Origin: a virus | DNA length: 64,000 nt | IMG/VR virus record: IMGVR_UViG_3300027791_000009 | Location: 55,870-119,869 of that record | Strand: one strand, 5' to 3' | Made by a program: the position numbers and the translations under genes | Notes under the pieces: model-generated | What the model saw: only the letters and a program-made list of their open reading frames with translations | Database searches by the model: none | What the model was told of the DNA's origin: nothing | Shown: piece after piece, positions 1 through 64,000 of the stretch | Layout of the letters: each line of letters begins with the position of its first letter | Numbering within the stretch: the stretch's first letter is position 1

Positions 1-990
1 CTTACTGGAACAACTTCTGGTAATGTTCAAATTAAAGCTTCAACTCTTGGTTCTTATATCGCACAAGGCGGTAACGCTCTTGCAGGATTTGAAAATGCAA
101 CAACTTACGCTGGTGCATTTGCTGTTGATACATCAACTTACAAATCTTATTATGCAGCTAACGGAGCTTGGAACGAAATATTAGCTTCGACTTCATCTAT
201 AGACACTTTAAGTGATGTTGATACAACTACACAAGCGCCTACGAGTGGACAAGCATTAGTATGGAATGTTGGTGCAAGTGCATTTAGACCTGGTTCAATT
301 ACGACAAGTGTTGTCACAGATACAGCACCAAGTCTTGGCGGAAACCTAGATACTTCAGGATTCACAATTCAAGGAACTGGTAAATTAAGTTTAAGTGGTT
401 CTGGTTCAATTGTAAAGGCAGATTTTACTAACACTGGTGCATTACCAAATGCTTCAAATAGTGCAGGTGCTTTTGCTGTTGCAACAAGTACACTAAAAGC
501 ATACTTTGCTACTGCTTCAGGTTGGATTAACTTATTATCAGAAAATGACTCAATTGATTTACTTTCAGATGTAGACACATCAAGTAGTGCTCCTGCATAT
601 GGACAAGTATTAGTATGGACAAATGTAGGTGGTAGTGGTCAATGGAAACCTAATGATTATACTCCGGCAACTAGAGTATCAGCAAAGTTTCAGGTAACTG
701 CAAGTGGTTCAACTGATTATGTATTTAATGGTGATGGTTTTCCATCAGCACAGAATGACCCAACGCTTTATTTAAAGAAAGCACATACTTATCAATTTGA
801 AGTAAATGCTTCTGGTCACCCATTTGCTATTAGAACTGCGTCAGGTGGTTCTGCATACAGCTTTGGAGTAACCAACAATGAGTCAGCAGTTGCAACAATA
901 ACATTTACGGTGCCAATGAACGCACCTTCTACTTTATATTATCAATGTACTGCACATTCCGGTATGGGTGGAGTAATTAATATAGCATAA
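1..990 (+). CDS. 5'-truncated virion/baseplate wedge protein (gp7-like position) with C-terminal cupredoxin-like motif
   Basis: Frame 1 reads open from base 1 (LTGTTSGNVQIK...) to TAA at 988-990; it is not in the ORF track. It has repeats SIDTLSDVDT..APTSGQALVW / SIDLLSDVDT..APAYGQVLVW and ends GHPFAIR...LYYQCTAHSGMGGVINIA. It lies directly upstream of gp8. Confidence 0.7.
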   Translation, partial: LTGTTSGNVQIKASTLGSYIAQGGNALAGFENATTYAGAFAVDTSTYKSYYAANGAWNEILASTSSIDTLSDVDTTTQAPTSGQALVWNVGASAFRPGSITTSVVTDTAPSLGGNLDTSGFTIQGTGKLSLSGSGSIVKADFTNTGALPNASNSAGAFAVATSTLKAYFATASGWINLLSENDSIDLLSDVDTSSSAPAYGQVLVWTNVGGSGQWKPNDYTPATRVSAKFQVTASGSTDYVFNGDGFPSAQNDPTLYLKKAHTYQFEVNASGHPFAIRTASGGSAYSFGVTNNESAVATITFTVPMNAPSTLYYQCTAHSGMGGVINIA

Positions 991-1000
991 CAAGAAGATG

Positions 1001-1008
1001 TATAAATA
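1001..1008 (+). promoter_or_regulatory. T4-type late promoter (TATAAATA)
   Basis: Exact gp55 consensus in the intergenic gap before gp8. Confidence 0.8.
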
Positions 1009-1033
1009 TATCAAAGAACATAGGAATTAAACA

Positions 1034-2494
1034 ATGCCAGCAATTATAACAAGCAAATTTAGAAGAAATAATGCTCAGCAATTCGAGGAATCGTTTGGTG
1101 AAGCAACTCCTAATATCTATTATCTAGGTATTGGTAAACCTACTGAATATGGTACTAAAACTAGACCAGACGGTAGAACAGAAAACATTGGAACAGATAG
1201 TGCTCCAGTAACCCCAGCAGATTCAGTACAAGACGAATATGATGTATTTGATGATTTACTTGCTGCTAAGAGGGTAACAAGCTCAGATGTGTCTTTTGCG
1301 TGTCCAAGAATTAACTGGACAACAGGTACAACTTACGATATGTACAGACATGACTATGGCAACAGAATTACAGGAACTACTACAGCACAAGCTGCTCATA
1401 GTGGTGCAACAAATTTATATGACGCAAACTTCTATGTTCTTAATTCCAACTTTGAAGTTTACAAATGTTTAGATAACGATAACAATACACCATCAACGAT
1501 AGAACCTACTGGCGCTTCTATTCTTATTTTAGAAACTTCTGATGGTTACAAGTGGAAATATATGTACACTATGTCTGCTGCTCAACAAGCAAACTTTTTA
1601 TCAACAGACTTTATGGGTATCTCAACAAATAGTACAACAACGACTAATGCTAAAGATGGTGCAATAGATATCATTAAAATTAAAACTGCTGGTACAGGTG
1701 GTACAGACGGAACATTTACTAGTATTCCTATAAGAGGAGATGGTGCAAACGGAACTTGTACGGTTACGATTTCAAGTGGTTCGGTTACTGCTGTTCTTCC
1801 AACAGGAACACCGTTAGGATATTCTTTTGCAAATGTAAGAGTATCAGATATTAATGCTACTTCAGGTGGTTCCTTAACTGGTGCTGAACTAGATTGCATT
1901 ATTGGTCCAAAAGGTGGTCACGGATTTGACCCACACGAAGAACTAGGTGGTTTCTTTGTAATTCTTAATACTTCATTTGAAGGTGCTGAAACAGCAAACT
2001 CTGGTGACTTTACAACTGCAAACGATTTTAGAAGAGTTGCATTAATTAGAGACCCAAAATCTGCTGGTGCTGCTGTGAATACAACAACATTAAGAGCAAC
2101 AAAAGCTATCAGATTAGATTCTGGTGCTGGTGTATTTCAATCAGATGAAATAATTACACAAACGAGTACAGGTGCTGTAGGTAAAGTAGTACAATTTGAT
2201 ACTGCAAACAATTTATTGTTCTACACACAAACAAGATATAATAATGAAGGTGTTGACGCAACTGGAAATGGAACTGCATTTAGTGGAATAAATGTGATTA
2301 CAGGTTCGACTTCTAGTAGCACAGGAACACCAACTGGAAATACTGAAACGGTTAACAATGTCTCTCTAGTTTCTGGTTATGCAACTTCTGAACTTGACCA
2401 AGACTCTGGCGATATAATGTACATTGAAAACAGAGCACCGGTTAATAGAAGTGTTGACCAAACGGAGAATGTTAAGTTAATCATAGAATTTTAA
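1034..2494 (+). CDS. gp8: Baseplate wedge subunit gp8
   Basis: MPAIITSKFR, PRINWTTGTTYDMYRHDY, YKCLDN, DGYKWKYMY, IGPKGGHG, SGDIMYIENRAP and KLIIEF match marine T4-like gp8. Confidence 0.9.
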   Translation: MPAIITSKFRRNNAQQFEESFGEATPNIYYLGIGKPTEYGTKTRPDGRTENIGTDSAPVTPADSVQDEYDVFDDLLAAKRVTSSDVSFACPRINWTTGTTYDMYRHDYGNRITGTTTAQAAHSGATNLYDANFYVLNSNFEVYKCLDNDNNTPSTIEPTGASILILETSDGYKWKYMYTMSAAQQANFLSTDFMGISTNSTTTTNAKDGAIDIIKIKTAGTGGTDGTFTSIPIRGDGANGTCTVTISSGSVTAVLPTGTPLGYSFANVRVSDINATSGGSLTGAELDCIIGPKGGHGFDPHEELGGFFVILNTSFEGAETANSGDFTTANDFRRVALIRDPKSAGAAVNTTTLRATKAIRLDSGAGVFQSDEIITQTSTGAVGKVVQFDTANNLLFYTQTRYNNEGVDATGNGTAFSGINVITGSTSSSTGTPTGNTETVNNVSLVSGYATSELDQDSGDIMYIENRAPVNRSVDQTENVKLIIEF

Positions 2495-2506
2495 AGAGGA
2501 AAATAA

Positions 2507-5500
2507 ATGCCAAGTCCAACTGACTTTAACCTCTCGCCGTACTATGACGATTTCTCGGAAGATAAAGCCTTCCATAGAATATTGTTTAGACCAGCATTTG
2601 CTGTACAGGCTAGAGAACTAACACAATCGCAAACGATACTACAGAACCAAATTGAAAAGATGGGTAACCATATCTTTGAGCAAGGTGCTCAAATGATTCC
2701 TGGTGAGATTACTTACGATTTACAATACTATGCGATTAAGTTAACATCATTTACAGGTACAAGTAATCTAACAGACTTTGTTGGAATAGAAGTAACCGGT
2801 CAAACATCTGGTGTTGTTGCGAAAGTAATTAATTCAGATGTCGCAACTTCTACTGACCCTGCAACTCTTTATGTAAAATACACTAAAACAGGAACTGGAA
2901 ATCAAACACCAGACTTTGTTGCTGGCGAAACAATTTTAGGTGTACTTAATGGAAGTACAAATATTAGTGGAGTGGTTACAAGTGCTGAAACCGGTTCTGC
3001 TGCTTCAGTTGCTTCTGGTACTTACTACATTAATGGTTATGCTGTTAATGTTTCAAAACAAACAATTGTATTAGACAAGTATACAAACACACCATCTTAC
3101 AGAGTAGGTCTAACGGTTACTGATAGTATTGTAACCCCTAACTTAGATGTCTCACTTGTAGACAATGCAGCCGGTTCATCAAACGCAAATGCTCCAGGTG
3201 CTCACAGATTTAAAATAGATTTAACTTTATCTAAACTTACAACGACTTCTGTTGAAGATTCAAGCTTCATAGAGTTATTAAGATTAGAAAAAGGTACTCT
3301 CCAGAATAGAGTTAGAACAACTGAATACTCTATTTTGGAAGATACACTAGCAAGAAGAACTAGTGACGAAAGTGGCGATTACACAATCAGACCATTTGAT
3401 TTAGATATTAGAGAACATTTAGATGATACTGCTGGCAATAGAGGTATCTTTACTGCTGCCGCTGGTGGTGACGCTAACAAACTTGCATTAGGTTTATCTC
3501 CTGGTAAAGCATATGTAAAAGGTTATGAAGTTGATAAAATTGGAACAACTTTTGTTCCTGTAGAAAAACCTAGAAGTTTTGGAAATGAAAATGGTTTCAA
3601 TACTATCTTTGATGTTGGTAACTTTCTCAATGTATCAAATGCTTATAACTCTCCGGACATTAACTTTGTAACCGGTAAGACAGAAGCGTTTAAAGGATTA
3701 CAACTAAAACTTGCTAGTGAAGCATATACTGCTGGTAACATACCAACAAATGTTCAAAACAGAGTAAAAGACATCGGTCGTGCTAAATCTAAAGGTTATG
3801 AATTTAACGCAACGACAGGTGCTGGCATTTCAACTGCTTCAAACATATCTCCGTCTTCAAGTAATATATTCAAACATTATCTGTTTGATGTAGAAATGTT
3901 TAGTCATATAAAAATTCCAACAAATGTAGTATTTACAAATGGTGAAACAATCACTGGTACTACTTCAGGTGCTAACGGTATTAAAGAAAGTGTTTCAACA
4001 AATACAACTTCGGCAATCGCTACATCAACAGCTGCAAATCCAGTAGTTATCACAATGTCTGCTGATTTAGAAGTTTCTGATGGTGACGCAATTACGATAG
4101 CAGGTGTCGCAACTCAAACAGAATTAAACGACATTGTTTTCTATGTAAGACAAAAAGTTGGTGGTGTTGCAAAAAGAGAATTTGAATTGTATAACGCTGA
4201 TGATGTTGCCATTGACGGTACAGGACATACAGGTGCTGGTTCCGGTGGTACTATCACAACATCTTGTGTAGTATTATCAAGTGTACAAGGTCAATTTATA
4301 CCAGGTGAAACAATCACTGGTGGTACTTCATCTAATACTGCTGTAGTAAAAGCAAATGTATTTGGCAATCAAGGTTTCACACATTACGGTTCAAGTGATG
4401 TAAAAGAAGTTACCATGGCAGGAAGTCCAGTATATACTGCACAAGCTGATTTATCTGCAACATATGGAGAAAATAAAACACTATCTGGTAATATTTCAAT
4501 TAGTGCTTCAACTTCGGATGTAACCGGTTTCAACACACAATTTTTAACAGAATTAAAAGTAGGAGATAGTGTTCAGTTTGCAACAACGACTGGTACTATT
4601 TTAACTAGAACGGTAATTAACATTGTCAATTCATCTTCAATCAGACTTGATAGTGCAATTTCAACAACTGCCGTTTCAAACTCATTGATTATAAGAAGAA
4701 GAGGAAAATTACAAGACGCAAGTAAAAACATTTCGTTGTTCTCTTTACCTTACACAACAATTAAAACATTAAAAACAGCAAACAACTCTGGTATTTCTGA
4801 TACATCATTTATTGTAAGAAAAACATTTGTAGGTTCTTTATCTTCAACTGGTGATATTACAATTACTGCAAACACAGGCGAAACTTTTGTTGCACAACAA
4901 GAACAAGATTATTCGGTAACTATTATGTCAGCAGGTGGTTCATCTTCTGCTGGTACAGCTGGTGACAAGATATCTACAACAGGTAATAACCATGAAGGTA
5001 ATGCTTGTTTCACATTAGGTGGTTCTCCAGTAGGTCGTTCATTAACTTTAGATTTTGGTGCTAATCACTCTGACCACGAAGTAAAAATTATTGCGACTAT
5101 ATCTAAATCTGCACAAAACGAAAAATCAAAAAATTTAGTATCAAACTCGACAGCAACTATTACAACTTCAGCAGCTGCAACTGCAAATCATATTTCATTA
5201 GGTGTTGCTGACGGATATCAATTAGTATCTGTTAAAATGGCGGCTGACTTTAGTACAACACCAACTGCAAGTGATACAGACATCACAACAAGATTTACAC
5301 TTGATAGTGGACAAAGAGATAACTTCTATGATATTGCTAGACTAGTAAGAAAAGAAGGTAGCTTGGCACCAAGTGGACAATTATTAATTACATTTAATTA
5401 TTTCACACACGGTTCTGGTGACTTCTTTAGTGTAGATAGTTATTCTGGTATTATTGATTACACAGCAATACCTAGTTATACTTCTGATACTTCAGGAGAA

Positions 5501-8500
5501 ACTTATCAATTAAGAGACACATTAGACTTTAGACCTAGAGTAGATGACGCAAGTACAATTAACTCTGGTACACAAGATAGAACTTATCCTGCAACAGCTT
5601 CAATTGAAGTTGTTAAGTTTAAAACAAATGTGACCACAGACCACGAATTTTACAAAGGAAGAGTTGATAAACTATTCTTAAATAAAGAAGGTGCCTTTGA
5701 AGTACTTAAAGGTGCTGAAGCAAATGTACCACAAGAGCCAGGTTCTATTGATAACGCAATGCACCTATACACTCTTTCTTTACCACCGTACACATTGTCA
5801 CCAGATGATGTATCATACGAGACGGTAGAAAATAGAAGATATACAATGAGAGATATTGGTGCTATTGATAAGAAGATTGATAGAATTGAATATTACACTC
5901 AATTGTCTCTATTAGAAACTGCGGCTCAATCTTTACAGATACAAGACGCTGATGGTTTCGATAGATTTAAAAATGGATTTGTTGTAGACAACTTTAACGG
6001 TCACGGTATCGGTGAAGTAACCAACGGTTCATACAGATGTTCGATTGATTATGCAAAAGGCGAATTAAGACCTTTGTTTAACCAAGACGCTGTAAAACTA
6101 GAAGAGATTGACGAAGACGGTACAACATTAGTTGCTACTGACAGAGCGGCTGCAAACTATCAAAAGTCTGGTGATGTACTAACATTACCATTTACAGAAA
6201 TAGATTTAATAAATCAACCTTTTGCTTCTAAAGCAATTAATGTTAACCCATTTGCAATTTTCAGTTGGATGGGAACAATAGATTTAACACCATCAAGTGA
6301 TGAATGGAGAGAAACACAAAGAACTCCTGATTTAGTAGTTAACTCAACTACAGGTGCGTGGGACCAATTACAAAGACAAAGTGGTATTACAGACCAAGAT
6401 GAAATCTCACTTGGAACGGTATGGAATGAATGGCAAACTAACTGGACTGGAAGAGCATTAACATCTTCAACTACAGCTTCAGGTGGAAGATTTATGCGTG
6501 GTCGTGCTATTGTACAAAGAACAGAAACTACTTCTATCAACCAAGTTAACCAAAGTAGGTCAGGTATTACAACAACTGCCGTACCTCAAACGATAAGAAC
6601 ATCTATGGGAGATAGAGTTGTTAGTGTTGCATTTGTACCATTTATCAGAAGCCGTGATGTTGCATTTAAAGCTACAAGATTAAAACCAAATACAAGAGTA
6701 TTTCCATTCTTTGATAATGTAAATATTGCTACTTATTGTACACCAGACGGTGGTTCAGTTGGTGGTAACTTAATTACTGACGGTGCTGGTGCTGTTGAAG
6801 GAGTATTCACAATACCGGATCCTAAAGTAAATACAAATCCTAGATGGAGAACTGGAGAAAGAACATTTAGATTAACTTCTTCTTCTACTAACTCGCAAGA
6901 CGCAGCTGCTGTTGCTACTGCGGCTAATGCTGAATATATTGCAAGAGGATTATTAAATACCGTTAGAGACACAATTGTTTCTACAAGAGAATTTAGAGGT
7001 GTACAACAAACGGTTACAGATTCACAAACCATTTTACAAACATCTACAAGAGCAGGTACGCAAATTGTTGGTTGGGTTGATCCATTATCTCAAACATTTA
7101 TGACAGATGAACCTGGTGGAGTATTCATATCTTCTGTTGATTTATTCTTTTCAACAAAAGACGCAAACATTCCTGTAACCGTTCAAATTAGAAATACGGT
7201 TAATGGTTATCCTGGAAGTAAATTATTACCATTTGGTGAAGTTTCATTAAATCCAACTGCTGTAAATACAAGTACAGACGGTTCAGTTAAAACAACATTT
7301 ACATTCCCTGCACCAATATACATACAAGATAAAGTTGAATATGCAATGACGGTATTGTCTAACTCAAATGATTACAATATGTATGTGGGTAGATTAGGAG
7401 AAACAAATATTGGTTCTAATAGAACAATATCTAAACAACCATATGCTGGTGTTATGTTCAAATCTCAAAACGGTTCAACTTGGACTGCTGAACAAAACGA
7501 AGATATGAAATTCACAATGAAAAGATGTGAGTTTAGTAATGTCGTAGGTACGGTTCACTTAGGAAGTAAAGAACTACCGGCACAAAATATTAAACAAAAC
7601 GGATTAAGAACTACAAACGGTTCAGGTGTAATTAGAGTTTTCTATTCAAATCACAATATGCACGATACTAATTCTGTGGTTACTATATCTGGTGTTCCTT
7701 CAGGAACTCTTAACGGTATTGCTTCGACAGATATAAACGGAACATATACTTCTATTTCTAATATTACATTAGATAGTTTTGATATTACAACATCAGGAAC
7801 TGCAAATACTGATGGTGATATCGGAGGCACAACAATACTTGTTACCGGTAATAAACAATTTGATGTATTAAATCTAGGTGGTCTACAAACTATGACCGTT
7901 CCTGGTACAAACATTGAACCGTTTATTAGAACAACATCTAGTAAGTCACTTCACGGTGCTCAAACACCATATTCATTAGTTTCTGAAAGTAATAGACAAT
8001 CGGTTACATTAGTAGACGATATTTACTTTACTGCGCCACAGGCTGTTATGTCTGGACCAAATGAAACAACTAGAATGGCAGGACAAAAATCTTTCTATAC
8101 TATTATGAAATTATCAACGACAAATAATAAGTTGTCTCCAGTAATTGATTTAGATAGAAGTAGTGCTTTCTGTGTTGCAAATAGATTAAATAATCCAACT
8201 AGTGGTAATACACCTAACTATGTTCCTGAAACTACTGCAAAAGGTTCATCAACTGCGTCTCAATATATTACGAAACCGGTTACACTTATTAATAACTCAA
8301 CTGCATTAGATATTAGATTAACACAAGTTATTAGAGATACTTCTAAAGTTGAAGTTTACTTTAGAACAACAAGTGCTGATGAAGTTAGAACTATCGGAGA
8401 CATTGACTGGACACCTTTCAATGCTGGTGGTGTTGAAGATAATTCAGTTTCAAAATCTAAAGATGATTTTGATTTTAAAGAATATCAATATTCACAAGAA

Positions 8501-8608
8501 CAATTGAACGCCTTTACTGCGTTTCAGATTAAGATTGTACTAAAAGGAACTAATACTAGTTACCCACCAATCTTACGAGACATGAGAGGTATCGCATTAG
8601 CGATTTAA
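2507..8608 (+). CDS. Large virion structural protein (VrlC/DUF4815-like)
   Basis: PYYDDF..K.FHRILFRP..AVQARELTQSQTILQNQ, APGAHR, GKAYVKGYE and RFKNGFVVDNF motifs; 2033 aa following gp8. Confidence 0.8.
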   Translation: MPSPTDFNLSPYYDDFSEDKAFHRILFRPAFAVQARELTQSQTILQNQIEKMGNHIFEQGAQMIPGEITYDLQYYAIKLTSFTGTSNLTDFVGIEVTGQTSGVVAKVINSDVATSTDPATLYVKYTKTGTGNQTPDFVAGETILGVLNGSTNISGVVTSAETGSAASVASGTYYINGYAVNVSKQTIVLDKYTNTPSYRVGLTVTDSIVTPNLDVSLVDNAAGSSNANAPGAHRFKIDLTLSKLTTTSVEDSSFIELLRLEKGTLQNRVRTTEYSILEDTLARRTSDESGDYTIRPFDLDIREHLDDTAGNRGIFTAAAGGDANKLALGLSPGKAYVKGYEVDKIGTTFVPVEKPRSFGNENGFNTIFDVGNFLNVSNAYNSPDINFVTGKTEAFKGLQLKLASEAYTAGNIPTNVQNRVKDIGRAKSKGYEFNATTGAGISTASNISPSSSNIFKHYLFDVEMFSHIKIPTNVVFTNGETITGTTSGANGIKESVSTNTTSAIATSTAANPVVITMSADLEVSDGDAITIAGVATQTELNDIVFYVRQKVGGVAKREFELYNADDVAIDGTGHTGAGSGGTITTSCVVLSSVQGQFIPGETITGGTSSNTAVVKANVFGNQGFTHYGSSDVKEVTMAGSPVYTAQADLSATYGENKTLSGNISISASTSDVTGFNTQFLTELKVGDSVQFATTTGTILTRTVINIVNSSSIRLDSAISTTAVSNSLIIRRRGKLQDASKNISLFSLPYTTIKTLKTANNSGISDTSFIVRKTFVGSLSSTGDITITANTGETFVAQQEQDYSVTIMSAGGSSSAGTAGDKISTTGNNHEGNACFTLGGSPVGRSLTLDFGANHSDHEVKIIATISKSAQNEKSKNLVSNSTATITTSAAATANHISLGVADGYQLVSVKMAADFSTTPTASDTDITTRFTLDSGQRDNFYDIARLVRKEGSLAPSGQLLITFNYFTHGSGDFFSVDSYSGIIDYTAIPSYTSDTSGETYQLRDTLDFRPRVDDASTINSGTQDRTYPATASIEVVKFKTNVTTDHEFYKGRVDKLFLNKEGAFEVLKGAEANVPQEPGSIDNAMHLYTLSLPPYTLSPDDVSYETVENRRYTMRDIGAIDKKIDRIEYYTQLSLLETAAQSLQIQDADGFDRFKNGFVVDNFNGHGIGEVTNGSYRCSIDYAKGELRPLFNQDAVKLEEIDEDGTTLVATDRAAANYQKSGDVLTLPFTEIDLINQPFASKAINVNPFAIFSWMGTIDLTPSSDEWRETQRTPDLVVNSTTGAWDQLQRQSGITDQDEISLGTVWNEWQTNWTGRALTSSTTASGGRFMRGRAIVQRTETTSINQVNQSRSGITTTAVPQTIRTSMGDRVVSVAFVPFIRSRDVAFKATRLKPNTRVFPFFDNVNIATYCTPDGGSVGGNLITDGAGAVEGVFTIPDPKVNTNPRWRTGERTFRLTSSSTNSQDAAAVATAANAEYIARGLLNTVRDTIVSTREFRGVQQTVTDSQTILQTSTRAGTQIVGWVDPLSQTFMTDEPGGVFISSVDLFFSTKDANIPVTVQIRNTVNGYPGSKLLPFGEVSLNPTAVNTSTDGSVKTTFTFPAPIYIQDKVEYAMTVLSNSNDYNMYVGRLGETNIGSNRTISKQPYAGVMFKSQNGSTWTAEQNEDMKFTMKRCEFSNVVGTVHLGSKELPAQNIKQNGLRTTNGSGVIRVFYSNHNMHDTNSVVTISGVPSGTLNGIASTDINGTYTSISNITLDSFDITTSGTANTDGDIGGTTILVTGNKQFDVLNLGGLQTMTVPGTNIEPFIRTTSSKSLHGAQTPYSLVSESNRQSVTLVDDIYFTAPQAVMSGPNETTRMAGQKSFYTIMKLSTTNNKLSPVIDLDRSSAFCVANRLNNPTSGNTPNYVPETTAKGSSTASQYITKPVTLINNSTALDIRLTQVIRDTSKVEVYFRTTSADEVRTIGDIDWTPFNAGGVEDNSVSKSKDDFDFKEYQYSQEQLNAFTAFQIKIVLKGTNTSYPPILRDMRGIALAI

Positions 8609-8612
8609 AATT

Positions 8613-8840
8613 ATGACAAGATTTCTGAAAGTTGAACAACAAGAATTTTTAATAAGAGATACGGAATCAGGTGGTATCATTAATACAAACTCAAGCGAAT
8701 ATGAGTTGTATATGAAAAGAATACAAATGCGAAAAGGTAATCTTAACCAAATGAAGTCAATGTGTAGAGAGATAAATAGTTTAAAGCAAGAGTTGTTTGA
8801 AATAAAAGATTTAATAAAAAATATGTGTAAGGATAAATAA
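8613..8840 (+). CDS. Small coiled-coil hypothetical protein
   Basis: LIRDTESGGIIN...EINSLKQELFEIKDL; tightly packed between structural genes. Confidence 0.65.
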   Translation: MTRFLKVEQQEFLIRDTESGGIINTNSSEYELYMKRIQMRKGNLNQMKSMCREINSLKQELFEIKDLIKNMCKDK

Positions 8841-8842
8841 AA

Positions 8843-10144
8843 ATGGCTGTAAGACAGGTAACAGAAACAGATAGTTTAGATAAATTACGAATAGAATTTA
8901 ACGCATTAGCGTCCTCAGATTTTGGTGATATTGCCACTCTGGATGCTACTTTATCTGCTACTTCTGTAATTGGTGCTGTTAACGAAATCAATGGTATTGC
9001 AATTGCAGCTGCTGGTTTCACATTAACAGATGGAACGAATGTACAAGGTATTGCCTCTGGTAACACATTAACCGTAGCGAGTGGTACAGGTCTTACTGCA
9101 ACGGTATCAAATCCAGATACATTAACAATCGGATTAAATACAAACTTAACTGGTCTATCAACAATTGATGTTGCAACAACAGCTGAGATTGCGAACATAC
9201 AGATTGGTACTTCTTCAATTACTTCTGCAAGTGGTACAATTGATTTTGGTAACGAACAATTAAATACAACAGGTGGTATATCTGCCGGTGGTACACTTGT
9301 TGGTGCTGGATTAACAATCAATGGTGCTTCAATGCAATTTGAAGGTGCTACTCCTAATAGTTTTGAAACTACATTACGAGTAGACGACCCATCACAAGAT
9401 AATGTAATTACACTACCTGACGCTAGTGGTACTCTTATTACTTCTGGTGATACGAATACGGTTACACAAACTATGATAGCAGATAATGCTGTAAGTACTT
9501 CACAAATTGCTGATAACTCGGTTACGATTGCAAAACTATCAGGATTTAATTCTGCAACATTAACGGTTGACACTTTAGTTGCAAATACTATTACAGGTAC
9601 TGCTTCATTATCAAGTGCTGTAGATTTAACTACTGAAAATACTCAAAACGCAACAAGATATTTAACTTTTGCTGATAGTACTTCAGGTTCAAATGTTCTA
9701 AAAGCAGATTCAGGATTATATTACAATCCATCAACAAATATTTTAACAACAACTGCTACATCAGCAAGATATGCTGACTTGGCAGAAAAGTATAAATCTG
9801 ATAGAGAATATCCAGTAGGTACCGTCTTATGTATAGGTGGCACAGCTGAGGTAACTATATGTACAGAAAATCATTGCACAAAAGTTATTGGTGTTCAATC
9901 AGAAAAACCTGCCTTTATTATGAATGGCAGTTTAGAAGGTGTTACCTCTACGGTAGCAATGACAGGAAGAGTACCAGTAAGAGTATGTGGTCCTGTAAGA
10001 AAAGGCGATATGTTAGTATCTTGTAGTATTGCAGGATGTGCTAGAGCTGAAGCAGAACCAAGAAACGGTGCATTAATTGGAAAAAGTTTAGTCAATGACG
10101 ATTCTAACGAAGAGAGAGTTATAGAAGCTGTTGTTGGTAAATAA
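8843..10144 (+). CDS. Tail fibre/whisker-like protein with C-terminal intramolecular-chaperone-like (peptidase G2-like) domain
   Basis: Thr/Ser/Gly-rich body; C-terminal RYADLAEKY...GRVPVRVCGPVRKGDMLVS. Confidence 0.6.
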   Translation: MAVRQVTETDSLDKLRIEFNALASSDFGDIATLDATLSATSVIGAVNEINGIAIAAAGFTLTDGTNVQGIASGNTLTVASGTGLTATVSNPDTLTIGLNTNLTGLSTIDVATTAEIANIQIGTSSITSASGTIDFGNEQLNTTGGISAGGTLVGAGLTINGASMQFEGATPNSFETTLRVDDPSQDNVITLPDASGTLITSGDTNTVTQTMIADNAVSTSQIADNSVTIAKLSGFNSATLTVDTLVANTITGTASLSSAVDLTTENTQNATRYLTFADSTSGSNVLKADSGLYYNPSTNILTTTATSARYADLAEKYKSDREYPVGTVLCIGGTAEVTICTENHCTKVIGVQSEKPAFIMNGSLEGVTSTVAMTGRVPVRVCGPVRKGDMLVSCSIAGCARAEAEPRNGALIGKSLVNDDSNEERVIEAVVGK

Positions 10145-10155
10145 GGAGATATATT

Positions 10156-10635
10156 ATGGACGAACAAACAATCTTATGGATTTCCAGATTAAAAGAAGAA
10201 ATCCAATCACACACTAGATACGAAGCAAGACAACTATTTTACATAGATGAAGAAGGACTTGACCGTGAGGTTAAAGACCATATGTCTTATGGAGAATGGA
10301 TAAGAGAGTACGATAGATTTAAAACTATTAAGGTGGAAGGCTTAGAAGATGTAGCCTGGTTAAAAGAAGTTTTAGACGAAGTAGTATTGAATATCACAGG
10401 AAAGAAAAGACAAGATATTCATTTATTTGTAAATCAGAAACCAGGTATTAGTTTTAAAGAACATAAAGATGATAAAGATGTTTACTTATATGTTGTCAAA
10501 GGCAAAAAGAAAGTATCTTTAGATGGTGTTATTAAACCAGTATATGATGATGAAGGAATATTCATAGAACAAGGTGTAAAACATTATGTTGAAAACGAAG
10601 CAGATACTTGGGGGTTAAGTATAGGAGTTATATAA
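10156..10635 (+). CDS. Cupin/JmjC-like metal-dependent oxygenase
   Basis: SFKEHKDDKDVYLYVVKGKK...GVKHYV gives an HxD...H facial triad; AGGAG RBS. Confidence 0.6.
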   Translation: MDEQTILWISRLKEEIQSHTRYEARQLFYIDEEGLDREVKDHMSYGEWIREYDRFKTIKVEGLEDVAWLKEVLDEVVLNITGKKRQDIHLFVNQKPGISFKEHKDDKDVYLYVVKGKKKVSLDGVIKPVYDDEGIFIEQGVKHYVENEADTWGLSIGVI

Positions 10636-11666
10636 TGAATTGGATGTTTTATTTAAAAACAACCGAAACCTGCAACTTGAATTGTAAACATTGTTTTACT
10701 TCAGGTTCAAATGGTCCTAAAGTCTATTGGAATCCAGATAAAACCATTAAGTGGTTACAAGATTTCAGAAAATACAATTTTCACAAACACGATACAGCAC
10801 ATTTAGAACTACACGGTGGCGAACCGTTTTTAGTTCCTGTGTCTGAAATGCAATATGTCTATGAGAACACAAAAGATTTGTGGATTCAACAATCAATGGG
10901 CATAACTTCTAACTTAACATTTAAACTAAAACAAGAACACATTGACTTCATTAAAGGTCCACTTAAAAATAGATGTGGAACTAGTTGGGATCCTAACATA
11001 AGATTTGCAAATGAGAAACAAGCAAACTTATGGCGTAAGAATGTAGAGACTTTAATTAGTGAAGGTGTTGATATTAAACTCTTCATATCAGTAACCAAAG
11101 ACACAATTAGAATTGAACCTATTGAATTACTTAAATGGGTTAAAGATTTAGGTGTAAAAGAAATGGCACTTGAAAGATTGACTGGAAATGGTAATGCAAA
11201 CTTGCATCCAGAGATATTTCCTAGAAATATAGAACAAGATAAGTGGTTTTTAAAAATGCACGAGCAATCTATTCAGTATAACACAAGAGATTGGTTTGAT
11301 AATGAGTTTTTTGAAACAATTTACTCAAAATTTGATACTGGTTCAACAAAAGAAGGCACTTTCTGCCGAGATTGTGAACAAAAACTATTTACACTTAACG
11401 CAACTGGCACAATAGGTGGTTGTCCTAATGCAGCTCCCGAGTTTAATTTTGGAACTATAGATGACCCTCTAGTAGAACTTATAAATAGTCCTAAGAGATT
11501 AGAAAATGTTGCTTGTGAAGTAGCAAGAAATCCTAAATGCTTTGAGTGTGAAGTATTTAAGTATTGTGGTGGCGATTGTCACCAATTAGCATGGCAAGAC
11601 GACATATGTGGCGCTCCTAAATCTCTTATGAAACACTTAAAAAAACAAAGTGAGGCGAAATGGTAA
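10635..11666 (+). CDS. Radical SAM/SPASM-domain enzyme #1
   Basis: CNLNCKHC (CxxxCxxC), HGGEP, C-terminal CFECEVFKYCGGDC...C. Start reassigned from 10608 to the ATG at 10635 (TAATG coupling). Confidence 0.9.
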   Translation: MNWMFYLKTTETCNLNCKHCFTSGSNGPKVYWNPDKTIKWLQDFRKYNFHKHDTAHLELHGGEPFLVPVSEMQYVYENTKDLWIQQSMGITSNLTFKLKQEHIDFIKGPLKNRCGTSWDPNIRFANEKQANLWRKNVETLISEGVDIKLFISVTKDTIRIEPIELLKWVKDLGVKEMALERLTGNGNANLHPEIFPRNIEQDKWFLKMHEQSIQYNTRDWFDNEFFETIYSKFDTGSTKEGTFCRDCEQKLFTLNATGTIGGCPNAAPEFNFGTIDDPLVELINSPKRLENVACEVARNPKCFECEVFKYCGGDCHQLAWQDDICGAPKSLMKHLKKQSEAKW

Positions 11667-12433
11667 CTTTAAACAACCCGATAACAAGTCAAAATATAGT
11701 TGATAGATTTGAAGAACTGGTAACAGATGTAGCAGACCACCATATTGTATGGGGTACTGATAATCTACCAGGACACTCTTCATTTACTTCTGCTGATTTT
11801 GGTGGTGTTGTTGACGGATTTGAATTAACACTAACAGGTGTGACTGGAACTTATACAGCAGGTGAAACGGTTAACTCTACAATAACTGCAACAACTGGTA
11901 TCGTAGTTAGTTATTCTAGCAATGTATTAAAATTAAGAACAATTAATCCAGGTGCTGGTCAAACAGGATTCTTACAAAACGATATTATATCAGGCACTTC
12001 TTCAGGTGCTGTAGGTACGGTTAATACTTTAGCAGTAATAAGTGCTGTATCAATTGGTATCACAGGTTCTAATATCGGTAATGCAGGTTCAGTAATTACT
12101 GCAAACAATATTTACGGTACACTAAAAGCAGAAATGAATAATTATACTAATATCAAAAATACATACGCTATAGTTAGTATGACAGGTGCAGGAACACAAT
12201 ATTCGGATACACAAATTGCACACTTAACAACTGCACAAAGAACAACATTAAATCCATCACAACCTAGTAGTTTACAACCTGGTCAAACAATTGACGATAC
12301 AAATTTAGAATCGTTTATGTCGAGCCTTGCAAACGCATATTCTACTGAAAGAGGTAACACTTATACATTAACAAAAACTATATGTCATAGTAGCTGTCAT
12401 AGTAGTTGTCACGGAAGTAGAGGAAGAAGATAA
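11660..12433 (+). CDS. Virion-like protein with C-terminal CHSSCHSSCHGSRGRR tail; candidate radical SAM substrate
   Basis: Thr/Gly/Ser-rich; the only three Cys are in the terminal (CHxS)3 repeat; overlaps the end of rSAM #1. Confidence 0.6.
   Translation: MVTLNNPITSQNIVDRFEELVTDVADHHIVWGTDNLPGHSSFTSADFGGVVDGFELTLTGVTGTYTAGETVNSTITATTGIVVSYSSNVLKLRTINPGAGQTGFLQNDIISGTSSGAVGTVNTLAVISAVSIGITGSNIGNAGSVITANNIYGTLKAEMNNYTNIKNTYAIVSMTGAGTQYSDTQIAHLTTAQRTTLNPSQPSSLQPGQTIDDTNLESFMSSLANAYSTERGNTYTLTKTICHSSCHSSCHGSRGRR
12383..12418 (+). repeat. 3 x 12-bp tandem repeat encoding CHSS-CHSS-CHGS
   Basis: tgtcatagtagc tgtcatagtagt tgtcacggaagt. Confidence 0.9.
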
Positions 12434-13098
12434 TGATTAATACTATTGTACCGATTGAATTGAAAGACTTAAAAAAATACTTTGAAGATAAGACAGAAAG
12501 TTATCTTATTGATTACGAAAACAGCACATTAAAAGGTGCTCAGTTTCTAACCTATTTAAGTAATTTAGATATACCTTGTGATATATTAAATATGGACGAA
12601 GAACTAATTAGTGAATATCTTAACACACAAATGTTAGTAAATATACCTAAATTAGAAAAAGAAATAATCGCTGTATTATTTGAACACAAGGGGTTGTCAA
12701 AGACAGATAAATATAAGAGTGTTATAGAAAAGAACAAAGAAATACTTGACAAGTGGGAAGGCAAATTAGAAAGTCTACCATTGTATAATATGTCAATCGT
12801 TGGTGAAGGTGCTTTTAATGAATTTGTTGAGAGTTATCCTAAAGACGAGACAGAAGATGTTAGAGGTATTAACTTTGTTTCATTATTAAAACACAAAGAA
12901 TTTTATAGTTATTATCAAATACAAAAAGAAGGTATTGTTAAGAACTATACGAAGTACTTTAAAGATTATATGTTTAAAGGTAAATCTTTATTTGAATATT
13001 GGGCGACAGAAAGTAATCCACTATTCTTAATGACTTGGGCAATTGCCGAAGGTAAATTTGATACAAAAGAATATTTAAAAGGTAAAGAGAAAAACTAA
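12433..13098 (+). CDS. Hypothetical protein (rSAM cluster)
   Basis: 221-aa ORF coupled by TAATG to the CHxS protein; no recognised motif. Confidence 0.7.
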   Translation: MINTIVPIELKDLKKYFEDKTESYLIDYENSTLKGAQFLTYLSNLDIPCDILNMDEELISEYLNTQMLVNIPKLEKEIIAVLFEHKGLSKTDKYKSVIEKNKEILDKWEGKLESLPLYNMSIVGEGAFNEFVESYPKDETEDVRGINFVSLLKHKEFYSYYQIQKEGIVKNYTKYFKDYMFKGKSLFEYWATESNPLFLMTWAIAEGKFDTKEYLKGKEKN

Positions 13099-13099
13099 T

Positions 13100-14215
13100 A
13101 TGCTACACTTATTTAATAAAGTCTATTTAGCGTTTGACGATTCAATTGATTGTCATACAAACAGATATGTAATATCAGCAGAAACTGGTAATGAAATGCA
13201 CCAGGAACTGCAAACTACATACAGAGGAACTTTAATTAACTATTCACACAATGTTAATGCAATGGCAGGTAAGTATACTGACTTAACTGGTTTCTTTGAA
13301 GATGTAAAATTAAAACAAAGTACTCTAGGTACTAAAGTTATTATTTACTGCGATAGTGAAGCATACTTAAACTTATCAGTAACCTGGTTAAAAACTATGT
13401 TACCATTTGTTGACCAAACAGCAGTACAGAAGTTTTTAGATATTAATTTACACCACGAAAAAATTATTGCAAATACACAATTGCAACCTACTCACACGCT
13501 AGCGCTAACAAAAATTAATGCTGGTCTAGGAGATGTTGCAGGATATTTTAATGTATTACCTACACTTGATTTAGATAGAATTAAAGCTCTTAATTTAAAT
13601 TTCTCAATTGAATTATTATTAGGCGAATACTTTGCAGGTGCTGATACTCACCAAGCAAACTTATTGTCTACTTGGCATTTATTCTTAAAAAGATTTTATA
13701 AAGAAGTATTAACAGATAGTAGAGAAGGTGCTGCTCTAAATCTTTTGAATACTAATCAACAAACTGCATTAGGTTATACTAGTGATGATGTTGATTTAAA
13801 TAATGACAATCCATTTTCAGGTATTACACCATTAGCACCATTTGCTGACGAAGATGTATTTACGCAAAAACCTACTGCAAATGTAGGTGCTGTAAATATT
13901 GCAAACATTGACGGTCTTTCAACAGACAAACAAACTGCATTGAAAGCATTAATTAAAGACCTATATGATTTCCAAAACTCTCCGGATCCTGATTACTTTA
14001 TGAACCATTTAGATAAAGCTTGTGCTTCAAGTTTATCTTCTACTGACTTTGATACAATTATAACTGAAACCGTGAATAGTCCATCTAGTCTATCTTTTAT
14101 TCCTAGATTTGATATTGGAAATATTAATTATACATTTTTACAATATCTCTTCTCATTAAAGAAATCTAACGATACAGACAAACTAGGAAAATACAGACTA
14201 TTCGCAAACTCATAG
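13100..14215 (+). CDS. Hypothetical protein (rSAM cluster)
   Basis: 371-aa ORF starting 1 bp after the previous stop; no recognised motif. Confidence 0.7.
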   Translation: MLHLFNKVYLAFDDSIDCHTNRYVISAETGNEMHQELQTTYRGTLINYSHNVNAMAGKYTDLTGFFEDVKLKQSTLGTKVIIYCDSEAYLNLSVTWLKTMLPFVDQTAVQKFLDINLHHEKIIANTQLQPTHTLALTKINAGLGDVAGYFNVLPTLDLDRIKALNLNFSIELLLGEYFAGADTHQANLLSTWHLFLKRFYKEVLTDSREGAALNLLNTNQQTALGYTSDDVDLNNDNPFSGITPLAPFADEDVFTQKPTANVGAVNIANIDGLSTDKQTALKALIKDLYDFQNSPDPDYFMNHLDKACASSLSSTDFDTIITETVNSPSSLSFIPRFDIGNINYTFLQYLFSLKKSNDTDKLGKYRLFANS

Positions 14216-14223
14216 GAGTTTAA

Positions 14224-15276
14224 ATGCGAGAGTTTTTAATAGACCCCAAAAGAGACCCAGAGCAAGAGTACACTATTCATTTATTTGAATTTTGTAATTT
14301 GCGTTGTAATTTCTGTTGGCAGAACCACGACAATAAAATCGGTGTTGATAATGTGGTTGACAAACTTCCTTCTATAGAAAAATTTATCTCAAAAGAAATG
14401 TATATGAAGGTCACCTTTAATATTATGGGTGGCGAAGTCTTTGCACCTGCAATCTATAACAAAGATTTAAATGACGGATATAAACTTCTAGTAAAAGGCA
14501 TAAAAAAGATATGTCAAAAACACAATAAAGAATTTTCAATCAATTGGGTGTCTAACTTGGTTACCTCAGATGAAGGTAATGAACTTATTATGGACTTACT
14601 CACTTGGTCCAGAGAAGAAGATATACCTAGTAGACTTACAACAAGTTATGACCCACGAGGTAGATTTAATAAAAAAGACTTTGAGATATTTAAATCTAAT
14701 GTAGAATTTTGGGGTGATGAAGTAACCTGTTTTTCTTGTTTACTTACAAAGCCTAATATTAACTTTTATTTAAATGAAGGTGATGAATACTTTGACTATC
14801 TGTATAAACAAGGTAAGTATATTTACTTTGATTATTATATGCCAGATGAACACGCAAAGTTTAATATGCCTGGCGATGAACTATTATTAAAGTTTTTTAA
14901 ACATTGTGTTGACAAATATCCTAATGTTCATCCTGTTAGAGATTGGATATTTAACAAAAAGAATTATGCAAGTTGTAGAGTTTCAAAACTTGTATTAGCA
15001 GATGGTACATTATGTCAATGTGGTAACCTTGTACAAGAAGAACAAGATATAAGTCAATACAAGTCGCCCATTAAACCAAGAGACAATAGTATAATAGAAA
15101 ACTCTTTCCTAGAGAAGTATAATTGTAGTAGTTGTGAATTTTTAGATAGATGTACACTTGGCTGTTTTATGAACCATGATTATAGATACAAGGAGGAGTT
15201 GGATGAATGTGTTTACAAGCTTACGCACCGATATATCGAAGATGTACGAGTACAGCGAAACTATATCGCAAACTAA
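14224..15276 (+). CDS. Radical SAM/SPASM-type enzyme #2
   Basis: CNLRCNFC, MGGE, C-terminal CSSCEFLDRCTLGC...C. Confidence 0.85.
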   Translation: MREFLIDPKRDPEQEYTIHLFEFCNLRCNFCWQNHDNKIGVDNVVDKLPSIEKFISKEMYMKVTFNIMGGEVFAPAIYNKDLNDGYKLLVKGIKKICQKHNKEFSINWVSNLVTSDEGNELIMDLLTWSREEDIPSRLTTSYDPRGRFNKKDFEIFKSNVEFWGDEVTCFSCLLTKPNINFYLNEGDEYFDYLYKQGKYIYFDYYMPDEHAKFNMPGDELLLKFFKHCVDKYPNVHPVRDWIFNKKNYASCRVSKLVLADGTLCQCGNLVQEEQDISQYKSPIKPRDNSIIENSFLEKYNCSSCEFLDRCTLGCFMNHDYRYKEELDECVYKLTHRYIEDVRVQRNYIAN

Positions 15277-15835
15277 ATTAGGCTATAATTTTCCTAAACA
15301 TATCGAAGTACAACTAGATTACTTTCCTGTTGAGAAACCATATCTTCCTAGAATAGATGGTAGACGAGCACATATGTTTTTATGGTTAGGCAAGAAAGAA
15401 GAGGATCCTGAACTATACGAGATTGCACAAAAAACAAAAGGTGAGAGACAATGGGTTCAAAATGGTACGCCTAGCACTTATATTAAGGGCGTAGGTATGT
15501 TTCATATCTATAATGAGTATGTTATAGTCGGTTCTTTAAAATATGCAGGATACATGAAGAACAGACCTCCAACAGAAAACAGAAAACTAATTAGACAAAT
15601 GTGGTGTGATACGATAAACATATTTAAAGGTAGAGATATATTATGTCCGTCTGGTACTTACTTTGATTGGTTACACCTGACAATGAATCAAATGAGAGCA
15701 CAGAAAGAACCATATCATAGAGAAATAATGTGGCAGTTTGGTTTTGACAAAGTTAAAGAAGGTAAACTAAAAGATTACTGGATTAGAAATAAAGAATCTA
15801 CTACAGGATTGAACTGGATAGGAAAATGGATTTAA
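15242..15835 (+). CDS. Hypothetical protein (rSAM cluster)
   Basis: Track ORF 15176-15835; the in-frame ATG at 15242 reduces the overlap with rSAM #2; start uncertain. Confidence 0.55.
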   Translation: MYEYSETISQTKLGYNFPKHIEVQLDYFPVEKPYLPRIDGRRAHMFLWLGKKEEDPELYEIAQKTKGERQWVQNGTPSTYIKGVGMFHIYNEYVIVGSLKYAGYMKNRPPTENRKLIRQMWCDTINIFKGRDILCPSGTYFDWLHLTMNQMRAQKEPYHREIMWQFGFDKVKEGKLKDYWIRNKESTTGLNWIGKWI

Positions 15836-16920
15836 TAATTAAACCTACTGAACTTTGTAATTTCAAATGCTCATTTTGTTCTAGTACGCAGCTTACAGAT
15901 GAGAAAAAGAACTGGTTAAAACATGACCAGATATTTCGTTTTTTAGAAAGATTCCCAGAAACAAAAACAATCATAGTAAATGGTGGTGACCCATTAATGA
16001 TGGAACCTAATTACTATTGGAAGATTATTGATTGGTTAGATGAAAGAGAATATACTACTTCACTTGCATTAACGACAAACTTATGGCCGTTCTATAAGAA
16101 ACCTAGTAAGTGGGTTGACTTATTTAATAACGAAAGAGTTGGTATCACAACTTCTTTTCAATATGGTGGTGGTAGATTAAAAGGTGACTATTCTGAATTT
16201 ACAGAAGAGGACTTTTATAAGTGTTCAGACGCAATGTTAGAACATTGTGGTTATAGACCAGACTTTATATCCGTTATTACAAGAGAGAATGAACACAACG
16301 CAATAAAGAATGTTGAACTTGCAAAGAAGATGTCCGAACAGAAAATACCTGAAGGCACATTACATAACTTCTGGAGAGAAGAGAAGACAGGTGTAGAATG
16401 TAAATTGAATTATGCAATGGCAAGTGGCGAACAAAAAGAGCCGTTTTTGTTATCAGATATATATGAGAAGTATGTAGAGATTTATAAGGCAGGTCTAGCA
16501 CCTTGGGAGTTTAATACTAGACAGATGATGTTAGCAATAAATGATACTGCTACAAGTTGTCCGTTAAGTAGAAAATGTGATGAAGGTATAAGATGTTTAC
16601 AACCAGATGGTGACTACTATAGTTGTGGTGCATTTGGTGATGATAAAGACAAAGCGATAGACTTTGAAGAAGAAATGAAAGGTAAGTTTTTTACACCTTT
16701 ACAAGATGACTTAAATTTATCTACAATGAAGAAAAGTTGCTATAGTTGTCCTATGTTTAACATATGTAATGGTTGTAGAAAGACCGTGAAAGATTATAAA
16801 GAGGCAGGAGTTGTAGAGAAACATTGTGAGAAGATGAAAAGAATTGGAAAAGATATTTTGGTTGCAAATAATAAATCACATATAGAAATGACACCTTATG
16901 AGAGAGAATATGTTAGTTAA
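15826..16920 (+). CDS. Radical SAM/SPASM-type enzyme #3
   Basis: IKPTELCNFKCSFC, NGGDP, YYSCG, C-terminal CYSCPMFNICNGC...C. Confidence 0.9.
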   Translation: MDLIIKPTELCNFKCSFCSSTQLTDEKKNWLKHDQIFRFLERFPETKTIIVNGGDPLMMEPNYYWKIIDWLDEREYTTSLALTTNLWPFYKKPSKWVDLFNNERVGITTSFQYGGGRLKGDYSEFTEEDFYKCSDAMLEHCGYRPDFISVITRENEHNAIKNVELAKKMSEQKIPEGTLHNFWREEKTGVECKLNYAMASGEQKEPFLLSDIYEKYVEIYKAGLAPWEFNTRQMMLAINDTATSCPLSRKCDEGIRCLQPDGDYYSCGAFGDDKDKAIDFEEEMKGKFFTPLQDDLNLSTMKKSCYSCPMFNICNGCRKTVKDYKEAGVVEKHCEKMKRIGKDILVANNKSHIEMTPYEREYVS

Positions 16921-17362
16921 GAATAATGTAATGACAAGTTTAGAACTCAATCATATGATTGCTGAACTAGGTAATCTAGGTAAAGAATATCCTATCTATG
17001 AGAAGAATGTTCACAAGAAATTACCAGACGACTGGAATTGGGTAGATAGTATTTGTAAATTAAATGTACCTGACATAAAACATTGTATTGTTAGATATGT
17101 TATTTCTGTAAATAGTAAAAACGAAGAAAAGAATATTATAGGTTTTCATACAGACAGCGATGTAAAAGGAGAGAAGACTATTATATTATATCTACAAGGT
17201 GATTTAAATAAAGGTGGACAAATACAAGTTGAAGATAAGACATATGACTTTAGACAAAACGCAATGTTTATTATGGACTCTCATTTAGTACATAGGGCAA
17301 TGCCTTATTGGGGAGAAAAGACAAGACTTGCAATTAAATGGAGATGGACAAGTGAGGGGTGA
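16898..17362 (+). CDS. 2OG-Fe(II) oxygenase
   Basis: FHTD...IILYL...GG...HRA...R jelly-roll motif; may start at the second ATG (16910). Confidence 0.7.
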   Translation: MRENMLVKNNVMTSLELNHMIAELGNLGKEYPIYEKNVHKKLPDDWNWVDSICKLNVPDIKHCIVRYVISVNSKNEEKNIIGFHTDSDVKGEKTIILYLQGDLNKGGQIQVEDKTYDFRQNAMFIMDSHLVHRAMPYWGEKTRLAIKWRWTSEG

Positions 17363-17873
17363 ACACGATTTATCAAATCTGGTAATAAATGGAGTGTGGC
17401 CACATAAAGACCTTGCACCATTTAAATTCTTTGAAGGTATACAAATACCTTTTGTAGAAACAGATAAAGAGTATACGATTGCTGTACATACTGAAAAGGT
17501 AGCACACGCACTCGCCACAACCCACAAATATTTGGGTGATAAATATATTAGTAAGGTGTCTAGTAAATACGAATTACACGGACGACCAAACATTGTCAAT
17601 GGTGTAGACTATGAAAGTACACTATGGCACAATGACTTGAAAGAAGGAGCTAACATTGCTATACTAATGTACTTTACAAATGCCTGTAATGAAGAACAAG
17701 GTGGTTCTTTATCAGTAAGACATAAACAAACAAAGTCATTGTCTTGTTGGTTATATCCAGGTAAGAACGATTTAATATTTTTAAATCATAGTAAAGTATG
17801 GGAACACAAAGTTGGTAAATTTAAATTAATTAACAATGAACGAATTGTAGGATGTTTTAATTATAATATATGA
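17328..17873 (+). CDS. 2OG-Fe(II) oxygenase
   Basis: WHND...ILMYF...GGSL...EHKV...R; start uncertain. Confidence 0.65.
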   Translation: MQLNGDGQVRGEHDLSNLVINGVWPHKDLAPFKFFEGIQIPFVETDKEYTIAVHTEKVAHALATTHKYLGDKYISKVSSKYELHGRPNIVNGVDYESTLWHNDLKEGANIAILMYFTNACNEEQGGSLSVRHKQTKSLSCWLYPGKNDLIFLNHSKVWEHKVGKFKLINNERIVGCFNYNI

Positions 17874-18430
17874 AAAATAAAAAATTTGAAAACGGCAGAA
17901 TACACGCCTCACAAGAACAAGATTTAGATTATTCAAATGGGTATCTAGCTCTATCAGTAAGTCCATTTGACAAAGACTTTGACATTGAAGTTGAGAAAGG
18001 TGTATTACCTCATTGCCATGAATTTATTAGAAAAGGTTTTCTTCCAATATCAAGTTGCGAAGGACATTTTACAAAGAAACACCATATGCCATTTTATATA
18101 ATGTTGGCGTTAGGTGGTAAAAACAAATTAGATAGAATAACAGATATCATTAATAAAACAAAACATATATCTGGTATATCATATAAAATAAAAGAACAAC
18201 AAGCAAATGTAAAGGGTGAACTATTAGAACGAGTAGATTACACTTTAGATAAAGAACAAGAGTATGCTGAACTGAATAGATTGTTTATGAGAAATCATAT
18301 TGACTATCATTATCTATGGATAGGACTATTTGAAAAAGAAACAATTTTAAGAAATATTTTGTTTAGTAGAAGTAAAAGAATGTTATTAAAGTCTATTGAG
18401 GAATTGAATTATGACGAAGCGGAAAATTAA
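17870..18430 (+). CDS. Hypothetical protein with SSCEGH motif
   Basis: 186-aa ORF overlapping both neighbours; GFLPISSCEGH. Confidence 0.6.
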   Translation: MKNKKFENGRIHASQEQDLDYSNGYLALSVSPFDKDFDIEVEKGVLPHCHEFIRKGFLPISSCEGHFTKKHHMPFYIMLALGGKNKLDRITDIINKTKHISGISYKIKEQQANVKGELLERVDYTLDKEQEYAELNRLFMRNHIDYHYLWIGLFEKETILRNILFSRSKRMLLKSIEELNYDEAEN

Positions 18431-19382
18431 TCTATCAATCAATCCATCTTATTTTTGTAATTTTAGATGTAATTGGTGTTATCTTACGCCTGACCAATTA
18501 GGTGATAATAAATGTATTGACCACTTTAAATTAAGTGAACTATTAAATGAAGTACAAACTCATAGAGACATAGAACACATTGATTTATATGGTGGTGAGA
18601 TAGGTGTATTAAAAGAAGACAACCTAGAAAAGATTACTAACGCAATTAAGATATATTACAAAGACAAGATTAATATAAACACAAACTTATCTATGGTAAG
18701 AAGTGAGTTTATGAATCCTGATTATTTTATAAGTGTTAGTTATGATATGGAGACCAGAGAGAAACACGAACAAGTTTATGATAATATGAGAACTTTGCCT
18801 GTTGAGTTTTCTGTTTTAATGTTGGCAACACCAGAAGTTATGAAAATATCAACACAAAGTATTTGGTCAAAGATGATTAAATTAGGTGTAGATAATAAAA
18901 ACTTTAAAGGATTTGAAATTAAACCTTATAGTACAAATCAAGCAAATCAATTAGGTGCGACACACGCTGACTTTGAAGACTTTATAATAAAGATGATAGA
19001 AGAATTTAAAAGTGTAAAAACAAGAGAAGGATATCAGCAAAATAAATTTGCATTTATTAATGAAGAGAACATAAAAGATTCTCTTAATCATCAATACAAC
19101 GCATATAGTGATGACCACTTATATATTACACCTAATGGTAAATTTGCTGTATTAGATTTTGATAAAGATGATAATGAGTATTTTTTAGAACTTGATAGTT
19201 TTGCTGATTACGAAGTATGGTGTCAAAAAGAGAAAGAACAAAATATTTCTGATATATGTCGTAAGTGTGAATATTTAGGTAGATGTTTAACTGAACACTA
19301 TAGATATGTTAAAACTCTAAAAGATGGTTGCAATGGATATAGGTATCTGTTAGATACTTATAGTTTTAGATATGGCAAATAG
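18411..19382 (+). CDS. Radical SAM enzyme #4 with Cys-rich C-terminus
   Basis: CNFRCNWC, YGGE, C-terminal CRKCEYLGRCLTEH...C. Confidence 0.85.
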   Translation: MTKRKINLSINPSYFCNFRCNWCYLTPDQLGDNKCIDHFKLSELLNEVQTHRDIEHIDLYGGEIGVLKEDNLEKITNAIKIYYKDKININTNLSMVRSEFMNPDYFISVSYDMETREKHEQVYDNMRTLPVEFSVLMLATPEVMKISTQSIWSKMIKLGVDNKNFKGFEIKPYSTNQANQLGATHADFEDFIIKMIEEFKSVKTREGYQQNKFAFINEENIKDSLNHQYNAYSDDHLYITPNGKFAVLDFDKDDNEYFLELDSFADYEVWCQKEKEQNISDICRKCEYLGRCLTEHYRYVKTLKDGCNGYRYLLDTYSFRYGK

Positions 19383-20166
19383 AGCGTTTCTTATAGGCAA
19401 TGGTCAAAGTAGAAAAGGTTTTAAATTTTCTACTATTCAAGGACGAGGTGTTATCTTAGGTTGTAATAATCTGTACAAAGATTTTGCACCTGACATTTTA
19501 GTTGCAATGGACCATCCTGTTATGCACAGCATTTATCATTCAGGTTATAGTTATACGGCTAAATGTTATTTTAGAGATTGGAATCCTGTACCACACGAAC
19601 ATTACGAGAATATGGTAAATGGTTTCTTTCCTGGGTATAGACATATAAGAGCAATTAGGAATTCAGGTTTACTTGTAGAAAATCAAAGAGTAGGTTCTAA
19701 TAGTTTTGTTTTGCACGGATACAATGATAAAGAAACAGGAAAGAATATGGTCAACATTAGTTGGTTGACAGGTGATAAAGTAAAAAGTTTTACAGATTTA
19801 GTTGACGGTGGTGACGAGTTAACTTGGGCAACAGGTCCTGCAAGTGGTTTTGTTGCTTGTAAAGAAGTAGCAGAATTGAAAGAAGTTTACCTAATAGGAC
19901 ACGACATATATAGTATGTCAAATAAATTTAATAACATATATGCTGGACAACCTTATTACAAGTCTGATAAACACCCTAGTCAATATTACTTACAAAATTG
20001 GATATTACAATGGCGTCAACTCTTCAAGTCGTATCATTCGGTAAAGTTTTATAAAGTAAATAGACAGAATATGTTAAATGTTAATATTCCGGAATGGAAT
20101 GAATGTAAGAATGTGGAGTATATAAGTTATGAGAGAATGGAAACTCAAACAAGAAGTATATCATAG
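19372..20166 (+). CDS. Putative glycosyltransferase-like (Maf/DUF115/sialyltransferase-like fold) protein
   Basis: AFLIGNGQSR...GCNNLYKDFAPDILVAMD...ATG...VYLIGHD pattern. Confidence 0.5.
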   Translation: MANRAFLIGNGQSRKGFKFSTIQGRGVILGCNNLYKDFAPDILVAMDHPVMHSIYHSGYSYTAKCYFRDWNPVPHEHYENMVNGFFPGYRHIRAIRNSGLLVENQRVGSNSFVLHGYNDKETGKNMVNISWLTGDKVKSFTDLVDGGDELTWATGPASGFVACKEVAELKEVYLIGHDIYSMSNKFNNIYAGQPYYKSDKHPSQYYLQNWILQWRQLFKSYHSVKFYKVNRQNMLNVNIPEWNECKNVEYISYERMETQTRSIS

Positions 20167-20539
20167 ATTAAATCCTACTCATAAAGATACATTGAATGAT
20201 AAGGAGATATATCTTATATGGGAAGATAATGATATTATTCTTAATGCGAAAAGACATTGGGTAGAACAAGTCGAAAGATTTATCTATCCAGCAAAGAGTT
20301 ATTGTGTGGCGATATGTTATGCAAAGTGGATAGAGAGAGATTATGGTGATAAGTTTTACGATTTGTTAAACGACAAGGACTTGTTATTTGGCAATGACCC
20401 ATACTTTGAAGTATATAAAGGAAAGGAACACATTTATGACCCAATCATAAAAGCGTTTCCTAAAGATGAACAAATGGGAATGATACCTGATATTAGAGAC
20501 TATTATGAAAAAGAAATTAGATATGATGGCAAAATCTGA
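20129..20539 (+). CDS. Hypothetical protein
   Basis: 136-aa ORF closing the cluster. Confidence 0.6.
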   Translation: MREWKLKQEVYHRLNPTHKDTLNDKEIYLIWEDNDIILNAKRHWVEQVERFIYPAKSYCVAICYAKWIERDYGDKFYDLLNDKDLLFGNDPYFEVYKGKEHIYDPIIKAFPKDEQMGMIPDIRDYYEKEIRYDGKI

Positions 20540-20551
20540 TATAAGAACGCT

Positions 20552-20559
20552 TATAAATA
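20552..20559 (+). promoter_or_regulatory. T4-type late promoter
   Basis: Intergenic TATAAATA. Confidence 0.8.
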
Positions 20560-20578
20560 ATAATACAAGGAGATAATT

Positions 20579-20815
20579 ATGGCAATTAAGATAAATGGTA
20601 AAGATTATGATGAAGAGAAGTTTGACGATAGAACTAAAAATTATGTTATCGCTAGACAAGAGTTAGTACAGAATAAAGCGAGAGTTGAAGTTGAACTTGA
20701 AAAAATTGATGTGTTAGTTAGATACTACAATGCTAAGATTTGTGAATTTCTAGGTATTGATCCAACTGCTCCAAAAGAAGAAGAAACTCAAACAGAAGAA
20801 CCGAAAAAAGATTAA
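20579..20815 (+). CDS. Small coiled-coil hypothetical protein
   Basis: AGGAG RBS; late promoter upstream. Confidence 0.7.
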   Translation: MAIKINGKDYDEEKFDDRTKNYVIARQELVQNKARVEVELEKIDVLVRYYNAKICEFLGIDPTAPKEEETQTEEPKKD

Positions 20816-20819
20816 ATAA

Positions 20820-21161
20820 ATGGCTGCAATAGCAAATCTAAGAATAGACCAAGGAACTACATTTTCCTCAAATATAACACTTGCAGGAAATGATGGTGCC
20901 GCTTGGGACCTAACAGGACATACCGTTGACGCTAAAATGGCAAAGGGGTATGAGAGTACAAAGACTAGGATAGCGATGTCTACGACCGTAGCAAACCCTG
21001 CTACAGGCATTATAACACTATCTTTGACTTCTGCTCAATCTAGTGCCTTGGATGCTCCAGCAAGATATGTTTATGATGTAGAGGTTACGAGAACTAGCGA
21101 TAGTGTAGTAACCAGGGTTATTGAAGGTATAATAACCGTTCGTCCTAATGTGACCGTTTAA
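20820..21161 (+). CDS. Small virion structural protein (beta-sandwich type)
   Basis: NLRIDQGTTF...G.ITLSLT..Q...RYVYDVE...RVIEGIITV pattern of marine myovirus structural proteins. Confidence 0.65.
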   Translation: MAAIANLRIDQGTTFSSNITLAGNDGAAWDLTGHTVDAKMAKGYESTKTRIAMSTTVANPATGIITLSLTSAQSSALDAPARYVYDVEVTRTSDSVVTRVIEGIITVRPNVTV

Positions 21162-21198
21162 TTATTTTAATACTATTAGTTTTTGAATACCCTTCGGT

Positions 21199-21206
21199 TA
21201 TAAATA
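21199..21206 (+). promoter_or_regulatory. T4-type late promoter
   Basis: Intergenic TATAAATA. Confidence 0.75.
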
Positions 21207-21229
21207 TTAACAATTAAGGGAGACTAAAA

Positions 21230-21487
21230 GTGTCGCAAATTAAAGCAAGAATAGATTCAACGATAAGTAGACCGCAACAAGTGTCGGTTACTATGCCTGC
21301 AGGTGCAGCCGCTCAAACCGCTGTAACCAACTCTACTTTGAAATTTAGATTAATGGCAGATGTAGACGCTTCAACCTTAGCAGATGGTAGTATGATTCAG
21401 TACTCTGCAACAAGTGATAAGTTTGTTGTGAGAGACGAGATTTCGACTACTACTGGTTCAATAACATTGAACGGTGGTTCATTTTAA
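21230..21487 (+). CDS. Small structural-type hypothetical protein
   Basis: GTG start with GGAG RBS; ends LNGGSF, similar to the IDGGLF end of the next gene. Confidence 0.6.
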   Translation: MSQIKARIDSTISRPQQVSVTMPAGAAAQTAVTNSTLKFRLMADVDASTLADGSMIQYSATSDKFVVRDEISTTTGSITLNGGSF

Positions 21488-21517
21488 GTTTAAGGTAACA
21501 AAAGAGAGAGTTAAGAT

Positions 21518-23254
21518 ATGTCAACAATAATCAGAATAAAAAGAAGTTCCAATGTCGCTGCCCCACTATCATTAAAACTTGGTGAATTAGCATTTACATA
21601 TGGTACAGGTACCGCTGGCAACAATGGTGATAGACTATTCGTAGGTGCAGGTGGCGTAGACGGTTCAGGAAACGCAAACGACCTTGATGTAATTGGTGGT
21701 AAGTATTTCACTAGTTTATTTCCAACAACGAACGGTGCTGTCGCTGCTGAAAAACTAATAACAACAGATTCAAATAAAAGAATAGACGAGATTATAATTG
21801 GTAACGAAACCACTAACTCTGGTCGTATAACTTTTAATGAGGCTACAAACAACGGTTCAAACAATGTTGTTTTAAAGGCTCCATTATCACTAACAAATTC
21901 ATCAACACTATTACTACCTGACGGTGCAGGTTCTCAAGGACAATTTCTAAAAGTAATCTCTGCCTCTGGTACAGAAGCTCAATTAGGATTTGACGCTGTA
22001 GATACTACACTTACAATTGAAGATAGTGCCGGTGCAACAACAGATTACTCAACTAACTCGACTCTATTACTTACAGGTGATGGAACGATTGATACAGCAG
22101 TTTCCGGTAATACGGTTACTATAAATGTACAAGACGGTGGAATTAGCACAGCAAAACTTGCTGACGGTGCCGTATCAAATATTAAACTTGCAAATGACGG
22201 TGTAACCTTAGGTACTACTGCATTAACTCTCGGTGCTACTGCAACTGACATTGCTGGATTAACAAATATAGTTGTTGACCATTTAACAATAGATGGACAA
22301 GACATTGCTACATCAGCTGCAAATAGAAATATTACTTTCACACCACACGGAACTGGAACGGTTACCGTACCTAGTGGTTATAAAGATAGAGCAGGTTTCG
22401 CTGCTGACTCACTTGCAACAAAAGAATATGTTGATAGTGCTTCAAGTGGTTTAGATGTAAAAGATAGTTGTAGAGTTGCTACCACAGCAAACTTATCTGC
22501 AACATATGACCAATCAAATGGAAGATTAGACAACAACGCAACTCAAGCCGCTTTAACAATTGACGGTATTTCATTGCTAGTAAATGACAGAGTTGTAGTT
22601 AAAGACCAAACAGAAGCTAGACAAAACGGTATTTACTTTGTAGAAATCGTTGGTGACGGTTCTTCTAACTGGAGATTAACAAGAGCATTAGACGCAAATT
22701 TAGGTACTGACTTAACTGGTGGTACATTTACTTTCGTAGAAGAAGGTACTGCTAATAGTGATAACGGTTATGTATTCACTCACAACGGTACACCAACATT
22801 AAACGATAATACACTTTCAAACAATACTGAATTACCTGTATCACAATTCTCTGGTGCTGGTCAAGTAGTTGCCGGTGCAGCTATGGTAAAATCAGGAAAC
22901 ACTTTAGATGTTAATGTAGATAACCAGACAATAGAAGTAGTATCAGACAAACTACAAGTTAAGGCGCTTGGAATTACAAGTGCTATGTTAGCAGGAAGTA
23001 TTGCAAACTCTAAACTTGCGGATCCAAATCTTTTACTTGCTGGTGAGACTGGAACTGGTACGGTTGGATTAGGAAATACATTAACTATTTCTGCTGGAGA
23101 AGGAATTGATACTTCTGCTTCAGGTTCTTCAATTACAATTGCTGGCGAAGACGCAAGTACAAGTAATAAAGGAGTTGCGTCATTTCATAGTACACAATTT
23201 ACGGTAACAAGTGGTGCTGTTGAATTGAATACTATTGACGGTGGATTGTTCTAA
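21518..23254 (+). CDS. Tail fibre-like protein
   Basis: IRIKRS...GELA N-terminus; [20 protein letters not shown]; DRVVVKDQT...NGIY. Confidence 0.7.
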
Positions 23255-23637
23255 TGGCAGACCAAGTCCTAAAACCAAAAAGAAGTTTTACAGCTTCTGC
23301 TGTTCCTCAATTATCTGATTTAGAAATTGGTGAATTGGCAATGAACATTGCTGATGGTAAGTTTTATACTAAACAAAATTCAAGTACTATTAAAGAAGTA
23401 GGTGGTGCTTCTGCGGTTGATATTCAATCAGTATTAACAGCAGGTGCTATTGCAACTACTGACTTAACTTTTAATAATGCAAACATTATTTTTGAAGGTA
23501 ACACAGCTGACGCCTTTGAAACAACATTAACGGTAGAAAATCCAACAGCTGATAGAACGATTAAACTACCAAATTCTAGTGGAACATTAGCATTGACCGG
23601 AGATATTCTCGCCTTTGCTGTTGTGTTTGGAGGATAA
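23254..23637 (+). CDS. Short fibre-associated protein
   Basis: KRS...P...LEIGELAMNIADGKFYTK N-terminal fibre motif; module shared with 8843-10144. Confidence 0.6.
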   Translation: MADQVLKPKRSFTASAVPQLSDLEIGELAMNIADGKFYTKQNSSTIKEVGGASAVDIQSVLTAGAIATTDLTFNNANIIFEGNTADAFETTLTVENPTADRTIKLPNSSGTLALTGDILAFAVVFGG

Positions 23638-23640
23638 TAA

Positions 23641-23970
23641 ATGGCTAGTGCTTTTAAAAACGCAGGAATGACAAACTCGCAAGTTGATGACTCAACTTCA
23701 AATGTTTATACAGCGCCATCAAATGGTACTGCTGTATTACACGCTATTTACATTTCAAATACTTCAACTGATACTCCAGCAGAAGTTGATGTGAAAATAA
23801 CGATAGACGGTGGAACAACTTTTAAGACTATGATGTCTAATATCATCATTCCACAAAACAACACATTTATATTAGATAAACCAGTAAACCTTGAGGCAAA
23901 TGACATTATACGAGTTATTGCGTCTCATGGAAATACAGATACGGTAATGTCGGTATTAGAAAACACTTAA
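23641..23970 (+). CDS. Small virion structural-type protein
   Basis: MASAFKNA...VYTAP...KPVNLEANDII...SVLE. Confidence 0.6.
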   Translation: MASAFKNAGMTNSQVDDSTSNVYTAPSNGTAVLHAIYISNTSTDTPAEVDVKITIDGGTTFKTMMSNIIIPQNNTFILDKPVNLEANDIIRVIASHGNTDTVMSVLENT

Positions 23971-23993
23971 TAGTTTTTAGACGCTGGTTATTG

Positions 23994-24001
23994 TATAAAT
24001 A
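23994..24001 (+). promoter_or_regulatory. T4-type late promoter
   Basis: Intergenic TATAAATA. Confidence 0.8.
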
Positions 24002-24026
24002 TAAAGAAACGAAGAGGAATAATTAA

Positions 24027-24524
24027 ATGGCATTAGCATTACCAACAGGAGCTTCACAAGCAGTAGCAACAGACGCTGCTGGTTTTCAAATCTCTAACGA
24101 ATATGCAATGCACTCCCTTAACCGTGATGTTAACGGTCTTTTAATCTATACTAAAGTAAAATTAGATAGTAATGAGACAATTGAAGTTAACTCTGGTGAA
24201 GGATTTGGGTTTAATGGTTTTGAAGGTATGGCACTTGGTAAAACAAGTGATGGAAGTACCGTTCAAAATTCACTACAAAGTGATTTTGACGAAAGTACAG
24301 ACGCACACTATCAAACGAATGCTCAGTTTAGGAAGTATCAACAAACGAGATTTGATCCGTTGAAACTTTTTTATTTCATAAATGATGACGGTAATCTTGT
24401 TGCAAGGTATCAGCAAGACTATACATACGCCGCTAGCGAAACAGCGACTGCTTCTACTGGAAGCAACTGGACACCTAGTGGAGGAAATTATTATACCCAA
24501 AACAATATTAACAGGTATTTGTAA
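24027..24524 (+). CDS. Hypothetical (probably structural) protein
   Basis: GAGG RBS; late promoter upstream. Confidence 0.65.
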   Translation: MALALPTGASQAVATDAAGFQISNEYAMHSLNRDVNGLLIYTKVKLDSNETIEVNSGEGFGFNGFEGMALGKTSDGSTVQNSLQSDFDESTDAHYQTNAQFRKYQQTRFDPLKLFYFINDDGNLVARYQQDYTYAASETATASTGSNWTPSGGNYYTQNNINRYL

Positions 24525-24547
24525 AAATTAAATAGAGAGAGATAAAA

Positions 24548-27500
24548 ATGGCAGATTTTATTCTAGGTAGACTTAAATTTCACTTCAAAGGAGATTGGGT
24601 TACAGGAACGGCATACATCAAAGATGATGTTGTAAGATACGGAGGAAATAGCTTCGTGGCGATGGCGAACCATACAGGTTCATCAGCGTTTGAAACAGAT
24701 TTAACAGCGACTAAATGGAAAAAGATGGTTGCTGGACAAGAATGGAAAGGTGCTTGGGCAGGTTCTACTAACTATAAAGTAGATGATGTTGTCCAATGGG
24801 GTGGTTCTACATTTGTATGTAATACTGCTCACGCTTCACAAACAGATTTATATGATGACACTTCAAAGTGGACATCATTTGTTCCAGGATTTAAATGGAC
24901 AGGAACATATGCTTCTGCGACTGCATATAAAGTTAACGATTTAGCAAAGTACGGTGCGAATGTTTACATTTGTACGGTTGAACATACTGCCGCTTCAACT
25001 ATTGATACTTCTAAATTTACTTTATTCGTTTCAGGACTAGAATTTGAAGATTCATATGCTTCGGGTACTGCATATCAAGCAGGTGACATTGTAACCTACG
25101 GTGGTTACAACTATGTTGCCGAACAACAATCAACAGGTCAAACACCATATAACAACGCTTCATATTGGACGGTTTTAACAACTGGTTTCAAAATGCTAGG
25201 TACATATGCTGGTGGTACTGCATACAAAACTGGTAATGTAGTAAAATATGGTGGTCACACTTATGTTGCAAAACAAGACGCAACTGGAGTTGTACCAACA
25301 ACTACTGCGACTTGGGATTTATTAAACGAAGGATTTAACTGGAGAAACAATTGGACAGACGGAACTGCTTATGCACCTGGCGACACAATTGGTTACGGTT
25401 CATCATCTTATAGATGTAAACTTGCTCACACAGCTACTGCTGTTGTAGGAGACGCATTACGACCTGATTATGATACAGGCGGAGTTTATTGGGACCTACT
25501 TGCTGAAGGAGATTCAAACTTTGTTACCACGGTAAGAGGTGACATATTAACAAGAAACGCTACACAAAATATTAGATTGCCAATCGGTACAGCTGGTTCA
25601 GTTGTTTCATCAAATGGAACAGATGTTAGTTGGACAATACCTGGGGTTAGTTTTAGTGTTTATTATGTTGCAAAACATGGTACAGATAGTGATCCTTCTT
25701 CTGATACAGGAAGAGGAACTTCATTAGACAAACCTTGGTTAACTTTGCAATATGCAACAACTTGGATTAATAGCAATGTTGCTACTAGTGTATTCAAAAC
25801 GGTTTATGTTAAAACTGGAGAATACGAAGAAGCATTACCTATCATCTTATCTGCTAATACACAAGTAGTTGGAGACGGTGTTAGAAGTACAAGAATTAAA
25901 CCTGCTGCTGGTAACTCAACAGCTACTGGATTAACAAACACTCCAAACAATCGTGCTGATATGTTTAGAGTACATAACGGTACAACGGTTACAGGATTTA
26001 CATTTACTGGAATGGTTGGAACTATGGGAAGTGCTGACTCTTACGGAGTTGCAAGACCTAATATAGCTGACGGTGCAACACGAAGTGGTGTTGTATTTGC
26101 ATTAGACCCAGGAACTGGAGTTTCTGATACGACTACACACATTTCAACTAAATCACCATTTATTCAGAATTGTACTCACTTTGGATTCGGTTCTGTTGGT
26201 ATTAAGATTGACGGTTCATTACACAACTCTGGAAACAGAAGTATACTTGCAAACGACTTTACACAAGTCTCTTCTGACGGTGTTGGAGTTTGGGCATTGA
26301 ATAATGCTAAATCAGAATTAGTATCTGTATTTACATATTACGCACATCACGGTTACTTATGTGATAGTGGTGCTGTTATGAGAAGTTTGAACTCAAACAA
26401 CTCTTACGGTGAATACGGTTCAACAGCTGCTGGTATTGACTCAACAGAAACACCATATACTGCTGTTGTAGATTTAAGAAATAATGAAGCACAAGTAGGA
26501 AGAGTATTAGTATCCGGTTCAGGTATTGGAAGATTAGAATTACAATATGCTGGACAAGCTTACTCATCTTCTGCTGTCTCAATTGCTGGATCCGGTGCCT
26601 CTGGTGCTGTATCAACAACTCATGCTGACGGTGCTGTAAACTTTATAAAGATTAACACTACCGGTTCAACACACTTTACTACAACAGGTTATGCACAAGC
26701 AGGAACTGCAAGTACAATTAAACTTGCTGCTTCTGATTCACAACCTGATGACTTCTACAATGGTATGAGAATTACGGTATATACAGGAACTGGTTATGGT
26801 AACACAGGAGTTATCGCTGACTATGTTGCTTCTACAAAAACTGCAACGATACAAAAAGAAGCAGGCTCTGCCGGTTTTGATGTATTCGTAAACTCTGGAT
26901 TATCTCCTGCTACTGCATTTGATACAACTTCAGGATATGAAATTGAACCAAGAGTTGCTTTAAGTGGTGGTGGTTCTCCTAGTAGAAACGCACTCGCAAG
27001 AGCAGTTGTAGAAAATCAACAAATTTCAAAAATTCTTATATTAGACGGAGGTGCCGGTTATTCTAGTGCACCAACGGTAACAATTACAGACCCTAACGCA
27101 AGTACGGTAGCAACTGCAACATCACACATTAGTGACGGTGTAATTTCACAGACTACGGTAACAACAAGTGGCTCTGGATATAAAACAGAAACAACAACTG
27201 CAACTATTACTGGTGACGGTTATGCTGAAATCTCTAGTGAAGGTACTGCCTTTGTTAGACTAACAGGATTATCTAAATCACCAACTGGTGGTGACATTAT
27301 TGAATTTGCTGGAATATCCGGTCAAGCATATTATGTTGTTAGTGTAACCGGTTACGCTGGTGGCGCTGGACTTGTTAGAGTAAATCCTAAATTTACAACT
27401 TCTAACGCTCCAACTCATGCTGAAACTGCAACATTAAGAAGTAATTACTCAAACATTAGATTGACTGGACATGACTTCTTAGATGTAGGTACTGGTGATA

Positions 27501-28264
27501 TTGTATCAACAAATTATCCTAACACACCAACACAATTACCTGACGCAAATGATGAAGTCTTTGAGGCAGATAGAGGAAGAGTATTCTACTCATCTACTGA
27601 CCAAGACGGTAACTTTAGAGTTGGTAACTTATTCCAAATCGAACAAGCAACTGGTAAGGCGACATTGAACGCTGAAGCATTTGACCTTTCTGGATTACAA
27701 GAATTGAGTTTAGGCTCAAACGCACAAGGTAACTTCGGTGCTACGATTAATGAATTTAGTACTGACGGAACATTAGCAGATAATTCTGATACTGCTCTAG
27801 TTACCGAAAGAGCGATTAAGACCTATGTAGATGGTCAACTTGGTGGAGGACAAAACGATTTATCAGTTAACTCATTAACTGCTGGTTCAATTACTGCCTC
27901 TGGAAGTAATATCTCTACAACAGGTACAAGTGGAACAGATGTTAACTTATCTATTGGAACACAAAACAATGGTATAATTACTCTTTCTGCACAGGCACAA
28001 ACTGCTATTACTCCAACTGCGGCTAATGATTTAGTTAATAAGTCATATGTTGACGCACAAGGAACTCCTACATTACAAACACTTTCAATTGATGATGAAG
28101 ATTTATCATTAAAAAGAAGAGTAATAACAAATGCAAATGAGTTAATACAAAAAGAGAGTGCTTACTTTGATGGTACGGACGCAACTGAAGGATTTGAATT
28201 TATCAATGGAAGTATGCAAATAAACATTGATAAATCTGGAGACTTGGTAATAGAAACAATATAA
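24548..28264 (+). CDS. Large fibre/spike protein with tandem CBM-like repeats and a beta-helix-like region
   Basis: About six repeats of G.(W/Y)...T.Y...D.V.YG; YYVAKHG.D...G.S...P.LT and VKTGEY.E.LP...GD..R motifs typical of pectin-lyase-like tailspike entries. Confidence 0.65.
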   Translation: MADFILGRLKFHFKGDWVTGTAYIKDDVVRYGGNSFVAMANHTGSSAFETDLTATKWKKMVAGQEWKGAWAGSTNYKVDDVVQWGGSTFVCNTAHASQTDLYDDTSKWTSFVPGFKWTGTYASATAYKVNDLAKYGANVYICTVEHTAASTIDTSKFTLFVSGLEFEDSYASGTAYQAGDIVTYGGYNYVAEQQSTGQTPYNNASYWTVLTTGFKMLGTYAGGTAYKTGNVVKYGGHTYVAKQDATGVVPTTTATWDLLNEGFNWRNNWTDGTAYAPGDTIGYGSSSYRCKLAHTATAVVGDALRPDYDTGGVYWDLLAEGDSNFVTTVRGDILTRNATQNIRLPIGTAGSVVSSNGTDVSWTIPGVSFSVYYVAKHGTDSDPSSDTGRGTSLDKPWLTLQYATTWINSNVATSVFKTVYVKTGEYEEALPIILSANTQVVGDGVRSTRIKPAAGNSTATGLTNTPNNRADMFRVHNGTTVTGFTFTGMVGTMGSADSYGVARPNIADGATRSGVVFALDPGTGVSDTTTHISTKSPFIQNCTHFGFGSVGIKIDGSLHNSGNRSILANDFTQVSSDGVGVWALNNAKSELVSVFTYYAHHGYLCDSGAVMRSLNSNNSYGEYGSTAAGIDSTETPYTAVVDLRNNEAQVGRVLVSGSGIGRLELQYAGQAYSSSAVSIAGSGASGAVSTTHADGAVNFIKINTTGSTHFTTTGYAQAGTASTIKLAASDSQPDDFYNGMRITVYTGTGYGNTGVIADYVASTKTATIQKEAGSAGFDVFVNSGLSPATAFDTTSGYEIEPRVALSGGGSPSRNALARAVVENQQISKILILDGGAGYSSAPTVTITDPNASTVATATSHISDGVISQTTVTTSGSGYKTETTTATITGDGYAEISSEGTAFVRLTGLSKSPTGGDIIEFAGISGQAYYVVSVTGYAGGAGLVRVNPKFTTSNAPTHAETATLRSNYSNIRLTGHDFLDVGTGDIVSTNYPNTPTQLPDANDEVFEADRGRVFYSSTDQDGNFRVGNLFQIEQATGKATLNAEAFDLSGLQELSLGSNAQGNFGATINEFSTDGTLADNSDTALVTERAIKTYVDGQLGGGQNDLSVNSLTAGSITASGSNISTTGTSGTDVNLSIGTQNNGIITLSAQAQTAITPTAANDLVNKSYVDAQGTPTLQTLSIDDEDLSLKRRVITNANELIQKESAYFDGTDATEGFEFINGSMQINIDKSGDLVIETI

Positions 28265-28267
28265 ATA
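28260..28267 (+). promoter_or_regulatory. T4-type late promoter
   Basis: TATAAATA overlapping the preceding stop codon. Confidence 0.7.
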
Positions 28268-28291
28268 ATAGTTAAATAGGAAGATATAAAA

Positions 28292-31200
28292 ATGGCAACA
28301 ACAAAAACTAGAATTGGTAATCTGTTCTTCAATTACCAGGGTGATTATTCGAGTACGAAGGCTTATATAAAAGATGATGTTGTATTACACAACAATTCTG
28401 ATTATATTTGCGTTAAAAACTCGTCTACTACAGGAGTAGCACCTGATACTGGAACAGAAGCTCAACAAAAAAGATATGCAAGGGTAACAATTGCTACATC
28501 AGCAACTACTGGTGGTAATGCTTATAAATGGGACGGTGAATCTACTTGGCCTCAAACAGAAGTACAATACAAAATTGGTGATACATTAGTATTATACCAA
28601 GACGGTAATGACTTTGATGATAATAAGATTGCATTTTCTAACTCTGCTACATCAAAAGAAACAAATTTATTCCACACAGATGTAACCTATATGCTAGACG
28701 GTAAGTCTGTTGGTGGTGGAACTGCAAGTGGTAACTACTTTAACTCTGGTACATTTAACAATGCTACTAAAAGAGAAATTAGAATAGAGATTACTGCTGA
28801 AACTCCAAAAGAAATCTATATCTTCAACTTTGATAATCCTTCTGCTACTTGGGGACCTAAAATGGTCGTTGCCGAAAACCAAGTATGGAAAGAAATCAGA
28901 CAATCATTTAAATGGAGAGGTGACCATAGTGAAGCTTCTATAGTTTACAATCCAAATGACTTAGTACATATTAATGTTCCTGTAGATAATGACTTTTCTA
29001 CAAACAATCAATATTCTGGAGACCAAATACAAAATATTAGAGCAACTTATGTCTGTTTGAGAGAACACACATCTGGTGTTGCAGGTACTTTACCTTGGGA
29101 CCAAGATACTGATACAGACGCAAATAAGTATTGGGAAAGAATTTCAGAAGAACATCAATTTGATGACGAAACAATTACAGATAGTGGTGCTGTTGCAACA
29201 ATAGACACTTCATCTACTTCTGCTTCTCCTGCTAGACAAGCAGGATTTTATCCTTTCGTAAATACTACAAATATTACTGCCGCTGCTGAAAATAGTGGTG
29301 CAGGAAGAACGAACGGTTATAATACACCACAGGTTAACATAACGGTCGAAGGTTACCAATCTGCTAAAACGGTTGGCAACTTCTCTACTGCACATTACAA
29401 AAGAAAACCTGGTATTTACAGAAACTTAACTCCAACTTCAACTTCAGGTGCTGGTTCAAACGCAACATTTGATGTAGAAGTAGACAACAACGGTGCTGTA
29501 ATTTCAGTCGCTGTTACCAAGAAATCACTTGGTGGTCAAATGGGAGGTTTAGGATATGCTGTTAACGAAACAATTACTTTGGCTGACGCACTTATAGGAG
29601 CTGGTGGTGCACCTGACTTTACTTTTGATGTGACAGCAATTGGTACTTGGGGAGCTCTTCAAATAGAAATCGCTAGAGACCAAAAAAGAGGAATGCAAAA
29701 CGCACAATGGGAAAATAATAACGAACCTGAATTACTTGGTGGAGAAAACAACGCTGCTGCTGATGTATTAGCTGTTGACGCACAAGTATTATATTCTAGT
29801 GCAGCTGTACAATTCTCTGTGGTAACTACACAGAAAAAAGCAAGAGGTTATCAAAACTTCTTTAGTGGAAACAGATTAGAAGCAATGGCATTATGTAATG
29901 AAAACGGACCTATCGGTGATGACCATCCGTTATACAGATTGCCTGGACAATTCCAACAAGCGAATTGTTATAACTGGCCTTGTTTCATTAACGGTAGAGG
30001 TTCAATTACAAGTTGGGGTTCAAACTCTAACGGTCAAAACGGATTAGAAACTGGTTCTGTTATGACTGGTGTTGGTATGGTATTTCCATTCCTTGACTGG
30101 TACAGAAGTACAGATAACGGTGGTAGTGGTATTCATACTACTCCTGATGGAGAACCACCAAAAGCAATTCAACTATTATCTGGATATGAAGTTGGTATGG
30201 CACTATTTAATAATGGTGAAATATACCATTGGGGTTACGGAGGTCACGGACAAAATGGTGACGCTGCTGATTCTAATAGAGGATATCCGACAAGACCTGG
30301 TGGAACATACCAAGAAATTTATCAAGCTTCTAACACTTCAACGCATACATTGAAAGATACAAGAATTAAAAGAATTTACATTACTAATTGGGGCGGAGAC
30401 AATAACACAAATACACACTCTGTTTATGCGTTAGATACTAACGGTGAACTATGGGCTTGGGGTTACAATGGATACGGTCAATTAGGACAAAACAATACAA
30501 CTAATTTAAATAGACCTACAAAAATTAATAAGACTACTTACTTCAATGGTAATAAGATTGACGCTTTCTGGACTGCTGGTGCAGGATACGCTTTCTGTTT
30601 TGCTTTAGATGTAACCGGTAAATTATATACTTGGGGTTATAATGGTTACGGTGTTTTAGGACAAGGTAACACCACTAACTTATCAGTACCAACTCAAATT
30701 CCAACTATCGTTTGGGATAACGGTGCTGCTAATCCTGGTAAGATTAAAAAATTATTAGTAGACTCGCAACAATCATATCAAAGATGTGCCATTCTTACTG
30801 AAAAAGGTAAGATATATTGGTGTGGAAGGAATGAATACGGTTGGGCTATGATGGGCAATACTACAGATGTAAGTACATTTACAATTATGTCTAATGGTCC
30901 AGGAAGTGGAACATATTCTGATTGTCAAAATATGTGGTTTACAGGTAACGGAAGATACGCAAGTTTCTGGACTAAAGATAGTACAGACTCTATTAAGTGC
31001 TGTGGTTACAATGGTAACTATGAACTAGGTATTGGTAACTCAACAAACCAAACTGCTGCTATTTCACCAAAATGGCAGATTAATGGAACTACAACTTCTG
31101 ACTTACATAACATTAAAGACATCGGTTGTAATAGTGAATATGGTAACCAATGGATGTGTAATGTATGGGTATTAACATATGACGGATTTATGTTTAATGT

Positions 31201-31510
31201 AGGAAGAAATAATTACGGAATCGGTGCTCAAGGATATAGTAGTGATTATACCAGCAGACAATCAACTAATGGTATTGAAGAAACAGATGATTATTATTTC
31301 CAAATGCAAAGAATGCCTAATTACGCTCACGGAAGAGTTGAAGATGTAAGAGGACGAGGTTACTACTCTACAGACGGTAATAGATATCACTTTAGAGAAA
31401 TTAGAACTTTTGATAACAGATACCTAATTTGGGGTTACGGTGGAGACCATATACAAGGTCAAAATGACGGTAATTATAGCTCTATGCCACAACCCGCTGT
31501 TTTAGGATAG
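28292..31510 (+). CDS. RCC1/BLIP-II-repeat virion protein A
   Basis: Repeated G.L(W/Y).WGYNGYG.LG.G motifs; N-terminal Y.KDDVV repeat. Confidence 0.75.
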   Translation: MATTKTRIGNLFFNYQGDYSSTKAYIKDDVVLHNNSDYICVKNSSTTGVAPDTGTEAQQKRYARVTIATSATTGGNAYKWDGESTWPQTEVQYKIGDTLVLYQDGNDFDDNKIAFSNSATSKETNLFHTDVTYMLDGKSVGGGTASGNYFNSGTFNNATKREIRIEITAETPKEIYIFNFDNPSATWGPKMVVAENQVWKEIRQSFKWRGDHSEASIVYNPNDLVHINVPVDNDFSTNNQYSGDQIQNIRATYVCLREHTSGVAGTLPWDQDTDTDANKYWERISEEHQFDDETITDSGAVATIDTSSTSASPARQAGFYPFVNTTNITAAAENSGAGRTNGYNTPQVNITVEGYQSAKTVGNFSTAHYKRKPGIYRNLTPTSTSGAGSNATFDVEVDNNGAVISVAVTKKSLGGQMGGLGYAVNETITLADALIGAGGAPDFTFDVTAIGTWGALQIEIARDQKRGMQNAQWENNNEPELLGGENNAAADVLAVDAQVLYSSAAVQFSVVTTQKKARGYQNFFSGNRLEAMALCNENGPIGDDHPLYRLPGQFQQANCYNWPCFINGRGSITSWGSNSNGQNGLETGSVMTGVGMVFPFLDWYRSTDNGGSGIHTTPDGEPPKAIQLLSGYEVGMALFNNGEIYHWGYGGHGQNGDAADSNRGYPTRPGGTYQEIYQASNTSTHTLKDTRIKRIYITNWGGDNNTNTHSVYALDTNGELWAWGYNGYGQLGQNNTTNLNRPTKINKTTYFNGNKIDAFWTAGAGYAFCFALDVTGKLYTWGYNGYGVLGQGNTTNLSVPTQIPTIVWDNGAANPGKIKKLLVDSQQSYQRCAILTEKGKIYWCGRNEYGWAMMGNTTDVSTFTIMSNGPGSGTYSDCQNMWFTGNGRYASFWTKDSTDSIKCCGYNGNYELGIGNSTNQTAAISPKWQINGTTTSDLHNIKDIGCNSEYGNQWMCNVWVLTYDGFMFNVGRNNYGIGAQGYSSDYTSRQSTNGIEETDDYYFQMQRMPNYAHGRVEDVRGRGYYSTDGNRYHFREIRTFDNRYLIWGYGGDHIQGQNDGNYSSMPQPAVLG

Positions 31511-31518
31511 TATAAATA
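31511..31518 (+). promoter_or_regulatory. T4-type late promoter
   Basis: TATAAATA immediately after the stop codon. Confidence 0.8.
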
Positions 31519-31547
31519 TAAAGAACAATTAAGATAGGAAAATAAAA

Positions 31548-34500
31548 ATGGCAAAAATTAATCTCGGAAGAATTAAATTACAATTCCAAGGAGAGTTCAA
31601 TAAGGACCAACAATACAGACGAGACGATATTGTTTATCATAATAACGCAATGTGGATTATGAAACAAGAATACTTTGCTGATGGTTCTTCTGCGTATGCT
31701 CCTGGTACTAAAATCTTTGGATATAATCCAAAAGATATCACTGGCGACTTCTGGTCAAACGACCCGAACTTCAATGGTGAAGATAGCACCTTCAAGCACA
31801 ACCAATACTGGACTGAAAACGAAAGAAGAGGCGAAACAAGTAGAACTGACCAAGACGGTAATCCTATCACAAAAAACTCTACTTACGGCTCTAACGAAGA
31901 CGGTGCAAGAGAAATTAGACACGATTATATTGATTCATCATTAGGAACGGTTGTACGCCATCAACAAAACTTAATGGGTGAGTATGACGCTATGTTTCAA
32001 CAAACAGAAGACGATTACGACCAATTAGATACATATAATCATTACGAACAAAATTACTTTAGATATCATTATACACCTGCACACAATACATTTGTTGTAG
32101 AGGTTAATGTATCAGGTGGTGTTCCAGATTTTAAAATTGATAACAGACTTGGTAACGATACTAAAGGTAGACAATTTGAAGGATATAGAAACTGGGAAAA
32201 CTTCAAAGAAGGACACACATACAGATTTTCACAAGACAAACCTAATAACAAATATTATCCATTAGGTTTCTCTTACACTTCTGACGGAATACACAACGCC
32301 GGCGATACTGGTAAGTCATTAGGACAAGATCCTGATGGACCTTACTATGTTAAAGGTACTGCTTCAAATGGTGATAGTGGATTCTTTTCACCTATGTATA
32401 AAAATGAAGCGACTGCGATTGCTGAAGATACAAGAAGAGGTGGTGCTGGTGTTGCTCATAAACTTTCTTTCAACGAAGGTGATGTACCTGGTTGGGAAAC
32501 AGAAGCAAGTTCCTCATTAAAAGGACATTTACATTCAGACGGAACTCAATTAAAAGATACGGTTGTATCTGTATTGACAGACGCTAGTAATAACACATAC
32601 TTACAAGTATCAAATGCTTGGGCAGGACAAACATCAGGTGGTGTTTCTGCACACGCAAGAAAAACAATTTATCTTAACACAGGTGACTCAACTGAATATC
32701 ATTCAATCACTGGAAGTACACACTCATATGTGTATGTTCAAGGTGCATTAAAAGTTGGTTCTAATGTTTCTGCTGTAATCACTCAACAAAGAGACGATAC
32801 AACAACTGCAAACGATAGTGCCGGAAGAAAAATATTATTAGTAAATGGTCATCCTGTTTATCAACTAGTTGGTGAAGCTTCTTCTTCAACGGTTGGTGGT
32901 ATCTCTGGTGCTTATCAAGCACTTACAAATGCCGGTACAGGAACAACTACTACTCTAGGTGCAAGTGCTGCTTCAAACGAAGGTTTAGTAGACTTGTATA
33001 TGCCGAAACTTACAGACCCAACAGCAAATGTTGAAAGAACAATGCAAGTTTCAGTTGCTAATCCTGGTTCAGGAAACAAATTCTACATTGATGGTAGTTT
33101 ACCAACTGCAACTTCAATTATGTTAGAAGAAGGAAAAACTTATAAGTTTGACCAATCTGATAGTACAAATGCTACGCATTTATTAAAACTATCAACTACT
33201 TCTGACGGAACACACGGTGGCGGTGCTGAATATACTGCTGGTGTTAAAATAGTAGGTACTCCTGGAAACAGAGGTGCATACACAGAAATTAAATTAAGAA
33301 CTGGAGTAGCAAAACTTTACTTATATTGTAATGCTCATTCTGGTATGGGTCAAGCTGCTGAAACATTTGATGTTTCAACAAATCTTGGAAAAACATACGC
33401 TCCTGGTAACATTAAAAAGTGGCAAGGTTACAACAAAAACGGTGTTGTTAAGTATTACTTAAACGGCACACAAGTTGACGAAAACACTTACATTGAAACA
33501 TTTTTCAATGATAATGTAGTAAAAGATAGAAACTATCCTAAGACTATGCCTAATAATAAAGTTAAAGGTGGAAACAAATATACTTTTGAACATATGGCAG
33601 GAAGATATGTTGAGATAACTATTCCTTATCAAGCAACACAATCAGACGCTGAAAGTACAAAAATATATCCATTCTGTTTAGAACCTACAACGGCTGCTAG
33701 ACAAACTTCTGGAATGTATAACACATTCGGTTGGGACATTGAGAAGTCTTGGAGAGGTCATAGACATTGGGATAAAGTACAATCTTCTATGAGATTTAGA
33801 GGAGAGTTTAGTCCTAATACACAATACAACTACAATGATATTATTTCATACAAACCTTATAAAAGACTTTCTACTGGAGAGAAATTTTATAAACACGGTA
33901 CTGGTTTATACAGATGTTTAAGAGACAATAGAGGAAGACCACCTCAACACGGATTCCAAGAACCTACAAGGTCTCCATTGATGACTGCTTCAACGGTTAC
34001 TTCTGGAAGATTAACTGGAAGAAGTGAACACGAACAAAACAATGAGACAGGTAAGAATTATCCTGCACATATTCAATCGTATCACAACTGCTGGGAATCT
34101 TGGGCTGGAATGAACAACCAAGAACAAGGTGCTGGTGTTTGGTTCCCGAACAAAGGACCAATGGCATGGCCATACAAACACGGTTCTTCAACTGGTGCAA
34201 ACATCTACAGATGTCATATGTACATTGATAAGAATGGTGCTGTATGGGTTATCGGAAACGGTACTTCATCACACAATATGGAACAAGGTCGTTCTTCTTC
34301 ATACTTTAGAGAAGTAACCTTTAGATGGAGAGATTTCTACAATTCTGAAAACAGAAACGAAGGCGGTTACAACGAAAGAAGAAGTAGTAAGTGGACTCGT
34401 TATGACAGAATGAGAACTCCTAGAGCTATTCAAATTGAAATGTCTTATGACGGAACAATGATTTTGTTTGACAATGGACAAATCTTCCACGGAGGTTACG

Positions 34501-35651
34501 GTTCACATGGTCAACAAGGTACTGGTTATGACGGTGCTCCTGGTTCTGCAATGTCACCTGACGGATTAGAAGATGTACACTTTATCAAAATCGCAATGAA
34601 AACTAATAACGAAGATTCAATTCATACTCCTTGCGGATTAACAGATGATGGAGATGTATATGTTTGGGGTTACAATGGTTATGGTGAAGTCGGAGACGGT
34701 AGAACACAAAACGCATATGGTCCTAAGAGAATACCAAGAGAATTCTTTAATGACGAAAAAATTATTGATATTTTAGCAACCGGTGGAGATAGTACTTCAT
34801 TCTATGCTAGAACATCACAAGACAACATTTACGCTTGGGGAAGAAACAACATCGGCCAATTAGGAGATACAACAACAACTGACAAATACAGACCAGTATT
34901 AATGACTGGATTTGTTGCTTCAGACAATGGTGGTATCGCTGTATGGCAAGGTAATGCTCACTCATCAAACTCAAATTTCTCAATACTAGACGGAAACGGA
35001 TTTATATGGGCAACAGGTTACAACGGTTATGGTAACTTTGTTGACAATACAACAGCTAACAAAGCTACATTAACTAAATCAACTGCTGCTCCTAATGGAG
35101 ACATTGCAGACTTCTGGACATTATTCTGGAATGGATATCATACAACATTTATGAGATTGAAAAATGGTGAAACTTGGACTGCTGGACATAGTGGTGGATA
35201 CTACAACTCTGGTGATGGTGGAACTGGAACAAACCAGGCACCTGTACAAGTAGATAAGATAACTAATCTAAAAGAAGTTTGTATATGTAATACATATTCA
35301 GACCAAGGTAGAAGTTATTGGTTAACAGATAATGGTGAATTCTTTAGTCAAGGCCGTGATGTATACGGTTCTATGCCAAATAGTGTTGCCGGAGATAACT
35401 GGACTGGTGAAGATGGAACATACAAACCTTTCCACGCTTTTGTACCTGCAGGAACTAGAATTAGAACTATGTGTATTCAAGGTATTGACCAATCAACAAG
35501 CTACTACGGACTTCAACCAATGGTTGGAACAGAAGATGGCCAAGTTTTACTTTGGGGCTATTCTTCAAACAATAACCTAGGACACCACGCTAGTGCAACT
35601 TACTCAAATACGGGTCGTTCACAAATGTGGAATGCTGGTATAGGTAGATAA
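31548..35651 (+). CDS. RCC1-repeat virion protein B with cupredoxin-like domain
   Basis: GDVYVWGYNGYGEVG, IYAWGRNNIGQLG; internal LYLYCNAHSGMG. Confidence 0.75.
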   Translation: MAKINLGRIKLQFQGEFNKDQQYRRDDIVYHNNAMWIMKQEYFADGSSAYAPGTKIFGYNPKDITGDFWSNDPNFNGEDSTFKHNQYWTENERRGETSRTDQDGNPITKNSTYGSNEDGAREIRHDYIDSSLGTVVRHQQNLMGEYDAMFQQTEDDYDQLDTYNHYEQNYFRYHYTPAHNTFVVEVNVSGGVPDFKIDNRLGNDTKGRQFEGYRNWENFKEGHTYRFSQDKPNNKYYPLGFSYTSDGIHNAGDTGKSLGQDPDGPYYVKGTASNGDSGFFSPMYKNEATAIAEDTRRGGAGVAHKLSFNEGDVPGWETEASSSLKGHLHSDGTQLKDTVVSVLTDASNNTYLQVSNAWAGQTSGGVSAHARKTIYLNTGDSTEYHSITGSTHSYVYVQGALKVGSNVSAVITQQRDDTTTANDSAGRKILLVNGHPVYQLVGEASSSTVGGISGAYQALTNAGTGTTTTLGASAASNEGLVDLYMPKLTDPTANVERTMQVSVANPGSGNKFYIDGSLPTATSIMLEEGKTYKFDQSDSTNATHLLKLSTTSDGTHGGGAEYTAGVKIVGTPGNRGAYTEIKLRTGVAKLYLYCNAHSGMGQAAETFDVSTNLGKTYAPGNIKKWQGYNKNGVVKYYLNGTQVDENTYIETFFNDNVVKDRNYPKTMPNNKVKGGNKYTFEHMAGRYVEITIPYQATQSDAESTKIYPFCLEPTTAARQTSGMYNTFGWDIEKSWRGHRHWDKVQSSMRFRGEFSPNTQYNYNDIISYKPYKRLSTGEKFYKHGTGLYRCLRDNRGRPPQHGFQEPTRSPLMTASTVTSGRLTGRSEHEQNNETGKNYPAHIQSYHNCWESWAGMNNQEQGAGVWFPNKGPMAWPYKHGSSTGANIYRCHMYIDKNGAVWVIGNGTSSHNMEQGRSSSYFREVTFRWRDFYNSENRNEGGYNERRSSKWTRYDRMRTPRAIQIEMSYDGTMILFDNGQIFHGGYGSHGQQGTGYDGAPGSAMSPDGLEDVHFIKIAMKTNNEDSIHTPCGLTDDGDVYVWGYNGYGEVGDGRTQNAYGPKRIPREFFNDEKIIDILATGGDSTSFYARTSQDNIYAWGRNNIGQLGDTTTTDKYRPVLMTGFVASDNGGIAVWQGNAHSSNSNFSILDGNGFIWATGYNGYGNFVDNTTANKATLTKSTAAPNGDIADFWTLFWNGYHTTFMRLKNGETWTAGHSGGYYNSGDGGTGTNQAPVQVDKITNLKEVCICNTYSDQGRSYWLTDNGEFFSQGRDVYGSMPNSVAGDNWTGEDGTYKPFHAFVPAGTRIRTMCIQGIDQSTSYYGLQPMVGTEDGQVLLWGYSSNNNLGHHASATYSNTGRSQMWNAGIGR

Positions 35652-35696
35652 CATAAATAGAAGTATAACAAATAAAGAAAACGGAGAAAAAACAAA

Positions 35697-36086
35697 ATGG
35701 CAAAAGTAATTTATTCAATGACTGCTGGAATCGGTCAAGGTGACAACTATACTGCTCCTACAGGAGATACGCCAATCAGTTTAGGAGAATTAAGTGGAAA
35801 AACTTATTTTTCAATTGATGATGGTAATACTACTATCACAACTGATGGCGAAAATCTTTCTGTATACGGTGTAGCGATTGTAACCGACGCTGACGAAAAG
35901 GCAAGTATTCAAGCTGCTTCAGCTCATGTTGAGCAAGGCTTGTCTAACTTAGATAACGAATTTATGAATGGTAAATCAATGATTGACCTATTAGCAGATG
36001 TAGCTGATGACACTTCAGCAACAAAAACTGCAATAGCAACTCACAAAGCGGCTAAGGCTTCATTTTTATCAAACTTAGGATTCTAA
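35697..36086 (+). CDS. Hypothetical protein between RCC1 genes
   Basis: GGAG RBS; 129 aa. Confidence 0.65.
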   Translation: MAKVIYSMTAGIGQGDNYTAPTGDTPISLGELSGKTYFSIDDGNTTITTDGENLSVYGVAIVTDADEKASIQAASAHVEQGLSNLDNEFMNGKSMIDLLADVADDTSATKTAIATHKAAKASFLSNLGF

Positions 36087-36119
36087 AGACAGATTAATTA
36101 AAAAGAAGGTAATAGCAAT

Positions 36120-38315
36120 ATGGCACTAGATATACAAAACTTTAAAGTATCCTGGAAAGGAAACTGGAAAGATAAAGAGAAGTATTACAAGAATGATATA
36201 GTTTACTGGAGAGGTAAATCATACAGATGTACAGAAGAGACACCTGATAGTTTTACAATTTCAAGTGAAGCTATGATTAATACTAACTCTTACGGCCAGT
36301 ACAGCCCTACGGTTGTTAGACGGTCATACAGACCTGACAACAATAGATATTGGGCATTATTGCTAGCAGGTAACGACAACATTGAAACTTGGCAGTATTG
36401 GAGACAATACGAAAGAGGAGAAATGTGTAAAGTAGCTGACAAGATTTATCTTTGTTTAAGAAAAACAAGATATTGTAATACTTGGGTAGAAGAACACGAT
36501 GGTAATCCATCAAAATATTGGGTACTTGTTTATGTTAACGAAAACAAGTGGAGTACAAGAAACGAAGTAGTTTCATTTAACAACCGAGCTCCGTTAGGTT
36601 GGAAATATAATATGGGTGTTGACACTTCTGATAGTGCTGACCAAACATATAGAAGTTGTACACTATGCTCAGATGGTTCTGATATGTGGGTAGGTTCTTC
36701 TGAAGGAACTTCTTCATCTGGATTAGGTGACGGTGTTGCTGGAAATGACGAACCTGGAAAACACTTTTCTACAGGATTTACATTTACTGATTGGATGGCT
36801 TCTACAGACAACCAATCTTGGAATATTAATGCTACAGGTAGAATGACTACACCTGATGGAAAAGCACCAAGAGTAATACAAGTTAGAAAAAATCAAAATA
36901 GAACTTTCTGGTTAATGAACAATGGTGAAGTTTACGCTGCTGGTGAAAATGGAAACTACGGTTTAGGAAATTCAGAAACTACAGATAGAAATTATAGTGT
37001 AAGGGTTACTGCTAATGATACAACAGATTGGCAAGGTAACACTATAGGCAAAACATTCAATCAAACTAAAATGGTTAAAGTCGGTATGTCCGACGCCGGA
37101 CATGACGCAGGAACATCATCTTGTTTCTCACTAGGTGATGACGGTTCAGTATGGGTTTGGGGTTACAATAACAACGGTCAATTAGGACTAGGTAATCCAA
37201 CAATAAACAATTCAGCAGACACATCTGGTGGACCAACAAATACTGCTTTCTATAGTGCCAATGTGACCAGACCAGTTAGATTACCTCAATCATACTTTGA
37301 CGGAAGACAAATCATTGATATGTGGACTTCAGGTTCAGAAGAGGCATGGTTTCACGCATTAGACGAACAAGGTCAACTATGGGCTTGGGGACATAACCAA
37401 CACGGTGAATTAGGAGTAGGAAACAGAAATGGCTCTTACTACTATACACACCCACAAAGAGTTGGTATCAACTGGAACAGATACGGTGGAATTAAAATGT
37501 ACAAGACAACTCACTCAAACGGTGGACACTCTTGTACTCACATATTAGACGGCGAAGGCTATATGTGGTTTACAGGTTACACAACCTCAGGCGCTTGGCC
37601 AATTGGTTCTCCTGGTTATACAGGAACACATCATATTGGTTCATTCAGAAGAGAAGGTCACCACTTAAATGGAGATATTGACTTCTTCTGGTGTGGTGGA
37701 GATGAGAACAAATGGTTATATATCAGACAGAAAACTACTGGTATGCTATGGGTACATGATGGTAACTATGGTACATACGGTGGTCGTGGACAATCAGTTG
37801 AAAGTAATGCCTACTGGTATGTTTCAGGTGGTCACCCAGGAAGTTTCATACATATGAAAGGTCCTAAATGGGCAGTTAATGTATGTGATGTAGGTATGAG
37901 TAGAGCTGATGGTACTTATATGTACTCTTTCCCAATGATACTTGATGACGAAGGTTTGATATGGGGCGGTGCTCCTTATGGAAATGACGAACAAGGTCTT
38001 GGTGGAGATAGTGGTTCTGATGACCAATGGGAAAATGGTGGTAGAAACGATACCGGTCAAGGTATGGAAGACAATGAAATGTTTAGAACAAGAAAGAAAA
38101 TCGTATTTCAACCTGCTGGTGGACATAGATGGACAGACTTATTCTATTCAGGAACTGGTTCTTCAAATTGTCCGAGAGCTATTAATCAACGAGGTCAAAT
38201 ATATTGGACTGGTTATGATGGCGGTGCTTCGGTAACTATGAACTATGATTACTATTCTGAAGGTGCTAATGGCAACCAGACTTCACACTTCTTCCATTTG
38301 GGTCCTAGAGACTAG
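36120..38315 (+). CDS. RCC1-repeat virion protein C
   Basis: GSVWVWGYNNNGQLGLG, GQLWAWGHNQHGELGVG. Confidence 0.75.
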   Translation: MALDIQNFKVSWKGNWKDKEKYYKNDIVYWRGKSYRCTEETPDSFTISSEAMINTNSYGQYSPTVVRRSYRPDNNRYWALLLAGNDNIETWQYWRQYERGEMCKVADKIYLCLRKTRYCNTWVEEHDGNPSKYWVLVYVNENKWSTRNEVVSFNNRAPLGWKYNMGVDTSDSADQTYRSCTLCSDGSDMWVGSSEGTSSSGLGDGVAGNDEPGKHFSTGFTFTDWMASTDNQSWNINATGRMTTPDGKAPRVIQVRKNQNRTFWLMNNGEVYAAGENGNYGLGNSETTDRNYSVRVTANDTTDWQGNTIGKTFNQTKMVKVGMSDAGHDAGTSSCFSLGDDGSVWVWGYNNNGQLGLGNPTINNSADTSGGPTNTAFYSANVTRPVRLPQSYFDGRQIIDMWTSGSEEAWFHALDEQGQLWAWGHNQHGELGVGNRNGSYYYTHPQRVGINWNRYGGIKMYKTTHSNGGHSCTHILDGEGYMWFTGYTTSGAWPIGSPGYTGTHHIGSFRREGHHLNGDIDFFWCGGDENKWLYIRQKTTGMLWVHDGNYGTYGGRGQSVESNAYWYVSGGHPGSFIHMKGPKWAVNVCDVGMSRADGTYMYSFPMILDDEGLIWGGAPYGNDEQGLGGDSGSDDQWENGGRNDTGQGMEDNEMFRTRKKIVFQPAGGHRWTDLFYSGTGSSNCPRAINQRGQIYWTGYDGGASVTMNYDYYSEGANGNQTSHFFHLGPRD

Positions 38316-38323
38316 TATAAATA
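38316..38323 (+). promoter_or_regulatory. T4-type late promoter upstream of the haem/bilin cassette
   Basis: TATAAATA immediately after the stop codon. Confidence 0.7.
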
Positions 38324-38333
38324 ATTATATATT

Positions 38334-38351
38334 AAGACCGTAAGGTCTTTT
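38334..38351 (+). terminator. Hairpin AAGACC-GTAA-GGTCTT (terminator or 5' stabilising hairpin)
   Basis: 6-bp stem with a GNRA loop, ending in a short T run. Confidence 0.5.
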
Positions 38352-38374
38352 ACATTAAACAATTGAGGTGAATA

Positions 38375-39190
38375 ATGAAGAGAATAGAAGAATTTGTTGA
38401 ACAGGCTCGTAAAAAGTTTGAATCACAACCGTTCGTTAACGACTATCTAAACAAGAAACTTAAATACAAAGAATCTGTTGGTACTTATTTGTACAATCAA
38501 TGGGTCTATGTATGTCAAATAGAAGGACATTGCAAAGACGCAGGTGTACTTGACGGTATTGAAGAAATTTGTATTAAAGAAAATCTACTAGAAGCGTGGA
38601 AAGCAGAATGGCCTTATGACGCTGATGATATATCAAAAACTTGGATAGAACCATCTGTAATGTATGCAACGCAAAATTGGTGTACTTCTATTATAGATGT
38701 TAAAGAAGATAAAGATTTATTACTCGCACACCTTTACGCCTCTCATAGTGAGATAATGACTAATCAAGGTACTTCAATTCTCAAAGATAGACTTACAGAA
38801 AAATTTACAGAAGCCTACAATCGTAGACCAGACGAAATACTTAATATTATAAAATTAAGTTGGGACTTTAAAATTGGTATGTCTGGCGATTTAGAAGCAC
38901 ACACCGAACATTTAGAAGAAGTCTTACCTAGAATTTCTTTATTCAAAGTTGCCGCCAAAGAAATAAGTGAAGACAGGTCAGGTTTAAATGATATGTCTGG
39001 TGGTGAAAGAGACGAAACAGAAGACCAAAAAATAAGAGCAGAATTAATGGCAAATTCAGTCTTTGTAGGTGAAATGAATTTAGATGAAGTGCCAGAAGAT
39101 TATCAAAGTTTTGTAAAAGAAGACTTACATCAACTTGAACAAAAGAAAAAAGAGACTGAAAAAACATTTGAAGAAGCTCCTAAAAGATGA
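38375..39190 (+). CDS. Divergent heme-oxygenase-like protein
   Basis: YLYNQ and LAHLYASH align with YLYNQ and AAHIYVRH of the next gene; lacks the proximal His and GDLSGG. Confidence 0.5.
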   Translation: MKRIEEFVEQARKKFESQPFVNDYLNKKLKYKESVGTYLYNQWVYVCQIEGHCKDAGVLDGIEEICIKENLLEAWKAEWPYDADDISKTWIEPSVMYATQNWCTSIIDVKEDKDLLLAHLYASHSEIMTNQGTSILKDRLTEKFTEAYNRRPDEILNIIKLSWDFKIGMSGDLEAHTEHLEEVLPRISLFKVAAKEISEDRSGLNDMSGGERDETEDQKIRAELMANSVFVGEMNLDEVPEDYQSFVKEDLHQLEQKKKETEKTFEEAPKR

Positions 39191-39843
39191 AGACATTAAA
39201 AGAATTAACTTGGGAACATCATAAAGAAGCAGAAAGACAACAATTTGTAAAAGTATTAATGTCTGGAAAGATATTAGAAGAAGTTTACGCTGTTTATCTT
39301 TACAATCAACATCAAGCATATAATATATTAGAAGCAGTCGCAATGTCGGAAGGTTTCTTTGATGATATGCCACAATTAAGAAGAGCGCCAGAAATCTTAA
39401 AAGATTTTAATGAACTATGGACTTGGGACCATAAACCTTGGTTATGTGAGAGTACTAAAAAGTACATAGACCATTGTCAAACATTAATGGATTCTCCAGA
39501 GAAAATAGCTGCACATATATATGTAAGACATATGGGTGATTTATCAGGTGGGCAGATGATTAGAAGAAAGACACCAGGTCGTAATTATTATTATGATTTC
39601 AATTTTAAAAAAGTTGATGACGGTGTACAGAAATATAAAAGTGTACAAGAATTAAAAGACGCATTAAGATTAAAAGTGGATAGTTATCAAAAGTATTCAG
39701 ACGCAAGTACACTTACAGAAAATGTAAATAATGTTGTATACGAAGCAAGAGTTTGTTTTAGTTTTGCAACGGAACTATTTAAAGAAATGATGACATTTAT
39801 TAATAACAATGAAAAGAGGTTTGGTGATGGAACGAAGAAGTAG
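39187..39843 (+). CDS. hemO: Heme oxygenase
   Basis: LKELTWEHHKEAE (proximal His), HIYVRHMGDLSGGQ, EA..CF. Confidence 0.9.
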   Translation: MKTLKELTWEHHKEAERQQFVKVLMSGKILEEVYAVYLYNQHQAYNILEAVAMSEGFFDDMPQLRRAPEILKDFNELWTWDHKPWLCESTKKYIDHCQTLMDSPEKIAAHIYVRHMGDLSGGQMIRRKTPGRNYYYDFNFKKVDDGVQKYKSVQELKDALRLKVDSYQKYSDASTLTENVNNVVYEARVCFSFATELFKEMMTFINNNEKRFGDGTKK

Positions 39844-40528
39844 AATATGGGAAATGCTTGAGCAACACACTCAAAGTATTATCGCAAATTTTGAAAGAGA
39901 AGGTGAAGAGATATTTGAACCTGCAATGAAAAAGTTTAATAGACCTGAAGAAGGTTGGGTTAATAGAGTATGGAAAACACCTGAAGCAAGAAGATGTCAT
40001 TTAGATGTAGTTGACGCTAGAGACGAAAAAGGTTTGTTTATGTTTCATTGCTGTGTGTTTCCTAATCTAACAAGTGAAGCACCTATATTTGGATTAGATG
40101 TAATCGCAGGTGCAAAAAAGGTTACAGGTTTCTTCCACGACTTTTCTCCTCTTGCAAAGAGAGACCATTCAATGGTAGATTGGTTTGTAAAAGAAGCAAG
40201 TAATTATACACCATCAAAAGCAAGACCATTACCTGATTGGGCTATGAAAATCTTTAGTCCAGGTATGATTGCGGCTGGTAATATTAATACTGAAAAAGAA
40301 TTAACACAAGCGTTAAGTATGGCACAAGCAAATTTACAAGTATACTTTACACTACTAAGAAGAAACAACGAAGTAGGAGACTTACAGGAAATCAAAGACG
40401 CACAAAACAGATACGCAAAACATCAAAGAGAGAATCCACATACTCCTAGAGTTATGTTAAGTTTAGGTTTACCTGAAGATGATGTAAAAGAATTTTGTAC
40501 AGACGCTTTATTTCCTTATGTGGAATAA
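39827..40528 (+). CDS. Ferredoxin-dependent bilin reductase (PcyA/PcyX family)
   Basis: RRCHLDVVD, MFHCCVFP, PIFGLDVIAG, FHDFSP, LPDWA.IFS, QNRY...QRENPHT; start set at ATG 39827 after a GAGG RBS. Confidence 0.85.
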   Translation: MERRSRIWEMLEQHTQSIIANFEREGEEIFEPAMKKFNRPEEGWVNRVWKTPEARRCHLDVVDARDEKGLFMFHCCVFPNLTSEAPIFGLDVIAGAKKVTGFFHDFSPLAKRDHSMVDWFVKEASNYTPSKARPLPDWAMKIFSPGMIAAGNINTEKELTQALSMAQANLQVYFTLLRRNNEVGDLQEIKDAQNRYAKHQRENPHTPRVMLSLGLPEDDVKEFCTDALFPYVE

Positions 40529-41721
40529 TGGAACATTTAGATAAATTTAAAAAAATAATAACAGAATTAAAAGCTGACGGTAGATACCGTGTATTCAATG
40601 ATATCTTACGAACCAGAGGTAGTTATCCTAACGCAATCTGGTATTCAAAATACTCAATCAAAAAAATAGTCAACTGGTGTTCAAATGATTATCTAGGCAT
40701 GGGCCAACATTCTTATGTTATAGATAGCATGAAAACAGCACTGGAGACGAGCGGAGCGGGTGCTGGAGGGACGAGAAACATCTCCGGTACAACTCACTAT
40801 CACATTGCATTAGAACACGAATTAACTCAATTACACGACAAAGAAAGTGCGTTATTATTCACTTCAGCATACAACGCTAATCAAACAACTTTAGAAACTA
40901 TGGGCAAGATTATGCCTGAAATTTTATTTATTTCAGACGCCGAAAATCATTCTTCTATCATACAAGGATTAAGACATAGTAAATGTAAAAAAGAAATATT
41001 TAAACATAATGATTTAGACGATTTAGAAAGTATCTTAAAGTCTAACCCTGGTCCTAAATGTGTAGTATTTGAAAGTGTCTATAGTATGGACGGAGATATT
41101 GCACCTGTAAAAGAGATTGCTGATTTATGTAAAAAGTATAAAGCTATATCGTACATTGATGAAGTACACGGAGTTGGTTTATACGGACCAAAAGGTGCTG
41201 GTATTTGTGAACGAGATAATGTTGATGTTGATATTATTAATGGAACATTAGCAAAGGCCTATGGTGTACAGGGAGGTTACATTTGTGGAAAGAGAGAGTT
41301 TATAGACGCAATTAGAAGTATGGCAAGTGCGTTTATATTTACAACTAGTTTATCGCCTGTACTATGTGCCGGTGCTTTAACAAGTATTAAGTATGTTAAA
41401 GACCATCCAGAATTAAGAGAACAACTACAAGAACGAGCTCAAAAAACAAAAGAAGAATTAACAAGACAAGGTATAGAAGTATTACAAAACGATAGTCATA
41501 TCGTACCAGTAATTATAGGTGACGCTAAAAAATGTAAAGCAGTTTCAGATGAATTACTTTACAAAGATGGTATCTATGTACAACCTATTAACTATCCTAC
41601 GGTTGCTGTTGGTACTGAAAGACTAAGATTTACACCTACACCATTTCATACAGATATGATGATATTTGATATGGTAGTTAAAGTTAAATCTGCTATGCGA
41701 AGATGTGGTAAAACTAAATGA
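40528..41721 (+). CDS. hemA: 5-aminolevulinate synthase (Shemin pathway)
   Basis: GRYRVF, WCSNDYLGM, GAGAGGTRNISGT, DEVHGVGLYG, GTLAKAYG (PLP Lys), FIFTTSL, SHIVP, YVQPINYPTV; start at the TAATG junction. Confidence 0.92.
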   Translation: MEHLDKFKKIITELKADGRYRVFNDILRTRGSYPNAIWYSKYSIKKIVNWCSNDYLGMGQHSYVIDSMKTALETSGAGAGGTRNISGTTHYHIALEHELTQLHDKESALLFTSAYNANQTTLETMGKIMPEILFISDAENHSSIIQGLRHSKCKKEIFKHNDLDDLESILKSNPGPKCVVFESVYSMDGDIAPVKEIADLCKKYKAISYIDEVHGVGLYGPKGAGICERDNVDVDIINGTLAKAYGVQGGYICGKREFIDAIRSMASAFIFTTSLSPVLCAGALTSIKYVKDHPELREQLQERAQKTKEELTRQGIEVLQNDSHIVPVIIGDAKKCKAVSDELLYKDGIYVQPINYPTVAVGTERLRFTPTPFHTDMMIFDMVVKVKSAMRRCGKTK

Positions 41722-41912
41722 ATGTAAAAGAAGAACTTGATTGGTTAATAAGTGATGGTGCAAATGGTTTAGAAATCTTATTGTTTCTATTACGATACGA
41801 CACAACTATACAAAGTTTGATAGGTATAGGGGTGTTATTTGTACTAGTATGTTGGTATTTTGATAAAAAAGACGATAAAGACACGAAATGGGACATCGAC
41901 CCTCATGGATAA
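41718..41912 (+). CDS. Small membrane protein
   Basis: Hydrophobic SLIGIGVLFVLVCWYF; overlaps the hemA stop. Confidence 0.5.
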   Translation: MNVKEELDWLISDGANGLEILLFLLRYDTTIQSLIGIGVLFVLVCWYFDKKDDKDTKWDIDPHG

Positions 41913-41913
41913 T

Positions 41914-41921
41914 TATAAATA
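41914..41921 (+). promoter_or_regulatory. T4-type late promoter
   Basis: TATAAATA before gp13. Confidence 0.8.
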
Positions 41922-41946
41922 TTGCTAAAGACAAAGGAATAAAACT

Positions 41947-42753
41947 ATGGCCATACCTAACACTAGACAGACGCTTATCTCATATGCTAAGAGAGCCTTG
42001 GGACATCCTGTAATTGAAATTAATGTTGATGATGACCAAGTAGATGATAGAGTTGATGAAGCAATACAATACTATCAACAATATCATTATGACGGTATCA
42101 AAAGAGTATACTTAAAATACCAATACACACAGGCAGACAAAACTAGAATACTATCAGATACTTCTGAAGGTGTCACAAAAAATTCTGTAACCACAACTTG
42201 GAAAACAGGAAACGGTTATATCATTGTTCCTGATTCAATTGTTGGAGTACAAAACATATTTCCTTTTTCTAGTAAAGGTAGTCTAAACTTATTTGATGTT
42301 AGATATCAGTTAAGACTAAATGACCTTTACGATTTCTCATCTACAAGTGTTGTCAACTATGACATTGTAATGAGACAATTAGATTTCCTAGACCACATAT
42401 TAGTTGGTGAAAAACCATTAAGGTTTAATCAACATGACAATAAATTACACATTGATATGGATTGGGGAAGCGACTTGCAAGTTGGTGAGTATCTAGTTAT
42501 TGACGCATACAGAAAACTAGACCCAGACACTTATACAGATGTATATGATGACATTTGGTTAAAGAGATACACAACTGCATTAGTAAAAAAACAATGGGGT
42601 GCCAACCTCTCTAAATTTAATGGAGTAGCAATGATTGGTGGGGTTACATTAAACGGACAACAAATCTATTCTGAAGCACTACAAGATGTAGAAAAATTAG
42701 AAACAGAAATTAGAAACTCGTTTGAACTAAACCCAGCAATGTTAATAGGATAA
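41947..42753 (+). CDS. gp13: Neck protein gp13
   Basis: RALGHPVIEINVDDDQ, WLKRYTTALVKKQWG.NL.KF, GGVTLNG. Confidence 0.9.
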   Translation: MAIPNTRQTLISYAKRALGHPVIEINVDDDQVDDRVDEAIQYYQQYHYDGIKRVYLKYQYTQADKTRILSDTSEGVTKNSVTTTWKTGNGYIIVPDSIVGVQNIFPFSSKGSLNLFDVRYQLRLNDLYDFSSTSVVNYDIVMRQLDFLDHILVGEKPLRFNQHDNKLHIDMDWGSDLQVGEYLVIDAYRKLDPDTYTDVYDDIWLKRYTTALVKKQWGANLSKFNGVAMIGGVTLNGQQIYSEALQDVEKLETEIRNSFELNPAMLIG

Positions 42754-42760
42754 AAATACA

Positions 42761-43600
42761 ATGGCCGTTAATCATTACTTTCAAGGCGGCGATGGCATAG
42801 GTAGTCAAAATGAAAAAAGGTTAATAGAAGATTTAATCGTTGAAAATTTAAAAATCTATGGTCACGCTGTTTATTATTTACCAAGAACTCTTGTCAATAG
42901 AGATTTAATTCTTGGCGAAGACTCTGCGTCTAGGTTTGACGACTCGTATATGGTTGAAATGTACTTTGAAACGGTAGAAGGATTCCAAGGCGAACAAGAA
43001 ATAATTAGTAAGTTTGGTTTAGAAATAAGAGACGATACAACTTTTGTAATCGCAAAGAGAAGATTCCAAGAACAAGTTGATGATACTGCAAACTTAGTAG
43101 TAGATGGTCGACCTAACGAAGGTGATGTAATATACTATCCTTTAATGAACAAGTTTTTTGAAGTTGCATTTGTCGAAGACCAAGAGCCGTTCTTTCAATT
43201 AGGTGCTTTACCTGTTTACAAATTAAGATGTAAAACTTTTGAATATTCAAGTGAAGAGTTTAACACAGGAGTTGGTGCAATAGATTCAGCAGATGATAGA
43301 CTATCATTAGATACAAGTTTACAATACCAATTTAGACTTGAAGACGGTACACTAAATCAGTCTTCTTATTCTGGTTTCTTACAACTAGAACAAGGTGACG
43401 CAAATGGTAATCCTCAGTATGTAATACAAGAAGAATTTGATGATATTACTACAGACGGAGACGCCGCTACAAGTATACAAACAAGGTCTGTTTACGCTGA
43501 TAATTTAGATTTAGATACTGAAGCAGGTTTTGATACTGCAACGGTTTCAGATGACATATTAGACTTTACAGAAAGCAACCCATTTGGAGATGTTAAGTAA
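42761..43600 (+). CDS. gp14: Neck protein gp14
   Basis: E.LKIYG..VYYLPR, SKFGLEIRD, RPNEGD.IY.P, PFFQLG, DFTESNPFG. Confidence 0.9.
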   Translation: MAVNHYFQGGDGIGSQNEKRLIEDLIVENLKIYGHAVYYLPRTLVNRDLILGEDSASRFDDSYMVEMYFETVEGFQGEQEIISKFGLEIRDDTTFVIAKRRFQEQVDDTANLVVDGRPNEGDVIYYPLMNKFFEVAFVEDQEPFFQLGALPVYKLRCKTFEYSSEEFNTGVGAIDSADDRLSLDTSLQYQFRLEDGTLNQSSYSGFLQLEQGDANGNPQYVIQEEFDDITTDGDAATSIQTRSVYADNLDLDTEAGFDTATVSDDILDFTESNPFGDVK

Positions 43601-44412
43601 TGTTCGGAACACATTTTTATAACGAAGGATTAAGAAAACTAACTATTGCGTTTGGACAGATTTTTAATAAGATTATTGTACAAACAAAAGACGCAAACGG
43701 TTCAGTTGTAAAACGATATACGGTGCCTTTAGCATATGCACCTAAAGAAAAGTTTATTACAAGATTAACACAACAACCTGATTTACAAGATACACAATTT
43801 TCAACTATTCTACCTCGTATAGGTTTTCAAATTAGTGGTCTACAATATGACCCTAGTAGAAAATTAAATAAGTTGACAAAAACTAGAACTCCATCAACAG
43901 AAGGTTCTACTACTGCTCAACAACAAAATATGAAGTTTAATTATACACCTGTTCCGTATAACATAACTTACTCTTTGTATATCTTTACTGCAACAGCAGA
44001 AAATGGATTACAGATTATGGAACAGATAGTTCCGTATTTTCAACCCGATTATACGGTGACTATAAATATGATACCAGACATGAACATTAAGCGTGATGTA
44101 CCTATTATCATAGGCGACATTGCATACGAAGATAATTATGACGGAGACTTTAGTACAAGAAGAGCAGTAATTTATACAATTAACTTTACTGCAAAAACCT
44201 ATCTATATGGACCGTCAACTAGTCAAGGTGTTGTTAGAAAAGTACAAACAGACCTTGGTACAGATACAATAAATAAAGCAAGAGAAGAGAGAATAGTGAT
44301 AACACCAAATCCATCATCAGCAACACCTGGTGACGATTTCGGATTTACAACAAATATATCATTCTTTAACGATGGAAAGAAATTTGACCCATCAACTGGA
44401 AGTGATACATAA
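43600..44412 (+). CDS. gp15: Tail sheath stabiliser/terminator gp15
   Basis: IAFGQIFN, VPLAYAPKEKF, LPR, YDPSRKLNK, PVPYN, EQIVPYFQP. Confidence 0.9.
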   Translation: MFGTHFYNEGLRKLTIAFGQIFNKIIVQTKDANGSVVKRYTVPLAYAPKEKFITRLTQQPDLQDTQFSTILPRIGFQISGLQYDPSRKLNKLTKTRTPSTEGSTTAQQQNMKFNYTPVPYNITYSLYIFTATAENGLQIMEQIVPYFQPDYTVTINMIPDMNIKRDVPIIIGDIAYEDNYDGDFSTRRAVIYTINFTAKTYLYGPSTSQGVVRKVQTDLGTDTINKAREERIVITPNPSSATPGDDFGFTTNISFFNDGKKFDPSTGSDT

Positions 44413-44424
44413 TGAGAGGTATAA

Positions 44425-45057
44425 ATGAACAAAGAAGAAATAATAGTATTAGACAATGTTTTACCAGAAGTCGTAAATAACAGCTTTCAACAAAACATTA
44501 CAAGACTAGCATATATCCTATCTATGGATATCCTACCAAATCAAGTAGACAATAAAGGCATTGTAAAAGATGATAATACATTTTCGTCTACACAAATGGT
44601 ACACAGAGTTTTTTTACACAATCAACCTCAAAAAGGACCTCAAAATCCTGCCATTGAACCTATAAGACATTCATTATCTGAAATGGTTGGCAAAGCAGGA
44701 CTACTTACAAAAGAGTTTGATAAGGTAGAAATGTTAAGAGCAAAATTTAATTTAATGTTTCCACATCCTGATTTCAAAGATGGTAAATATAATATGGCTC
44801 ATGTTGATGATGAAGACGAAGAACATATGGTTTGCATTTACTATCCAACAGATACAGATGGTGATACTATATTGTTTAATGAGTTTTTTAGTAAAGATAA
44901 GAAACCAGAAACACTAAGTATTGCTAAGAGAGTTAAACCAAAAGCAAATCGTTGCGTAATATTTCATGGTTGGAGATTTCACGCAAGTAGTAATCCAGTT
45001 AAATCTAATAGTAGAATAGTTTTAAATACAAACTTCAAGGTCGTAAACAATGGGTAA
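44425..45057 (+). CDS. 2OG-Fe(II) oxygenase
   Basis: AHVD...IYY..DTDGDT.LF...PKANRCVIF.G..FHASSNP....R. Confidence 0.75.
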   Translation: MNKEEIIVLDNVLPEVVNNSFQQNITRLAYILSMDILPNQVDNKGIVKDDNTFSSTQMVHRVFLHNQPQKGPQNPAIEPIRHSLSEMVGKAGLLTKEFDKVEMLRAKFNLMFPHPDFKDGKYNMAHVDDEDEEHMVCIYYPTDTDGDTILFNEFFSKDKKPETLSIAKRVKPKANRCVIFHGWRFHASSNPVKSNSRIVLNTNFKVVNNG

Positions 45058-45538
45058 ACTAGAAGACAAAGTAAATGATATTTTAGGTATCAAAGAAGAG
45101 AGTACTCCTGTAGCAGAATTAATGTTGCAAGAGAAGTCTGTACCTGTACCTAGAGTTGAAGACCCAAAGAAAGACGATATAGAAAACGATTACAAATATA
45201 GTAGAGAAAATTACTATAATTTAATTGAACGAGGACAAGACGCAATACAAGGCATTTTAGATGTTGCAAAAGAAGGGCAACACCCAAGAGCATATGAAGT
45301 CGCAGGTGCATTAATTAAAAATGTAGCCGACACCGTTGATAAATTACAAGACTTACAAAGTAAATTATCTAAACTAAAAGATGTACCGAATAAGACAACT
45401 AATAACATTAAGAATGCTTTGTTTGTAGGTTCAACTGCTGAACTACAAAAACATTTAAAGGACAAAAAGTTTGATGAACAACCAAGAGACATATCAAACG
45501 ACCCCTTTAAAGATACACCAATTGAAGGAAAAGATTAA
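45050..45538 (+). CDS. gp16: Terminase small subunit gp16
   Basis: DYKYSRENYYNLIERG, HPRAYEV, NALFVGSTAELQK. Confidence 0.9.
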   Translation: MGKLEDKVNDILGIKEESTPVAELMLQEKSVPVPRVEDPKKDDIENDYKYSRENYYNLIERGQDAIQGILDVAKEGQHPRAYEVAGALIKNVADTVDKLQDLQSKLSKLKDVPNKTTNNIKNALFVGSTAELQKHLKDKKFDEQPRDISNDPFKDTPIEGKD

Positions 45539-45541
45539 GTT

Positions 45542-47173
45542 ATGACAGACGCATATCTAGGTAACCCTAATCTAAAAAAAGTAAACACACCACAAGAGTT
45601 TACTTCTGAGGAGATTAAGGAGTTTAAAAAATGTGAAAATAATCCTGTGTACTTTATGAAATCATATGTACAGATTGTTTCACTTGATGAAGGACTAGTG
45701 CCTTTTGATATGTATCCTTTCCAAGAAAAAATTGTAAAAACAATACATGAGAATAGATTTACTATTTGTAAACTACCTAGACAATCAGGTAAGTCTACAA
45801 CAACTATATCATATCTATTACATTATGCGTTATTTAATCCTAATAGTAATATTGCTATATTGGCAAACAAATCATCTACTGCAAGAGATATATTAGGAAG
45901 ACTACAACTTGCATATGAGAATTTACCAAAATGGTTACAACAAGGTGTGTTAAACTGGAACAAAGGTAATATAGAATTAGAGAATGGAAGTAAAGTAGTA
46001 GCAGCTGCAACATCTTCAAGTGCTGTTCGAGGAGGTTCATATAACATTATCTTCCTTGACGAGTTTGCTTTCGTACCTACAACTATTGCTGAACAATTTT
46101 TTAGTTCCGTTTATCCTACGATTACTTCTGGTAAGTCAACTAAAGTTATTATCGTTTCAACTCCTCACGGAATGAATCAATTTTATAAACTATGGGTTGA
46201 CGCTGAAGCAGGACAAAACGATTACATACCTATTGAAGTACATTGGTCAGAAGTACCAGGTAGAGATATTAAGTGGAAAGAAGAAACAATAAGAAACACT
46301 AGTGAGTCTCAATTTGCTAGTGAGTTTGAGTGTGAGTTTTTAGGAAGTATTGATACATTAATCAATCCTGCTAAAATCAAAGCGACACCGTATATGACAC
46401 CACTTAAAACAAATGGACGATTGAGTATCTTTGAAGAAGTTGTAAAAGGCAATACTTACTTATGTACGGTTGATGTTGCCAGAGGTACACTAAAAGATTT
46501 CTCAGCGTTTATTATATTTGATGTAACCTCTTTACCTTATAGAGTGGTTGCAACATTTAGAGACAATGAGATTAAACCTATATTATTTCCTAATACGATT
46601 GCTCAAGTCTGTACACAATATAACAAAGCACATATACTTGTAGAGGTCAATGATATTGGTGCTCAGATTTCAGATGGTTTACATTATGAATTAGAGTATG
46701 ACAATATGTTAATGACTACACAGAAAGGTAGAGCTGGACAAATACTTGGCGCTATGTTTAGTGCAAGAGGTTCACAATTAGGTGTACGAATGACTAAACA
46801 GATTAAAAAAATAGGTACTGCAAACATCAAAGCGATTATAGAGTCTGATAAAATAATTCTTAATGACTTTAATATTATCGGAGAAATGTCTACCTTTACA
46901 AGAAAAAATCAAAGTTGGCAAGCTGAAGAAGGTTGCAATGATGACTATATGACTTGTCTAACTATATTAGGTTGGGTTGCAAACCAAAGGTATTTCAAAG
47001 AAATGACTGATAGAAATATCAGAGCAGAAATGTATGCTGAACAAGAAAAGTTAATAGAACAAGATATGGCGCCGTTTGGATTCGTGGATAATGGTATTGA
47101 TACAGAAGAAGAACAACCGTTTTCAGACGAATATGGACAGATTTGGCATCCCGCTGTACGCAAAGGTAGTTGA
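45542..47173 (+). CDS. gp17: Terminase large subunit gp17
   Basis: YLGNPNLK, PRQSGKST (Walker A), IIFLDEFAF (Walker B), STPHG, DDYM nuclease motif. Confidence 0.95.
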   Translation: MTDAYLGNPNLKKVNTPQEFTSEEIKEFKKCENNPVYFMKSYVQIVSLDEGLVPFDMYPFQEKIVKTIHENRFTICKLPRQSGKSTTTISYLLHYALFNPNSNIAILANKSSTARDILGRLQLAYENLPKWLQQGVLNWNKGNIELENGSKVVAAATSSSAVRGGSYNIIFLDEFAFVPTTIAEQFFSSVYPTITSGKSTKVIIVSTPHGMNQFYKLWVDAEAGQNDYIPIEVHWSEVPGRDIKWKEETIRNTSESQFASEFECEFLGSIDTLINPAKIKATPYMTPLKTNGRLSIFEEVVKGNTYLCTVDVARGTLKDFSAFIIFDVTSLPYRVVATFRDNEIKPILFPNTIAQVCTQYNKAHILVEVNDIGAQISDGLHYELEYDNMLMTTQKGRAGQILGAMFSARGSQLGVRMTKQIKKIGTANIKAIIESDKIILNDFNIIGEMSTFTRKNQSWQAEEGCNDDYMTCLTILGWVANQRYFKEMTDRNIRAEMYAEQEKLIEQDMAPFGFVDNGIDTEEEQPFSDEYGQIWHPAVRKGS

Positions 47174-47308
47174 TGAAGCTTCCCTATTTGATAAATATAA
47201 ACGATTGAGAAATTTGAATATGGGCGTATGAATAATACGAATTTTGACAAAGGAAAACATTATGTATTTTTATAAAAATACAAACAATAAAATAGAGGAG
47301 AAAACCTA

Positions 47309-49243
47309 ATGGCATTTCAAGTATCACCAGGCGTTCTCGTACAAGAAAAGGATTTAACTAATATAATTCCTGCTGTATCTACTAGTATTGGAGCATATGC
47401 TCTAAATTCAAGTAGAGGTCCAGTTGGAGAGGTAACGCTTATCTCTTCTGAACAAGAATTAGTTAGTATCTTTGGAAAACCTACTGCAACGAACTTTGAA
47501 GAGTATTTTACTGCTTCATCTTTCCTTCAGTATTCCAATGCTCTGAAGCTAGTACGAACTGAAAACCCTGGAATTTTAAACGCTGTAACCAACGGTGGTT
47601 CAGCAGTATTGGTCAAAAATACTGACCAATATAACTCAACATACTTAGCAGATGGTGCTTACACTGGTATTTCTGGTAGGGAGTTTGTCGCAAGAACAGC
47701 TGGCGCTTATGGAAATAGTTTATCTGTTTCTGTATGTCCTTCTGCTATTGCATACTCACAGGATGCGGTTACAACCGTAAACGATAGTGCAGTATCAATT
47801 GGCGACACAACTATAACAATGACAAGTGGAACTAACATTAATGTTGGTGACATTGTTGCATTTTCAACATCAGCCGCTACTAACGATTATGATGACGGAA
47901 TTGAATACGAGGTAACAGCCGTATCAACTAACGACATTACAATTAAGAAAAAAGTTGGTTCAGGTGGTTTAACTAGAGTTATCTTAGATGGCGCTAATGT
48001 TAGACGAAGATGGTCACATTACGATTTTGTAAGTGGTGCACCTGGAACATCTCCAGATGTATTAGCTGCCGGTGGTAGTGATGATGAAATTCATGTTGTC
48101 GTTATAGACGCTGACGGTTCTATATCAGGAACTAAAGGCGAAGTACTAGAAGTATACGAAAAAGTATCAAAAGCTAAAGACGCAAAAGACGCTGGTGGTT
48201 CTAATAATTTCTATCCAGAAGTTATTTACAAGAAATCATCTTTCATCTTTTGGGGAGACCATAACTCAAACGGAACTAATTGGGGTAACGCAAAAGCAAA
48301 TACTGCTTTCACTGCTGTATCAGGACCTATTGCATTAACATTCGGAAACGGTGCTGATGGAAGTGTGACTGACGGTGCTAGAAAGTCTGCATTTGAATTG
48401 TTCCAAGATTCAGAAACCGTTGATGTTGGTTTGATAATGGCTGGTCCAGCAAGTCTGAACTTGATTGGTGATTTAATTACAATCGCTGAAACAAGAAAAG
48501 ATTGTATAGTATTTGCTAGTCCACAAAGAAGTGATGTAGTTAATATTGCTTCTGCTATAACTCAAACTAATAATGTACTTGCGTTCTTCAATGCAGTACA
48601 ATCATCTAGTTATGTAATCTTTGATAGTGGTTACAAATATATGTATGACAGATATTCTGATGTATATAGATATGTACCGTTAAACGGAGATATGGCTGGT
48701 TTGTCAGCAAGAACTGATTTAACTAATGACGCTTGGTTTAGTCCTGCTGGATTAAACAGAGGTATTGTTAGAGGTGCAGTTAAACTTGCTTATAGTCCAA
48801 ACAAAACTCAACGAGACGAACTTTACAGAGCGAGAGTAAACCCAGTTGTTTCTTTCCCTGGTCAAGGTATTATCTTGTTTGGTGATAAGACTGGACTAAC
48901 AACACCATCTGCATTTGATAGAATAAATGTACGAAGATTGTTCATTGTTTTAGAAAAGGCAATTGCTACAGCTTCTAAATTTCAACTCTTTGAATTCAAT
49001 GATGAGTTTACAAGAGCTAACTTTAGAAACCTAACAGAACCTTTTTTAAGAGAAGTACAAGGTAGACGAGGTATCACAGACTTTTTAGTAGTATGTGATG
49101 AAACAAATAACACAGGCGAAGTAATTGATAGAAACGAGTTTATTGCTGAGATTTACATTAAACCAGCAAGAAGTATCAACTTTATCACATTATCTTTTGT
49201 CGCAACCAGAACTGGTGTGGCTTTTTCAGAAGTCGCAGGTTAG
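47309..49243 (+). CDS. gp18: Tail sheath protein gp18
   Basis: SPGVLVQEKDLT, WFSPAG..RG, FGDKT, SAFDRINVRRLF, FEFND, KPARSINFI. Confidence 0.95.
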   Translation: MAFQVSPGVLVQEKDLTNIIPAVSTSIGAYALNSSRGPVGEVTLISSEQELVSIFGKPTATNFEEYFTASSFLQYSNALKLVRTENPGILNAVTNGGSAVLVKNTDQYNSTYLADGAYTGISGREFVARTAGAYGNSLSVSVCPSAIAYSQDAVTTVNDSAVSIGDTTITMTSGTNINVGDIVAFSTSAATNDYDDGIEYEVTAVSTNDITIKKKVGSGGLTRVILDGANVRRRWSHYDFVSGAPGTSPDVLAAGGSDDEIHVVVIDADGSISGTKGEVLEVYEKVSKAKDAKDAGGSNNFYPEVIYKKSSFIFWGDHNSNGTNWGNAKANTAFTAVSGPIALTFGNGADGSVTDGARKSAFELFQDSETVDVGLIMAGPASLNLIGDLITIAETRKDCIVFASPQRSDVVNIASAITQTNNVLAFFNAVQSSSYVIFDSGYKYMYDRYSDVYRYVPLNGDMAGLSARTDLTNDAWFSPAGLNRGIVRGAVKLAYSPNKTQRDELYRARVNPVVSFPGQGIILFGDKTGLTTPSAFDRINVRRLFIVLEKAIATASKFQLFEFNDEFTRANFRNLTEPFLREVQGRRGITDFLVVCDETNNTGEVIDRNEFIAEIYIKPARSINFITLSFVATRTGVAFSEVAG

Positions 49244-49262
49244 TAAAGAGGAGAAATAAAAA

Positions 49263-49790
49263 ATGGCAAACATTAATGACTTCAAAACTAAACTTGCTGG
49301 CGGTGGAGCTAGAGCAAACCAATTTAAGGTAACAATGCCTTTCCCTGGTTATGCACAAGTTGGTGGAGAAACAGAAGAACTAGCGTTCTTATGTCAAACG
49401 ACAAGCATACCTGCAATGTCTATTGGTACTACTACGGTTAACTTCCGTGGAAGACCTGTATATCTTGCAGCTGATAGAAACTTTGAACCTTGGAGTATTA
49501 CGGTACTTAACGATACAAACTTCAAATTAAGAGACGCTTTTGAAAGATGGCAAAATGGAATCAATAATATGTCTGATAACGAAGGATTAGTTAATCCAGT
49601 AGATTATCAAGTAGACGCATTTATTGACCATTTAGACAGAAATGGCTCTACTATTAAATCATACACTTTAAGAGGTTGTTTTCCAACTTCTATCGGTGGC
49701 ATTGATTTGAATATGGAACCAACAGAAGCAGTTGAAACATTTGAAGTGGCGTTTAGATACCTATTCTTTGAGGCAAGAACGACTACTTAA
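49263..49790 (+). CDS. gp19: Tail tube protein gp19
   Basis: GGARANQF, FRGR, W.ITVLND..F.LR.AFERW. Confidence 0.92.
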   Translation: MANINDFKTKLAGGGARANQFKVTMPFPGYAQVGGETEELAFLCQTTSIPAMSIGTTTVNFRGRPVYLAADRNFEPWSITVLNDTNFKLRDAFERWQNGINNMSDNEGLVNPVDYQVDAFIDHLDRNGSTIKSYTLRGCFPTSIGGIDLNMEPTEAVETFEVAFRYLFFEARTTT

Positions 49791-49837
49791 TAGTTGAATA
49801 AATATATAATAAAAAGTAAACTTGTGAGGAAAATATA

Positions 49838-51355
49838 ATGGCAGAACTTTTCGGTTTTCAAATTACTAGAGTTAAAGATACTCCAGACCCGAAGCAAAGT
49901 TTTACTCAACCCTCAGCAGATGACGGAACACAAACCGTCTCTGCTGGTGGTTATTTTGGTCAATACCTTGACATGGAAGGTAACGCCAAGACAGAGCAAG
50001 ACTTAATAAGAAGGTATAGAGAGATTTCAATCCATCCTGAATGTGATATGGCTGTTGAAGATATTGTCAACGAGGCTATAGTTGCAAACGAGATAGATAG
50101 AGATCCAGTACGAGTAGATTTAACTGACACGGACTTTAGCGATAAAGTTAAGCGTAAGGTTGAAGATGAATTTAAAGAGATACTAAGGTTGATGAACTTT
50201 AGTACAAAAGGACACGACATATTCAGAAGATGGTATGTTGATGGAAGAATTTACTATCATAAAGTTATTGATAGAGAATCGCCTGTAAGAGGTATAACAG
50301 AATTAAGGTATATTGATCCTCGTAAGATTAAAAAAATACGAGAGATTAAAAAAGGTCGACCAATTGATATGGCAAACATACAAGTGGTACATGACTACAA
50401 TGAGTATTTTTTATACAATGAAAAAGGTGTTGCAGGACCTGGTATGGCAAGTGGTGGTATTAAGATTGCTACAGACGCTATCGCATTTTGTCCAAGTGGA
50501 TTAGTAGACTTGAACAAAAATATGGTTATGGGTTATATGCACAAGGCAATTAAACCAGTTAATCAATTAAGAATGATTGAAGACGCTGTTGTTATTTACA
50601 GAATTGCAAGAGCACCTGAAAGAAGAATATTTAAGATTGATGTAGGTAACTTACCTAAAGTAAAAGCAGAGCAATATCTCCGTGATGTTATGGCAAGATA
50701 CAGAAACAAACTTGTCTATGACGCAAGTACTGGAGAGATTAGAGACGATAGAAACTATATGTCTATGCTTGAAGACTTTTGGTTACCAAGTAGAGAAGGC
50801 GGAAGAGGAACTGATATTACTACATTACCTGGTGGACAAAACCTAGGTGAGACAGGTGATATTGAATACTTTAAAGCAAAACTATACAGAAGTTTAAATG
50901 TACCAGTAAGTAGATTAGAAGGAAGTCAAGGTTTCAATTTAGGTAGAACAACTGAAATTACTAGAGACGAACTTAAATTTACGAAGTTTGTACATAGATT
51001 AAGAAAGAAATTTACAGATTTATTTAATGACTTATTAAGAACTCAACTAGTTTTAAAATCAGTCATAAATGAAGAAGACTGGGAGGCAATTAGTCAAAAA
51101 ATTAAATACGACTTTTTGGCTGATGGTCATTTCTCGGAACTGAAAGACGCTGAACTATTAAGAGAAAGAATAGCATTAGCGAATGATGTGAGAGATTATG
51201 TTGGTAAATACTTTAGTGTACAATTTGTACGACAAACTATTTTAAAACAATCTGAAAGAGAAATTGAACAAATTGATAATCAAATTAAAAAAGAAATTGA
51301 TGATGGTCTTATCGCAGCTCCACAAACAAGTGTACCTGAAGATACTGGCTATTAG
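49838..51355 (+). CDS. gp20: Portal protein gp20
   Basis: LFGF, FRRWYVDGR, RAPERRIF.IDVGNLPK.KAEQY, EDFWLP.REGGRGT. Confidence 0.95.
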   Translation: MAELFGFQITRVKDTPDPKQSFTQPSADDGTQTVSAGGYFGQYLDMEGNAKTEQDLIRRYREISIHPECDMAVEDIVNEAIVANEIDRDPVRVDLTDTDFSDKVKRKVEDEFKEILRLMNFSTKGHDIFRRWYVDGRIYYHKVIDRESPVRGITELRYIDPRKIKKIREIKKGRPIDMANIQVVHDYNEYFLYNEKGVAGPGMASGGIKIATDAIAFCPSGLVDLNKNMVMGYMHKAIKPVNQLRMIEDAVVIYRIARAPERRIFKIDVGNLPKVKAEQYLRDVMARYRNKLVYDASTGEIRDDRNYMSMLEDFWLPSREGGRGTDITTLPGGQNLGETGDIEYFKAKLYRSLNVPVSRLEGSQGFNLGRTTEITRDELKFTKFVHRLRKKFTDLFNDLLRTQLVLKSVINEEDWEAISQKIKYDFLADGHFSELKDAELLRERIALANDVRDYVGKYFSVQFVRQTILKQSEREIEQIDNQIKKEIDDGLIAAPQTSVPEDTGY

Positions 51356-51377
51356 AAATATATAAGGAGAACATAAA

Positions 51378-51686
51378 ATGGCAGATAATGAAATAACACA
51401 AGTAGATACTTTTGTAGACCAATTAGCAAAAGGCAATAACGCAGAGGCCGGTGACGCTTTTAAAGGTGCTTTAAGAGATAAAGTCGGAGACGCATTAGAC
51501 ACAAGTAGAAAAGAATACGCTTCTTCTCTATTTCAAAGTGCAGCTAATGTAATGACTGGAGAGGTTAATGCTGAAGACCATTCCGATCCGAAACCTGAAA
51601 TTGCTTCACCTATTGGACAAAACGCTACAGAAGACGAAGTAAAACAAGCATTTAACCAGGCAACACCTGGTAACACAGGAGAATAA
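51378..51686 (+). CDS. Acidic prohead core protein (gp67-like position)
   Basis: Small acidic ORF directly after the portal gene; AGGAG RBS. Confidence 0.5.
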   Translation: MADNEITQVDTFVDQLAKGNNAEAGDAFKGALRDKVGDALDTSRKEYASSLFQSAANVMTGEVNAEDHSDPKPEIASPIGQNATEDEVKQAFNQATPGNTGE

Positions 51687-51688
51687 AA

Positions 51689-51925
51689 ATGGCATTAACG
51701 GTATCAAGTATTGTAGGACATACATCTGGTTACATCAAAAATGATAGATTCAACGCTCTATCACCAGCGATGAAAGAAAGTGTAGAATCCTTAGTAAGTG
51801 GCCTTGACGCAATTGATTGGAAACAACCACAAGATTTAGTTGATATTATTGAAACTAAAATCACAGAAGTTGCGGCCGGCGATAGCGATGTAGAGACTGC
51901 ATTGACAACATATTTTTCGGAGTAA
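51689..51925 (+). CDS. Hypothetical protein
   Basis: AGGAG RBS; head gene cluster. Confidence 0.6.
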   Translation: MALTVSSIVGHTSGYIKNDRFNALSPAMKESVESLVSGLDAIDWKQPQDLVDIIETKITEVAAGDSDVETALTTYFSE

Positions 51926-51929
51926 TTAG

Positions 51930-52271
51930 ATGGCATTAAGTATTGTCTCAAAGGTAGACGATACCACTAAAGCTATTATTACGGCTAGTGGTGCGGACAA
52001 TGAAAGTGGAACATTATATTCTGCTGGTCAATCTGTATCTTTAGCGAATGTATATTATGAGATTAGAGGAACAGGCACAGCGACTCTTAAACTCGGAGAC
52101 CAATCTTTAAGTTTAACAGGGTTTGGTAATTGGGGATTAAAAGAAGGTGAAGCTCGTAAAGTAATTGAACAAGAATTAAATACGGCAACAACTTTAGAGA
52201 TTACGACAGACGCTAATGTGTCAAAATTCAATATGGCTGTAGAAGTACAGAAAGAAACGGAGACAAAATAA
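51930..52271 (+). CDS. Hypothetical protein, probable paralogue of the next gene
   Basis: LANVYYEI...LSLTGFGNW resembles IAKVWYSV...LLLSGQGHL. Confidence 0.6.
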   Translation: MALSIVSKVDDTTKAIITASGADNESGTLYSAGQSVSLANVYYEIRGTGTATLKLGDQSLSLTGFGNWGLKEGEARKVIEQELNTATTLEITTDANVSKFNMAVEVQKETETK

Positions 52272-52272
52272 A

Positions 52273-52668
52273 ATGGCAGATTTGATAACACAACAGATAA
52301 TATCGGACACGGCAGGTGTTAAGTATGTTGTAAAACAAACAAACTATTCTGATGGCACTGGTGAGACAAACACCGTGATTGCTAACCCGACAACTTCTAA
52401 CTTTATGACAGCAGATGGTACTAAAGAGATTGCGAAAGTGTGGTATTCAGTTAATACTGCAAATAGAAAATCAGCAGTAGAGATTGCTTGGGGAGGCGCT
52501 ACTGAAAACACAACATCATTATTATTATCTGGACAAGGGCATTTAGACTTTAGAACTGCGGGAAATGACATAGTAAACAATGCGACATCGCCTAACGGAT
52601 ATGTCTATTTAAGTACTAAAGACTTTGCATTAAATGACAATTATACGATTATTGTTGAATTTAGATAA
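52273..52668 (+). CDS. Hypothetical head-region protein
   Basis: GGAG RBS; 131 aa. Confidence 0.65.
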   Translation: MADLITQQIISDTAGVKYVVKQTNYSDGTGETNTVIANPTTSNFMTADGTKEIAKVWYSVNTANRKSAVEIAWGGATENTTSLLLSGQGHLDFRTAGNDIVNNATSPNGYVYLSTKDFALNDNYTIIVEFR

Positions 52669-52675
52669 TAAATAT

Positions 52676-52683
52676 TATAAATA
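52676..52683 (+). promoter_or_regulatory. T4-type late promoter
   Basis: TATAAATA before gp21. Confidence 0.8.
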
Positions 52684-52708
52684 TTAGGAAAGAGAGAGAT
52701 AAACTATT

Positions 52709-53356
52709 ATGAAATTAATTACAGAAACTTTGGAAAATGTAGAATACATCACCGAAGAAGTAAAAGGTAAAACGAATTACAAAATTCGTGGCGTATTCCT
52801 ACAATCTGAAATAAAAAACAGAAATGGTAGAGTCTATCCTAAAGAAACACTAGCAAAAGAAGTTAGTAGATATAACAGAGAATTTGTGGAACAGAAAAGA
52901 GCGTTTGGTGAATTAGGACATCCTGATGGACCAACGGTTAACTTGGAAAGAGTAAGTCATATGATTACTAAACTCTATCCAGACGGTAACAACTTTATCG
53001 GTGAAGCAAAGATAATGGATACTCCATATGGTAAGATTGTAAAAAATCTTATAGATGAAGGCGCTAAATTAGGCGTTTCTTCTCGTGGTATGGGTTCATT
53101 AGAGAGAAGTCGTGGTGGTGAAGCAAGAGTTGGAAACGACTTTTACCTTGCAACTGCAGCTGACATTGTGGCAGACCCATCTGCTCCTGACGCTTTCGTA
53201 GAAGGCATTATGGAAGGAAAAGAATGGATTTGGGACAATGGTGTAATAAAACAAAAAGATATTGAAGAATATAAAAAATACATTAAGGAAGCAAAATCAC
53301 TAAAACTTGCCGAAGCGAAAGCGTTGGTATTTAGTAAGTTCCTTAAAGGTTTGTAA
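52709..53356 (+). CDS. gp21: Prohead protease gp21
   Basis: MKLITE, NRNGRVY, GELGHP, LGVSSRGMGSL, DIVADPSAPDAFV. Confidence 0.95.
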   Translation: MKLITETLENVEYITEEVKGKTNYKIRGVFLQSEIKNRNGRVYPKETLAKEVSRYNREFVEQKRAFGELGHPDGPTVNLERVSHMITKLYPDGNNFIGEAKIMDTPYGKIVKNLIDEGAKLGVSSRGMGSLERSRGGEARVGNDFYLATAADIVADPSAPDAFVEGIMEGKEWIWDNGVIKQKDIEEYKKYIKEAKSLKLAEAKALVFSKFLKGL

Positions 53357-53359
53357 TAT

Positions 53360-53367
53360 TATAAATA
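53360..53367 (+). promoter_or_regulatory. T4-type late promoter
   Basis: TATAAATA before gp22. Confidence 0.8.
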
Positions 53368-53426
53368 TCTTATAACAAAACAAGAAAATAATTATTTTTT
53401 TTAAAAGAAATAAGGAGAACTTCAAT

Positions 53427-54590
53427 ATGGCCGAGACAGAAAAACAGGTCGCAGAAATGACGGTTCCAGACGCTCCCAAAAAGAACGCTGTAGCTGCTGA
53501 AAATTCACCACTATCTAATAGTGCTGAAGATTTAGGTGCTGCTGTAGTAAAACCTACAGATAGTAATCCAGACGCAACCAAAAAAGTTAAACTAGTTTCA
53601 GGTGACGCTCAACAGAAAAATTCTGGTAGTGCGGATCCAATGCCTTCTGTAAAGAAGGAAGAAACTGATTCTGATGGCGAGAAGATTTCCGAGGGAGATA
53701 TGCCTGACGGTCTGAAAAAATTCCTAGATAAGAAGAAAGATAAAGCAACTAATGAAGACGGCCACAAGATGAAAAAAGAATCTGAAGCTGACGACAAAGA
53801 CGCTAAATCTACTTCTAAGGAATCTACTGACCAGAAAGCGAAAGACATTGATGTAAAAGAACACATTGACGCTTTGACCTCTGGTGAATCAGACTTGTCC
53901 GAAGAATTTAAATTAAAGGCTGCTACTATTTTTGAAGCTGCAATTACTAGTAAAGTAAAAGAAATTGCTGAAGAAATGGAAGTAGACTATAATAAGAAAT
54001 TTGATGAAGAAAGTGCTAAAGCTAAATCCGAATTAGTTGAGAAGGTAGACAATTATTTGAACTATGTTGTCAACGAATGGATGAAAGAAAACGAACTTGC
54101 TATTGAAAAAGGTATCAAGGGCGAAATTGCTGAGGACTTTATTTCGGGTCTAAAAAAACTTTTTGAAGACCACTATATAGATGTACCTGATGAAAAATAT
54201 GATGTGTTAGAAGACCAAGCTTCAAAAATCGAATCGTTAGAAAATAAACTTAACGAACAGATTGCGAAGAATGTTGAACTTAACGGTAAGACAAACTTAC
54301 TTGAAAAGTCTGACATTTTAGCTGATGTTGCTTCGGATTTAACAGATGTATCGAAAGAGAAATTTGATAAACTAACTGAAGCGGTTGAATTTTCAAACGG
54401 TGAAGACTTTAGAAACAAAGTAATGACTATTAAAGAAAGTTATTTTGGAACAAAAAAAGAAGCCAACTCTGACAGCGAAATAGATAATGCGGTAGCTGAT
54501 AATAACGGTGTAGATTCTACACAAGATTTATCTAATGCAATGGCTGCTTATACTACCGCTATTAGTAAAACAAAAGACTTGAAACTTTAG
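53427..54590 (+). CDS. gp22: Prohead core scaffold gp22
   Basis: LSEEFK.KAATIFEAA, VDNYLNYVV.EW..EN, IKESYF. Confidence 0.9.
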   Translation: MAETEKQVAEMTVPDAPKKNAVAAENSPLSNSAEDLGAAVVKPTDSNPDATKKVKLVSGDAQQKNSGSADPMPSVKKEETDSDGEKISEGDMPDGLKKFLDKKKDKATNEDGHKMKKESEADDKDAKSTSKESTDQKAKDIDVKEHIDALTSGESDLSEEFKLKAATIFEAAITSKVKEIAEEMEVDYNKKFDEESAKAKSELVEKVDNYLNYVVNEWMKENELAIEKGIKGEIAEDFISGLKKLFEDHYIDVPDEKYDVLEDQASKIESLENKLNEQIAKNVELNGKTNLLEKSDILADVASDLTDVSKEKFDKLTEAVEFSNGEDFRNKVMTIKESYFGTKKEANSDSEIDNAVADNNGVDSTQDLSNAMAAYTTAISKTKDLKL

Positions 54591-54632
54591 TGTTCAAGTT
54601 AATAAAATAATAATAGGAGAGAGGAACAAGAT

Positions 54633-55964
54633 ATGTACTTATCTGAAAACTACCAAAAAAAGTGGCAGCCAGTATTAGAGCATCCAGATTTACCAAAAAT
54701 TACGGATACTTATAAACGAGCTGTTACTAGTGTTATACTTGAAAACCAAGAAAGAGCACTAAAAGAGGACGCTCAGTTTATGACTGAAACTGCGCCGACT
54801 AACTCAACTGCTGGTTCTGTAGCTAACTGGGATCCAATCCTAATTAGTCTAGTAAGACGAGCAATGCCAAACCTTATCGCTTACGATATCGCTGGCGTAC
54901 AACCAATGTCTGGTCCAACTGGACTTATCTTTGCTATGAGAAGCAGATTTAAGGCTTCAAACGGAACAGAGGCATTATTTGACGAAGCTGAATCACAATT
55001 CTCAGCTGCGAAAACTACAGCAAATGTACCTGGTTCTGCTGGAACATCATCTGCTGGAGAAACAAATCCTGCTGTACTTAACGACTCTTCACCTGGAGCA
55101 TATACTGCTGAAGGTGGAATGACTACTGCTACGGCAGAAGCATTAGGAGACACGGCTAATAATAGTTTTGCTGAAATGGCATTCTCAATTGAGAAGTCAA
55201 CGGTAACTGCTAAGTCAAGAGCTCTTAAAGCTGAGTATACAATGGAACTTGCACAAGACCTTAAAGCTATTCACGGTTTAGACGCTGAGTCTGAATTAGC
55301 GAATATTCTTTCTGCTGAAATCCTTGCTGAAATTAACAGAGAAGTTGTTAGAACTATCTATGTAAATTCAGAAAAAGGTGCTCAAACTGACACAACTACT
55401 GCTGGTATCTTTGATTTAGATACTGACTCAAACGGTAGATGGTCTGTAGAGAGATTTAAAGGACTTATGTTCCAACTAGAAAGAGACGCTAACGCTATCG
55501 CACAAAGAACAAGAAGAGGAAAAGGTAATGTTATTATCTGTTCTTCCGATGTTGCTAGTGCATTACAGATGGCTGGTGTTTTAGACTATACACCTGCATT
55601 GAACAACAACTTAGCTGTTGACGATACAGGGAACACTTTTGCTGGTGTCTTAAACGGCAGATTCAAAGTGTACATTGATCCATATAGTGCGAACGGCTCT
55701 AGCAAACAATTTTATGTTGTTGGCTACAAAGGTACTTCACCTTATGACGCTGGTATGTTCTATTGCCCTTATGTGCCATTACAAATGGTTAGAGCAGTTG
55801 GACAAGACACTTTCCAACCGAAAATCGGTTTTAAAACTAGATACGGCTTACAAGCAAATCCTTTTGCTGAAGCGGGTTCTGGTGATAATGCTGTTGTTAA
55901 CGGTTCGGGTGCTGCTAACTCAAACAGATACTACAGAAAAGTACAAATCACTAACCTTGCGTAA
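54633..55964 (+). CDS. gp23: Major capsid protein gp23
   Basis: KWQPVLEH, LVRRAMP, GVQPM.GPTGLIFAMR, SRALKAEYTMELAQDLKAIHGLDAE, FQPKIGFKTRYG. Confidence 0.97.
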   Translation: MYLSENYQKKWQPVLEHPDLPKITDTYKRAVTSVILENQERALKEDAQFMTETAPTNSTAGSVANWDPILISLVRRAMPNLIAYDIAGVQPMSGPTGLIFAMRSRFKASNGTEALFDEAESQFSAAKTTANVPGSAGTSSAGETNPAVLNDSSPGAYTAEGGMTTATAEALGDTANNSFAEMAFSIEKSTVTAKSRALKAEYTMELAQDLKAIHGLDAESELANILSAEILAEINREVVRTIYVNSEKGAQTDTTTAGIFDLDTDSNGRWSVERFKGLMFQLERDANAIAQRTRRGKGNVIICSSDVASALQMAGVLDYTPALNNNLAVDDTGNTFAGVLNGRFKVYIDPYSANGSSKQFYVVGYKGTSPYDAGMFYCPYVPLQMVRAVGQDTFQPKIGFKTRYGLQANPFAEAGSGDNAVVNGSGAANSNRYYRKVQITNLA

Positions 55965-56002
55965 TTGCAAATAGTGATTGTATAGTAGACAATCTTATGA
56001 AG

Positions 56003-56031
56003 AAAGGCGATGTAAAAGTCGCCTTTTTTTT
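56003..56031 (+). terminator. Rho-independent terminator after gp23
   Basis: AAAGGCGAT-GTAAAA-GTCGCCTTT stem-loop running into a T8 tract. Confidence 0.85.
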
Positions 56032-56083
56032 GGCCCACATTACAATATAAGTATATTCAGATTTTATTATATACATCAAATAC

Positions 56084-56114
56084 TTGACATAGAAACTTCT
56101 TTATGTTATAAATA
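56084..56114 (+). promoter_or_regulatory. Composite sigma70-like (TTGACA-17-TATAAA) and late (TATAAATA) promoter
   Basis: TTGACA 56084-56089; TGnTATAAATA with the box at 56107-56114. Confidence 0.7.
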
Positions 56115-56177
56115 ATATTAGAGTGATAAAAGACTTATCACTATGCAATTAATGACTAGTAATAGTCGGAGGATATT

Positions 56178-57245
56178 ATGTTAAAACTCTTAACAAATAT
56201 TCGTTATTTCATTGCACCAATATTAATCATCACTACTGCTTACGGTATCCACATAGGTGGTCTATTTGCGTGGACTGGTGTTGCTTTATTAGGTGTTGGA
56301 ATAATAATAGATACATTAATCACATACCAAACTAAAGGTGCTGGGGTTGATGGAAATGGAGACTCATTAGGTATTGCGTGGTTGCAAAACAGCGTTATGT
56401 ATTTAATGTTACCTGTTTTCTTAATCCTACAATTAGTTGTCGCTTACAAACTCTTTAACGGAGTGGGTGGCATGGAGTTAGTTGGTACAACATTATCTGC
56501 TGGTATCTTTTTAGGTATCGGTATCATATATGGACACGAACTATCTCATACAAAAGGTGGGTCATTTGTAATAAGTAGATGGATGATGGCGTTAAGTGGG
56601 TCAGCACATTTTTGCTATGCTCATGTATACAATCATCATTTAGAACTTGCAAGTGAAGATGACCCAGCGACTGCACCTCGTGGTCGTACAATATACGGAC
56701 ATTATCTATTGTCTTATCTTGGTCAATCAAAGTTTCTTTTTGAAATGGAGAAAGCAAGATTAAGTAGAATAGGTAAATCTTTTATCAGTTTTGATAACAG
56801 ATGGATAAGAGGATATCTTATGTCTGTACCTATAGTAAGTTTATTCTTTATGGCAGGTGGTTGGACAGGTGTTGCTGTATTAGCAACAATGTGGGTTATC
56901 TCAAACTTTGAGTTAGAAGCATTGAACTACCTAGAACACTACGGTTTAATAAGAGTAAAAAATCAACCAATAGATTATCGACACAACTGGGATAACTCAA
57001 CATTATTCACAAGTTGGTTCTTCATTGAAATTGGTCGTCAAGCAGACCACCACGATAGAGGTGAAACACACTTCTGGGAACTTGATGATGTCGGTGCTCC
57101 TAATACTGGTGTTGGTTACTTTACACTTTTCACTATTGCGTTAATACCACCATTGTTTAATAAGTTTATGAAAAAACATTTAGACAAATGGGATAGTGAT
57201 TATGCAAGTGCTGACGAGATTAAAATAGCACAAAAACTAGTATAA
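56178..57245 (+). CDS. alkB: Membrane di-iron monooxygenase, AlkB/XylM family
   Basis: Several hydrophobic segments; His boxes HELSH, HVYNHH, NYLEHYG, QADHH; DPATA..G. Confidence 0.85.
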   Translation: MLKLLTNIRYFIAPILIITTAYGIHIGGLFAWTGVALLGVGIIIDTLITYQTKGAGVDGNGDSLGIAWLQNSVMYLMLPVFLILQLVVAYKLFNGVGGMELVGTTLSAGIFLGIGIIYGHELSHTKGGSFVISRWMMALSGSAHFCYAHVYNHHLELASEDDPATAPRGRTIYGHYLLSYLGQSKFLFEMEKARLSRIGKSFISFDNRWIRGYLMSVPIVSLFFMAGGWTGVAVLATMWVISNFELEALNYLEHYGLIRVKNQPIDYRHNWDNSTLFTSWFFIEIGRQADHHDRGETHFWELDDVGAPNTGVGYFTLFTIALIPPLFNKFMKKHLDKWDSDYASADEIKIAQKLV

Positions 57246-57251
57246 TTATGG

Positions 57252-57283
57252 CCCCTAGTAATTCAGTTTTACTAGGGGTTTAT
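57252..57283 (+). terminator. Rho-independent terminator after alkB
   Basis: CCCCTAGTAA-7 nt-TTACTAGGGG followed by TTTAT. Confidence 0.8.
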
Positions 57284-57290
57284 TAGGTCT

Positions 57291-57298
57291 TATAAATA
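57291..57298 (+). promoter_or_regulatory. T4-type late promoter
   Basis: TATAAATA 5 bp before the gp3 ATG. Confidence 0.7.
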
Positions 57299-57303
57299 GT
57301 ATT

Positions 57304-57918
57304 ATGACAAGTACAAACGCAATCACTCGACAACCAACGCAACTTGATTATGCGTCACCAACGCAATTTAAGTTTAATATTACAAAACTTCCAAAGGTAG
57401 AATACTTTTGTACAGAAGTTAATATCCCAAGCCTACAGATGACCAATGCAACACAGGTAACTCCTTTGAGAGATATACCTTTGCCTGGAACTAAACTTGA
57501 CTTTGGAGATTTAGTACTTACATTTATGATAGATGAAAAGTTAGAAAACTATGAAGAAGTATTTGCTTGGTTAAGAGGTCTTGGTTTTCCTGAAGACCAT
57601 TCAGATTATTCTAATTTAGTAAAATCTGGAAGAGATAGATTTCCTACACAAGGTAAAGGTGTGCAAAATGCCAATGCTGGTAGAGAAGGAACTGCTACTC
57701 CTCAAGGAGGTATTTTGTCTGACGCCACACTAACAATATTAAGTGCAAAGAATAATCCGATTAAAGAAGTAAGATTTAGAGATATATTTCCTGTTTCATT
57801 AACCGGTGTAAATTATAGTCAACAAGCAGGTGATGTTCAATACTTAACTAGTAGTGTTAGCTTTAAATATACAACTTATTCTTTTGCTGAACCTGGCAAA
57901 ACTTCTACAACTTATTAA
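57304..57918 (+). CDS. gp3: Tail completion/tube terminator gp3
   Basis: SPTQFKF.I.KLP.VEYFC..VNIP, L.LTF.IDE.LENY, SDATL.IL, F.DIFPVSL; position before uvsY. Confidence 0.8.
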   Translation: MTSTNAITRQPTQLDYASPTQFKFNITKLPKVEYFCTEVNIPSLQMTNATQVTPLRDIPLPGTKLDFGDLVLTFMIDEKLENYEEVFAWLRGLGFPEDHSDYSNLVKSGRDRFPTQGKGVQNANAGREGTATPQGGILSDATLTILSAKNNPIKEVRFRDIFPVSLTGVNYSQQAGDVQYLTSSVSFKYTTYSFAEPGKTSTTY

Positions 57919-57928
57919 CAATAGAAGC

Positions 57929-57957
57929 TTGACAAAACACTAGATTTAGTATATAAT
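57929..57957 (+). promoter_or_regulatory. Consensus sigma70 promoter for uvsY-uvsW
   Basis: TTGACA-17 bp-TATAAT. Confidence 0.85.
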
Positions 57958-57988
57958 TATACTTAAAACTGGAGAAAGATACTATATT

Positions 57989-58417
57989 ATGACATTAGAA
58001 GAATTACAAGAACTTTCAGATAAGAAATTAAAAATCAATGATACCGAGCTTGATATTGAAGCTCTTAAAACACCACAACTACATAATGAATTTTTGAAGC
58101 ATTACAACAAGTTTAATCTTTTACTTTCTAAAACTGAAAATGAACTAAAGATTATAAAATTACATAAATGGGAATATTACACAGGGAAAGCGGACCCAGC
58201 AGTTTATCAAACTAAACCATTCAATCTAAAACTTTTAAAGTATGATGTTGATAAGTACATTGACGCAGATGAAGATTACATAAGAATAAAGCAAAAAGTA
58301 GATTACTTGAAAACTATATGTGATTATCTGGACAAAACAATCAAACAAATATCAAATCGTGGATTCCTAATCAAGGATGCTATTGAATGGCGTAAGTTTA
58401 CTTCTGGCGCTATTTGA
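57989..58417 (+). CDS. uvsY: Recombination mediator UvsY
   Basis: EALKTPQLH, WEYYTGKA, YIDADED, I.NRGF.IKDAIEW.KF. Confidence 0.9.
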   Translation: MTLEELQELSDKKLKINDTELDIEALKTPQLHNEFLKHYNKFNLLLSKTENELKIIKLHKWEYYTGKADPAVYQTKPFNLKLLKYDVDKYIDADEDYIRIKQKVDYLKTICDYLDKTIKQISNRGFLIKDAIEWRKFTSGAI

Positions 58418-58420
58418 TAA

Positions 58421-59905
58421 ATGGTAGAAAATCGTTATTTAATATTAGAAAAGAAAGATGAAGTCTATCTTTCAATAGAAGCCGAGAGCGATATTCGTAG
58501 AGAACTATCAGAGTTTTTTACATTTGAAGTTCCTGGTTATAAATTCATGCCTCAATATAGAAGTAGATATTGGGATGGTAAGATAAGACTTTTTAAATAT
58601 GCAAGTGGTGAGATATACTATGGTCTACTACCATATATTAAAAAGTTTTGTGAAGATAACAATATTAGTATTGTATCTAAAATAAAAGAGAAAGCAAAAC
58701 CATTAGATAAATTAGAGTGTGCTAGATTTTGTAAAGCATTAAAGATACCTAAGATTACTATTAGAGATTATCAATTCAATGCTTTCTATCATGCCATACA
58801 AGAAGATAGATGTTTATTACTATCGCCAACTGCTAGTGGTAAATCACTTATTGCATATCTCATATTAAGATTTCAGTTATTAAGAATTAAAGAAAAGAAA
58901 TCAAATAAAGTATTAATCATTGTACCTACAACATCACTAGTAGAACAATTATATAAAGACTTTGCAGAATATGGATATAACACAAAACACATTCATAGAA
59001 TATATCAAGGACACGATAAAGACACAACAAAGAAAGTAGTTATATCTACTTGGCAATCAATATATAAACTACCTAAAACATGGTTTGCACAATTTGGTTG
59101 TATCATTGGTGATGAAGCACATCTATTCAAATCCCAGTCCCTTACAGGTATAATGACGAAGATGACTAATTGTAAATATCGAATAGGTATGACTGGTACA
59201 TTAGATGGTTCAAAGACGCATAAGCTCGTGCTAGAGGGTCTATTCGGGGCTGTAAACAGAGTTGCGAGTACAACTGACTTGATAGATAAGAAACAACTAG
59301 CAGCCTTTAAAATACACTGCTTAATACTCAAGCATGGAAAGAATAGTAAAGACTTTCTAAAAGATAAGAACTACCAAGAAGAAATGGATTTCTTATGTGC
59401 TAGTAAAGCAAGAAACAAATATATCACTAACTTGACAAATGGTCTTCAAGGTAATACACTATTGTTATTTCAATTTGTAGAAAAACATGGTAAGATATTA
59501 CAAGAACAAATTGAAAAGAAAGTAGATGATGGTCGTAAAGTATTTTTCGTATACGGAGGAGTGTCAGCAGATGACAGAGAAAACATTAGAGCAATTACAG
59601 AGAAGAGTGATAATGCAATCATTGTCGCTTCCTATGGTACTTTTTCTACTGGTATTAATATTAGAAACTTGCATAATATTATTTTTTCTAGTCCTAGTAA
59701 GTCTAGGATAAGAAACTTACAATCTATTGGTCGTGGTTTAAGACTTGGTGACAATAAAGTAAATGCGACATTATACGATATATCAGATGATGTTTCACAT
59801 GGAGAAAAAGAGAATTATACATTACAGCACTTTAGAGAAAGAATAAATATATACAACGAAGAAAACTTTGATTACGAAATACATAATGTGGAGCTGAAGG
59901 AGTAG
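58421..59905 (+). CDS. uvsW: DNA helicase UvsW
   Basis: WDGKIRLF, SPTASGKS, DEAH, TGT, ASYGTFSTGINI, LQSIGRGLR. Confidence 0.95.
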   Translation: MVENRYLILEKKDEVYLSIEAESDIRRELSEFFTFEVPGYKFMPQYRSRYWDGKIRLFKYASGEIYYGLLPYIKKFCEDNNISIVSKIKEKAKPLDKLECARFCKALKIPKITIRDYQFNAFYHAIQEDRCLLLSPTASGKSLIAYLILRFQLLRIKEKKSNKVLIIVPTTSLVEQLYKDFAEYGYNTKHIHRIYQGHDKDTTKKVVISTWQSIYKLPKTWFAQFGCIIGDEAHLFKSQSLTGIMTKMTNCKYRIGMTGTLDGSKTHKLVLEGLFGAVNRVASTTDLIDKKQLAAFKIHCLILKHGKNSKDFLKDKNYQEEMDFLCASKARNKYITNLTNGLQGNTLLLFQFVEKHGKILQEQIEKKVDDGRKVFFVYGGVSADDRENIRAITEKSDNAIIVASYGTFSTGINIRNLHNIIFSSPSKSRIRNLQSIGRGLRLGDNKVNATLYDISDDVSHGEKENYTLQHFRERINIYNEENFDYEIHNVELKE

Positions 59906-59906
59906 T

Positions 59907-60362
59907 ATGAACAAAGAAGAAACGAAACTAGAAATCAAAATCGTAAAGATTATAAATGGCACAGACATTGTTTGCCATATACCTACGGTAGCAAATCAAC
60001 AAAGAAATCCGTTGCTGACATTAGACAAACCATTAGAAATAAAATATGTGCCACAGATTACTAACATTGGTATCAAAGATTATATAGCACTTGTGAAGTG
60101 GGCTGCATATACAAACGACCATATGGTTACTATACCTAAAGATAAGATACTAACTATTACTAATGCAAGTGAACAAATGATTAAATCTTATACGCAAGTT
60201 ATTAGTGACTACAACAACCACGACAAGGTTATGAGAAGAGAAGATAATCCATTAACTCAAAAACTTATGGATAGAGAAATTATGCGAGACGAGGAACTGG
60301 AAGAGTATGATGAAATATTTGAGACCTTTAATGACATTAAAAAGAAAACTACATTTCACTAG
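59907..60362 (+). CDS. Hypothetical protein between uvsW and gp55 (possible Sm-like fold)
   Basis: IKIVKIINGTDIVC...LDKPL...W pattern; synteny. Confidence 0.6.
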   Translation: MNKEETKLEIKIVKIINGTDIVCHIPTVANQQRNPLLTLDKPLEIKYVPQITNIGIKDYIALVKWAAYTNDHMVTIPKDKILTITNASEQMIKSYTQVISDYNNHDKVMRREDNPLTQKLMDREIMRDEELEEYDEIFETFNDIKKKTTFH

Positions 60363-60403
60363 ACGCTACTCTATAGACTCTATCTCTCAGCAGCAACACG
60401 CTG

Positions 60404-60432
60404 ATAATAACACACGATTCAGGATATGTCAA
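60404..60432 (-). promoter_or_regulatory. Antisense sigma70-like promoter
   Basis: Minus strand reads TTGACA-17 bp-TATTAT with an extended -10 TG. Confidence 0.5.
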
Positions 60433-60468
60433 GCGCCTGTATCATTTAAAAATAAATGTGTTAGGTGC

Positions 60469-60497
60469 TTGACTTATTTAACAACATATAGTATAGT
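60469..60497 (+). promoter_or_regulatory. Sigma70-like promoter for gp55-gp47-gp46
   Basis: TTGACT-17 bp-TATAGT. Confidence 0.7.
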
Positions 60498-60503
60498 GAG
60501 AAC

Positions 60504-61133
60504 ATGATGAAAACTAAAAAAGAAAAAGTAGTTAAAGAAATTGAAACGGCCGAAGTGCCTGAAAAAAAGAAACGCATACGAACACCTGCGAAGAAGGAGC
60601 ACTATGTTAATAACAAAGAGTTTCTAATTGCAATGGTAGAGTATAAAGACAAATGTAATAAAGCAGAAGCAAGAGGCAGAAAGAAACCTCCGGTTACTAA
60701 TTACATTGGAGAATGTTTTTTAAAGATTGCAAACCATTTATCGTATAGACCTAACTTTATTAATTATACTTTTAGAGACGATATGATTTCAGATGGTATT
60801 GAGAATTGTTTACAATATCTTGGTAACTTTAATCCAGAGAAGTCAAACAATCCATTTGCATACTTTACACAAATTATCTATTATGCCTTTATAAGAAGAA
60901 TACAAAAAGAAAAGAAACAAACAACAATCAAACATAAACTTATTATGGATGCAAACTATGACGATATGACATTGCAACCTGGTGAAGATAGAGACTTTAA
61001 AAATCAATTTACAGAATTCTTACAAAAGAACTTACCAAACCAAGAACCTACAAGTGAACCTATAGAAGTAAAACCTAAAGGTGCAAAACTAAAGAGAACA
61101 AGAAAAGCAAAGATAAATTTAGAGAACTTTTAA
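60504..61133 (+). CDS. gp55: Late-transcription sigma factor gp55
   Basis: HYVNNKEFL, IANHLSYRPNFINYT, MISDGIENC, NPFAYFTQI.YYAF.RRI.KEKKQ. Confidence 0.95.
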   Translation: MMKTKKEKVVKEIETAEVPEKKKRIRTPAKKEHYVNNKEFLIAMVEYKDKCNKAEARGRKKPPVTNYIGECFLKIANHLSYRPNFINYTFRDDMISDGIENCLQYLGNFNPEKSNNPFAYFTQIIYYAFIRRIQKEKKQTTIKHKLIMDANYDDMTLQPGEDRDFKNQFTEFLQKNLPNQEPTSEPIEVKPKGAKLKRTRKAKINLENF

Positions 61134-61142
61134 AGGTATATT

Positions 61143-62204
61143 ATGAAGATAGCATTGTTGAATGACACTCACTTTGGTGCGAGAAGTGATAGTCCTGCAT
61201 TTATTAAATATTTTAACAGGTTTTATGATGAGATATTTTTTCCATATTTGGAAGAGAATAACATCACAACCTTAATACATTTAGGCGATGTAGTAGACAG
61301 AAGAAAGTTTATTAACTTTAATACTGCTCATAACTTTCAAAATAAGTTTTGGAAGAGACTATGGGAGATGAAGATTGATACACATATCATACTAGGTAAC
61401 CATGACACATACTATAAGAACACAAACTCTATTAATAGTATGCAACAACTGATTACAACTTTTGATGGTGTAAATGAACCATTTATATATGAGAAACCAA
61501 AGACGGTTGAGTTTGATGGTTTGCCTATTCTATTCGTACCTTGGATATGTCCAGAGAATGAAGAAGAAAGTCTAAAGGCAATAACAGAAAGTCAAGCACA
61601 AATATGTATGGGTCACCTAGAAGTTAAAGGTTTTGAAATGCACAAAGGACACTTCCAAGACCACGGTTTAGAAATGGACTTGTTTAAAAGATTTGAGAAA
61701 GTATATTCTGGTCACTATCATAGAAAATCAGATAATGGTACTATCTTTTATCTAGGCACACAATACGAAATTACTTGGTCTGATTATCAATGTCCTAAAG
61801 GTTTTCATGTCTTTGATACAAATACAAGAGAACTAACAAGAATTCCTAATCCTATCAGTATGTTTAAGAAGATATTATATAATGATAAAGTTAATTCATA
61901 TAGTACTATGGATATAAGTGAATATGAAAATTGTTTTATTAAAGTTATTGTAGAAGAAAAAACAGATGTCAACCAGTTTGGTGACTTTATTGATAGACTA
62001 CATAATGAGATACACACAAATGAAGTAAATGTAATTGAAGATAGTTATAATATCAATTCAACTGCTGATGTTAATATCGTAGACCAAGGAGAAGATACAT
62101 TATCTTTCTTGCAAAATTATATTAATAGTTTAGATACTAAATTAGATAAAAATAAGATGAATAGTATAGTGAAAGACTTATATAGTGAGGTGCAAGATAA
62201 GTGA
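61143..62204 (+). CDS. gp47: Recombination endonuclease subunit gp47 (Mre11-like)
   Basis: DTHFG, HLGD..DRRK, GNHD, GHLE, SGHYH. Confidence 0.95.
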   Translation: MKIALLNDTHFGARSDSPAFIKYFNRFYDEIFFPYLEENNITTLIHLGDVVDRRKFINFNTAHNFQNKFWKRLWEMKIDTHIILGNHDTYYKNTNSINSMQQLITTFDGVNEPFIYEKPKTVEFDGLPILFVPWICPENEEESLKAITESQAQICMGHLEVKGFEMHKGHFQDHGLEMDLFKRFEKVYSGHYHRKSDNGTIFYLGTQYEITWSDYQCPKGFHVFDTNTRELTRIPNPISMFKKILYNDKVNSYSTMDISEYENCFIKVIVEEKTDVNQFGDFIDRLHNEIHTNEVNVIEDSYNINSTADVNIVDQGEDTLSFLQNYINSLDTKLDKNKMNSIVKDLYSEVQDK

Positions 62205-63916
62205 TAATATTTCATAACATAACCTGGAAGAACTTTCTTTCTACAGGCAATACACCAATCAGCGTAAATTTAAACGAATCACCTACGACATTAATCATAG
62301 GTACTAATGGTTCAGGTAAATCAACTTTACTTGACGCTTTATGCTTTGCATTGTTTAACAAACCTTTTAGAATTATTAAGAAAGACCAGATGGTTAATAC
62401 AATCAACAATGCTGATACCGTTGTTGAAGTTTACTTTAGTATTGGTCCAAAGAAATACAAGATACGAAGAGGTATTAAACCTAACATATTTGAAATATTC
62501 CAAGACGGTATTTTATTAAATCAGGATGCTTCTTCTATAGATTATCAAAAGTACCTTGAACAAAACATAATGAAACTTAATTATAGGTCATTTTGTCAAG
62601 TTGTAATTTTAGGTTCTTCTTCTTATGAACCATTTATGAAGATGAGAGCAAGTTATCGTAGAGATGTAATTGAAGAGATACTAGACATTAAAGTATTTGC
62701 AAGTATGAACTTATTGTTAAGAAGTAAACAACAAGACTTAACAAAAGACATTACCACAATGAGACACCAGGTAGACTTGATTGATAACAAAGTTAATCTA
62801 CAAGAGAAACATTACGAAGAATTACAAGGTAGAGATACAGACGCTATCACTAGAAAAAAAGAAGACATAGAGAAAGCACAACAAGGTAAAAGAGATTATA
62901 TGGTCCGTATCAATAGTCTCAATAACGAAATTGAAACAAACAAATTAAAATTACAAAACAAAGATAAGACTAAAAGTAAGTTTCTTCAATTGCAGAAGTT
63001 AGAATCCAAGATTGATACTAATTTAAAGACACATAAAAGAACATTAAAATTCTTTGAAGAGAATACTAATTGTCCAACTTGTACACAAGAACTTGAACCT
63101 AGTTTCAAACAAGAGAAAATCAATGAAGAGAAGGCTGCTGTAGATAAATTGAATAATGGTTATAAAGAACTATTGACTGAAATCACTAATACAGAAGAGA
63201 AGATACTAACCATTGATAAGGTATCAGAAACTATTAGAACTATAGAAACAAATGTTTCAAAACTTAATCATAGTGTTGATGAGATTAAAAGACATAGTGA
63301 TAGAATACAAGATGAGATTGAACTCCTACAAGTAGAGGATGCTTCAGGCCTAAATATCAAAGAAGAGATATTGAAGTTGAAACAAGACCTAGTTAAGACA
63401 ATGGGAGAACGAGACGAAGTTATTGAAGAGAAAAAATACATTGATGTATTAAGACAGATTGTAGACGATAGTGGTGCAAGAGCACAAATTATTAAGAAGT
63501 ATATTCCAGTAATGAATACACTTATCAATCAGTATCTACAATCAATGGACTTCTTTATATCTTTTCATTTAGACGAAGAGTTTAAAGAAACGGTTAAGAG
63601 TAGACATATGGATTCTTTTAACTATAACAATTTTAGTGAAGGTGAGAAGATGAGAATAGATTTATCATTACTATTCACTTGGAGAAGTATTGCGAAGATG
63701 AAGAACTCCGTCAATACTAATTTATTAATACTTGATGAGATATTTGATAGTAGTTTAGATGGTCAAGGAACAGACGACTTCTTTAAGATTATTGCTCAAC
63801 TTTCAAAAGAAAATGTCTTTATCATATCACACAAAGGAGATATTATGTTTGACAAGTTTACTAATATATTAAAATTTGAGAAGTATCAAAACTTTACGAG
63901 GTTAGAAAATGCCTAA
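62201..63916 (+). CDS. gp46: Recombination endonuclease subunit gp46 (Rad50-like)
   Basis: KNFLSTGN, GTNGSGKST, CPTC hook, FSEGEKMRID, LILDEIFDSSLD, ISH; GTG start. Confidence 0.95.
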   Translation: MIIFHNITWKNFLSTGNTPISVNLNESPTTLIIGTNGSGKSTLLDALCFALFNKPFRIIKKDQMVNTINNADTVVEVYFSIGPKKYKIRRGIKPNIFEIFQDGILLNQDASSIDYQKYLEQNIMKLNYRSFCQVVILGSSSYEPFMKMRASYRRDVIEEILDIKVFASMNLLLRSKQQDLTKDITTMRHQVDLIDNKVNLQEKHYEELQGRDTDAITRKKEDIEKAQQGKRDYMVRINSLNNEIETNKLKLQNKDKTKSKFLQLQKLESKIDTNLKTHKRTLKFFEENTNCPTCTQELEPSFKQEKINEEKAAVDKLNNGYKELLTEITNTEEKILTIDKVSETIRTIETNVSKLNHSVDEIKRHSDRIQDEIELLQVEDASGLNIKEEILKLKQDLVKTMGERDEVIEEKKYIDVLRQIVDDSGARAQIIKKYIPVMNTLINQYLQSMDFFISFHLDEEFKETVKSRHMDSFNYNNFSEGEKMRIDLSLLFTWRSIAKMKNSVNTNLLILDEIFDSSLDGQGTDDFFKIIAQLSKENVFIISHKGDIMFDKFTNILKFEKYQNFTRLENA

Positions 63917-64000
63917 AAATTTAGACGAGAAAAGAATGTCTGTTTATGAAGAAGAGAAATTTAAAGAGGACATGATGAGACAGGCAGAAGAGAAAATAAA
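63909..64000 (+). CDS. 3'-truncated ORF (MPKNLDEKRMSVYEEEKF...)
   Basis: ATG overlapping the gp46 end; open to the window edge. Confidence 0.45.
   Translation, partial: MPKNLDEKRMSVYEEEKFKEDMMRQAEEKI

Follow-up and report, generated by a model that had tools for sequence, protein, structure and literature searches.

Avoidance of restriction sites by phages is well known, as in the GATC-free staphylococcal myoviruses, and restriction sites that overlap Dam or Dcm sites are blocked by methylation. The methyltransferases of chlorella viruses act on short sites, and Mom of phage Mu provides a broad-spectrum DNA modification with a degenerate short target (PMC3299994). In the part of the report by Hiraoka et al. 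(2022; PMC8919816) considered here, marine Myoviridae-like viral MAGs carried 0 to 6 methyltransferase genes (mean, 2.2), mostly predicted to be m4C enzymes, and the m4C motifs of myovirus-like MAGs were CC/GG-rich (GGWCC, GGHCC, CCWGG, CCNGG and RGCY).

The DNA that we analyzed (the window) forms the 3'-terminal 64 kb of a 119,869-bp contig, 82% complete, of a T4-like marine myovirus, which is best read as an abundant phage of a globally distributed clade. As in known site avoidance, short and mostly palindromic words are removed by synonymous codons and their set varies between relatives; however, the purge here has exact, context-dependent holes that obey one short rule, and no description of such holes was found in the literature searched. 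As with Dam and Dcm overlaps, a mark on one motif would protect a different, overlapping motif, but in this case the footprint is evolutionary and extends over a genome and a clade, and both the writer and the mark are deduced from sequence. Like Mom and the chlorella-virus enzymes, a single enzyme whose target is short or degenerate would protect against many restriction enzymes; whereas Mom modifies adenine, the modified base here would be a cytosine in WCC, protection would be partial, and sites are also purged. The viruses of Hiraoka et al. (PMC8919816) are likewise marine and myovirus-like, with methyltransferase genes and CC/GG-rich m4C motifs, although neither a WCC motif nor a link to site avoidance is described in that part of the report.

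The first-pass annotation had claimed that every GATC in the window is GATCC, every GATGC is GGATGC and every GCATC is GCATCC. This proved accurate for 17/17 GATC (8 of which are GGATCC), 7/7 GATGC and 3/3 GCATC sites (Table 1); all coordinates that it cited were correct, and two GGATGC sites were missing from its list. Comparison with codon-preserving shuffles, in which the protein sequence and codon usage were fixed (n = 200 for the window), bore out the suspected avoidance: HGATCD was absent against 86.4 expected, GGATCD against 33.9, HGATGC against 52.6 and GCATCD against 33.1. The flanked forms numbered 9 for HGATCC (24.3 expected), 8 for GGATCC (4.3), 7 for GGATGC (5.5) and 3 for GCATCC (2.2).

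Table 1. Positions in the window of all GATC, GATGC and GCATC sites with their flanking bases.
Motif	Position	Strand	Codon reading	GATC at	Remark
GGATCC	6817..6822	.	in-frame GAT-CCT (Asp-Pro)	6818	
TGATCC	7078..7083	+	GAT-CCA (Asp-Pro)	7079	
GGATCC	10988..10993	.	GAT-CCT (Asp-Pro)	10989	
GGATCC	13984..13989	.	GAT-CCT (Asp-Pro)	13985	
GGATCC	15403..15408	.		15404	outside called genes
TGATCC	20758..20763	+	GAT-CCA (Asp-Pro)	20759	
GGATCC	23020..23025	.	GAT-CCA (Asp-Pro)	23021	
TGATCC	24353..24358	+	GAT-CCG (Asp-Pro)	24354	
TGATCC	25690..25695	+	GAT-CCT (Asp-Pro)	25691	
GGATCC	26588..26593	.	GGA-TCC (Gly-Ser)	26589	
AGATCC	32327..32332	+	GAT-CCT (Asp-Pro)	32328	
AGATCC	50101..50106	+	GAT-CCA (Asp-Pro)	50102	
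TGATCC	50314..50319	+	GAT-CCT (Asp-Pro)	50315	
CGATCC	51584..51589	+	GAT-CCG (Asp-Pro)	51585	
GGATCC	53633..53638	.	GAT-CCA (Asp-Pro)	53634	
GGATCC	54830..54835	.	GAT-CCA (Asp-Pro)	54831	
TGATCC	55676..55681	+	GAT-CCA (Asp-Pro)	55677	
GGATGC	8941..8946	+	CTG-GAT-GCT (Leu-Asp-Ala)		
GGATGC	21050..21055	+	TTG-GAT-GCT		
GGATGC	47761..47766	+	CAG-GAT-GCG		
GGATGC	58375..58380	+	AAG-GAT-GCT		
GGATGC	60947..60952	+	ATG-GAT-GCA		missing from first-pass list
GGATGC	62524..62529	+	CAG-GAT-GCT		
GGATGC	63337..63342	+	GAG-GAT-GCT		missing from first-pass list
GCATCC	11204..11209	+	TTG-CAT-CCA (Leu-His-Pro)		
GCATCC	47146..47151	+	TGG-CAT-CCC (Trp-His-Pro)		
GCATCC	54680..54685	+	GAG-CAT-CCA (Glu-His-Pro)		

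Over the whole contig, the 33 GATC sites comprised 18 GGATCC, 13 HGATCC, 2 GGATCD and no HGATCD (167 expected from codon-preserving shuffles), and all 13 GATGC and all 8 GCATC sites were again GGATGC and GCATCC, respectively; HGATGC was absent against 80.5 expected and GCATCD against 58.9. GGATCC (18 vs 10.2 expected), GGATGC (13 vs 9.9) and GCATCC (8 vs 5.7) were undepleted, whereas GGATCD was depleted (2 vs 56). Thus, the GGAT flank that had been proposed as a sparing context holds for GATGC but a 5' G alone is insufficient to spare GATC in this genome, where GATC is fully spared only as the two-sided GGATCC. A following C (the GCC context) did not spare GATGC; every GATGC has a 5' G.

The purge works almost entirely through synonymous codon choice. 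As had been noticed for Asp-Gln, Asp is written GAC before His, Gln, Leu (CTN) and Arg (CGN) in 134/134 cases, and the reported spelling of Asp-Ala as GAC-GCN held in 112/112 cases where the preceding base is not G, as did the avoidance of GCA in Ala-Ser(TCN) (0/102). After a G-ending codon, Asp-Ala is written with GAT and GAC in a ratio of 12:3, against 0:112 after other codons. Asp-Val uses GAT in 149/149 cases, and Ile is never ATC after a G-ending codon (0/401).

Codon usage might also account for the leftover sites, which would then be unprotected and persist where avoidance would create other disfavored words, such as CCC. GAT-CCN supplies 25/33 GATC and CAT-CCN supplies 7/8 GCATCC sites in the contig, and NNC|CCN is generally avoided (C-ending fraction for Asn-Pro, 0.18 vs 0.41; for Tyr-Pro, 0.07 vs 0.34). 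Because Asp-Pro is spelled GAT-CCN and the alternative creates the disfavored CCC, the plus-strand pattern of "only GATCC" is partly a codon effect; HGATCC represents Asp-Pro codon pairs in 12/13 cases, the excess of HGATCC (13) over GGATCD (2) is explained, and the lack of GGATCD in the window is part of this strand asymmetry with a codon-level cause. However, 12/13 GGATGC sites read G|GAT|GCN, where GAC-GCN is free and used 112 times; GAC-CCN itself is used 56 times; and rare codons ending in G are over-represented ahead of GAT-CC (14/26 vs 2/56 before GAC-CC). GGWCC is not avoided, and no codon conflict is involved in GTWACC, ACCGT or TCCNGA. As a complete explanation, codon conflict is therefore largely refuted and scarcely credible.

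Both the purge and the exemption extended well beyond the two motifs originally recognized. ACGT (233 expected), CGCG (32) and ACWGT (200) were all absent from the contig. When all minimal purged 4- to 6-mers were scanned without bias, 8/8 words ending in W-C were spared before C, including GATC, GCATC, GTWAC and CATCTC; none of their +C forms was purged, seven had an observed/expected ratio of at least 0.5, and GATC followed by C gave 51 observed against 127 expected, compared with 15 against 442 for the other three flanks. ACNGT was retained as ACCGT (62 vs 26 expected) and ACGGT (249 vs 145), with no ACAGT or ACTGT (0 vs 200). TCNNGA split exactly by its inner dinucleotides: the 9 that have neither C at position 3 nor G at position 4 were purged, and the 7 with either were not; the base 5' of TCC in TCCNGA was unconstrained (A, 50; T, 35; C, 26; G, 20). 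One-sided contexts were sufficient for GTWAC, TCNNGA and ACNGT, yet not for GATC (GGATCD purged, as above). Two words misfit the simple rule: CASTG is spared as CCAGTG, which puts the first C of WCC one base beyond the motif, and a preceding G spares CTNAG.

The sparing context is thus a C of the motif that has A or T before it and another C after it (ATCC, TCC and ACC). The initial description, two motifs purged save at GGAT/ATCC, stands as to the purge and the role of the flanks, but GGAT/ATCC is a special case of this wider context. A shield motif of about W-C-C is suggested, in which the shielded base is more likely the C than the A of GGAT, since GGT/ACC-type contexts are spared without an adenine there. 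Adenine methylation at GGAT-type sites (GGATC and GGATG, as in asymmetric-site systems) would block the overlapping GATC and GATGC: GGAT is common to GGATC and GGATGC, its A lies inside both purged motifs, and the m6A motifs GATCC, GATGG and SATC are among the new marine motifs listed in the part of PMC8919816 considered here. It leaves unexplained the sparing of GTWACC and ACCGT/ACGGT, as well as that of TCCNGA with its free preceding base, and we regard it as rather improbable. Also against it, GGACGT is missing despite its GGA, because ACGT is absent from the whole contig.

Any single motif would show the same counts if no modification existed and the restriction enzymes simply failed on flanked sites, their true targets being HGATCD, GCATCD and the like. 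This reading is highly improbable: an identical rule of "not followed by C" would have to hold for at least six unrelated motifs, and the relatives speak against it as well. Among 80 TerL loci, HGATCD was purged in 39 and unpurged in 41, and GATC was purged in every context in 8; sparing is therefore no general property of GATC enzymes. Relatives under GATC pressure lose GGATC contexts too, as in L039-L041, L050, L071, L082 and L113, none of which contains GATC. A second clade (210 kb) had no HGATCD against ~430 expected but one-sided GGATC at expectation (148 vs 159), which would require a palindromic enzyme needing non-G on both flanks.

The close relatives of the phage (367 kb, non-redundant) reproduced the pattern, with HGATCD at 2 vs ~790 expected, HGATGC at 2 vs 320 and GGATGC at 63 vs 65. 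The set of purged words differs among close relatives; for example, CATG numbered 30 vs 0 between relatives across 54.7 kb aligned at 93.8% identity.

The first-pass annotation had called for a search for methyltransferase genes in the rest of the genome. No match to five DNA methyltransferase Pfam families was found in the 119,869-bp contig, but three methyltransferase-like genes are present in an overlapping record, G006, which shares the last 8,963 bp of the contig at 99.5% identity and continues 28 kb further. They are designated A (231 aa), B (382 aa) and D (410 aa) and are located 3.3 to 22 kb past the end of the window, with B ~4.7 kb past the contig end. B and D contain a TSPPY motif and align at an invariant D-x-S-x-G-x-G stretch; A has FAGSG and no (D/N/S)PP(Y/F/W/H) match. 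Against PF01555 (N6/N4 DNA methylase; cut-off, 26.7), an A orthologue scored 71.7 bits, whereas a B orthologue and D scored 21.9 and 24.2 bits, respectively, below the cut-off, with only the first ~68 profile positions matched. The closest PDB relatives of A are adenine methyltransferases (5hek and 1g60), in favor of adenine methylation at GGAT-type sites; its lack of a (D/N/S)PP(Y/F/W/H) match speaks against it. As to base hypermodification by the hydroxymethyl-pyrimidine or 7-deazaguanine pathway, neither PF00303 (thymidylate-synthase-like hydroxymethylase) nor PF01702 (TGT/DpdA) was found in G000, G006, G004 and G008, all of which are incomplete records.

B is at present a putative DNA methyltransferase, because its PF01555 score is sub-cut-off, no sequence relative was found in the PDB, and the folds matched by its model are all of the generic SAM-methyltransferase kind (best, Trm11; TM, 0.36). 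Among named ESM Atlas clusters, 27/30 matches were auto-named cytosine-N4 DNA methyltransferase, with scores of 0.98-0.99 among the matches listed. B has an apparently new N-terminal domain and hundreds of unnamed marine homologues. HGATCD was absent from all 44 loci found to carry B at ≥72% identity. Locus L113 has D-like and A-like genes and no B, and has no GATC in any context (58 expected). In L161, B is 66% identical, yet only 1 GATC remains against 31 expected in total (~9 in GGATC contexts, a rough estimate); its B divergence is spread evenly along the protein, with no concentration in a single domain. This counts against B as the writer, and the association of B with sparing is confounded by phylogeny.

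A shield written by the host would leave a footprint identical to that of a phage enzyme. In this case, a methyltransferase of all host strains would mark GGATC/WCC-type sites, each phage generation would leave the cell pre-protected at these sites, and variable restriction systems would purge the unshielded rest. The absence of a methyltransferase gene from the 120-kb contig fits this view, as does a GATCC methylation motif in a marine gammaproteobacterial MAG (PMC8919816, in the part considered here). However, the strain-level relative G006 and the relatives G003, G004 and G008 each own two or three methyltransferase-like genes, and we consider a host origin unlikely.

The pattern is probably explained by the purge together with a phage-encoded WCC modification, with B as the likeliest writer. 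The phage would thus have two defenses against restriction enzymes. Short restriction-type motifs, a dozen or more of them, are purged from both strands; in addition, a modification may be placed on a very short motif of approximately 5'-W-C-C-3' (ATCC, TCC or ACC; complement, GGW), where the first C is its most likely position. A restriction motif that contains the modified C would already be protected, and selection would leave such sites. This shield could account for the retention of GATC as GATCC/GGATCC, GCATC as GCATCC (= GGATGC), GTWAC as GTWACC, CATCTC as CATCTCC, ACNGT as ACCGT/ACGGT and TCNNGA as TCCNGA/TCNGGA. In this lineage, GATC would need the context on both strands (GGATCC) for full safety, and one-sided GATCC may persist mainly at Asp-Pro because GAC-CCN creates the disfavored CCC. 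B, with its TSPPY motif, would be an N4-cytosine-type methyltransferase. W-C-C occurs approximately once every 22 bp. Several points count against this explanation: a 3-bp specificity is unusual, CASTG and CTNAG misfit the rule, and one-sided GGATCD is purged. More tentatively, the uncharacterized viral methyltransferase family of B may write N4-methylcytosine on W-C-C and so shield a marine T4-like clade broadly against restriction.

The cultured relatives of this phage group infect streamlined bacteria. Earlier reports of restriction-modification systems in SAR11 genomes were lacking, according to the part of PMC9516812 considered here. The very strong, lineage-specific purges point to heavy and fast-changing restriction pressure on the group. 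Should the exemption prove to be a methylation footprint, the motif methylated by a phage could be deduced from sequence alone, and viral methylomes would become readable from metagenome sequence through the holes in site avoidance. A concrete prediction, m4C at WCC, would also follow for this abundant clade of uncultured marine phages, in which purging and shielding would be used together and traded off site by site.

All 17 GATC sites in the window are followed by C, and eight of them read GGATCC; all seven GATGC sites read GGATGC and all three GCATC sites read GCATCC. The site positions listed in the first-pass annotation were all correct. Across the whole contig, the 33 GATC sites comprised 18 GGATCC, 13 HGATCC, two GGATCD and no HGATCD, and every GATGC (13/13) and every GCATC (8/8) was GGATGC or GCATCC, respectively. 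We compared these counts with 300 shuffles of the whole contig in which synonymous codons were permuted and every protein was kept. HGATCD, HGATGC and GCATCD were absent against shuffle means of 166.7, 80.5 and 58.9, respectively; HGATCC occurred 13 times versus 49.1, GGATGC 13 times versus 9.9 and GCATCC eight times versus 5.7. The purge of GATC and GATGC/GCATC outside the flanked forms was thus confirmed far beyond chance, and the picture was unchanged when the window was shuffled separately. The earlier proposal that a GGAT/ATCC context spares GATC held for two-sided GGATCC (18 versus 10.2) but failed for one-sided GGATCD (2 versus 56.0); in this lineage, GATC depends on having the context on both sides.

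The purge is written at the codon level. Asp codons followed by His, Gln, Leu (CTN) or Arg (CGN) were all GAC (134/134); before Ala, GAC was used in 112 of 112 cases with a non-G preceding base, versus a GAT:GAC ratio of 12:3 with a preceding G. The Ile codon ATC never directly followed a G-ending codon (0/401), nor did GCA directly precede a Ser TCN codon (0/102).

GATC and GCATC are two among many words purged from the whole contig, as judged against codon-preserving shuffles. These included ACGT (0 versus 233), CGCG (0 versus 32), ACAGT/ACTGT (ACWGT; 0 versus 200), CGWCG (3 versus 50), ATCGAT (0 versus 24), RCATGY (0 versus about 45), ATGCAT (1 versus 31), TTCGAA (1 versus 29) and CTTAAG (1 versus 20), and likewise TCATGA and TGCGCA. 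The most depleted trinucleotide of the contig was CCC/GGG, at 0.70.

Several of these words defined the sparing context more closely. In TCNNGA, nine inner dinucleotides were purged, namely those lacking both C at position 3 and G at position 4 (e.g., TCAAGA/TCTTGA, 2 versus 91; TCTAGA, 0 versus 40), whereas the seven with either base matched expectation, and the base 5' of TCC in the spared sites was unconstrained. ACNGT was purged where N was A or T, whereas ACCGT (62 versus 26) and ACGGT (249 versus 145) were spared. An unbiased scan of all minimal purged 4- to 6-mers, using 100 codon-preserving shuffles and no preselected motifs, showed that words ending in A/T-C were spared when C came next in eight of eight cases (GCATC, CATCTC, five NGTWAC words and GATC), and none was purged with the added C; GATC stood at 0.40 with a following C versus 0.03 with other flanks. 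The remaining flank exemptions in the scan were few (CACTG with G, CTNAG with C and two weak ones), and a C after GATGC, giving a GCC context, brought no sparing. What the sparing contexts have in common is therefore 5'-W-C-C-3', whose first C lies within the restriction motif. The first-pass annotation was right in kind in proposing a purge with a protective context that probably reflects a modification, but not in detail, as the sparing motif is about WCC. Of the two shielded bases that it offered, the A of GGAT is not the general one, since GGT/ACC contexts are spared besides GGA/TCC; C is more likely, and a general shield could sit on the C of WCC or on its paired G. The contig holds 5,355 WCC/GGW sites, about one per 22 bp and roughly the expected frequency. 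Pooled sites (155, 190, 62 and 29) showed no extra flanking specificity around GGATC/GGATGC.

Two words depart from the simple WCC rule. CASTG was spared as CCAGTG/CACTGG (16 versus 24; other flanks, 3 versus 88), and its spared sites were preceded mostly by A or T in the whole contig and in pooled relatives. CTNAG survived after G (GCTNAG), perhaps through the action of a second methyltransferase.

A codon conflict accounts for one part of the pattern. In the whole contig, 25 of the 33 GATC sites are in-frame GAT-CCN (Asp-Pro), and the alternative, GAC-CCN, makes CCC. C-ending codons were avoided before Pro generally: their fraction was 0.18 versus 0.41 for Asn-Pro, 0.07 versus 0.34 for Tyr-Pro and 0–0.04 versus 0.03–0.17 in four-fold families. 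Avoidance of CCC and the purge of GATC therefore meet in a compromise at Asp-Pro (56 GAC, 26 GAT), and the excess of HGATCC over GGATCD is a codon effect; because GATC is palindromic, this strand asymmetry cannot come from a duplex-level mechanism. The earlier statement that every GATC in the window is GATCC was numerically exact, with part of the pattern due to this conflict. The conflict is rejected as the whole explanation and covers the asymmetry only: G-GAT-C before His, Gln, Leu or Arg was found in 0 of 12 cases; a G-ending codon preceded 14 of 26 GAT-CC but 2 of 56 GAC-CC; G-GAT-GCN accounted for 12 of 13 GGATGC sites, which are free of the conflict; and GGWCC is not avoided. The last result (GGACC, 38 versus 31; GGTCC, 35 versus 37.5) also led us to reject avoidance of GGWCC as the force behind GGATCC. 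A general avoidance of GGAC was rejected as well, the GAT:GAC ratio after G being 83:55.

Among 80 loci around terminase homologues taken from viral contigs, HGATCD was purged in 39 and not purged in 41. Of those that purged it, 25 retained at least 0.3 of the expected GGATC contexts, six kept them at a lower level and eight were without any GATC. That some lineages purge GATC without exemption speaks against GATC enzymes having a flank preference of their own; the contigs of lineages with a total purge stop short of the methyltransferase region. CGCG was missing from all 80 loci, whatever their other purges, and GATGC/GCATC stood at two- to threefold its composition-based expectation in some relatives (40 versus 13, 26 versus 8 and 33 versus 11 in L050, L082 and L042, respectively).

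Relatives were also pooled as non-redundant sequence with composition-based expectations. A close clade (367 kb) had HGATCD 2 versus ~790, HGATGC 2 versus 320, GGATCC 47 versus 32 and GGATGC 63 versus 65. A second clade (210 kb), which tolerates ACGT, had HGATCD 0 versus ~430, HGATGC 4 versus 159, GGATGC 29 versus 29 and one-sided GGATC 148 versus 159, so that one shielded strand suffices there. The rule therefore recurs with different companion purges. The purges change fast among relatives: positions 57276-111932 of our contig aligned with 4849-59549 of the related contig G001 over 54.7 kb at 93.8% identity, within which CATG occurred 30 times in our contig versus 0 in G001 and TCGA 21 times versus 1, and 15 of the 30 CATG sites read CGTG in G001, with GTG replacing ATG.

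The window covers positions 55,870-119,869 of one 119,869-bp viral record. The record is of the linear class and 82% complete by CheckV estimate, and the plus strand holds nearly all ORFs. Pfam matches were to a T4-type large terminase, a tail sheath, RCC1-repeat proteins and CBM5/12 proteins in the window, and to T4 gp32, gp59, RNase H, a baseplate protein and ribonucleotide reductase upstream of it. The large terminase shared 72.9% identity with the Pelagibacter phage Mosig protein and about 63% with the terminases of Methylophilales phage Melnitz and cyanomyoviruses; a search for psbA found none. At least 88% of the sampled words of window positions 45001-55000 were present in 16 marine/seawater metagenome runs from at least seven studies (2016-2024); the phage is therefore widespread.

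Putative large tail/fibre genes of the window and features beyond the contig end in relatives
Feature	Location	Size	Characteristics
Putative tail/fibre protein	window 2507-8608, 24548-38315 (joint range of the five proteins)	2033 aa	DUF4815
Putative tail/fibre protein	same joint range	1238 aa	four CBM5/12 modules
Putative tail/fibre proteins	same joint range	1072, 1367, 731 aa	RCC1-like repeats
A, methyltransferase-like	G006 12215-12910	231 aa	
B, methyltransferase-like	G006 13700-14848	382 aa	TSPPY
D, methyltransferase-like	G006 29886-31118	410 aa	TSPPY
tRNA-Leu(TAA), tRNA-Arg(TCT)	G006 (locus L172), 14541-14713		

The incomplete contig had no match to PF01555, PF02086, PF00145, PF05869 or PF02384, and its sole NPPY-bearing ORF is DUF6433, not a methyltransferase. 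The last 8,963 bp of the contig are shared, at 99.5% identity, with the related contig G006 (37,179 bp), which extends 28 kb further; two more contigs, G004 at 93.5% identity and G003 at about 72%, likewise reach past the end. G006, the strain-level relative, carries three methyltransferase-like genes, A, B and D. An orthologue of A matched PF01555 (E = 1e-19), and the nearest PDB entries were small adenine methyltransferases; the canonical motif IV was absent from A. The PF01555 matches of B and D were weak and below the cut-off. Both proteins contain SPPY, a variant typical of N4-cytosine enzymes. Of 30 matches of B to named ESM Atlas clusters, 27 were automatically named cytosine-N4 DNA methyltransferase. 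Homologues of B were numerous in marine metagenomes, all unnamed or "hypothetical"; cultured pelagimyophages gave no match at E<1e-5, sequence and profile searches of the PDB found no relative, and a fold search with an AlphaFold model (pLDDT 75.7) returned generic SAM-methyltransferase folds only. The region beyond the contig end also contains T4-type gp45, gp44, DNA polymerase, UvsX-like and gp41-like genes, a peptide deformylase and a RimK-like ATP-grasp protein. Thymidylate-synthase-like and TGT genes were not found in our contig, G006, G004 or G008.

HGATCD was absent from 44 of 44 B-search loci with B at 72% identity or more. Locus L113, with D-like and A-like genes and no B, had no GATC (0 versus 58 expected), which together with the B-bearing loci points to B rather than D. 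Two points weigh against B: locus L161 has a 66%-identical B and almost no GATC, and every locus compared here is related to the others. Divergence of B in relatives without the exemption was even along the protein and uninformative on a specificity switch.

In our literature search, we met no account of restriction-site avoidance with context-dependent holes. Passages on viral methylation in Hiraoka et al. 2022 (PMC8919816) give 0 to 6 methyltransferase genes for each marine Myoviridae-like viral MAG, m4C as the commonest predicted modification type of viral-MAG methyltransferases, RGCY, CCWGG, GGWCC, CCNGG and GGHCC as m4C motifs in marine viral MAGs, and GATCC, GATGG and SATC among new methylated motifs. 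The pertinent passages of Seong et al. 2022 (PMC9516812) describe depletion of GANTC in some pelagiphages and state that restriction-modification systems had not previously been reported in SAR11 genomes. Taken together, we infer a DNA modification as the cause of the exemption; it would lie on C, and B may write it.

What the first reader, a model, noticed from the sequence alone, without database searches (positions are those of the whole stretch)
10156..20539. Phage-encoded multi-radical-SAM cluster: candidate RiPP-like system for modifying a virion protein
Seen: 13 tightly coupled genes inserted among tail/baseplate genes. They include four CxxxCxxC radical SAM enzymes with Cys-rich SPASM-like C-termini (10635, 14224, 15826, 18411), a cupin, two 2OG-Fe(II) oxygenases, a glycosyltransferase-like ORF, several unknowns, and one protein with a Cys/His/Ser repeat tail. 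Known: rSAM-SPASM enzymes are typically peptide/protein maturases (ranthipeptide, triceptide, His-Xaa-Ser and CXXX-repeat systems), and cupins and 2OG oxygenases tailor RiPPs. Inference: this is a complete post-translational modification pathway carried by a lytic T4-like phage and expressed with the late genes. I know of no characterised example of this arrangement.
Basis: partly seen in the sequence, partly recalled or inferred. Interest (0 to 1): 0.92.

Follow-up and report, generated by a model that had tools for sequence, protein, structure and literature searches.

The report
Radical-SAM cassette for Cys-His-tailed protein
A marine T4-like phage carries, among its baseplate and fibre genes, four radical-SAM enzymes that always travel with one small protein ending in an invariant Cys-His-x-Ser repeat tail; the same set occurs in giant soil phages and predatory bacteria, which suggests an undescribed enzymatic finishing step for a host-contact protein.

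Summary
The cassette is real. I count 14 ORFs at 10156-20539, not 13. They include four CxxxCxxC radical SAM enzymes. Two of these, rSAM1 and rSAM3, have the complete seven-Cys SPASM set. There is also a cupin, two sub-threshold 2OG-oxygenase-like ORFs, and a 257-aa protein ending CHSSCHSSCHGSRGRR. The "glycosyltransferase-like" label found no support.

The main result is comparative. The ending C-H-x-S-C-H-x-S-C-H-x-[S/A]-R-x-R-R-stop is invariant, while the rest of the protein diverges to about 22% identity. It lies beside orthologues of the same enzymes and two unknown families (unk221, unk136). This holds in 21 of 21 related marine phage contigs that carry rSAM1, in four jumbo phages I examined, and in cellular loci of Bdellovibrionota, where fibre-like genes with a Peptidase_S74 chaperone domain sit next to it.

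The enzymes match peptide/protein-maturase models best. anSME is the only full-length solved relative. None reaches any named family's cut-off.

Best reading (about 0.55): a RiPP-like maturation system that acts on the C-terminal tail of a folded protein linked to host-contact fibres. The chemistry, and whether the protein is in the virion, are inferred.

The closest characterised analogue is the HXS defence system, but this cassette is not a member. Earlier follow-ups of this scan reached the same reading on three other genomes.

The parts
8843..10144 (+). 433-aa fibre-like protein directly upstream of the cassette. Its Cys-rich C-terminal ~130 aa recur beside the cassette elsewhere.
   Evidence: The C-terminal part matches the ORF upstream of the cupin in Phosso and Atu_ph07 (40-43% identity). 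It also matches the end of the 1945-aa giant protein that precedes the tail genes in L066/L067. No Pfam family. PHROGs of unknown function.
10156..10635 (+). Small cupin (159 aa)
   Evidence: Cupin_2 30.9 bits, cut-off 27.2. Homologue directly before rSAM1 in all 4 jumbo-phage loci.
10635..11666 (+). rSAM1, a radical SAM/SPASM enzyme (343 aa from the ATG at 10635; the ORF listing starts it at TTG 10608)
   Evidence: CxxxCxxC motif. SPASM TIGR04085 33.1 bits, cut-off 27. Seven-Cys SPASM set invariant in A2. anSME 4k36/4k37 is the only full-length PDB match (E 1e-5). 1023 database clusters at E<=1e-10.
11480..11487 (+). TATAAATA, a T4-late-promoter-like octamer inside the 3' end of rSAM1, 172 nt before the tail-protein ATG
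   Evidence: The same octamer lies 176-183 nt upstream of the tail gene in 17 related loci and 13-35 nt upstream in 3 more. In total, 20 of the 24 tail genes that have at least 300 nt of upstream sequence carry it. That it acts as a promoter is inferred.
11660..12433 (+). CHxS-tailed protein (257 aa), the presumed substrate
   Evidence: Alignment A4 (28 sequences): the only invariant residues are M1 and the tail (C242 H243 S245 C246 H247 S249 C250 H251 R254 R256 R257). AF2 model pLDDT 86.2. Residues 52-129 form a small beta-barrel also found in phage baseplate and fibre proteins.
12383..12430 (+). The 16-residue tail CHSSCHSSCHGSRGRR, the presumed modification site
   Evidence: It is the only such motif in the 119,869-bp record.
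12433..13098 (+). unk221, a conserved unknown family that follows the tail gene or lies near it
   Evidence: phrog_20767, E 5e-57, unknown function. A1 alignment has 13 invariant residues. AF2 pLDDT 88.6. No solved relative found.
13100..14215 (+). unk371, an unknown protein present in marine lineages and a few others
   Evidence: No Pfam, NCBIfam or PHROG family.
14224..15276 (+). rSAM2, radical SAM with a SPASM-like C-terminus
   Evidence: CxxxCxxC motif. Radical_SAM 24.1 bits and SPASM 19.8 bits, both below cut-off. Orthologues at 32-33% identity in all 4 jumbo-phage loci.
15176..15835 (+). unk219, an unknown ORF found only in the marine lineage. It overlaps the rSAM2 3' end, so the true start may be later.
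   Evidence: No family hit.
15826..16920 (+). rSAM3, radical SAM/SPASM, the most conserved enzyme of the set
   Evidence: Radical_SAM 29.6 bits, cut-off 29.5. 52-62% identity to the jumbo-phage orthologues. SPASM Cys set invariant in A3. anSME full-length match, E 4.7e-7.
16898..17362 (+). 154-aa 2OG-oxygenase-like ORF (weak support)
   Evidence: Asp_Arg_Hydrox E 0.016. HxD...H seen in the translation. Present only in the closest relatives.
17328..17873 (+). 181-aa 2OG-Fe(II) oxygenase-like ORF
   Evidence: 2OG-FeII_Oxy_3 25.8 bits, cut-off 27. Homologues in most marine loci and several Bdellovibrionota loci.
17870..18430 (+). unk186, an unknown ORF
   Evidence: No family hit. Close relatives only.
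18411..19382 (+). rSAM4, radical SAM with a partial (twitch-like) Cys-rich C-terminus
   Evidence: CxxxCxxC motif. Radical_SAM 25.6 bits. 39-43% identity to the jumbo-phage orthologues.
That label is not supported.
   Evidence: phrog_30607, unknown function. No Pfam or NCBIfam hit. Marine lineage only.
20129..20539 (+). unk136, a conserved unknown family that is part of the universal core
   Evidence: phrog_20737, E 3e-38. 31-42% identity in all 4 jumbo-phage loci. Present in Bdellovibrionota loci.

Best explanation
This is a maturation cassette for a protein, RiPP-like in logic. Its core is a cupin, four radical SAM enzymes (rSAM1-4; at least rSAM1 and rSAM3 have two auxiliary Fe-S clusters), one or more 2OG-type oxygenases, and two unknown families (unk221, unk136). 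Together they covalently modify the invariant C-terminal (Cys-His-x-Ser)x3-Arg-x-Arg-Arg tail of the small folded protein encoded after rSAM1.

The most likely chemistry is radical H-abstraction on Cys, Ser or His side chains within each C-H-x-S unit. This would give intra-tail C-S or C-C cross-links, or Cys/Ser oxidation as in anSME, followed by hydroxylation. The product would be a rigid, basic tail that may also bind metal.

In the phage, the protein is made late. It probably joins or assists the baseplate/fibre apparatus. In Bdellovibrionota, the same system serves a surface-fibre locus.

Shown: the gene set, the invariant tail, the co-occurrence and the genomic neighbourhoods.
Inferred: that the tail is the substrate, the chemistry, and any virion or fibre role.
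For: 1. Tail invariance against a diverging body. In A4 (28 proteins from phages and Bdellovibrionota, identity to the window protein down to 22%) the only invariant residues besides M1 are C242 H243 S245 C246 H247 S249 C250 H251 R254 R256 R257. 59 ORFs in the fetched loci end in CH..CH..CH..R.RR.

2. Co-occurrence.
- All 4 examined isolate jumbo phages (SURPRISE13, Phosso, Atu_ph07, pPa_SNUABM_DT01) have cupin, rSAM1, a tailed protein, unk221, rSAM2, rSAM3, rSAM4 and unk136.
- 21 of 21 IMG/VR loci that contain rSAM1 have the tailed gene.
- Of 27 prokaryote-genome loci found by the tail DNA motif alone, 23 have cassette genes within 8 kb. For two more (L044, L049), the enzymes lie 4.7 kb downstream on the same contig.
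- Of 117 viral loci found by the motif alone, 92 have a cassette gene within the locus.

3. Gene order and strand differ between lineages. The linkage is therefore not just inherited synteny.

4. Enzyme type.
- rSAM1's best NCBIfam hits are DynA, anSME and PapB (E about 1e-11, full length), and it carries a SPASM domain above cut-off.
- Profiles of rSAM1 and rSAM3 match anSME, a protein-modifying SPASM enzyme, over their full length. It is their only full-length PDB hit.

5. Repeat-number variants behave like modular cores. L051 and L055 have four units. Dysosmobacter L050 has five CHxS(CHxS)CHSNV(PV) modules before the final ...CHSARGRR.

6. Link to host-contact structures.
- The cassette follows the baseplate wedge, a giant structural protein and a fibre-like protein here and in Atu_ph07/Phosso.
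- The window protein carries a beta-barrel insert whose best matches are phage baseplate, tail and fibre proteins. Examples: 9f4a_AY Z 7.3, rmsd 2.2, 69 aligned; 32 BFVD hits at E<=1e-3.
- In both Bdellovibrionota loci examined (2 of 2), Peptidase_S74 fibre-like genes adjoin the cassette.
- Attai et al. 2018 (PMC6102473, passages read) state that most virion proteins found by MS are encoded in clusters that include 'CDS 170-215'. gp170 is the tailed protein.

7. A conserved late-promoter-like TATAAATA lies before the tail gene.

8. Precedent. In the HXS system, radical SAM enzymes mature a HxS-repeat protein (PMC13128918; abstract and section 9 read).
Against: - No modification has been observed; everything rests on genomic association.
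- No enzyme reaches a named family's cut-off (best 42.6 bits against 450).
- No RiPP recognition element or peptidase was detected.
- Three Cys-His pairs could simply bind metal without any covalent change.
- Virion presence is not demonstrated. The Atu_ph07 protein list is in Supplementary Table S5, which I could not open, so 'CDS 170-215' is only suggestive.
- The S13 and FLC6 papers list virion proteins that do not include the tailed protein's homologue. Those lists are largely annotation-based.
- In one phage lineage (tandem tail genes after a giant protein) the enzymes are not adjacent. All 25 of the 117 motif loci without a cassette gene in the locus belong to this lineage. Of 5 such records checked whole, 3 have rSAM3/rSAM4 elsewhere on the contig. 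The other 2, fragments 15% and 22% complete, have none.
- Bdellovibrionota have no virion, so 'virion protein' cannot be the general function.
- The structural matches to baseplate modules are modest (Z 7.3 at best, within the range the tool calls common).
Confidence: 0.55

Rival explanations
1. Small-molecule, cofactor or peptide factory. The tailed protein is a sacrificial precursor with a large 'leader'. Its C-terminal core is modified and then cut off to give a free peptide, metallophore or redox cofactor, as PqqA gives PQQ and MftA gives mycofactocin. The product would help replication or predation rather than form part of a structure.
For: - The core sits at the very C-terminus and is invariant, as with the PQQ and mycofactocin precursors (comparison from my own knowledge).
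- SPASM radical SAM enzymes plus oxygenases resemble those pathways.
- The body of the protein is homologous across all systems (A4), as a leader would be.
- The Dysosmobacter protein has several core modules separated by short SNV(PV) linkers, like multi-core precursors.
- The system exists in cells without virions.
Against: - No peptidase, exporter or consumer enzyme was recognised in the conserved core.
- The body is a confidently folded 125-309 aa domain. In this phage it carries a module shared with baseplate and fibre proteins.
- The cassette sits in structural-gene modules in at least four phage lineages and next to fibre-like genes in both Bdellovibrionota loci examined.
Confidence: 0.17
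2. The tail is an unmodified metal-binding or Fe-S-binding motif, for example on the axis of an oligomeric fibre in the way His-rich motifs bind metal in T4 fibre tips. The radical SAM enzymes and oxygenases work on something else, such as another virion protein, a sugar or a nucleotide.
For: - Three Cys-His pairs are classic metal ligands.
- The AF2 model leaves the tail at low confidence, 54-66 pLDDT in the last two blocks.
- The N-termini of the radical SAM enzymes also hit MoaA and viperin-type models.
- Some carrier cassettes include extra enzymes: two genes annotated dihydrofolate reductase in SURPRISE13 and a B12-binding radical SAM protein in G003.
Against: - The two Ser positions and the R-x-R-R end are as invariant as Cys and His. 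Metal binding alone does not require this.
- The MoaA and viperin hits cover only the N-terminal radical SAM core, whereas the anSME, DynA and PapB alignments are full length.
- The tight gene linkage of the tail with four orthologous enzymes persists across rearranged loci.
Confidence: 0.15
3. Counter-defence or infection-entry factor. The matured basic His-rich tail protein is a phage answer to envelope-level defences. It could mimic or antagonise HXS-type HxS-repeat effectors that block DNA entry, or it could escort DNA through the periplasm.
For: - The tail contains three H-x-S triads and a polybasic end.
- HxsA uses basic HxS repeats, matured by radical SAM enzymes, to bind incoming DNA in the periplasm (PMC13128918, section 9).
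- The location beside baseplate and fibre genes suits an ejected or tip protein.
Against: - No sequence relationship to HxsA, HxsB, HxsC or HxsD above noise.
- The system's presence in Bdellovibrionota chromosomes beside fibre genes is not explained by counter-defence.
- There are no experimental data.
Confidence: 0.08

Closest known systems
HXS antiphage system (HxsA effector with His-Xaa-Ser repeats, radical SAM enzymes HxsB and HxsC, HxsD; Li et al., Nat Commun 2026, PMC13128918; abstract and section 9 read)
   Same: Several radical SAM enzymes mature a folded protein, not a short peptide. That protein carries short repeats containing His-x-Ser and basic residues. In HxsA, the Ser, His and Ser of the modified SHRSS motif are each essential. 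Here, Cys, His and Ser of each unit are invariant.
   Different: - The enzymes are not orthologous: TIGR03978 scores 31.7 bits against 370, and TIGR03977 scores 29 against 267.9.
- No HxsA or HxsD hit.
- No peptidoglycan-binding domain.
- The repeats here are C-H-x-S at the extreme C-terminus with an R-x-R-R end.
- There are four radical SAM enzymes plus a cupin, oxygenases and two unknown families.
- The system is carried by phages and predatory bacteria, not found as a defence island.
Anaerobic sulfatase-maturating enzyme (anSME/AtsB; PDB 4k36-4k39; TIGR03942)
   Same: It is the only solved protein that aligns over the full length with the rSAM1 and rSAM3 profiles. It is a SPASM enzyme without an N-terminal recognition domain. 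It acts on a Cys or Ser of a folded protein substrate. The last tail unit, C-H-x-S-R, has Cys four residues before Arg, as in the sulfatase C/S-x-P/A-x-R motif (motif recalled from my own knowledge).
   Different: - Scores are far below the family cut-off (41.8 against 349.45).
- There is no sulfatase.
- The position that is P or A in the sulfatase motif is G/S/N/R/V/T here.
- Four different enzymes are involved, not one.
Radical SAM/SPASM RiPP maturases (ranthipeptide PapB, dynobactin DynA, three-residue cyclophane formers YhhB/FxsB/XyeB/AmcB, sactipeptide CteB)
   Same: They are the best-scoring NCBIfam models for rSAM1 and rSAM3. The N-terminus matches CteB 5wgg. They act on short repeated motifs near a precursor's C-terminus, such as the Cys-X3-Asp units of PapA (recalled).
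   Different: - All scores are about 10% of the cut-offs.
- No RRE/PqqD domain was found.
- The substrate is a folded protein of 125-309 aa.
- No leader peptidase or exporter was found.
- The genes are embedded in virion structural modules.
QhpD/QhpC of quinohemoprotein amine dehydrogenase (recalled from my own knowledge; not searched here)
   Same: A SPASM radical SAM enzyme installs several Cys thioether cross-links inside a small protein subunit that stays part of a larger assembly.
   Different: There is no amine dehydrogenase context, and the target motif is different.

Membership tests
Radical SAM superfamily (PF04055) | CxxxCxxC cluster motif and a Pfam score at or above 29.5 bits | tested here: met
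   The motif is present in 4 of 4 enzymes. Only rSAM3 reaches the cut-off (29.6). rSAM1, rSAM2 and rSAM4 score 23.0, 24.1 and 25.6.
SPASM domain (TIGR04085) | C-terminal seven-Cys motif for two auxiliary 4Fe-4S clusters; score at or above 27 bits | tested here: met
   rSAM1 scores 33.1 bits. The full Cys set is invariant in A2 and A3. rSAM3 scores 24.5 and rSAM2 19.8, both below cut-off. rSAM4 has only a partial CxxCx5C pattern and no hit.
HXS (His-Xaa-Ser) system | HxsB- and HxsC-type radical SAM enzymes (TIGR03978, TIGR03977) at their cut-offs | tested here: not met
   31.7 bits against 370, and 29.0 against 267.9.
HXS (His-Xaa-Ser) system | An HxsA-type effector and an HxsD partner | tested here: not met
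   The tailed protein has 0 NCBIfam and 0 Pfam families at E<=0.1. No cassette protein hits an HxsA or HxsD model. H-x-S triads are present (three of them), but inside C-H-x-S units.
Anaerobic sulfatase maturase (TIGR03942) | Equivalog score at or above 349.45 and a sulfatase substrate with C/S-x-P/A-x-R | tested here: not met
   41.8 bits. No sulfatase gene was seen among the cassette ORFs. The last tail unit only partly resembles the motif.
Ranthipeptide (PapB, NF047865), dynobactin (DynA, NF041298) and cyclophane (YhhB/FxsB/XyeB/AmcB) maturases | Score at or above the family cut-off (340-450 bits) | tested here: not met
   Best scores are 42.6 (DynA), 41.5 (PapB) and 32.1 (YhhB) bits.
   Not among the 25 families shown, of 50 (rSAM1) or 43 (rSAM3) that matched. 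The lower rows were not displayed. The precursor had no NCBIfam hit.
Canonical RiPP cluster | Short precursor peptide, a RiPP recognition element (PqqD-like), and a leader peptidase or exporter | tested here: not met
   The precursor is 125-309 aa and folded. No PqqD, peptidase or transporter family appears in the 14 ORFs. unk221 and unk136 remain unassigned.
Virion structural protein (for the tailed protein) | Detected in purified particles | not testable with these tools
   There is only an indirect statement in PMC6102473 (virion-protein cluster 'CDS 170-215').

The most novel reading that the evidence does not exclude
Phages from several unrelated lineages and predatory Bdellovibrionota share a dedicated enzymatic toolkit. 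It builds a new kind of cross-linked, possibly metal-binding Cys-His 'warhead' on the C-terminus of a small adaptor protein of their host-contact fibres. Radical-SAM protein chemistry would then be a structural ingredient of how predators of Gram-negative cells attach to or breach the envelope. unk221 and unk136 would be new substrate-handling folds.
Probability: 0.2. Interest if true: 0.9.

Novelty: new variant of a known kind. Interest (0 to 1): 0.78.

Why it matters
Post-translational chemistry on phage particles is almost unexplored. Radical SAM genes in phages are usually dismissed as 'auxiliary metabolic', 'DNA repair' or 'antibiotic' genes, as in the papers seen.

Here the candidate substrate is defined to the residue. 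The enzyme set is orthologous and widespread: at least 117 viral contigs carry the exact motif, and rSAM1 has 1023 database clusters. Several carriers are culturable (Atu_ph07, S13, RSL2/RSF1, FLC phages, pPa_SNUABM_DT01, Phosso). The hypothesis can therefore be tested directly by mass spectrometry and genetics.

If confirmed, it would add:
- a new radical-SAM protein modification;
- two new protein families with confidently predicted but unmatched folds;
- an unexpected molecular link between phage adsorption organelles and the fibres of predatory bacteria.

Tried and rejected
- Megablast of the whole cassette against the phage collection found no match. tblastn of the full tailed protein against phages also found no match. 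Its relatives were found only through synteny and the motif.
- phmmer of rSAM1, rSAM3 and the 433-aa protein against PDB gave nothing useful.
- unk221: the PDB profile search gave 0 hits. Foldseek against PDB gave none at E<=1e-3. VIA wide gave a best Z of 4.3, over residues 1-54 only. The ESM Atlas was uninformative for unk221 and unk136. I do not claim the folds are new, only that no relative was found.
- Tailed-protein model: Foldseek against PDB gave none at E<=1e-3. Only the inserted barrel finds partners.
- Complex prediction of unk221 with the last 62 residues of the tailed protein returned 'no answer' (score 0.02, mark 0.32). I use it neither for nor against binding.
- Sigma-70 promoter and terminator scans gave counts near shuffled expectation: 76 against 69.8 for promoters, 9 against 4.4 for terminators. 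I did not use them.
- RNA-library contigs from 4 runs of 4 studies cover part or all of 8000-22000. One 18-kb contig in X15 spans the whole stretch. These are contigs, DNA carry-over is not excluded, and transcription is not shown. Bins without cover in X19 and X20 mean nothing.
- Literature searches:
  - 'radical SAM' + 'jumbo phage' + 'cupin';
  - 'radical SAM' + 'Atu_ph07';
  - 'RSL2' + 'RSF1' + 'radical SAM';
  - 'radical SAM' + 'bacteriophage' + 'RiPP' + 'phage-encoded';
  - 'radical SAM' + 'Bdellovibrio' + 'SPASM' (0 papers);
  - 'radical SAM' / 'tail fiber' / 'post-translational modification' / 'phage' / 'thioether';
  - 'pPa_SNUABM_DT01'.
  These found only papers that list the genes (PMC11898562, PMC8066314, PMC5468394, PMC8541153, PMC5332604; passages read). 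None interprets the cassette or mentions the tail. Subscription journals (for example the RSL2/RSF1 paper in Virology 2016) and all supplements were not searchable, so a prior description cannot be excluded.
- PMC12801897 and PMC11242549 were opened and are irrelevant to this cassette.
- L068 shows rSAM1, rSAM3 and rSAM4 but no tail motif. About 12 kb of that contig shows no + strand ORF of 90 aa or more. I did not resolve this.
- L060 and L045 (motif loci without enzymes in view) were not followed up. L045 ends at the tail gene.

Full report
WHAT IS IN THE WINDOW

The window comes from an IMG/VR virus record of 119,869 bp, estimated 82% complete. It is a T4-like marine myovirus. The tail sheath is 65% identical to Pelagibacter phage Mosig and 55% to HTVC008M. 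Baseplate wedge, tail-fibre, sheath and major head protein families are recognised.

Between 10156 and 20539, the ORF listing gives 14 co-directional ORFs that mostly overlap or nearly abut. In order they are:
- a cupin;
- rSAM1;
- a 257-aa protein ending CHSSCHSSCHGSRGRR;
- unk221;
- unk371;
- rSAM2;
- unk219;
- rSAM3;
- a 154-aa ORF and a 181-aa ORF, both 2OG-oxygenase-like;
- unk186;
- rSAM4;
- unk264;
- unk136.

All four radical SAM proteins begin within about 25 residues of a CxxxCxxC motif. Pfam and NCBIfam support is modest but consistent:
- Cupin_2 is above cut-off.
- Radical_SAM is above cut-off only for rSAM3.
- The SPASM domain is above cut-off for rSAM1.
- The 2OG hits are just under cut-off.
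- Nothing supports a glycosyltransferase.

These four are the only radical SAM genes in the record, and the tail motif occurs only once.

THE CASSETTE IS A CONSERVED, MOBILE UNIT

tblastn of rSAM1 against 50,697 phage records hit 15 records, all jumbo phages of Ralstonia, Burkholderia, Agrobacterium, Sinorhizobium and Pseudomonas, at 41-51% identity. I examined four of them: SURPRISE13, Phosso, Atu_ph07 and pPa_SNUABM_DT01. All four have cupin, rSAM1, unk221, rSAM2, rSAM3, rSAM4 and unk136 in one block next to virion, baseplate or spike genes.

The protein encoded directly after rSAM1 in all four, and in the window, ends in C-H-[ST]-S-C-H-[STA]-S-C-H-x-[SA]-R-[GS]-R-R-stop. The rest of each protein differs so much that tblastn on the full-length protein had found nothing.

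A scan of IMG/VR with rSAM3 gave 30 marine loci at 60-96% identity. All 21 that include rSAM1 also encode a tailed protein, and three loci encode two in tandem. The other 9 loci start downstream of rSAM1. Three of them start inside the tail gene.

rSAM1 alone has 1023 database clusters at E<=1e-10. None is named beyond 'radical SAM protein with 4Fe4S-binding SPASM domain'.

SEARCHING FROM THE TAIL INSTEAD OF THE ENZYMES

Of the 27 genome loci:
- 23 contain cassette enzymes within the 8-kb stretch.
- For two of the four exceptions (L044, L049), the enzymes lie 4.7 kb further along the same contig.
- L045 ends at the tail gene, and L060 was not followed up.

Of the 117 viral loci:
- 92 contain at least one of rSAM1-4, unk221 or unk136.
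- The other 25 all belong to one lineage, in which two short tailed proteins follow a giant structural protein.
- Of 5 such records searched whole, 3 have rSAM3/rSAM4 elsewhere on the contig. The other 2, at 15% and 22% complete, have none.

Linkage is therefore very strong but not always immediate.

NOT ONLY PHAGES

Many genome hits are Bdellovibrionota MAGs, some on very large contigs.

In G001, the cassette sits on a 1.29-Mb contig. Acyl-CoA dehydrogenase, serine dehydratase and YchF lie on its two sides, and a 413-aa Peptidase_S74 (endosialidase-chaperone) fibre-like protein is adjacent.

In G003, the cassette is flanked by carbamoyl-phosphate synthase and by two proteins that combine a pilin-type N-terminal methylation motif with a Peptidase_S74 domain. 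It also contains a B12-binding radical SAM protein.

A profile of unk221 found single matches in 11 of 301 sampled Bdellovibrionota genomes. The system is therefore sporadic in that phylum. Gene order and strand differ from the phage versions.

I reached this before consulting the scan's earlier notes. Those notes show that follow-up agents on three other genomes came to the same picture.

THE TAILED PROTEIN

An alignment of 28 tailed proteins from phages and Bdellovibrionota (A4) shows they are homologous throughout, at 22-91% identity to the window protein. The only invariant columns besides the start Met are eleven tail residues.

Variants exist:
- L051 and L055 have four units.
- The Dysosmobacter protein has five modules with SNV(PV) linkers.

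The AF2 model is confident (pLDDT 86.2, pTM 0.80). It has an alpha/beta core and a helix and strand just before the tail. The tail itself has low confidence. Specific to the marine 257-aa form is an inserted beta-barrel at residues 52-129. Its best matches are:
- a Klebsiella phage KP1 baseplate/tail chain (Z 7.3, rmsd 2.2, 69 aligned);
- the JBD30 baseplate (Z 5.9);
- in BFVD, many cyanophage structural, fibre and baseplate proteins.

These Z values are in the range the tool calls common, so they are supportive only.

The top BFVD hits over the whole core are short family members and Atu_ph07 gp170.

Attai et al. 2018 report that most MS-detected virion proteins are encoded in clusters that include 'CDS 170-215'. 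gp170 is the tailed protein. The table that would settle this is a supplement I could not open.

THE ENZYMES

rSAM1 and rSAM3 keep the complete SPASM Cys set. Their best NCBIfam matches are peptide/protein maturases: DynA, anSME, PapB, a methanogen peptide-modifying family, and cyclophane formers. All score at roughly a tenth of the family cut-offs.

Profile searches of PDB give anSME as the only full-length match for both. The ChlB, CteB, MoaA and viperin hits are confined to the N-terminal core.

So these are new SPASM subfamilies. Their nearest solved relative modifies a Cys or Ser on a folded protein.

None has an N-terminal recognition domain, and no PqqD-like element was found. unk221 (model pLDDT 88.6) and unk136 are universal partners without any detectable relative. 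They are candidates for substrate handling, but that is inference.

EXPRESSION SIGNALS

All 14 TATAAATA octamers in the window are on the + strand, although the count is not above chance (14 against 9.8 expected). One lies inside rSAM1, 172 nt before the tail gene. The same octamer is kept at 176-183 nt in 17 related loci whose rSAM1 is down to 69% identical, and at 13-35 nt in three others. In total, 20 of 24 testable tail genes have it. This suggests a separate late promoter that boosts the tailed protein relative to the enzymes, as expected for a stoichiometric product.

The stretch occurs in at least 14 marine DNA runs and in contigs from 6 RNA libraries. Contigs cannot prove transcription.

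INTERPRETATION

The data fit a protein-maturation system in which the invariant tail is the substrate of the four radical SAM enzymes and the oxygenases. The product appears linked to fibre-type host-contact structures in phages and in predatory bacteria.

The chemistry is open. My preferred guess is cross-links within each C-H-x-S unit, or Cys/Ser oxidation as in anSME.

Rival readings cannot be excluded without mass spectrometry:
- a released peptide or cofactor;
- a plain metal site with the enzymes acting elsewhere;
- an entry or counter-defence factor.

COMPARISON WITH WHAT IS KNOWN

The closest characterised system is HXS. In it, HxsB/HxsC with HxsD mature the HxS-repeat protein HxsA and install a +8 Da change on SHRSS (PMC13128918; abstract and section 9 read). 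The logic is the same, but every membership test failed.

The papers on carrier phages only list the genes. They call them accessory, DNA-repair or metabolism-boosting. Nishimura et al. noted T4-like environmental genomes with many radical SAM genes, in the context of Fe-S metabolism.

I found no description of the tail motif or of the cassette as a unit in the searches listed under Tried and rejected. Supplements and subscription journals were out of reach.

VERDICT

This is a real, widespread and well-delimited system: a new variant of radical-SAM protein/peptide maturation with a residue-level hypothesis that can be tested in culturable phages. The same system has already been flagged by this scan on other genomes.

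Noticed in passing
window 1001, 11480, 20552, 21199, 23994, 28260, 31511, 38316, 41914, 44061, 52676, 53360, 56107, 57291: All 14 TATAAATA octamers are on the + strand and most sit just before genes, as T4-type late promoters would. The total count is not above shuffled expectation.
   Followed up: partly
L050:3907-4266 (-), Dysosmobacter segnis contig: A tailed protein in a Bacillota isolate carries five CHxS(CHxS)CHSNV(PV) modules before the final ...CHSARGRR. unk221, rSAM2 and rSAM3 homologues lie beside it. It looks like a multi-core precursor.
   Followed up: partly
L065:4596-5642 (+) and L065:6251-7261 (-), G003 Pseudobdellovibrio: Two fibre-like proteins next to the cassette combine a type IV pilin-like N-terminal methylation motif with a Peptidase_S74 chaperone domain. 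A 575-aa B12-binding radical SAM protein (L064:14152-15879) lies inside the cassette.
   Followed up: no
window 8843-10144; L066:177-6014; L002 ~10815-11237; L003 ~10994-11383: The Cys-rich C-terminal ~130 aa of the 433-aa fibre-like protein recur immediately upstream of the cassette in Atu_ph07 and Phosso. In another phage lineage they form the end of a 1945-aa giant protein that directly precedes two tailed genes. This domain may be the partner of the tailed protein.
   Followed up: partly
L004 (pPa_SNUABM_DT01) 16488-21965; L001 (SURPRISE13) 18421-19598: Carrier cassettes vary in their accessories. The Pseudomonas phage has six annotated radical SAM genes, and the Burkholderia phage has two genes annotated dihydrofolate reductase inside the block.
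   Followed up: no
L068 (G303:C81) ~3200-15000: About 12 kb upstream of cupin/rSAM1 shows no + strand ORF of 90 aa or more and no tail motif, unlike the sister contigs L066 and L067. It may be masked, inverted or a genuinely different arrangement.
   Followed up: no
window 8000-22000 in run X15: One 18,072-letter contig from a metatranscriptome library spans the whole stretch at word depth 131 with 49 differing letters. This could be DNA carry-over or very abundant phage RNA; the two cannot be told apart.
   Followed up: no
window 16898-17362: The 154-aa ORF matches phrog_274, labelled 'DNA endonuclease V' (E 8e-12), yet it shows an HxD...H pattern and a weak Asp/Asn-hydroxylase Pfam hit. The PHROG label may be misleading.
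   Followed up: no

Follow-up and report, generated by a model that had tools for sequence, protein, structure and literature searches.

What is the role of a cysteine- and histidine-rich tail at the end of a viral protein whose gene overlaps that of a radical-SAM enzyme? We addressed this question in a window of 64,000 nt of the IMG/VR record IMGVR_UViG_3300027791_000009 (positions 55,870 to 119,869), where the gene and its features are located as follows.

11660..12433, + strand: tail-bearing protein of 257 aa, a folded body with a C-terminal (C-H-x-S)3-R-G-R-R
12383..12430, + strand: tail coding sequence (residues C242-R257, CHSSCHSSCHGSRGRR), made of three imperfect 12-bp units
11813..12046, + strand: inserted beta-barrel domain, residues 52-129 (a gap in alignment A1; model strands E53-127)
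11480..11487, + strand: TATAAATA motif in the 3' end of rSAM1, 173 nt ahead of the tail-protein start

The ORF translation has CHSSCHSSCHGSRGRR as its C-terminus (the ORF ends ...TKTICHSSCHSSCHGSRGRR*), and the only cysteines of the protein, C242, C246 and C250, all lie within this tail. The three units read TGTCATAGTAGC / TGTCATAGTAGT / TGTCACGGAAGT and are followed by AGA GGA AGA AGA TAA. The ATG of the tail gene (11660) and the stop of rSAM1 (10608..11666) overlap by 7 nt; at the other end, the tail-gene stop shares 1 nt with the start codon (12433) of the gene that follows. Therefore the description given in the earlier note, with all three Cys in a terminal repeat with a basic RGRR end, a 12-bp tandem repeat behind it and a gene overlapping the first rSAM gene, is confirmed at C242, C246 and C250, at 12383-12430 and by the 7 shared nt, with the qualification that the repeat is imperfect. 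A six-frame scan found CH..CH at a single site in the window, which is this tail. The tail has a charge of +3 and the body a net charge of -9.

Among 82 distinct DNA tails, in which C, H and R are fixed by the search pattern, Ser codons of both the AGY and TCN types are used, and Cys and His codons are split about evenly between synonyms. This synonymous variation refutes the origin of the tail as a chance tandem repeat of DNA. A c-type haem CX3CH site, a reading based on motifs only, was set aside for this cytoplasmic phage protein. The TATAAATA motif ahead of the gene may be a late promoter, given the consensus for such promoters; its 14 matches in the window are all on the + strand, but their total does not exceed chance, as 14 is reached in 12 of 100 shuffles. 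Contigs from RNA libraries span the cassette; such libraries may contain DNA, so that carry-over is possible and these contigs are not proof of transcription.

The tail-protein family comprises 853 clusters at 50% identity, and 294 homologues were returned by one search. The ending CH..CH..CH..R.RR is present in 112 of the 120 homologues listed, the other eight being truncated or chimeric fragments. The sole invariant columns in alignment A4 (42 sequences) are C242, H243, C246, H247, C250, H251, R254, R256 and R257. Asn or Ala is tolerated at the Ser positions of the tail, whereas Cys, His and Arg are invariant; the third position of the second H-x-S/N unit is not strictly conserved, and the third repeat with its Arg follows the pattern C-H-[GSNAD]-[SNA]-R. 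Exactly three repeats are found in 134 of 147 representatives, with rare members ranging from two to four. Some family members lack the RxRR end, and variants with Cys exchanged for His also occur (...CHSNHCSHSNHGSRGRR and ...CHSNHANTCH...). Outside the tail Cys is nearly absent (mean 0.47 per protein). No Pfam or NCBIfam family matched the tail-bearing protein, and phrog_35144 matches residues 214-257 only. A search of the ESM Atlas returned only the protein's own cluster, and neither tblastn with the tail protein and a 188-aa relative nor megablast of the 10-kb cassette found anything in the cultured-phage collection. We found no description of the family in Pfam, NCBIfam or the literature, no hit in a literature text search for four tail strings, and no publication joining RiPP, radical SAM and jumbo phage. 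Judged by their sequences, the CH-repeat tail proteins are a large undescribed family.

The AF2 model of the tail-bearing protein (pLDDT 89.9, pTM 0.84) predicts a confidently folded body, from which the tail extends as coil (block pLDDT 61, then 48) with no packing against it. Residues 52-129 form an inserted domain that is missing from family members of 177-199 aa. The best VIA match of this insert is the baseplate chain 9f4a_AY of phage KP1 (Z 7.7, rmsd 2.3, 69 residues aligned), and its matches in BFVD are cyanophage fibre and structural proteins (~70-90 residues aligned). Across VIA, matches of the whole model are confined to the insert; Foldseek against the PDB gave none at E<=1e-3, leaving the core fold without a match, and the family profile gave none at E<=1 against PDB sequences. 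The gene lies between a VrlC-like baseplate gene and fibre genes. In RSL2, RefSeq labels ORF057 and ORF065 'virion structural protein' and ORF068 only 'hypothetical protein'. The protein is thus a candidate for the structural type assigned earlier, with a confidently folded body and an insert resembling phage fibre and baseplate domains.

The cassette around the tail gene, which spans 10156-20539, and the gene ahead of it include the following.

8843..10144, + strand: p433, tail-fibre-like protein upstream of the cassette (phrog_22593; phrog_19602, 'tail fiber protein')
10156..10635, + strand: cupin protein upstream of rSAM1 (Cupin_2, 30.9 bits, cut-off 27.2)
10608..11666, + strand: rSAM1, SPASM radical-SAM enzyme (CX3CX2C at residues 22-29, CX2CX5CX3C at 311)
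12433..13098, + strand: p221, partner gene directly downstream of the tail gene (phrog_20767)
13100..14215, + strand: p371, conserved cassette gene
14224..15276, + strand: rSAM2, SPASM-type, conserved in the cassette (CX3CX2C at 24, CX2CX5CX3C at 301; phrog_1802)
15826..16920, + strand: rSAM3, with a SPASM-like C-terminus (Radical_SAM, 29.6 bits, cut-off 29.5; CX2CX5CX2C at 305)
16898..17362 and 17328..17873, + strand: p154 and ox181, 2OG-Fe(II)-oxygenase-like proteins
18411..19382, + strand: rSAM4, with a shorter, twitch-like Cys motif (CX3CX2C at 16, only CX2CX5C at 283; phrog_1802)

The cupin gene is found in most loci, and its counterparts in RSL2 and Atu_ph07 pass the JmjC_2 threshold as well. 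The p154 and ox181 genes, whose presence differs between loci, are assigned by a 2OG-FeII_Oxy_3 score of 25.8 bits, just below the cut-off of 27, together with matches to the PADLOC 2OG model. The p433 gene is conserved with the cassette and lies upstream in nearly all loci; its product has no Pfam family and no similarity to a Peptidase_S74 fibre-like protein of Bdellovibrionota. Both p221 and p371 are acidic. The AF2 model of p221 is confident (pLDDT 92.5) and has no Foldseek match at E<=1e-3, its best VIA match (Z 4.2) covering residues 1-54 only; the ESM Atlas returned nothing usable for it. Neither a leader protease nor an exporter nor an RRE-like domain was recognized in family scans of the cassette proteins or in the p221 model, and no peptidase, ligase or transporter family was recognized among the cassette proteins scanned.

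Gene order ties the tail protein to this cassette. Among viral loci collected with the tail-bearing protein as query, all 70 that have at least 1.2 kb of upstream DNA contain an rSAM1 orthologue ahead of the tail gene; in 66 of them it directly precedes this gene, within 35 nt. The p221 gene follows the tail gene in 70 of 73 loci, and all four rSAM families are present in each of the 53 loci with at least 9 kb downstream. The reverse search with rSAM1, through which alone the cultured carriers were reached, returned 15 cultured jumbo-phage records. The gene following the rSAM gene ends ...CHSSCHTSCHGSRGRR in RSL2, ...CHSSCHASCHNSRSRR in Atu_ph07, ...CHTSCHTSCHSARGRR in pPa_SNUABM_DT01 and ...CHTSCHASCHSSRSRR in Phosso; the pairing is therefore preserved in all four cultured jumbo phages inspected, with very diverged bodies. 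An rSAM1-like gene was detected inside the 2-kb flanks of nine out of nine bacterial loci, and p221 is also found in bacterial loci. The Bdellovibrionota locus is chromosomal (DnaG and RpoD are on the same contig, and other copies are on contigs of up to 2.45 Mb) and neighbours fibre-like proteins with phage-type endosialidase-chaperone domains; orthologues of rSAM3 (4e-96) and rSAM4 (5e-77 to 1e-82) were also found in Bdellovibrionota. Tandem tail-protein paralogues with different bodies occur at L126, L171 and L185, and a further tandem in G088. Throughout the loci, the cassette is situated within baseplate and fibre modules.

Two of the points on which the earlier note had staked its reading, radical-SAM neighbours of the tail motif and conservation of the tail in homologues, were borne out, by the rSAM1 orthologue at 70/70 viral loci and by the invariant Cys, His and Arg columns among 42 sequences. 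Its interpretation is partly supported as a whole. Comparative genomics strongly supports its central proposal, a cluster substrate with a long folded 'leader': the pairing is invariant, the tail is the sole invariant part, and it is modelled as a coil on a folded body. The thioether crosslinks and His-to-Ser cyclophanes that it suggested were not discriminated, because the matches of the rSAM proteins are all far below the family cut-offs, as described below.

The rSAM1 protein belongs to the SPASM enzymes by TIGR04085 (33.1 bits, cut-off 27), whereas rSAM2 (19.8 bits) and rSAM3 (24.5 bits) score under that domain cut-off. Its radical-SAM motif starts at residue 22, with no N-terminal extension ahead of it, and its orthologues share 3 + 8 invariant Cys (alignment A3, 41 orthologues) and 65% mean column identity. 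When the rSAM1 profile was compared with solved structures, the sole full-length match was anSME 4k37 (E 4.8e-6, 11-317 against 13-333), a type of maturase that the earlier note had not considered, and the single sequence had no match in the PDB. Against the named maturase families of NCBIfam, every match of the cassette rSAMs is far under its cut-off. For rSAM1 these include the anSME equivalog TIGR03942 (41.8 bits, cut-off 349.45), PapB (NF047865; 41.5 bits over the full length, cut-off 340, among the three best NCBIfam matches), HxsB (31.7 bits, cut-off 370) and SCIFF (TIGR03974; 25.5 bits, cut-off 425), and for rSAM3 HxsC (29 bits, cut-off 267.9). Matches to YhhB, XyeB, AmcB, FxsB and GrrM/OscB (E 5.5e-8 to 1e-3) are likewise far below the cut-offs and mostly limited to the N-terminal radical-SAM core, and PADLOC gave weak viperin-type matches to the N-termini of the rSAMs only. 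Since all named-maturase scores are this low, the chemistry is not assignable from family membership.

Several known systems resemble parts of this arrangement. The anSME enzymes act on a Cys/Ser-x-Pro/Ala-x-Arg motif of sulfatases and modify whole proteins. Like them, rSAM1 has ~350 aa, no N-terminal leader-binding domain and the full SPASM Cys set, and the third repeat with its Arg reads C-H-G-S-R, in the C-x-x-x-R spacing. In contrast to the anSME motif, with its Pro or Ala at position +2, the tail has Gly, Ser, Asn, Ala or Asp there, and its first two Cys are followed at +4 by another Cys instead of Arg. The similarity to a sulfatase-type substrate is thus one of spacing only: no sulfatase domain was found, and the body, having no Pfam family, is not a sulfatase. 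The likeness of rSAM1 to anSME 4k37 is correspondingly at the fold level only. Thioether-forming SPASM maturases include those of the PapB ranthipeptide and SCIFF, as well as QhpD, which acts on the QhpC subunit. Their substrates are Cys-rich, repeated C-terminal motifs modified by SPASM rSAMs, which the tail resembles in sequence, and QhpC is likewise a protein subunit and not an excised peptide; unlike these systems, the tail has no conserved acidic acceptor, and its invariant His is without counterpart.

The His residues lead to a different set of comparisons. A link between His-C2 and Lys-C-beta is attributed to HtkB, a triceptide/cyclophane-type rSAM, in the relevant passages of PMC11499958. 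The tail may resemble triceptides in its tandem three-residue units H-x-S/N, which open with His and close with a small polar residue; these candidate omega-x-x units occur three times, the third position of unit 2 being variable. In the HXS anti-phage system, as outlined in part of the source, an effector with His-Xaa-Ser repeats, HxsA, is matured by the rSAMs HxsB and HxsC, together with HxsD (PMC13128918). As far as this outline goes, both systems have a full-size protein with short His-x-Ser repeats, paired radical-SAM enzymes encoded alongside, and a biology that concerns phage-host entry. The present system differs in the invariant Cys before each His, in repeats that are contiguous, C-terminal and end in RxRR, and in being phage-encoded within a baseplate module; as the tail protein matches no NCBIfam family, it also does not match the HxsA model. 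Compared with a classical RiPP precursor of short leader and core, the protein is long (257 aa) and has a folded body (pLDDT 89.9), while the synteny of a maturase adjoining its precursor, possibly in multiple copies, is present here, the copies being the tandems at L126, L171 and L185.

The strict conservation of the tail and its constant pairing with the same radical-SAM enzyme make a chemical change of the tail after translation probable. We favor the reading that it is a substrate of the adjacent anSME-like rSAM1 and perhaps of other cassette enzymes, and give it a probability of roughly 0.55. The family, the invariance of its tail, the model of a disordered tail, the synteny across phages and bacteria and the enzyme class are results of the analysis; modification of the tail, the enzyme responsible and its chemistry are inferred. 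According to this reading, a folded alpha/beta body would display a flexible tail, (Cys-His-x-Ser/Asn)3-Arg-x-Arg-Arg-COOH, and the translationally coupled rSAM1, having no leader-recognition domain, would work on this exposed tail of the folded protein directly. The candidate chemistries would be conversion of Cys to formylglycine, a Cys thioether or a His cyclophane. The three further rSAMs, the cupin/JmjC-like protein and the 2OG oxygenases may add extra modifications to the same tail, or alternatively could target fibre or baseplate proteins encoded nearby. The product would remain a protein instead of an excised peptide and would work with the surrounding baseplate and fibre module. A bolder extension, which we regard as unlikely, is a new kind of 'warhead' made after translation: as many as four radical-SAM enzymes, together with oxygenases, would forge the Cys-His tail of a protein associated with the baseplate or fibre into a structure that is crosslinked, binds metal or bears an aldehyde, and that helps to attach to the prey envelope or to penetrate it. 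The device would then be common to marine phages of the T4-like type, to several lineages of jumbo phages and to predatory Bdellovibrionota.

The synteny demonstrates a functional linkage that would fit either direction, including one in which the enzymes are served by the tail protein. The main rival to the substrate reading is possible though doubtful in our view: the three Cys and three His of the tail would ligate Zn, Fe, Cu or an Fe-S cluster, either as part of a metal-stabilized baseplate or fibre component or as an accessory of four Fe-S-rich rSAMs, for instance a cluster donor, an electron relay or a sulfur source, with the rSAMs acting on other proteins such as p433. With its basic end, such a combination of Cys and His is a plausible ligand set for Zn, Fe or Fe-S. 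The invariance of Cys, His and Arg at a tail whose Ser sites accept Asn or Ala is in line with this, as are the Cys-to-His variants, which preserve ligand character, and the high Fe-S demand of the cassette, where rSAM1 alone has 3 + 8 conserved Cys; moreover, metal sites are common in phage fibres and spikes. A defined metal site would equally suit the exact count of three seen in 134 of 147 representatives, but members with two or four repeats, or without the RxRR end, also exist, and the tandem paralogues together with a repeat number of two to four are features usually seen with repeated modification sites, not with one fixed metal site. Paralogues with different bodies would also be expected of substrates more than of a dedicated carrier. 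In the model the tail is unstructured and does not pack on the body, an argument against a metal site that is weak because AF2 does not model metals. What a plain metal site leaves unexplained is the adjacency of an rSAM1 orthologue in every lineage.

In a quite improbable alternative, the protein would be the scaffold on which a small molecule is made: the rSAMs and oxygenases would process the tail, cleavage would release it as a Cys/His-derived cofactor or metallophore, and the body would serve only as carrier. PQQ, mycofactocin and scaffold-peptide pathways provide precedents, the C-terminal site and the several oxidative enzymes in one cassette would suit such a route, and the conserved p221 and p371, which have no recognized fold or function, could be a chaperone or peptidase. 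However, the scanned cassette proteins include no peptidase, ligase or transporter family, the cassette always lies within baseplate and fibre modules, and in this window the body has gained a virion-type insert domain. We consider it very unlikely that the tail has no chemical role and is a basic, Cys/His-rich docking or assembly tag, while the rSAMs work on unrelated targets. The charge of the tail (+3) on a body of net charge -9 and the acidity of its potential partners p221 and p371 would agree with docking, for which nucleic acid is another conceivable partner; yet a tag of this kind needs neither Cys and His that recur without change every four residues in 853 clusters nor strict adjacency to one rSAM orthologue.

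If true, the maturation of the tail by cassette enzymes would explain the radical SAM cassettes that, in the passages concerned, earlier genome papers mention without interpretation (PMC7029224, PMC5332604, PMC8066314, PMC5468394). Other papers found mention rSAM genes only in passing. The (Cys-His-x-Ser)3 motif is unprecedented, and chemistry on such a motif may be new. The role of the cassette enzymes is directly testable, since cultured carrier phages exist, and the 16-residue tail, being invariant, lends itself ideally to mass spectrometry. To our knowledge, few whole proteins are known to be matured by radical-SAM enzymes: sulfatases, QhpC and, as a recent addition, HxsA, a defence effector. 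The family spreads over abundant marine T4-like phages, at least four cultured jumbo-phage lineages and predatory bacteria, and, if the substrate reading is true, it would represent a phage-encoded form of whole-protein radical-SAM maturation that is built into the baseplate and fibre module.

The gene that ends in the Cys-His repeat lies between the first radical-SAM gene, rSAM1, and a gene for a 221-aa protein (p221), overlapping the stop codon of rSAM1 by 7 nt and, at its own stop, the ATG of the next gene by 1 nt.

Target gene and radical-SAM genes of the window
10608..11666, rSAM1
11660..12433, + strand, target ORF, 257 aa, ends TKTICHSSCHSSCHGSRGRR
14224..15276, rSAM2
15826..16920, rSAM3
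18411..19382, rSAM4

The only Cys residues of the target (242, 246 and 250) are all in the tail, whose coding sequence (12383-12430) has three imperfect 12-bp units and then AGA GGA AGA AGA TAA. The ORF, the Cys positions and the overlap thus confirm the claim of the earlier note that a terminal Cys-His repeat holds all three Cys of a protein whose gene overlaps rSAM1. A six-frame scan found CH..CH at no other site in the window.

The source virus record (119,869 bases, 34.8% G+C) contains no radical-SAM genes other than rSAM1-rSAM4. Judging by its PHROG matches, the window is from a T4-like myovirus; these matches include structural proteins (baseplate wedge, a 2033-aa giant protein, fibre genes, neck, sheath, tube, portal, protease, scaffold and major head protein) as well as UvsY, helicase, late sigma factor and SbcCD-like nuclease subunits. 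A giant protein of this kind is called VrlC in a paper on pelagimyophages (PMC7029224). The target is located in a variable region after the giant protein, in a cassette with the order tail-fibre-like p433, cupin, rSAM1, target, p221, p371, rSAM2, p219, rSAM3, two 2OG-oxygenase-like genes, p186, rSAM4, p264 and p136.

Several annotations in the window deserve separate mention. Two proteins (16898-17362 and 44425-45057) match phrog_274, 'DNA endonuclease V', and the former also matches a PADLOC 2OG model and sits among oxygenases, so the endonuclease label looks doubtful for these members. Within the fibre region, three proteins of large size at 28292-38315 (1072, 1367 and 731 aa) match PHROGs named 'regulator of chromosome condensation' and probably represent RCC1-like beta-propeller repeats used in fibres. 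The protein at 39809-40528 matches phrog_7278 ('ferredoxin oxidoreductase', auxiliary-metabolic category) and might have a bearing on electron supply to Fe-S enzymes.

Neither Pfam nor NCBIfam has a family for the target, and phrog_35144, whose function is not annotated, matches residues 214-257 only. A word-indexed search identified 294 relatives at E<=0.01; among the 120 of them listed, the tail CH..CH..CH..R.RR is at the end of 112, and the other eight are truncated or chimeric fragments. An exhaustive profile search extended the family to 853 clusters at 50% identity (E<=1e-3), including 613 at E<=1e-10 and 122 at E<=1e-30. The canonical tail is present in 134 of the 147 newly listed representatives, and the other 13 are distributed as follows.

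Non-canonical tails among 13 representatives
Extra Gly before the Arg, 3
Second Cys lost (e.g. CHSNH.NTCH), 2
Two repeats, 1
Four repeats with a Gly-rich end, 2
RxRR end absent (e.g. ...CHGS[IL]), 3
Truncated, 2

Family members fall into two size classes, a commoner core of 177-199 aa and the 257-aa form of the window, which has an insert of ~77 residues. In an alignment of 42 members, bacterial ones included, mean column identity is 26% and the only invariant columns are C242, H243, C246, H247, C250, H251, R254, R256 and R257. Cys residues outside the tail average 0.47 per protein. Among 82 distinct DNA tails, for which the collecting pattern had fixed C, H and R, the fourth position of units 1-3 is Ser in 76, 70 and 72 tails, respectively, and otherwise Asn or Ala. 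For Cys and for His the synonymous codons are mixed, and Ser is drawn from both codon families; therefore selection acts on the peptide and not on the DNA repeat.

Using the target as query, we collected 79 viral-contig loci and assigned their ORFs to window genes by phmmer. A tail-bearing ORF was found in 77 loci, the remaining two being cut by contig ends. An rSAM1 orthologue precedes the tail gene in all 70 loci with at least 1.2 kb of upstream DNA, at a distance of <=35 nt in 66 of them. Downstream, p221 follows in 70 of 73 loci, and all four rSAM families are present in each of the 53 loci with at least 9 kb of downstream sequence. In the other four contigs (L022, L023, L024 and L057) an extra gene resembling the N-terminal part of the target separates rSAM1 from the tail gene; it is a 308-aa tail-less ORF, and 19 nt lie between it and a 140-aa ORF with the tail (9052-9978 and 9998-10420 in L057). 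The repetition of this layout suggests a real split/fusion variant rather than a sequencing error.

Since these counts are conditional on the presence of the target, the reverse search was made with rSAM1 as tblastn query. It matched 15 cultured-phage records at 41-51% identity, all of them jumbo phages of Ralstonia, Burkholderia, Agrobacterium, Sinorhizobium and Pseudomonas. The four records inspected share the gene order cupin, rSAM, tail protein and further rSAM genes, and in each, going by the record annotation, the block is next to baseplate genes or genes for large structural proteins. The bodies of their tail proteins are very diverged.

Tail proteins of the inspected jumbo phages
RSL2, 186 aa, ends CHSSCHTSCHGSRGRR
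Atu_ph07, 296 aa, ends CHSSCHASCHNSRSRR
pPa_SNUABM_DT01, 178 aa, ends CHTSCHTSCHSARGRR
Phosso, 306 aa, ends CHTSCHASCHSSRSRR

The pPa_SNUABM_DT01 locus (record 48641-57623) has seven annotated radical SAM genes, of which five are consecutive (48641-54118) but for a single 59-aa ORF; it also encodes 2OG oxygenases and a transglycosylase. Across lineages, cassettes contain from three to at least seven rSAM genes.

Scanning one genome per prokaryote species with a degenerate tail DNA pattern returned at least 120 loci. Among the matches listed, 23 of 125 are in-frame and terminal; three of these were rejected as Arg/His/Cys low-complexity runs, and the remaining pattern matches as off-frame G+C-rich noise. 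At least 20 terminal in-frame matches, in at least 17 loci, belong to the family by phmmer, and all nine bacterial family loci with 2-kb flanks among the matches listed have an rSAM1-like ORF within the flank. Two of these loci resemble phage sequence that was binned into MAGs. The tail protein of L136 is of the window's own 257-aa type. Several loci come from MAGs titled Bdellovibrionota or Bacteriovorax, in which the cassette is chromosomal. In one such genome (G001) it lies on a 159,951-base contig, 12-20 kb from DnaG primase and RpoD, and comprises two tail proteins in tandem and approximately eight rSAM genes, one of which encodes a B12-binding domain. Tandem tail-protein genes were found in loci L126, L171 and L185 and in genome G088. 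Beside the G001 cassette lie proteins that carry Peptidase_S74, the 'chaperone of endosialidase' domain, of a kind present in the fibres and spikes of phages. Chimeric fibre proteins of Bdellovibrio are reportedly the subject of one published paper (PMC10769870).

Proteins with C-terminal Peptidase_S74 (~375-390 aa) on contigs of bacterial genomes G001 and G003
L204:10361-11527
L204:11953-13113
L206:17449-18573

In a sample of the phylum Bdellovibrionota, 9 of 301 genomes gave a match at E<=1e-5, and in some of them the contig concerned measures 0.6-2.45 Mb. The two inspected have orthologues of rSAM1, rSAM2, rSAM3, rSAM4 and p221, with tails ending ...CHSSCHADCHYARGRR and, as a variant, ...CHSNHCSHSNHGSRGRR. 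The matching genomes thus number 13 (five via pattern loci and eight more from the phylum sample), of which four were inspected closely.

The AlphaFold2 model of the target (93 sequences; mean pLDDT 89.9, pTM 0.84) contains helix 10-24, beta insert 53-127, helix 148-160, hairpin 165-189, helix 213-232 and strand 235-241. The tail (residues 242-257) forms a coil in which block pLDDT is 61 and then 48, so in the model it extends flexibly from a folded domain. No PDB match to this model was found by Foldseek at E<=1e-3. A viral model library gave, as its best two rows, relatives of 178 aa (TM by target 0.75) and 173 aa (0.69) that align over the whole length; the Atu_ph07 tail protein ranks 30. 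The other rows mostly align only ~70-90 residues to cyanophage fibre, 'structural' and baseplate proteins. All VIA-wide rows cover residues 52-129, i.e. the insert only; the best, a phage KP1 baseplate chain (Z 7.7, rmsd 2.3, 69 aligned), is below the decisive level. The insert forms a small barrel, a type of domain that is common among virion proteins. The model of p221 (pLDDT 92.5) gave no clear fold match in structure searches.

The rSAM1 protein has CX3CX2C at residues 22-29, preceded by no domain, and a complete SPASM Cys array. Among 41 orthologues, whose mean column identity of 65% is far above the conservation of the target's body, 11 Cys are invariant. The protein passes the SPASM domain model (33.1 bits vs a cut-off of 27) but reaches the cut-off of no named maturase family: the equivalog models require 340-450 bits, and the best scores are far lower (DynA 42.6, anaerobic sulfatase-maturating enzyme or anSME 41.8, PapB 41.5 and HxsB 31.7 bits). 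Closest in concept is the HXS defence system, whose HxS-repeat protein HxsA is matured by HxsB and HxsC (PMC13128918), but the family-model scores do not place the cassette within it. Among six PDB sequences matched by the rSAM1 orthologue profile at E<=0.01, only anaerobic sulfatase maturase (4k37, 4k36) aligns nearly whole-length (4k37: E 4.8e-6, profile positions 11-317 vs 13-333); the match to MoaA (2fb2) covers positions 7-262 (E 5.4e-4). SPASM-like motifs are present in rSAM2 and rSAM3, and a shorter motif in rSAM4. The window cupin passes Cupin_2, and its RSL2 and Atu_ph07 counterparts pass JmjC_2 too, which points to a protein hydroxylase.

An invariant, exposed, repeat-built tail on otherwise free-running bodies, always encoded beside one well-conserved SPASM enzyme and sometimes in tandem copies, is the pattern expected of an enzyme and its substrate, and this pairing spans four or more phage lineages and bacteria. 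We therefore predict, with a probability of roughly 0.55, that the tail is modified after translation by rSAM1. Because rSAM1 is anSME-like and has no leader-binding domain, we propose that the tail would be its direct target within the folded protein and that the modified product would stay a protein. Three chemistries would fit the tail sequence. The formylglycine route oxidises Cys in a C-x-x-x-R spacing, which is that of the third tail unit and the invariant Arg; the thioether route would link Cys to the Ser/Asn position; and the cyclophane route would place a His crosslink on H-x-S/N. His-crosslinking rSAM enzymes are described in PMC11499958.

The main rival, that the tail binds a metal or Fe-S cluster directly, was also put forward in the earlier note. 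We give it a chance of about one in four: the Cys and His are invariant, three repeats are the usual count and some variants exchange Cys for His, whereas members with two and four repeats, tandem paralogues and the specific adjacency to rSAM1 fit a metal site less well. That the tail is a scaffold cleaved to give a small molecule seems improbable, and that it is a mere docking tag slightly more so.

Contigs over the cassette at >=99% identity occur in marine RNA-labelled libraries of two studies, and a single 18,072-nt contig spans 8600-20600; this is only a hint of expression because DNA carry-over is possible. Contigs of runs X4 and X6 join 18897 to 13693 with 16 other letters between, which may be due to misassembly or to a related phage whose cassette is ordered differently. 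The window has 14 TATAAATA motifs (1001-57298), a total not above chance; all are on the + (coding) strand, most precede a gene start by 15-70 nt and one is 173 nt upstream of the target. They fit T4-type late promoters.

In the accessible parts of genome papers, the radical-SAM genes of these cassettes receive passing mention only, as a T4-like genome with 12 such genes (PMC5332604) or in lists of annotated genes (PMC5468394, PMC8066314). In the literature searched, which lies mostly outside subscription journals, none of four tail strings was found and no paper combined 'RiPP', 'radical SAM' and 'jumbo phage'. On balance, the tail system appears somewhat likely to be radical-SAM maturation of a whole protein, a kind already known, in a large family.
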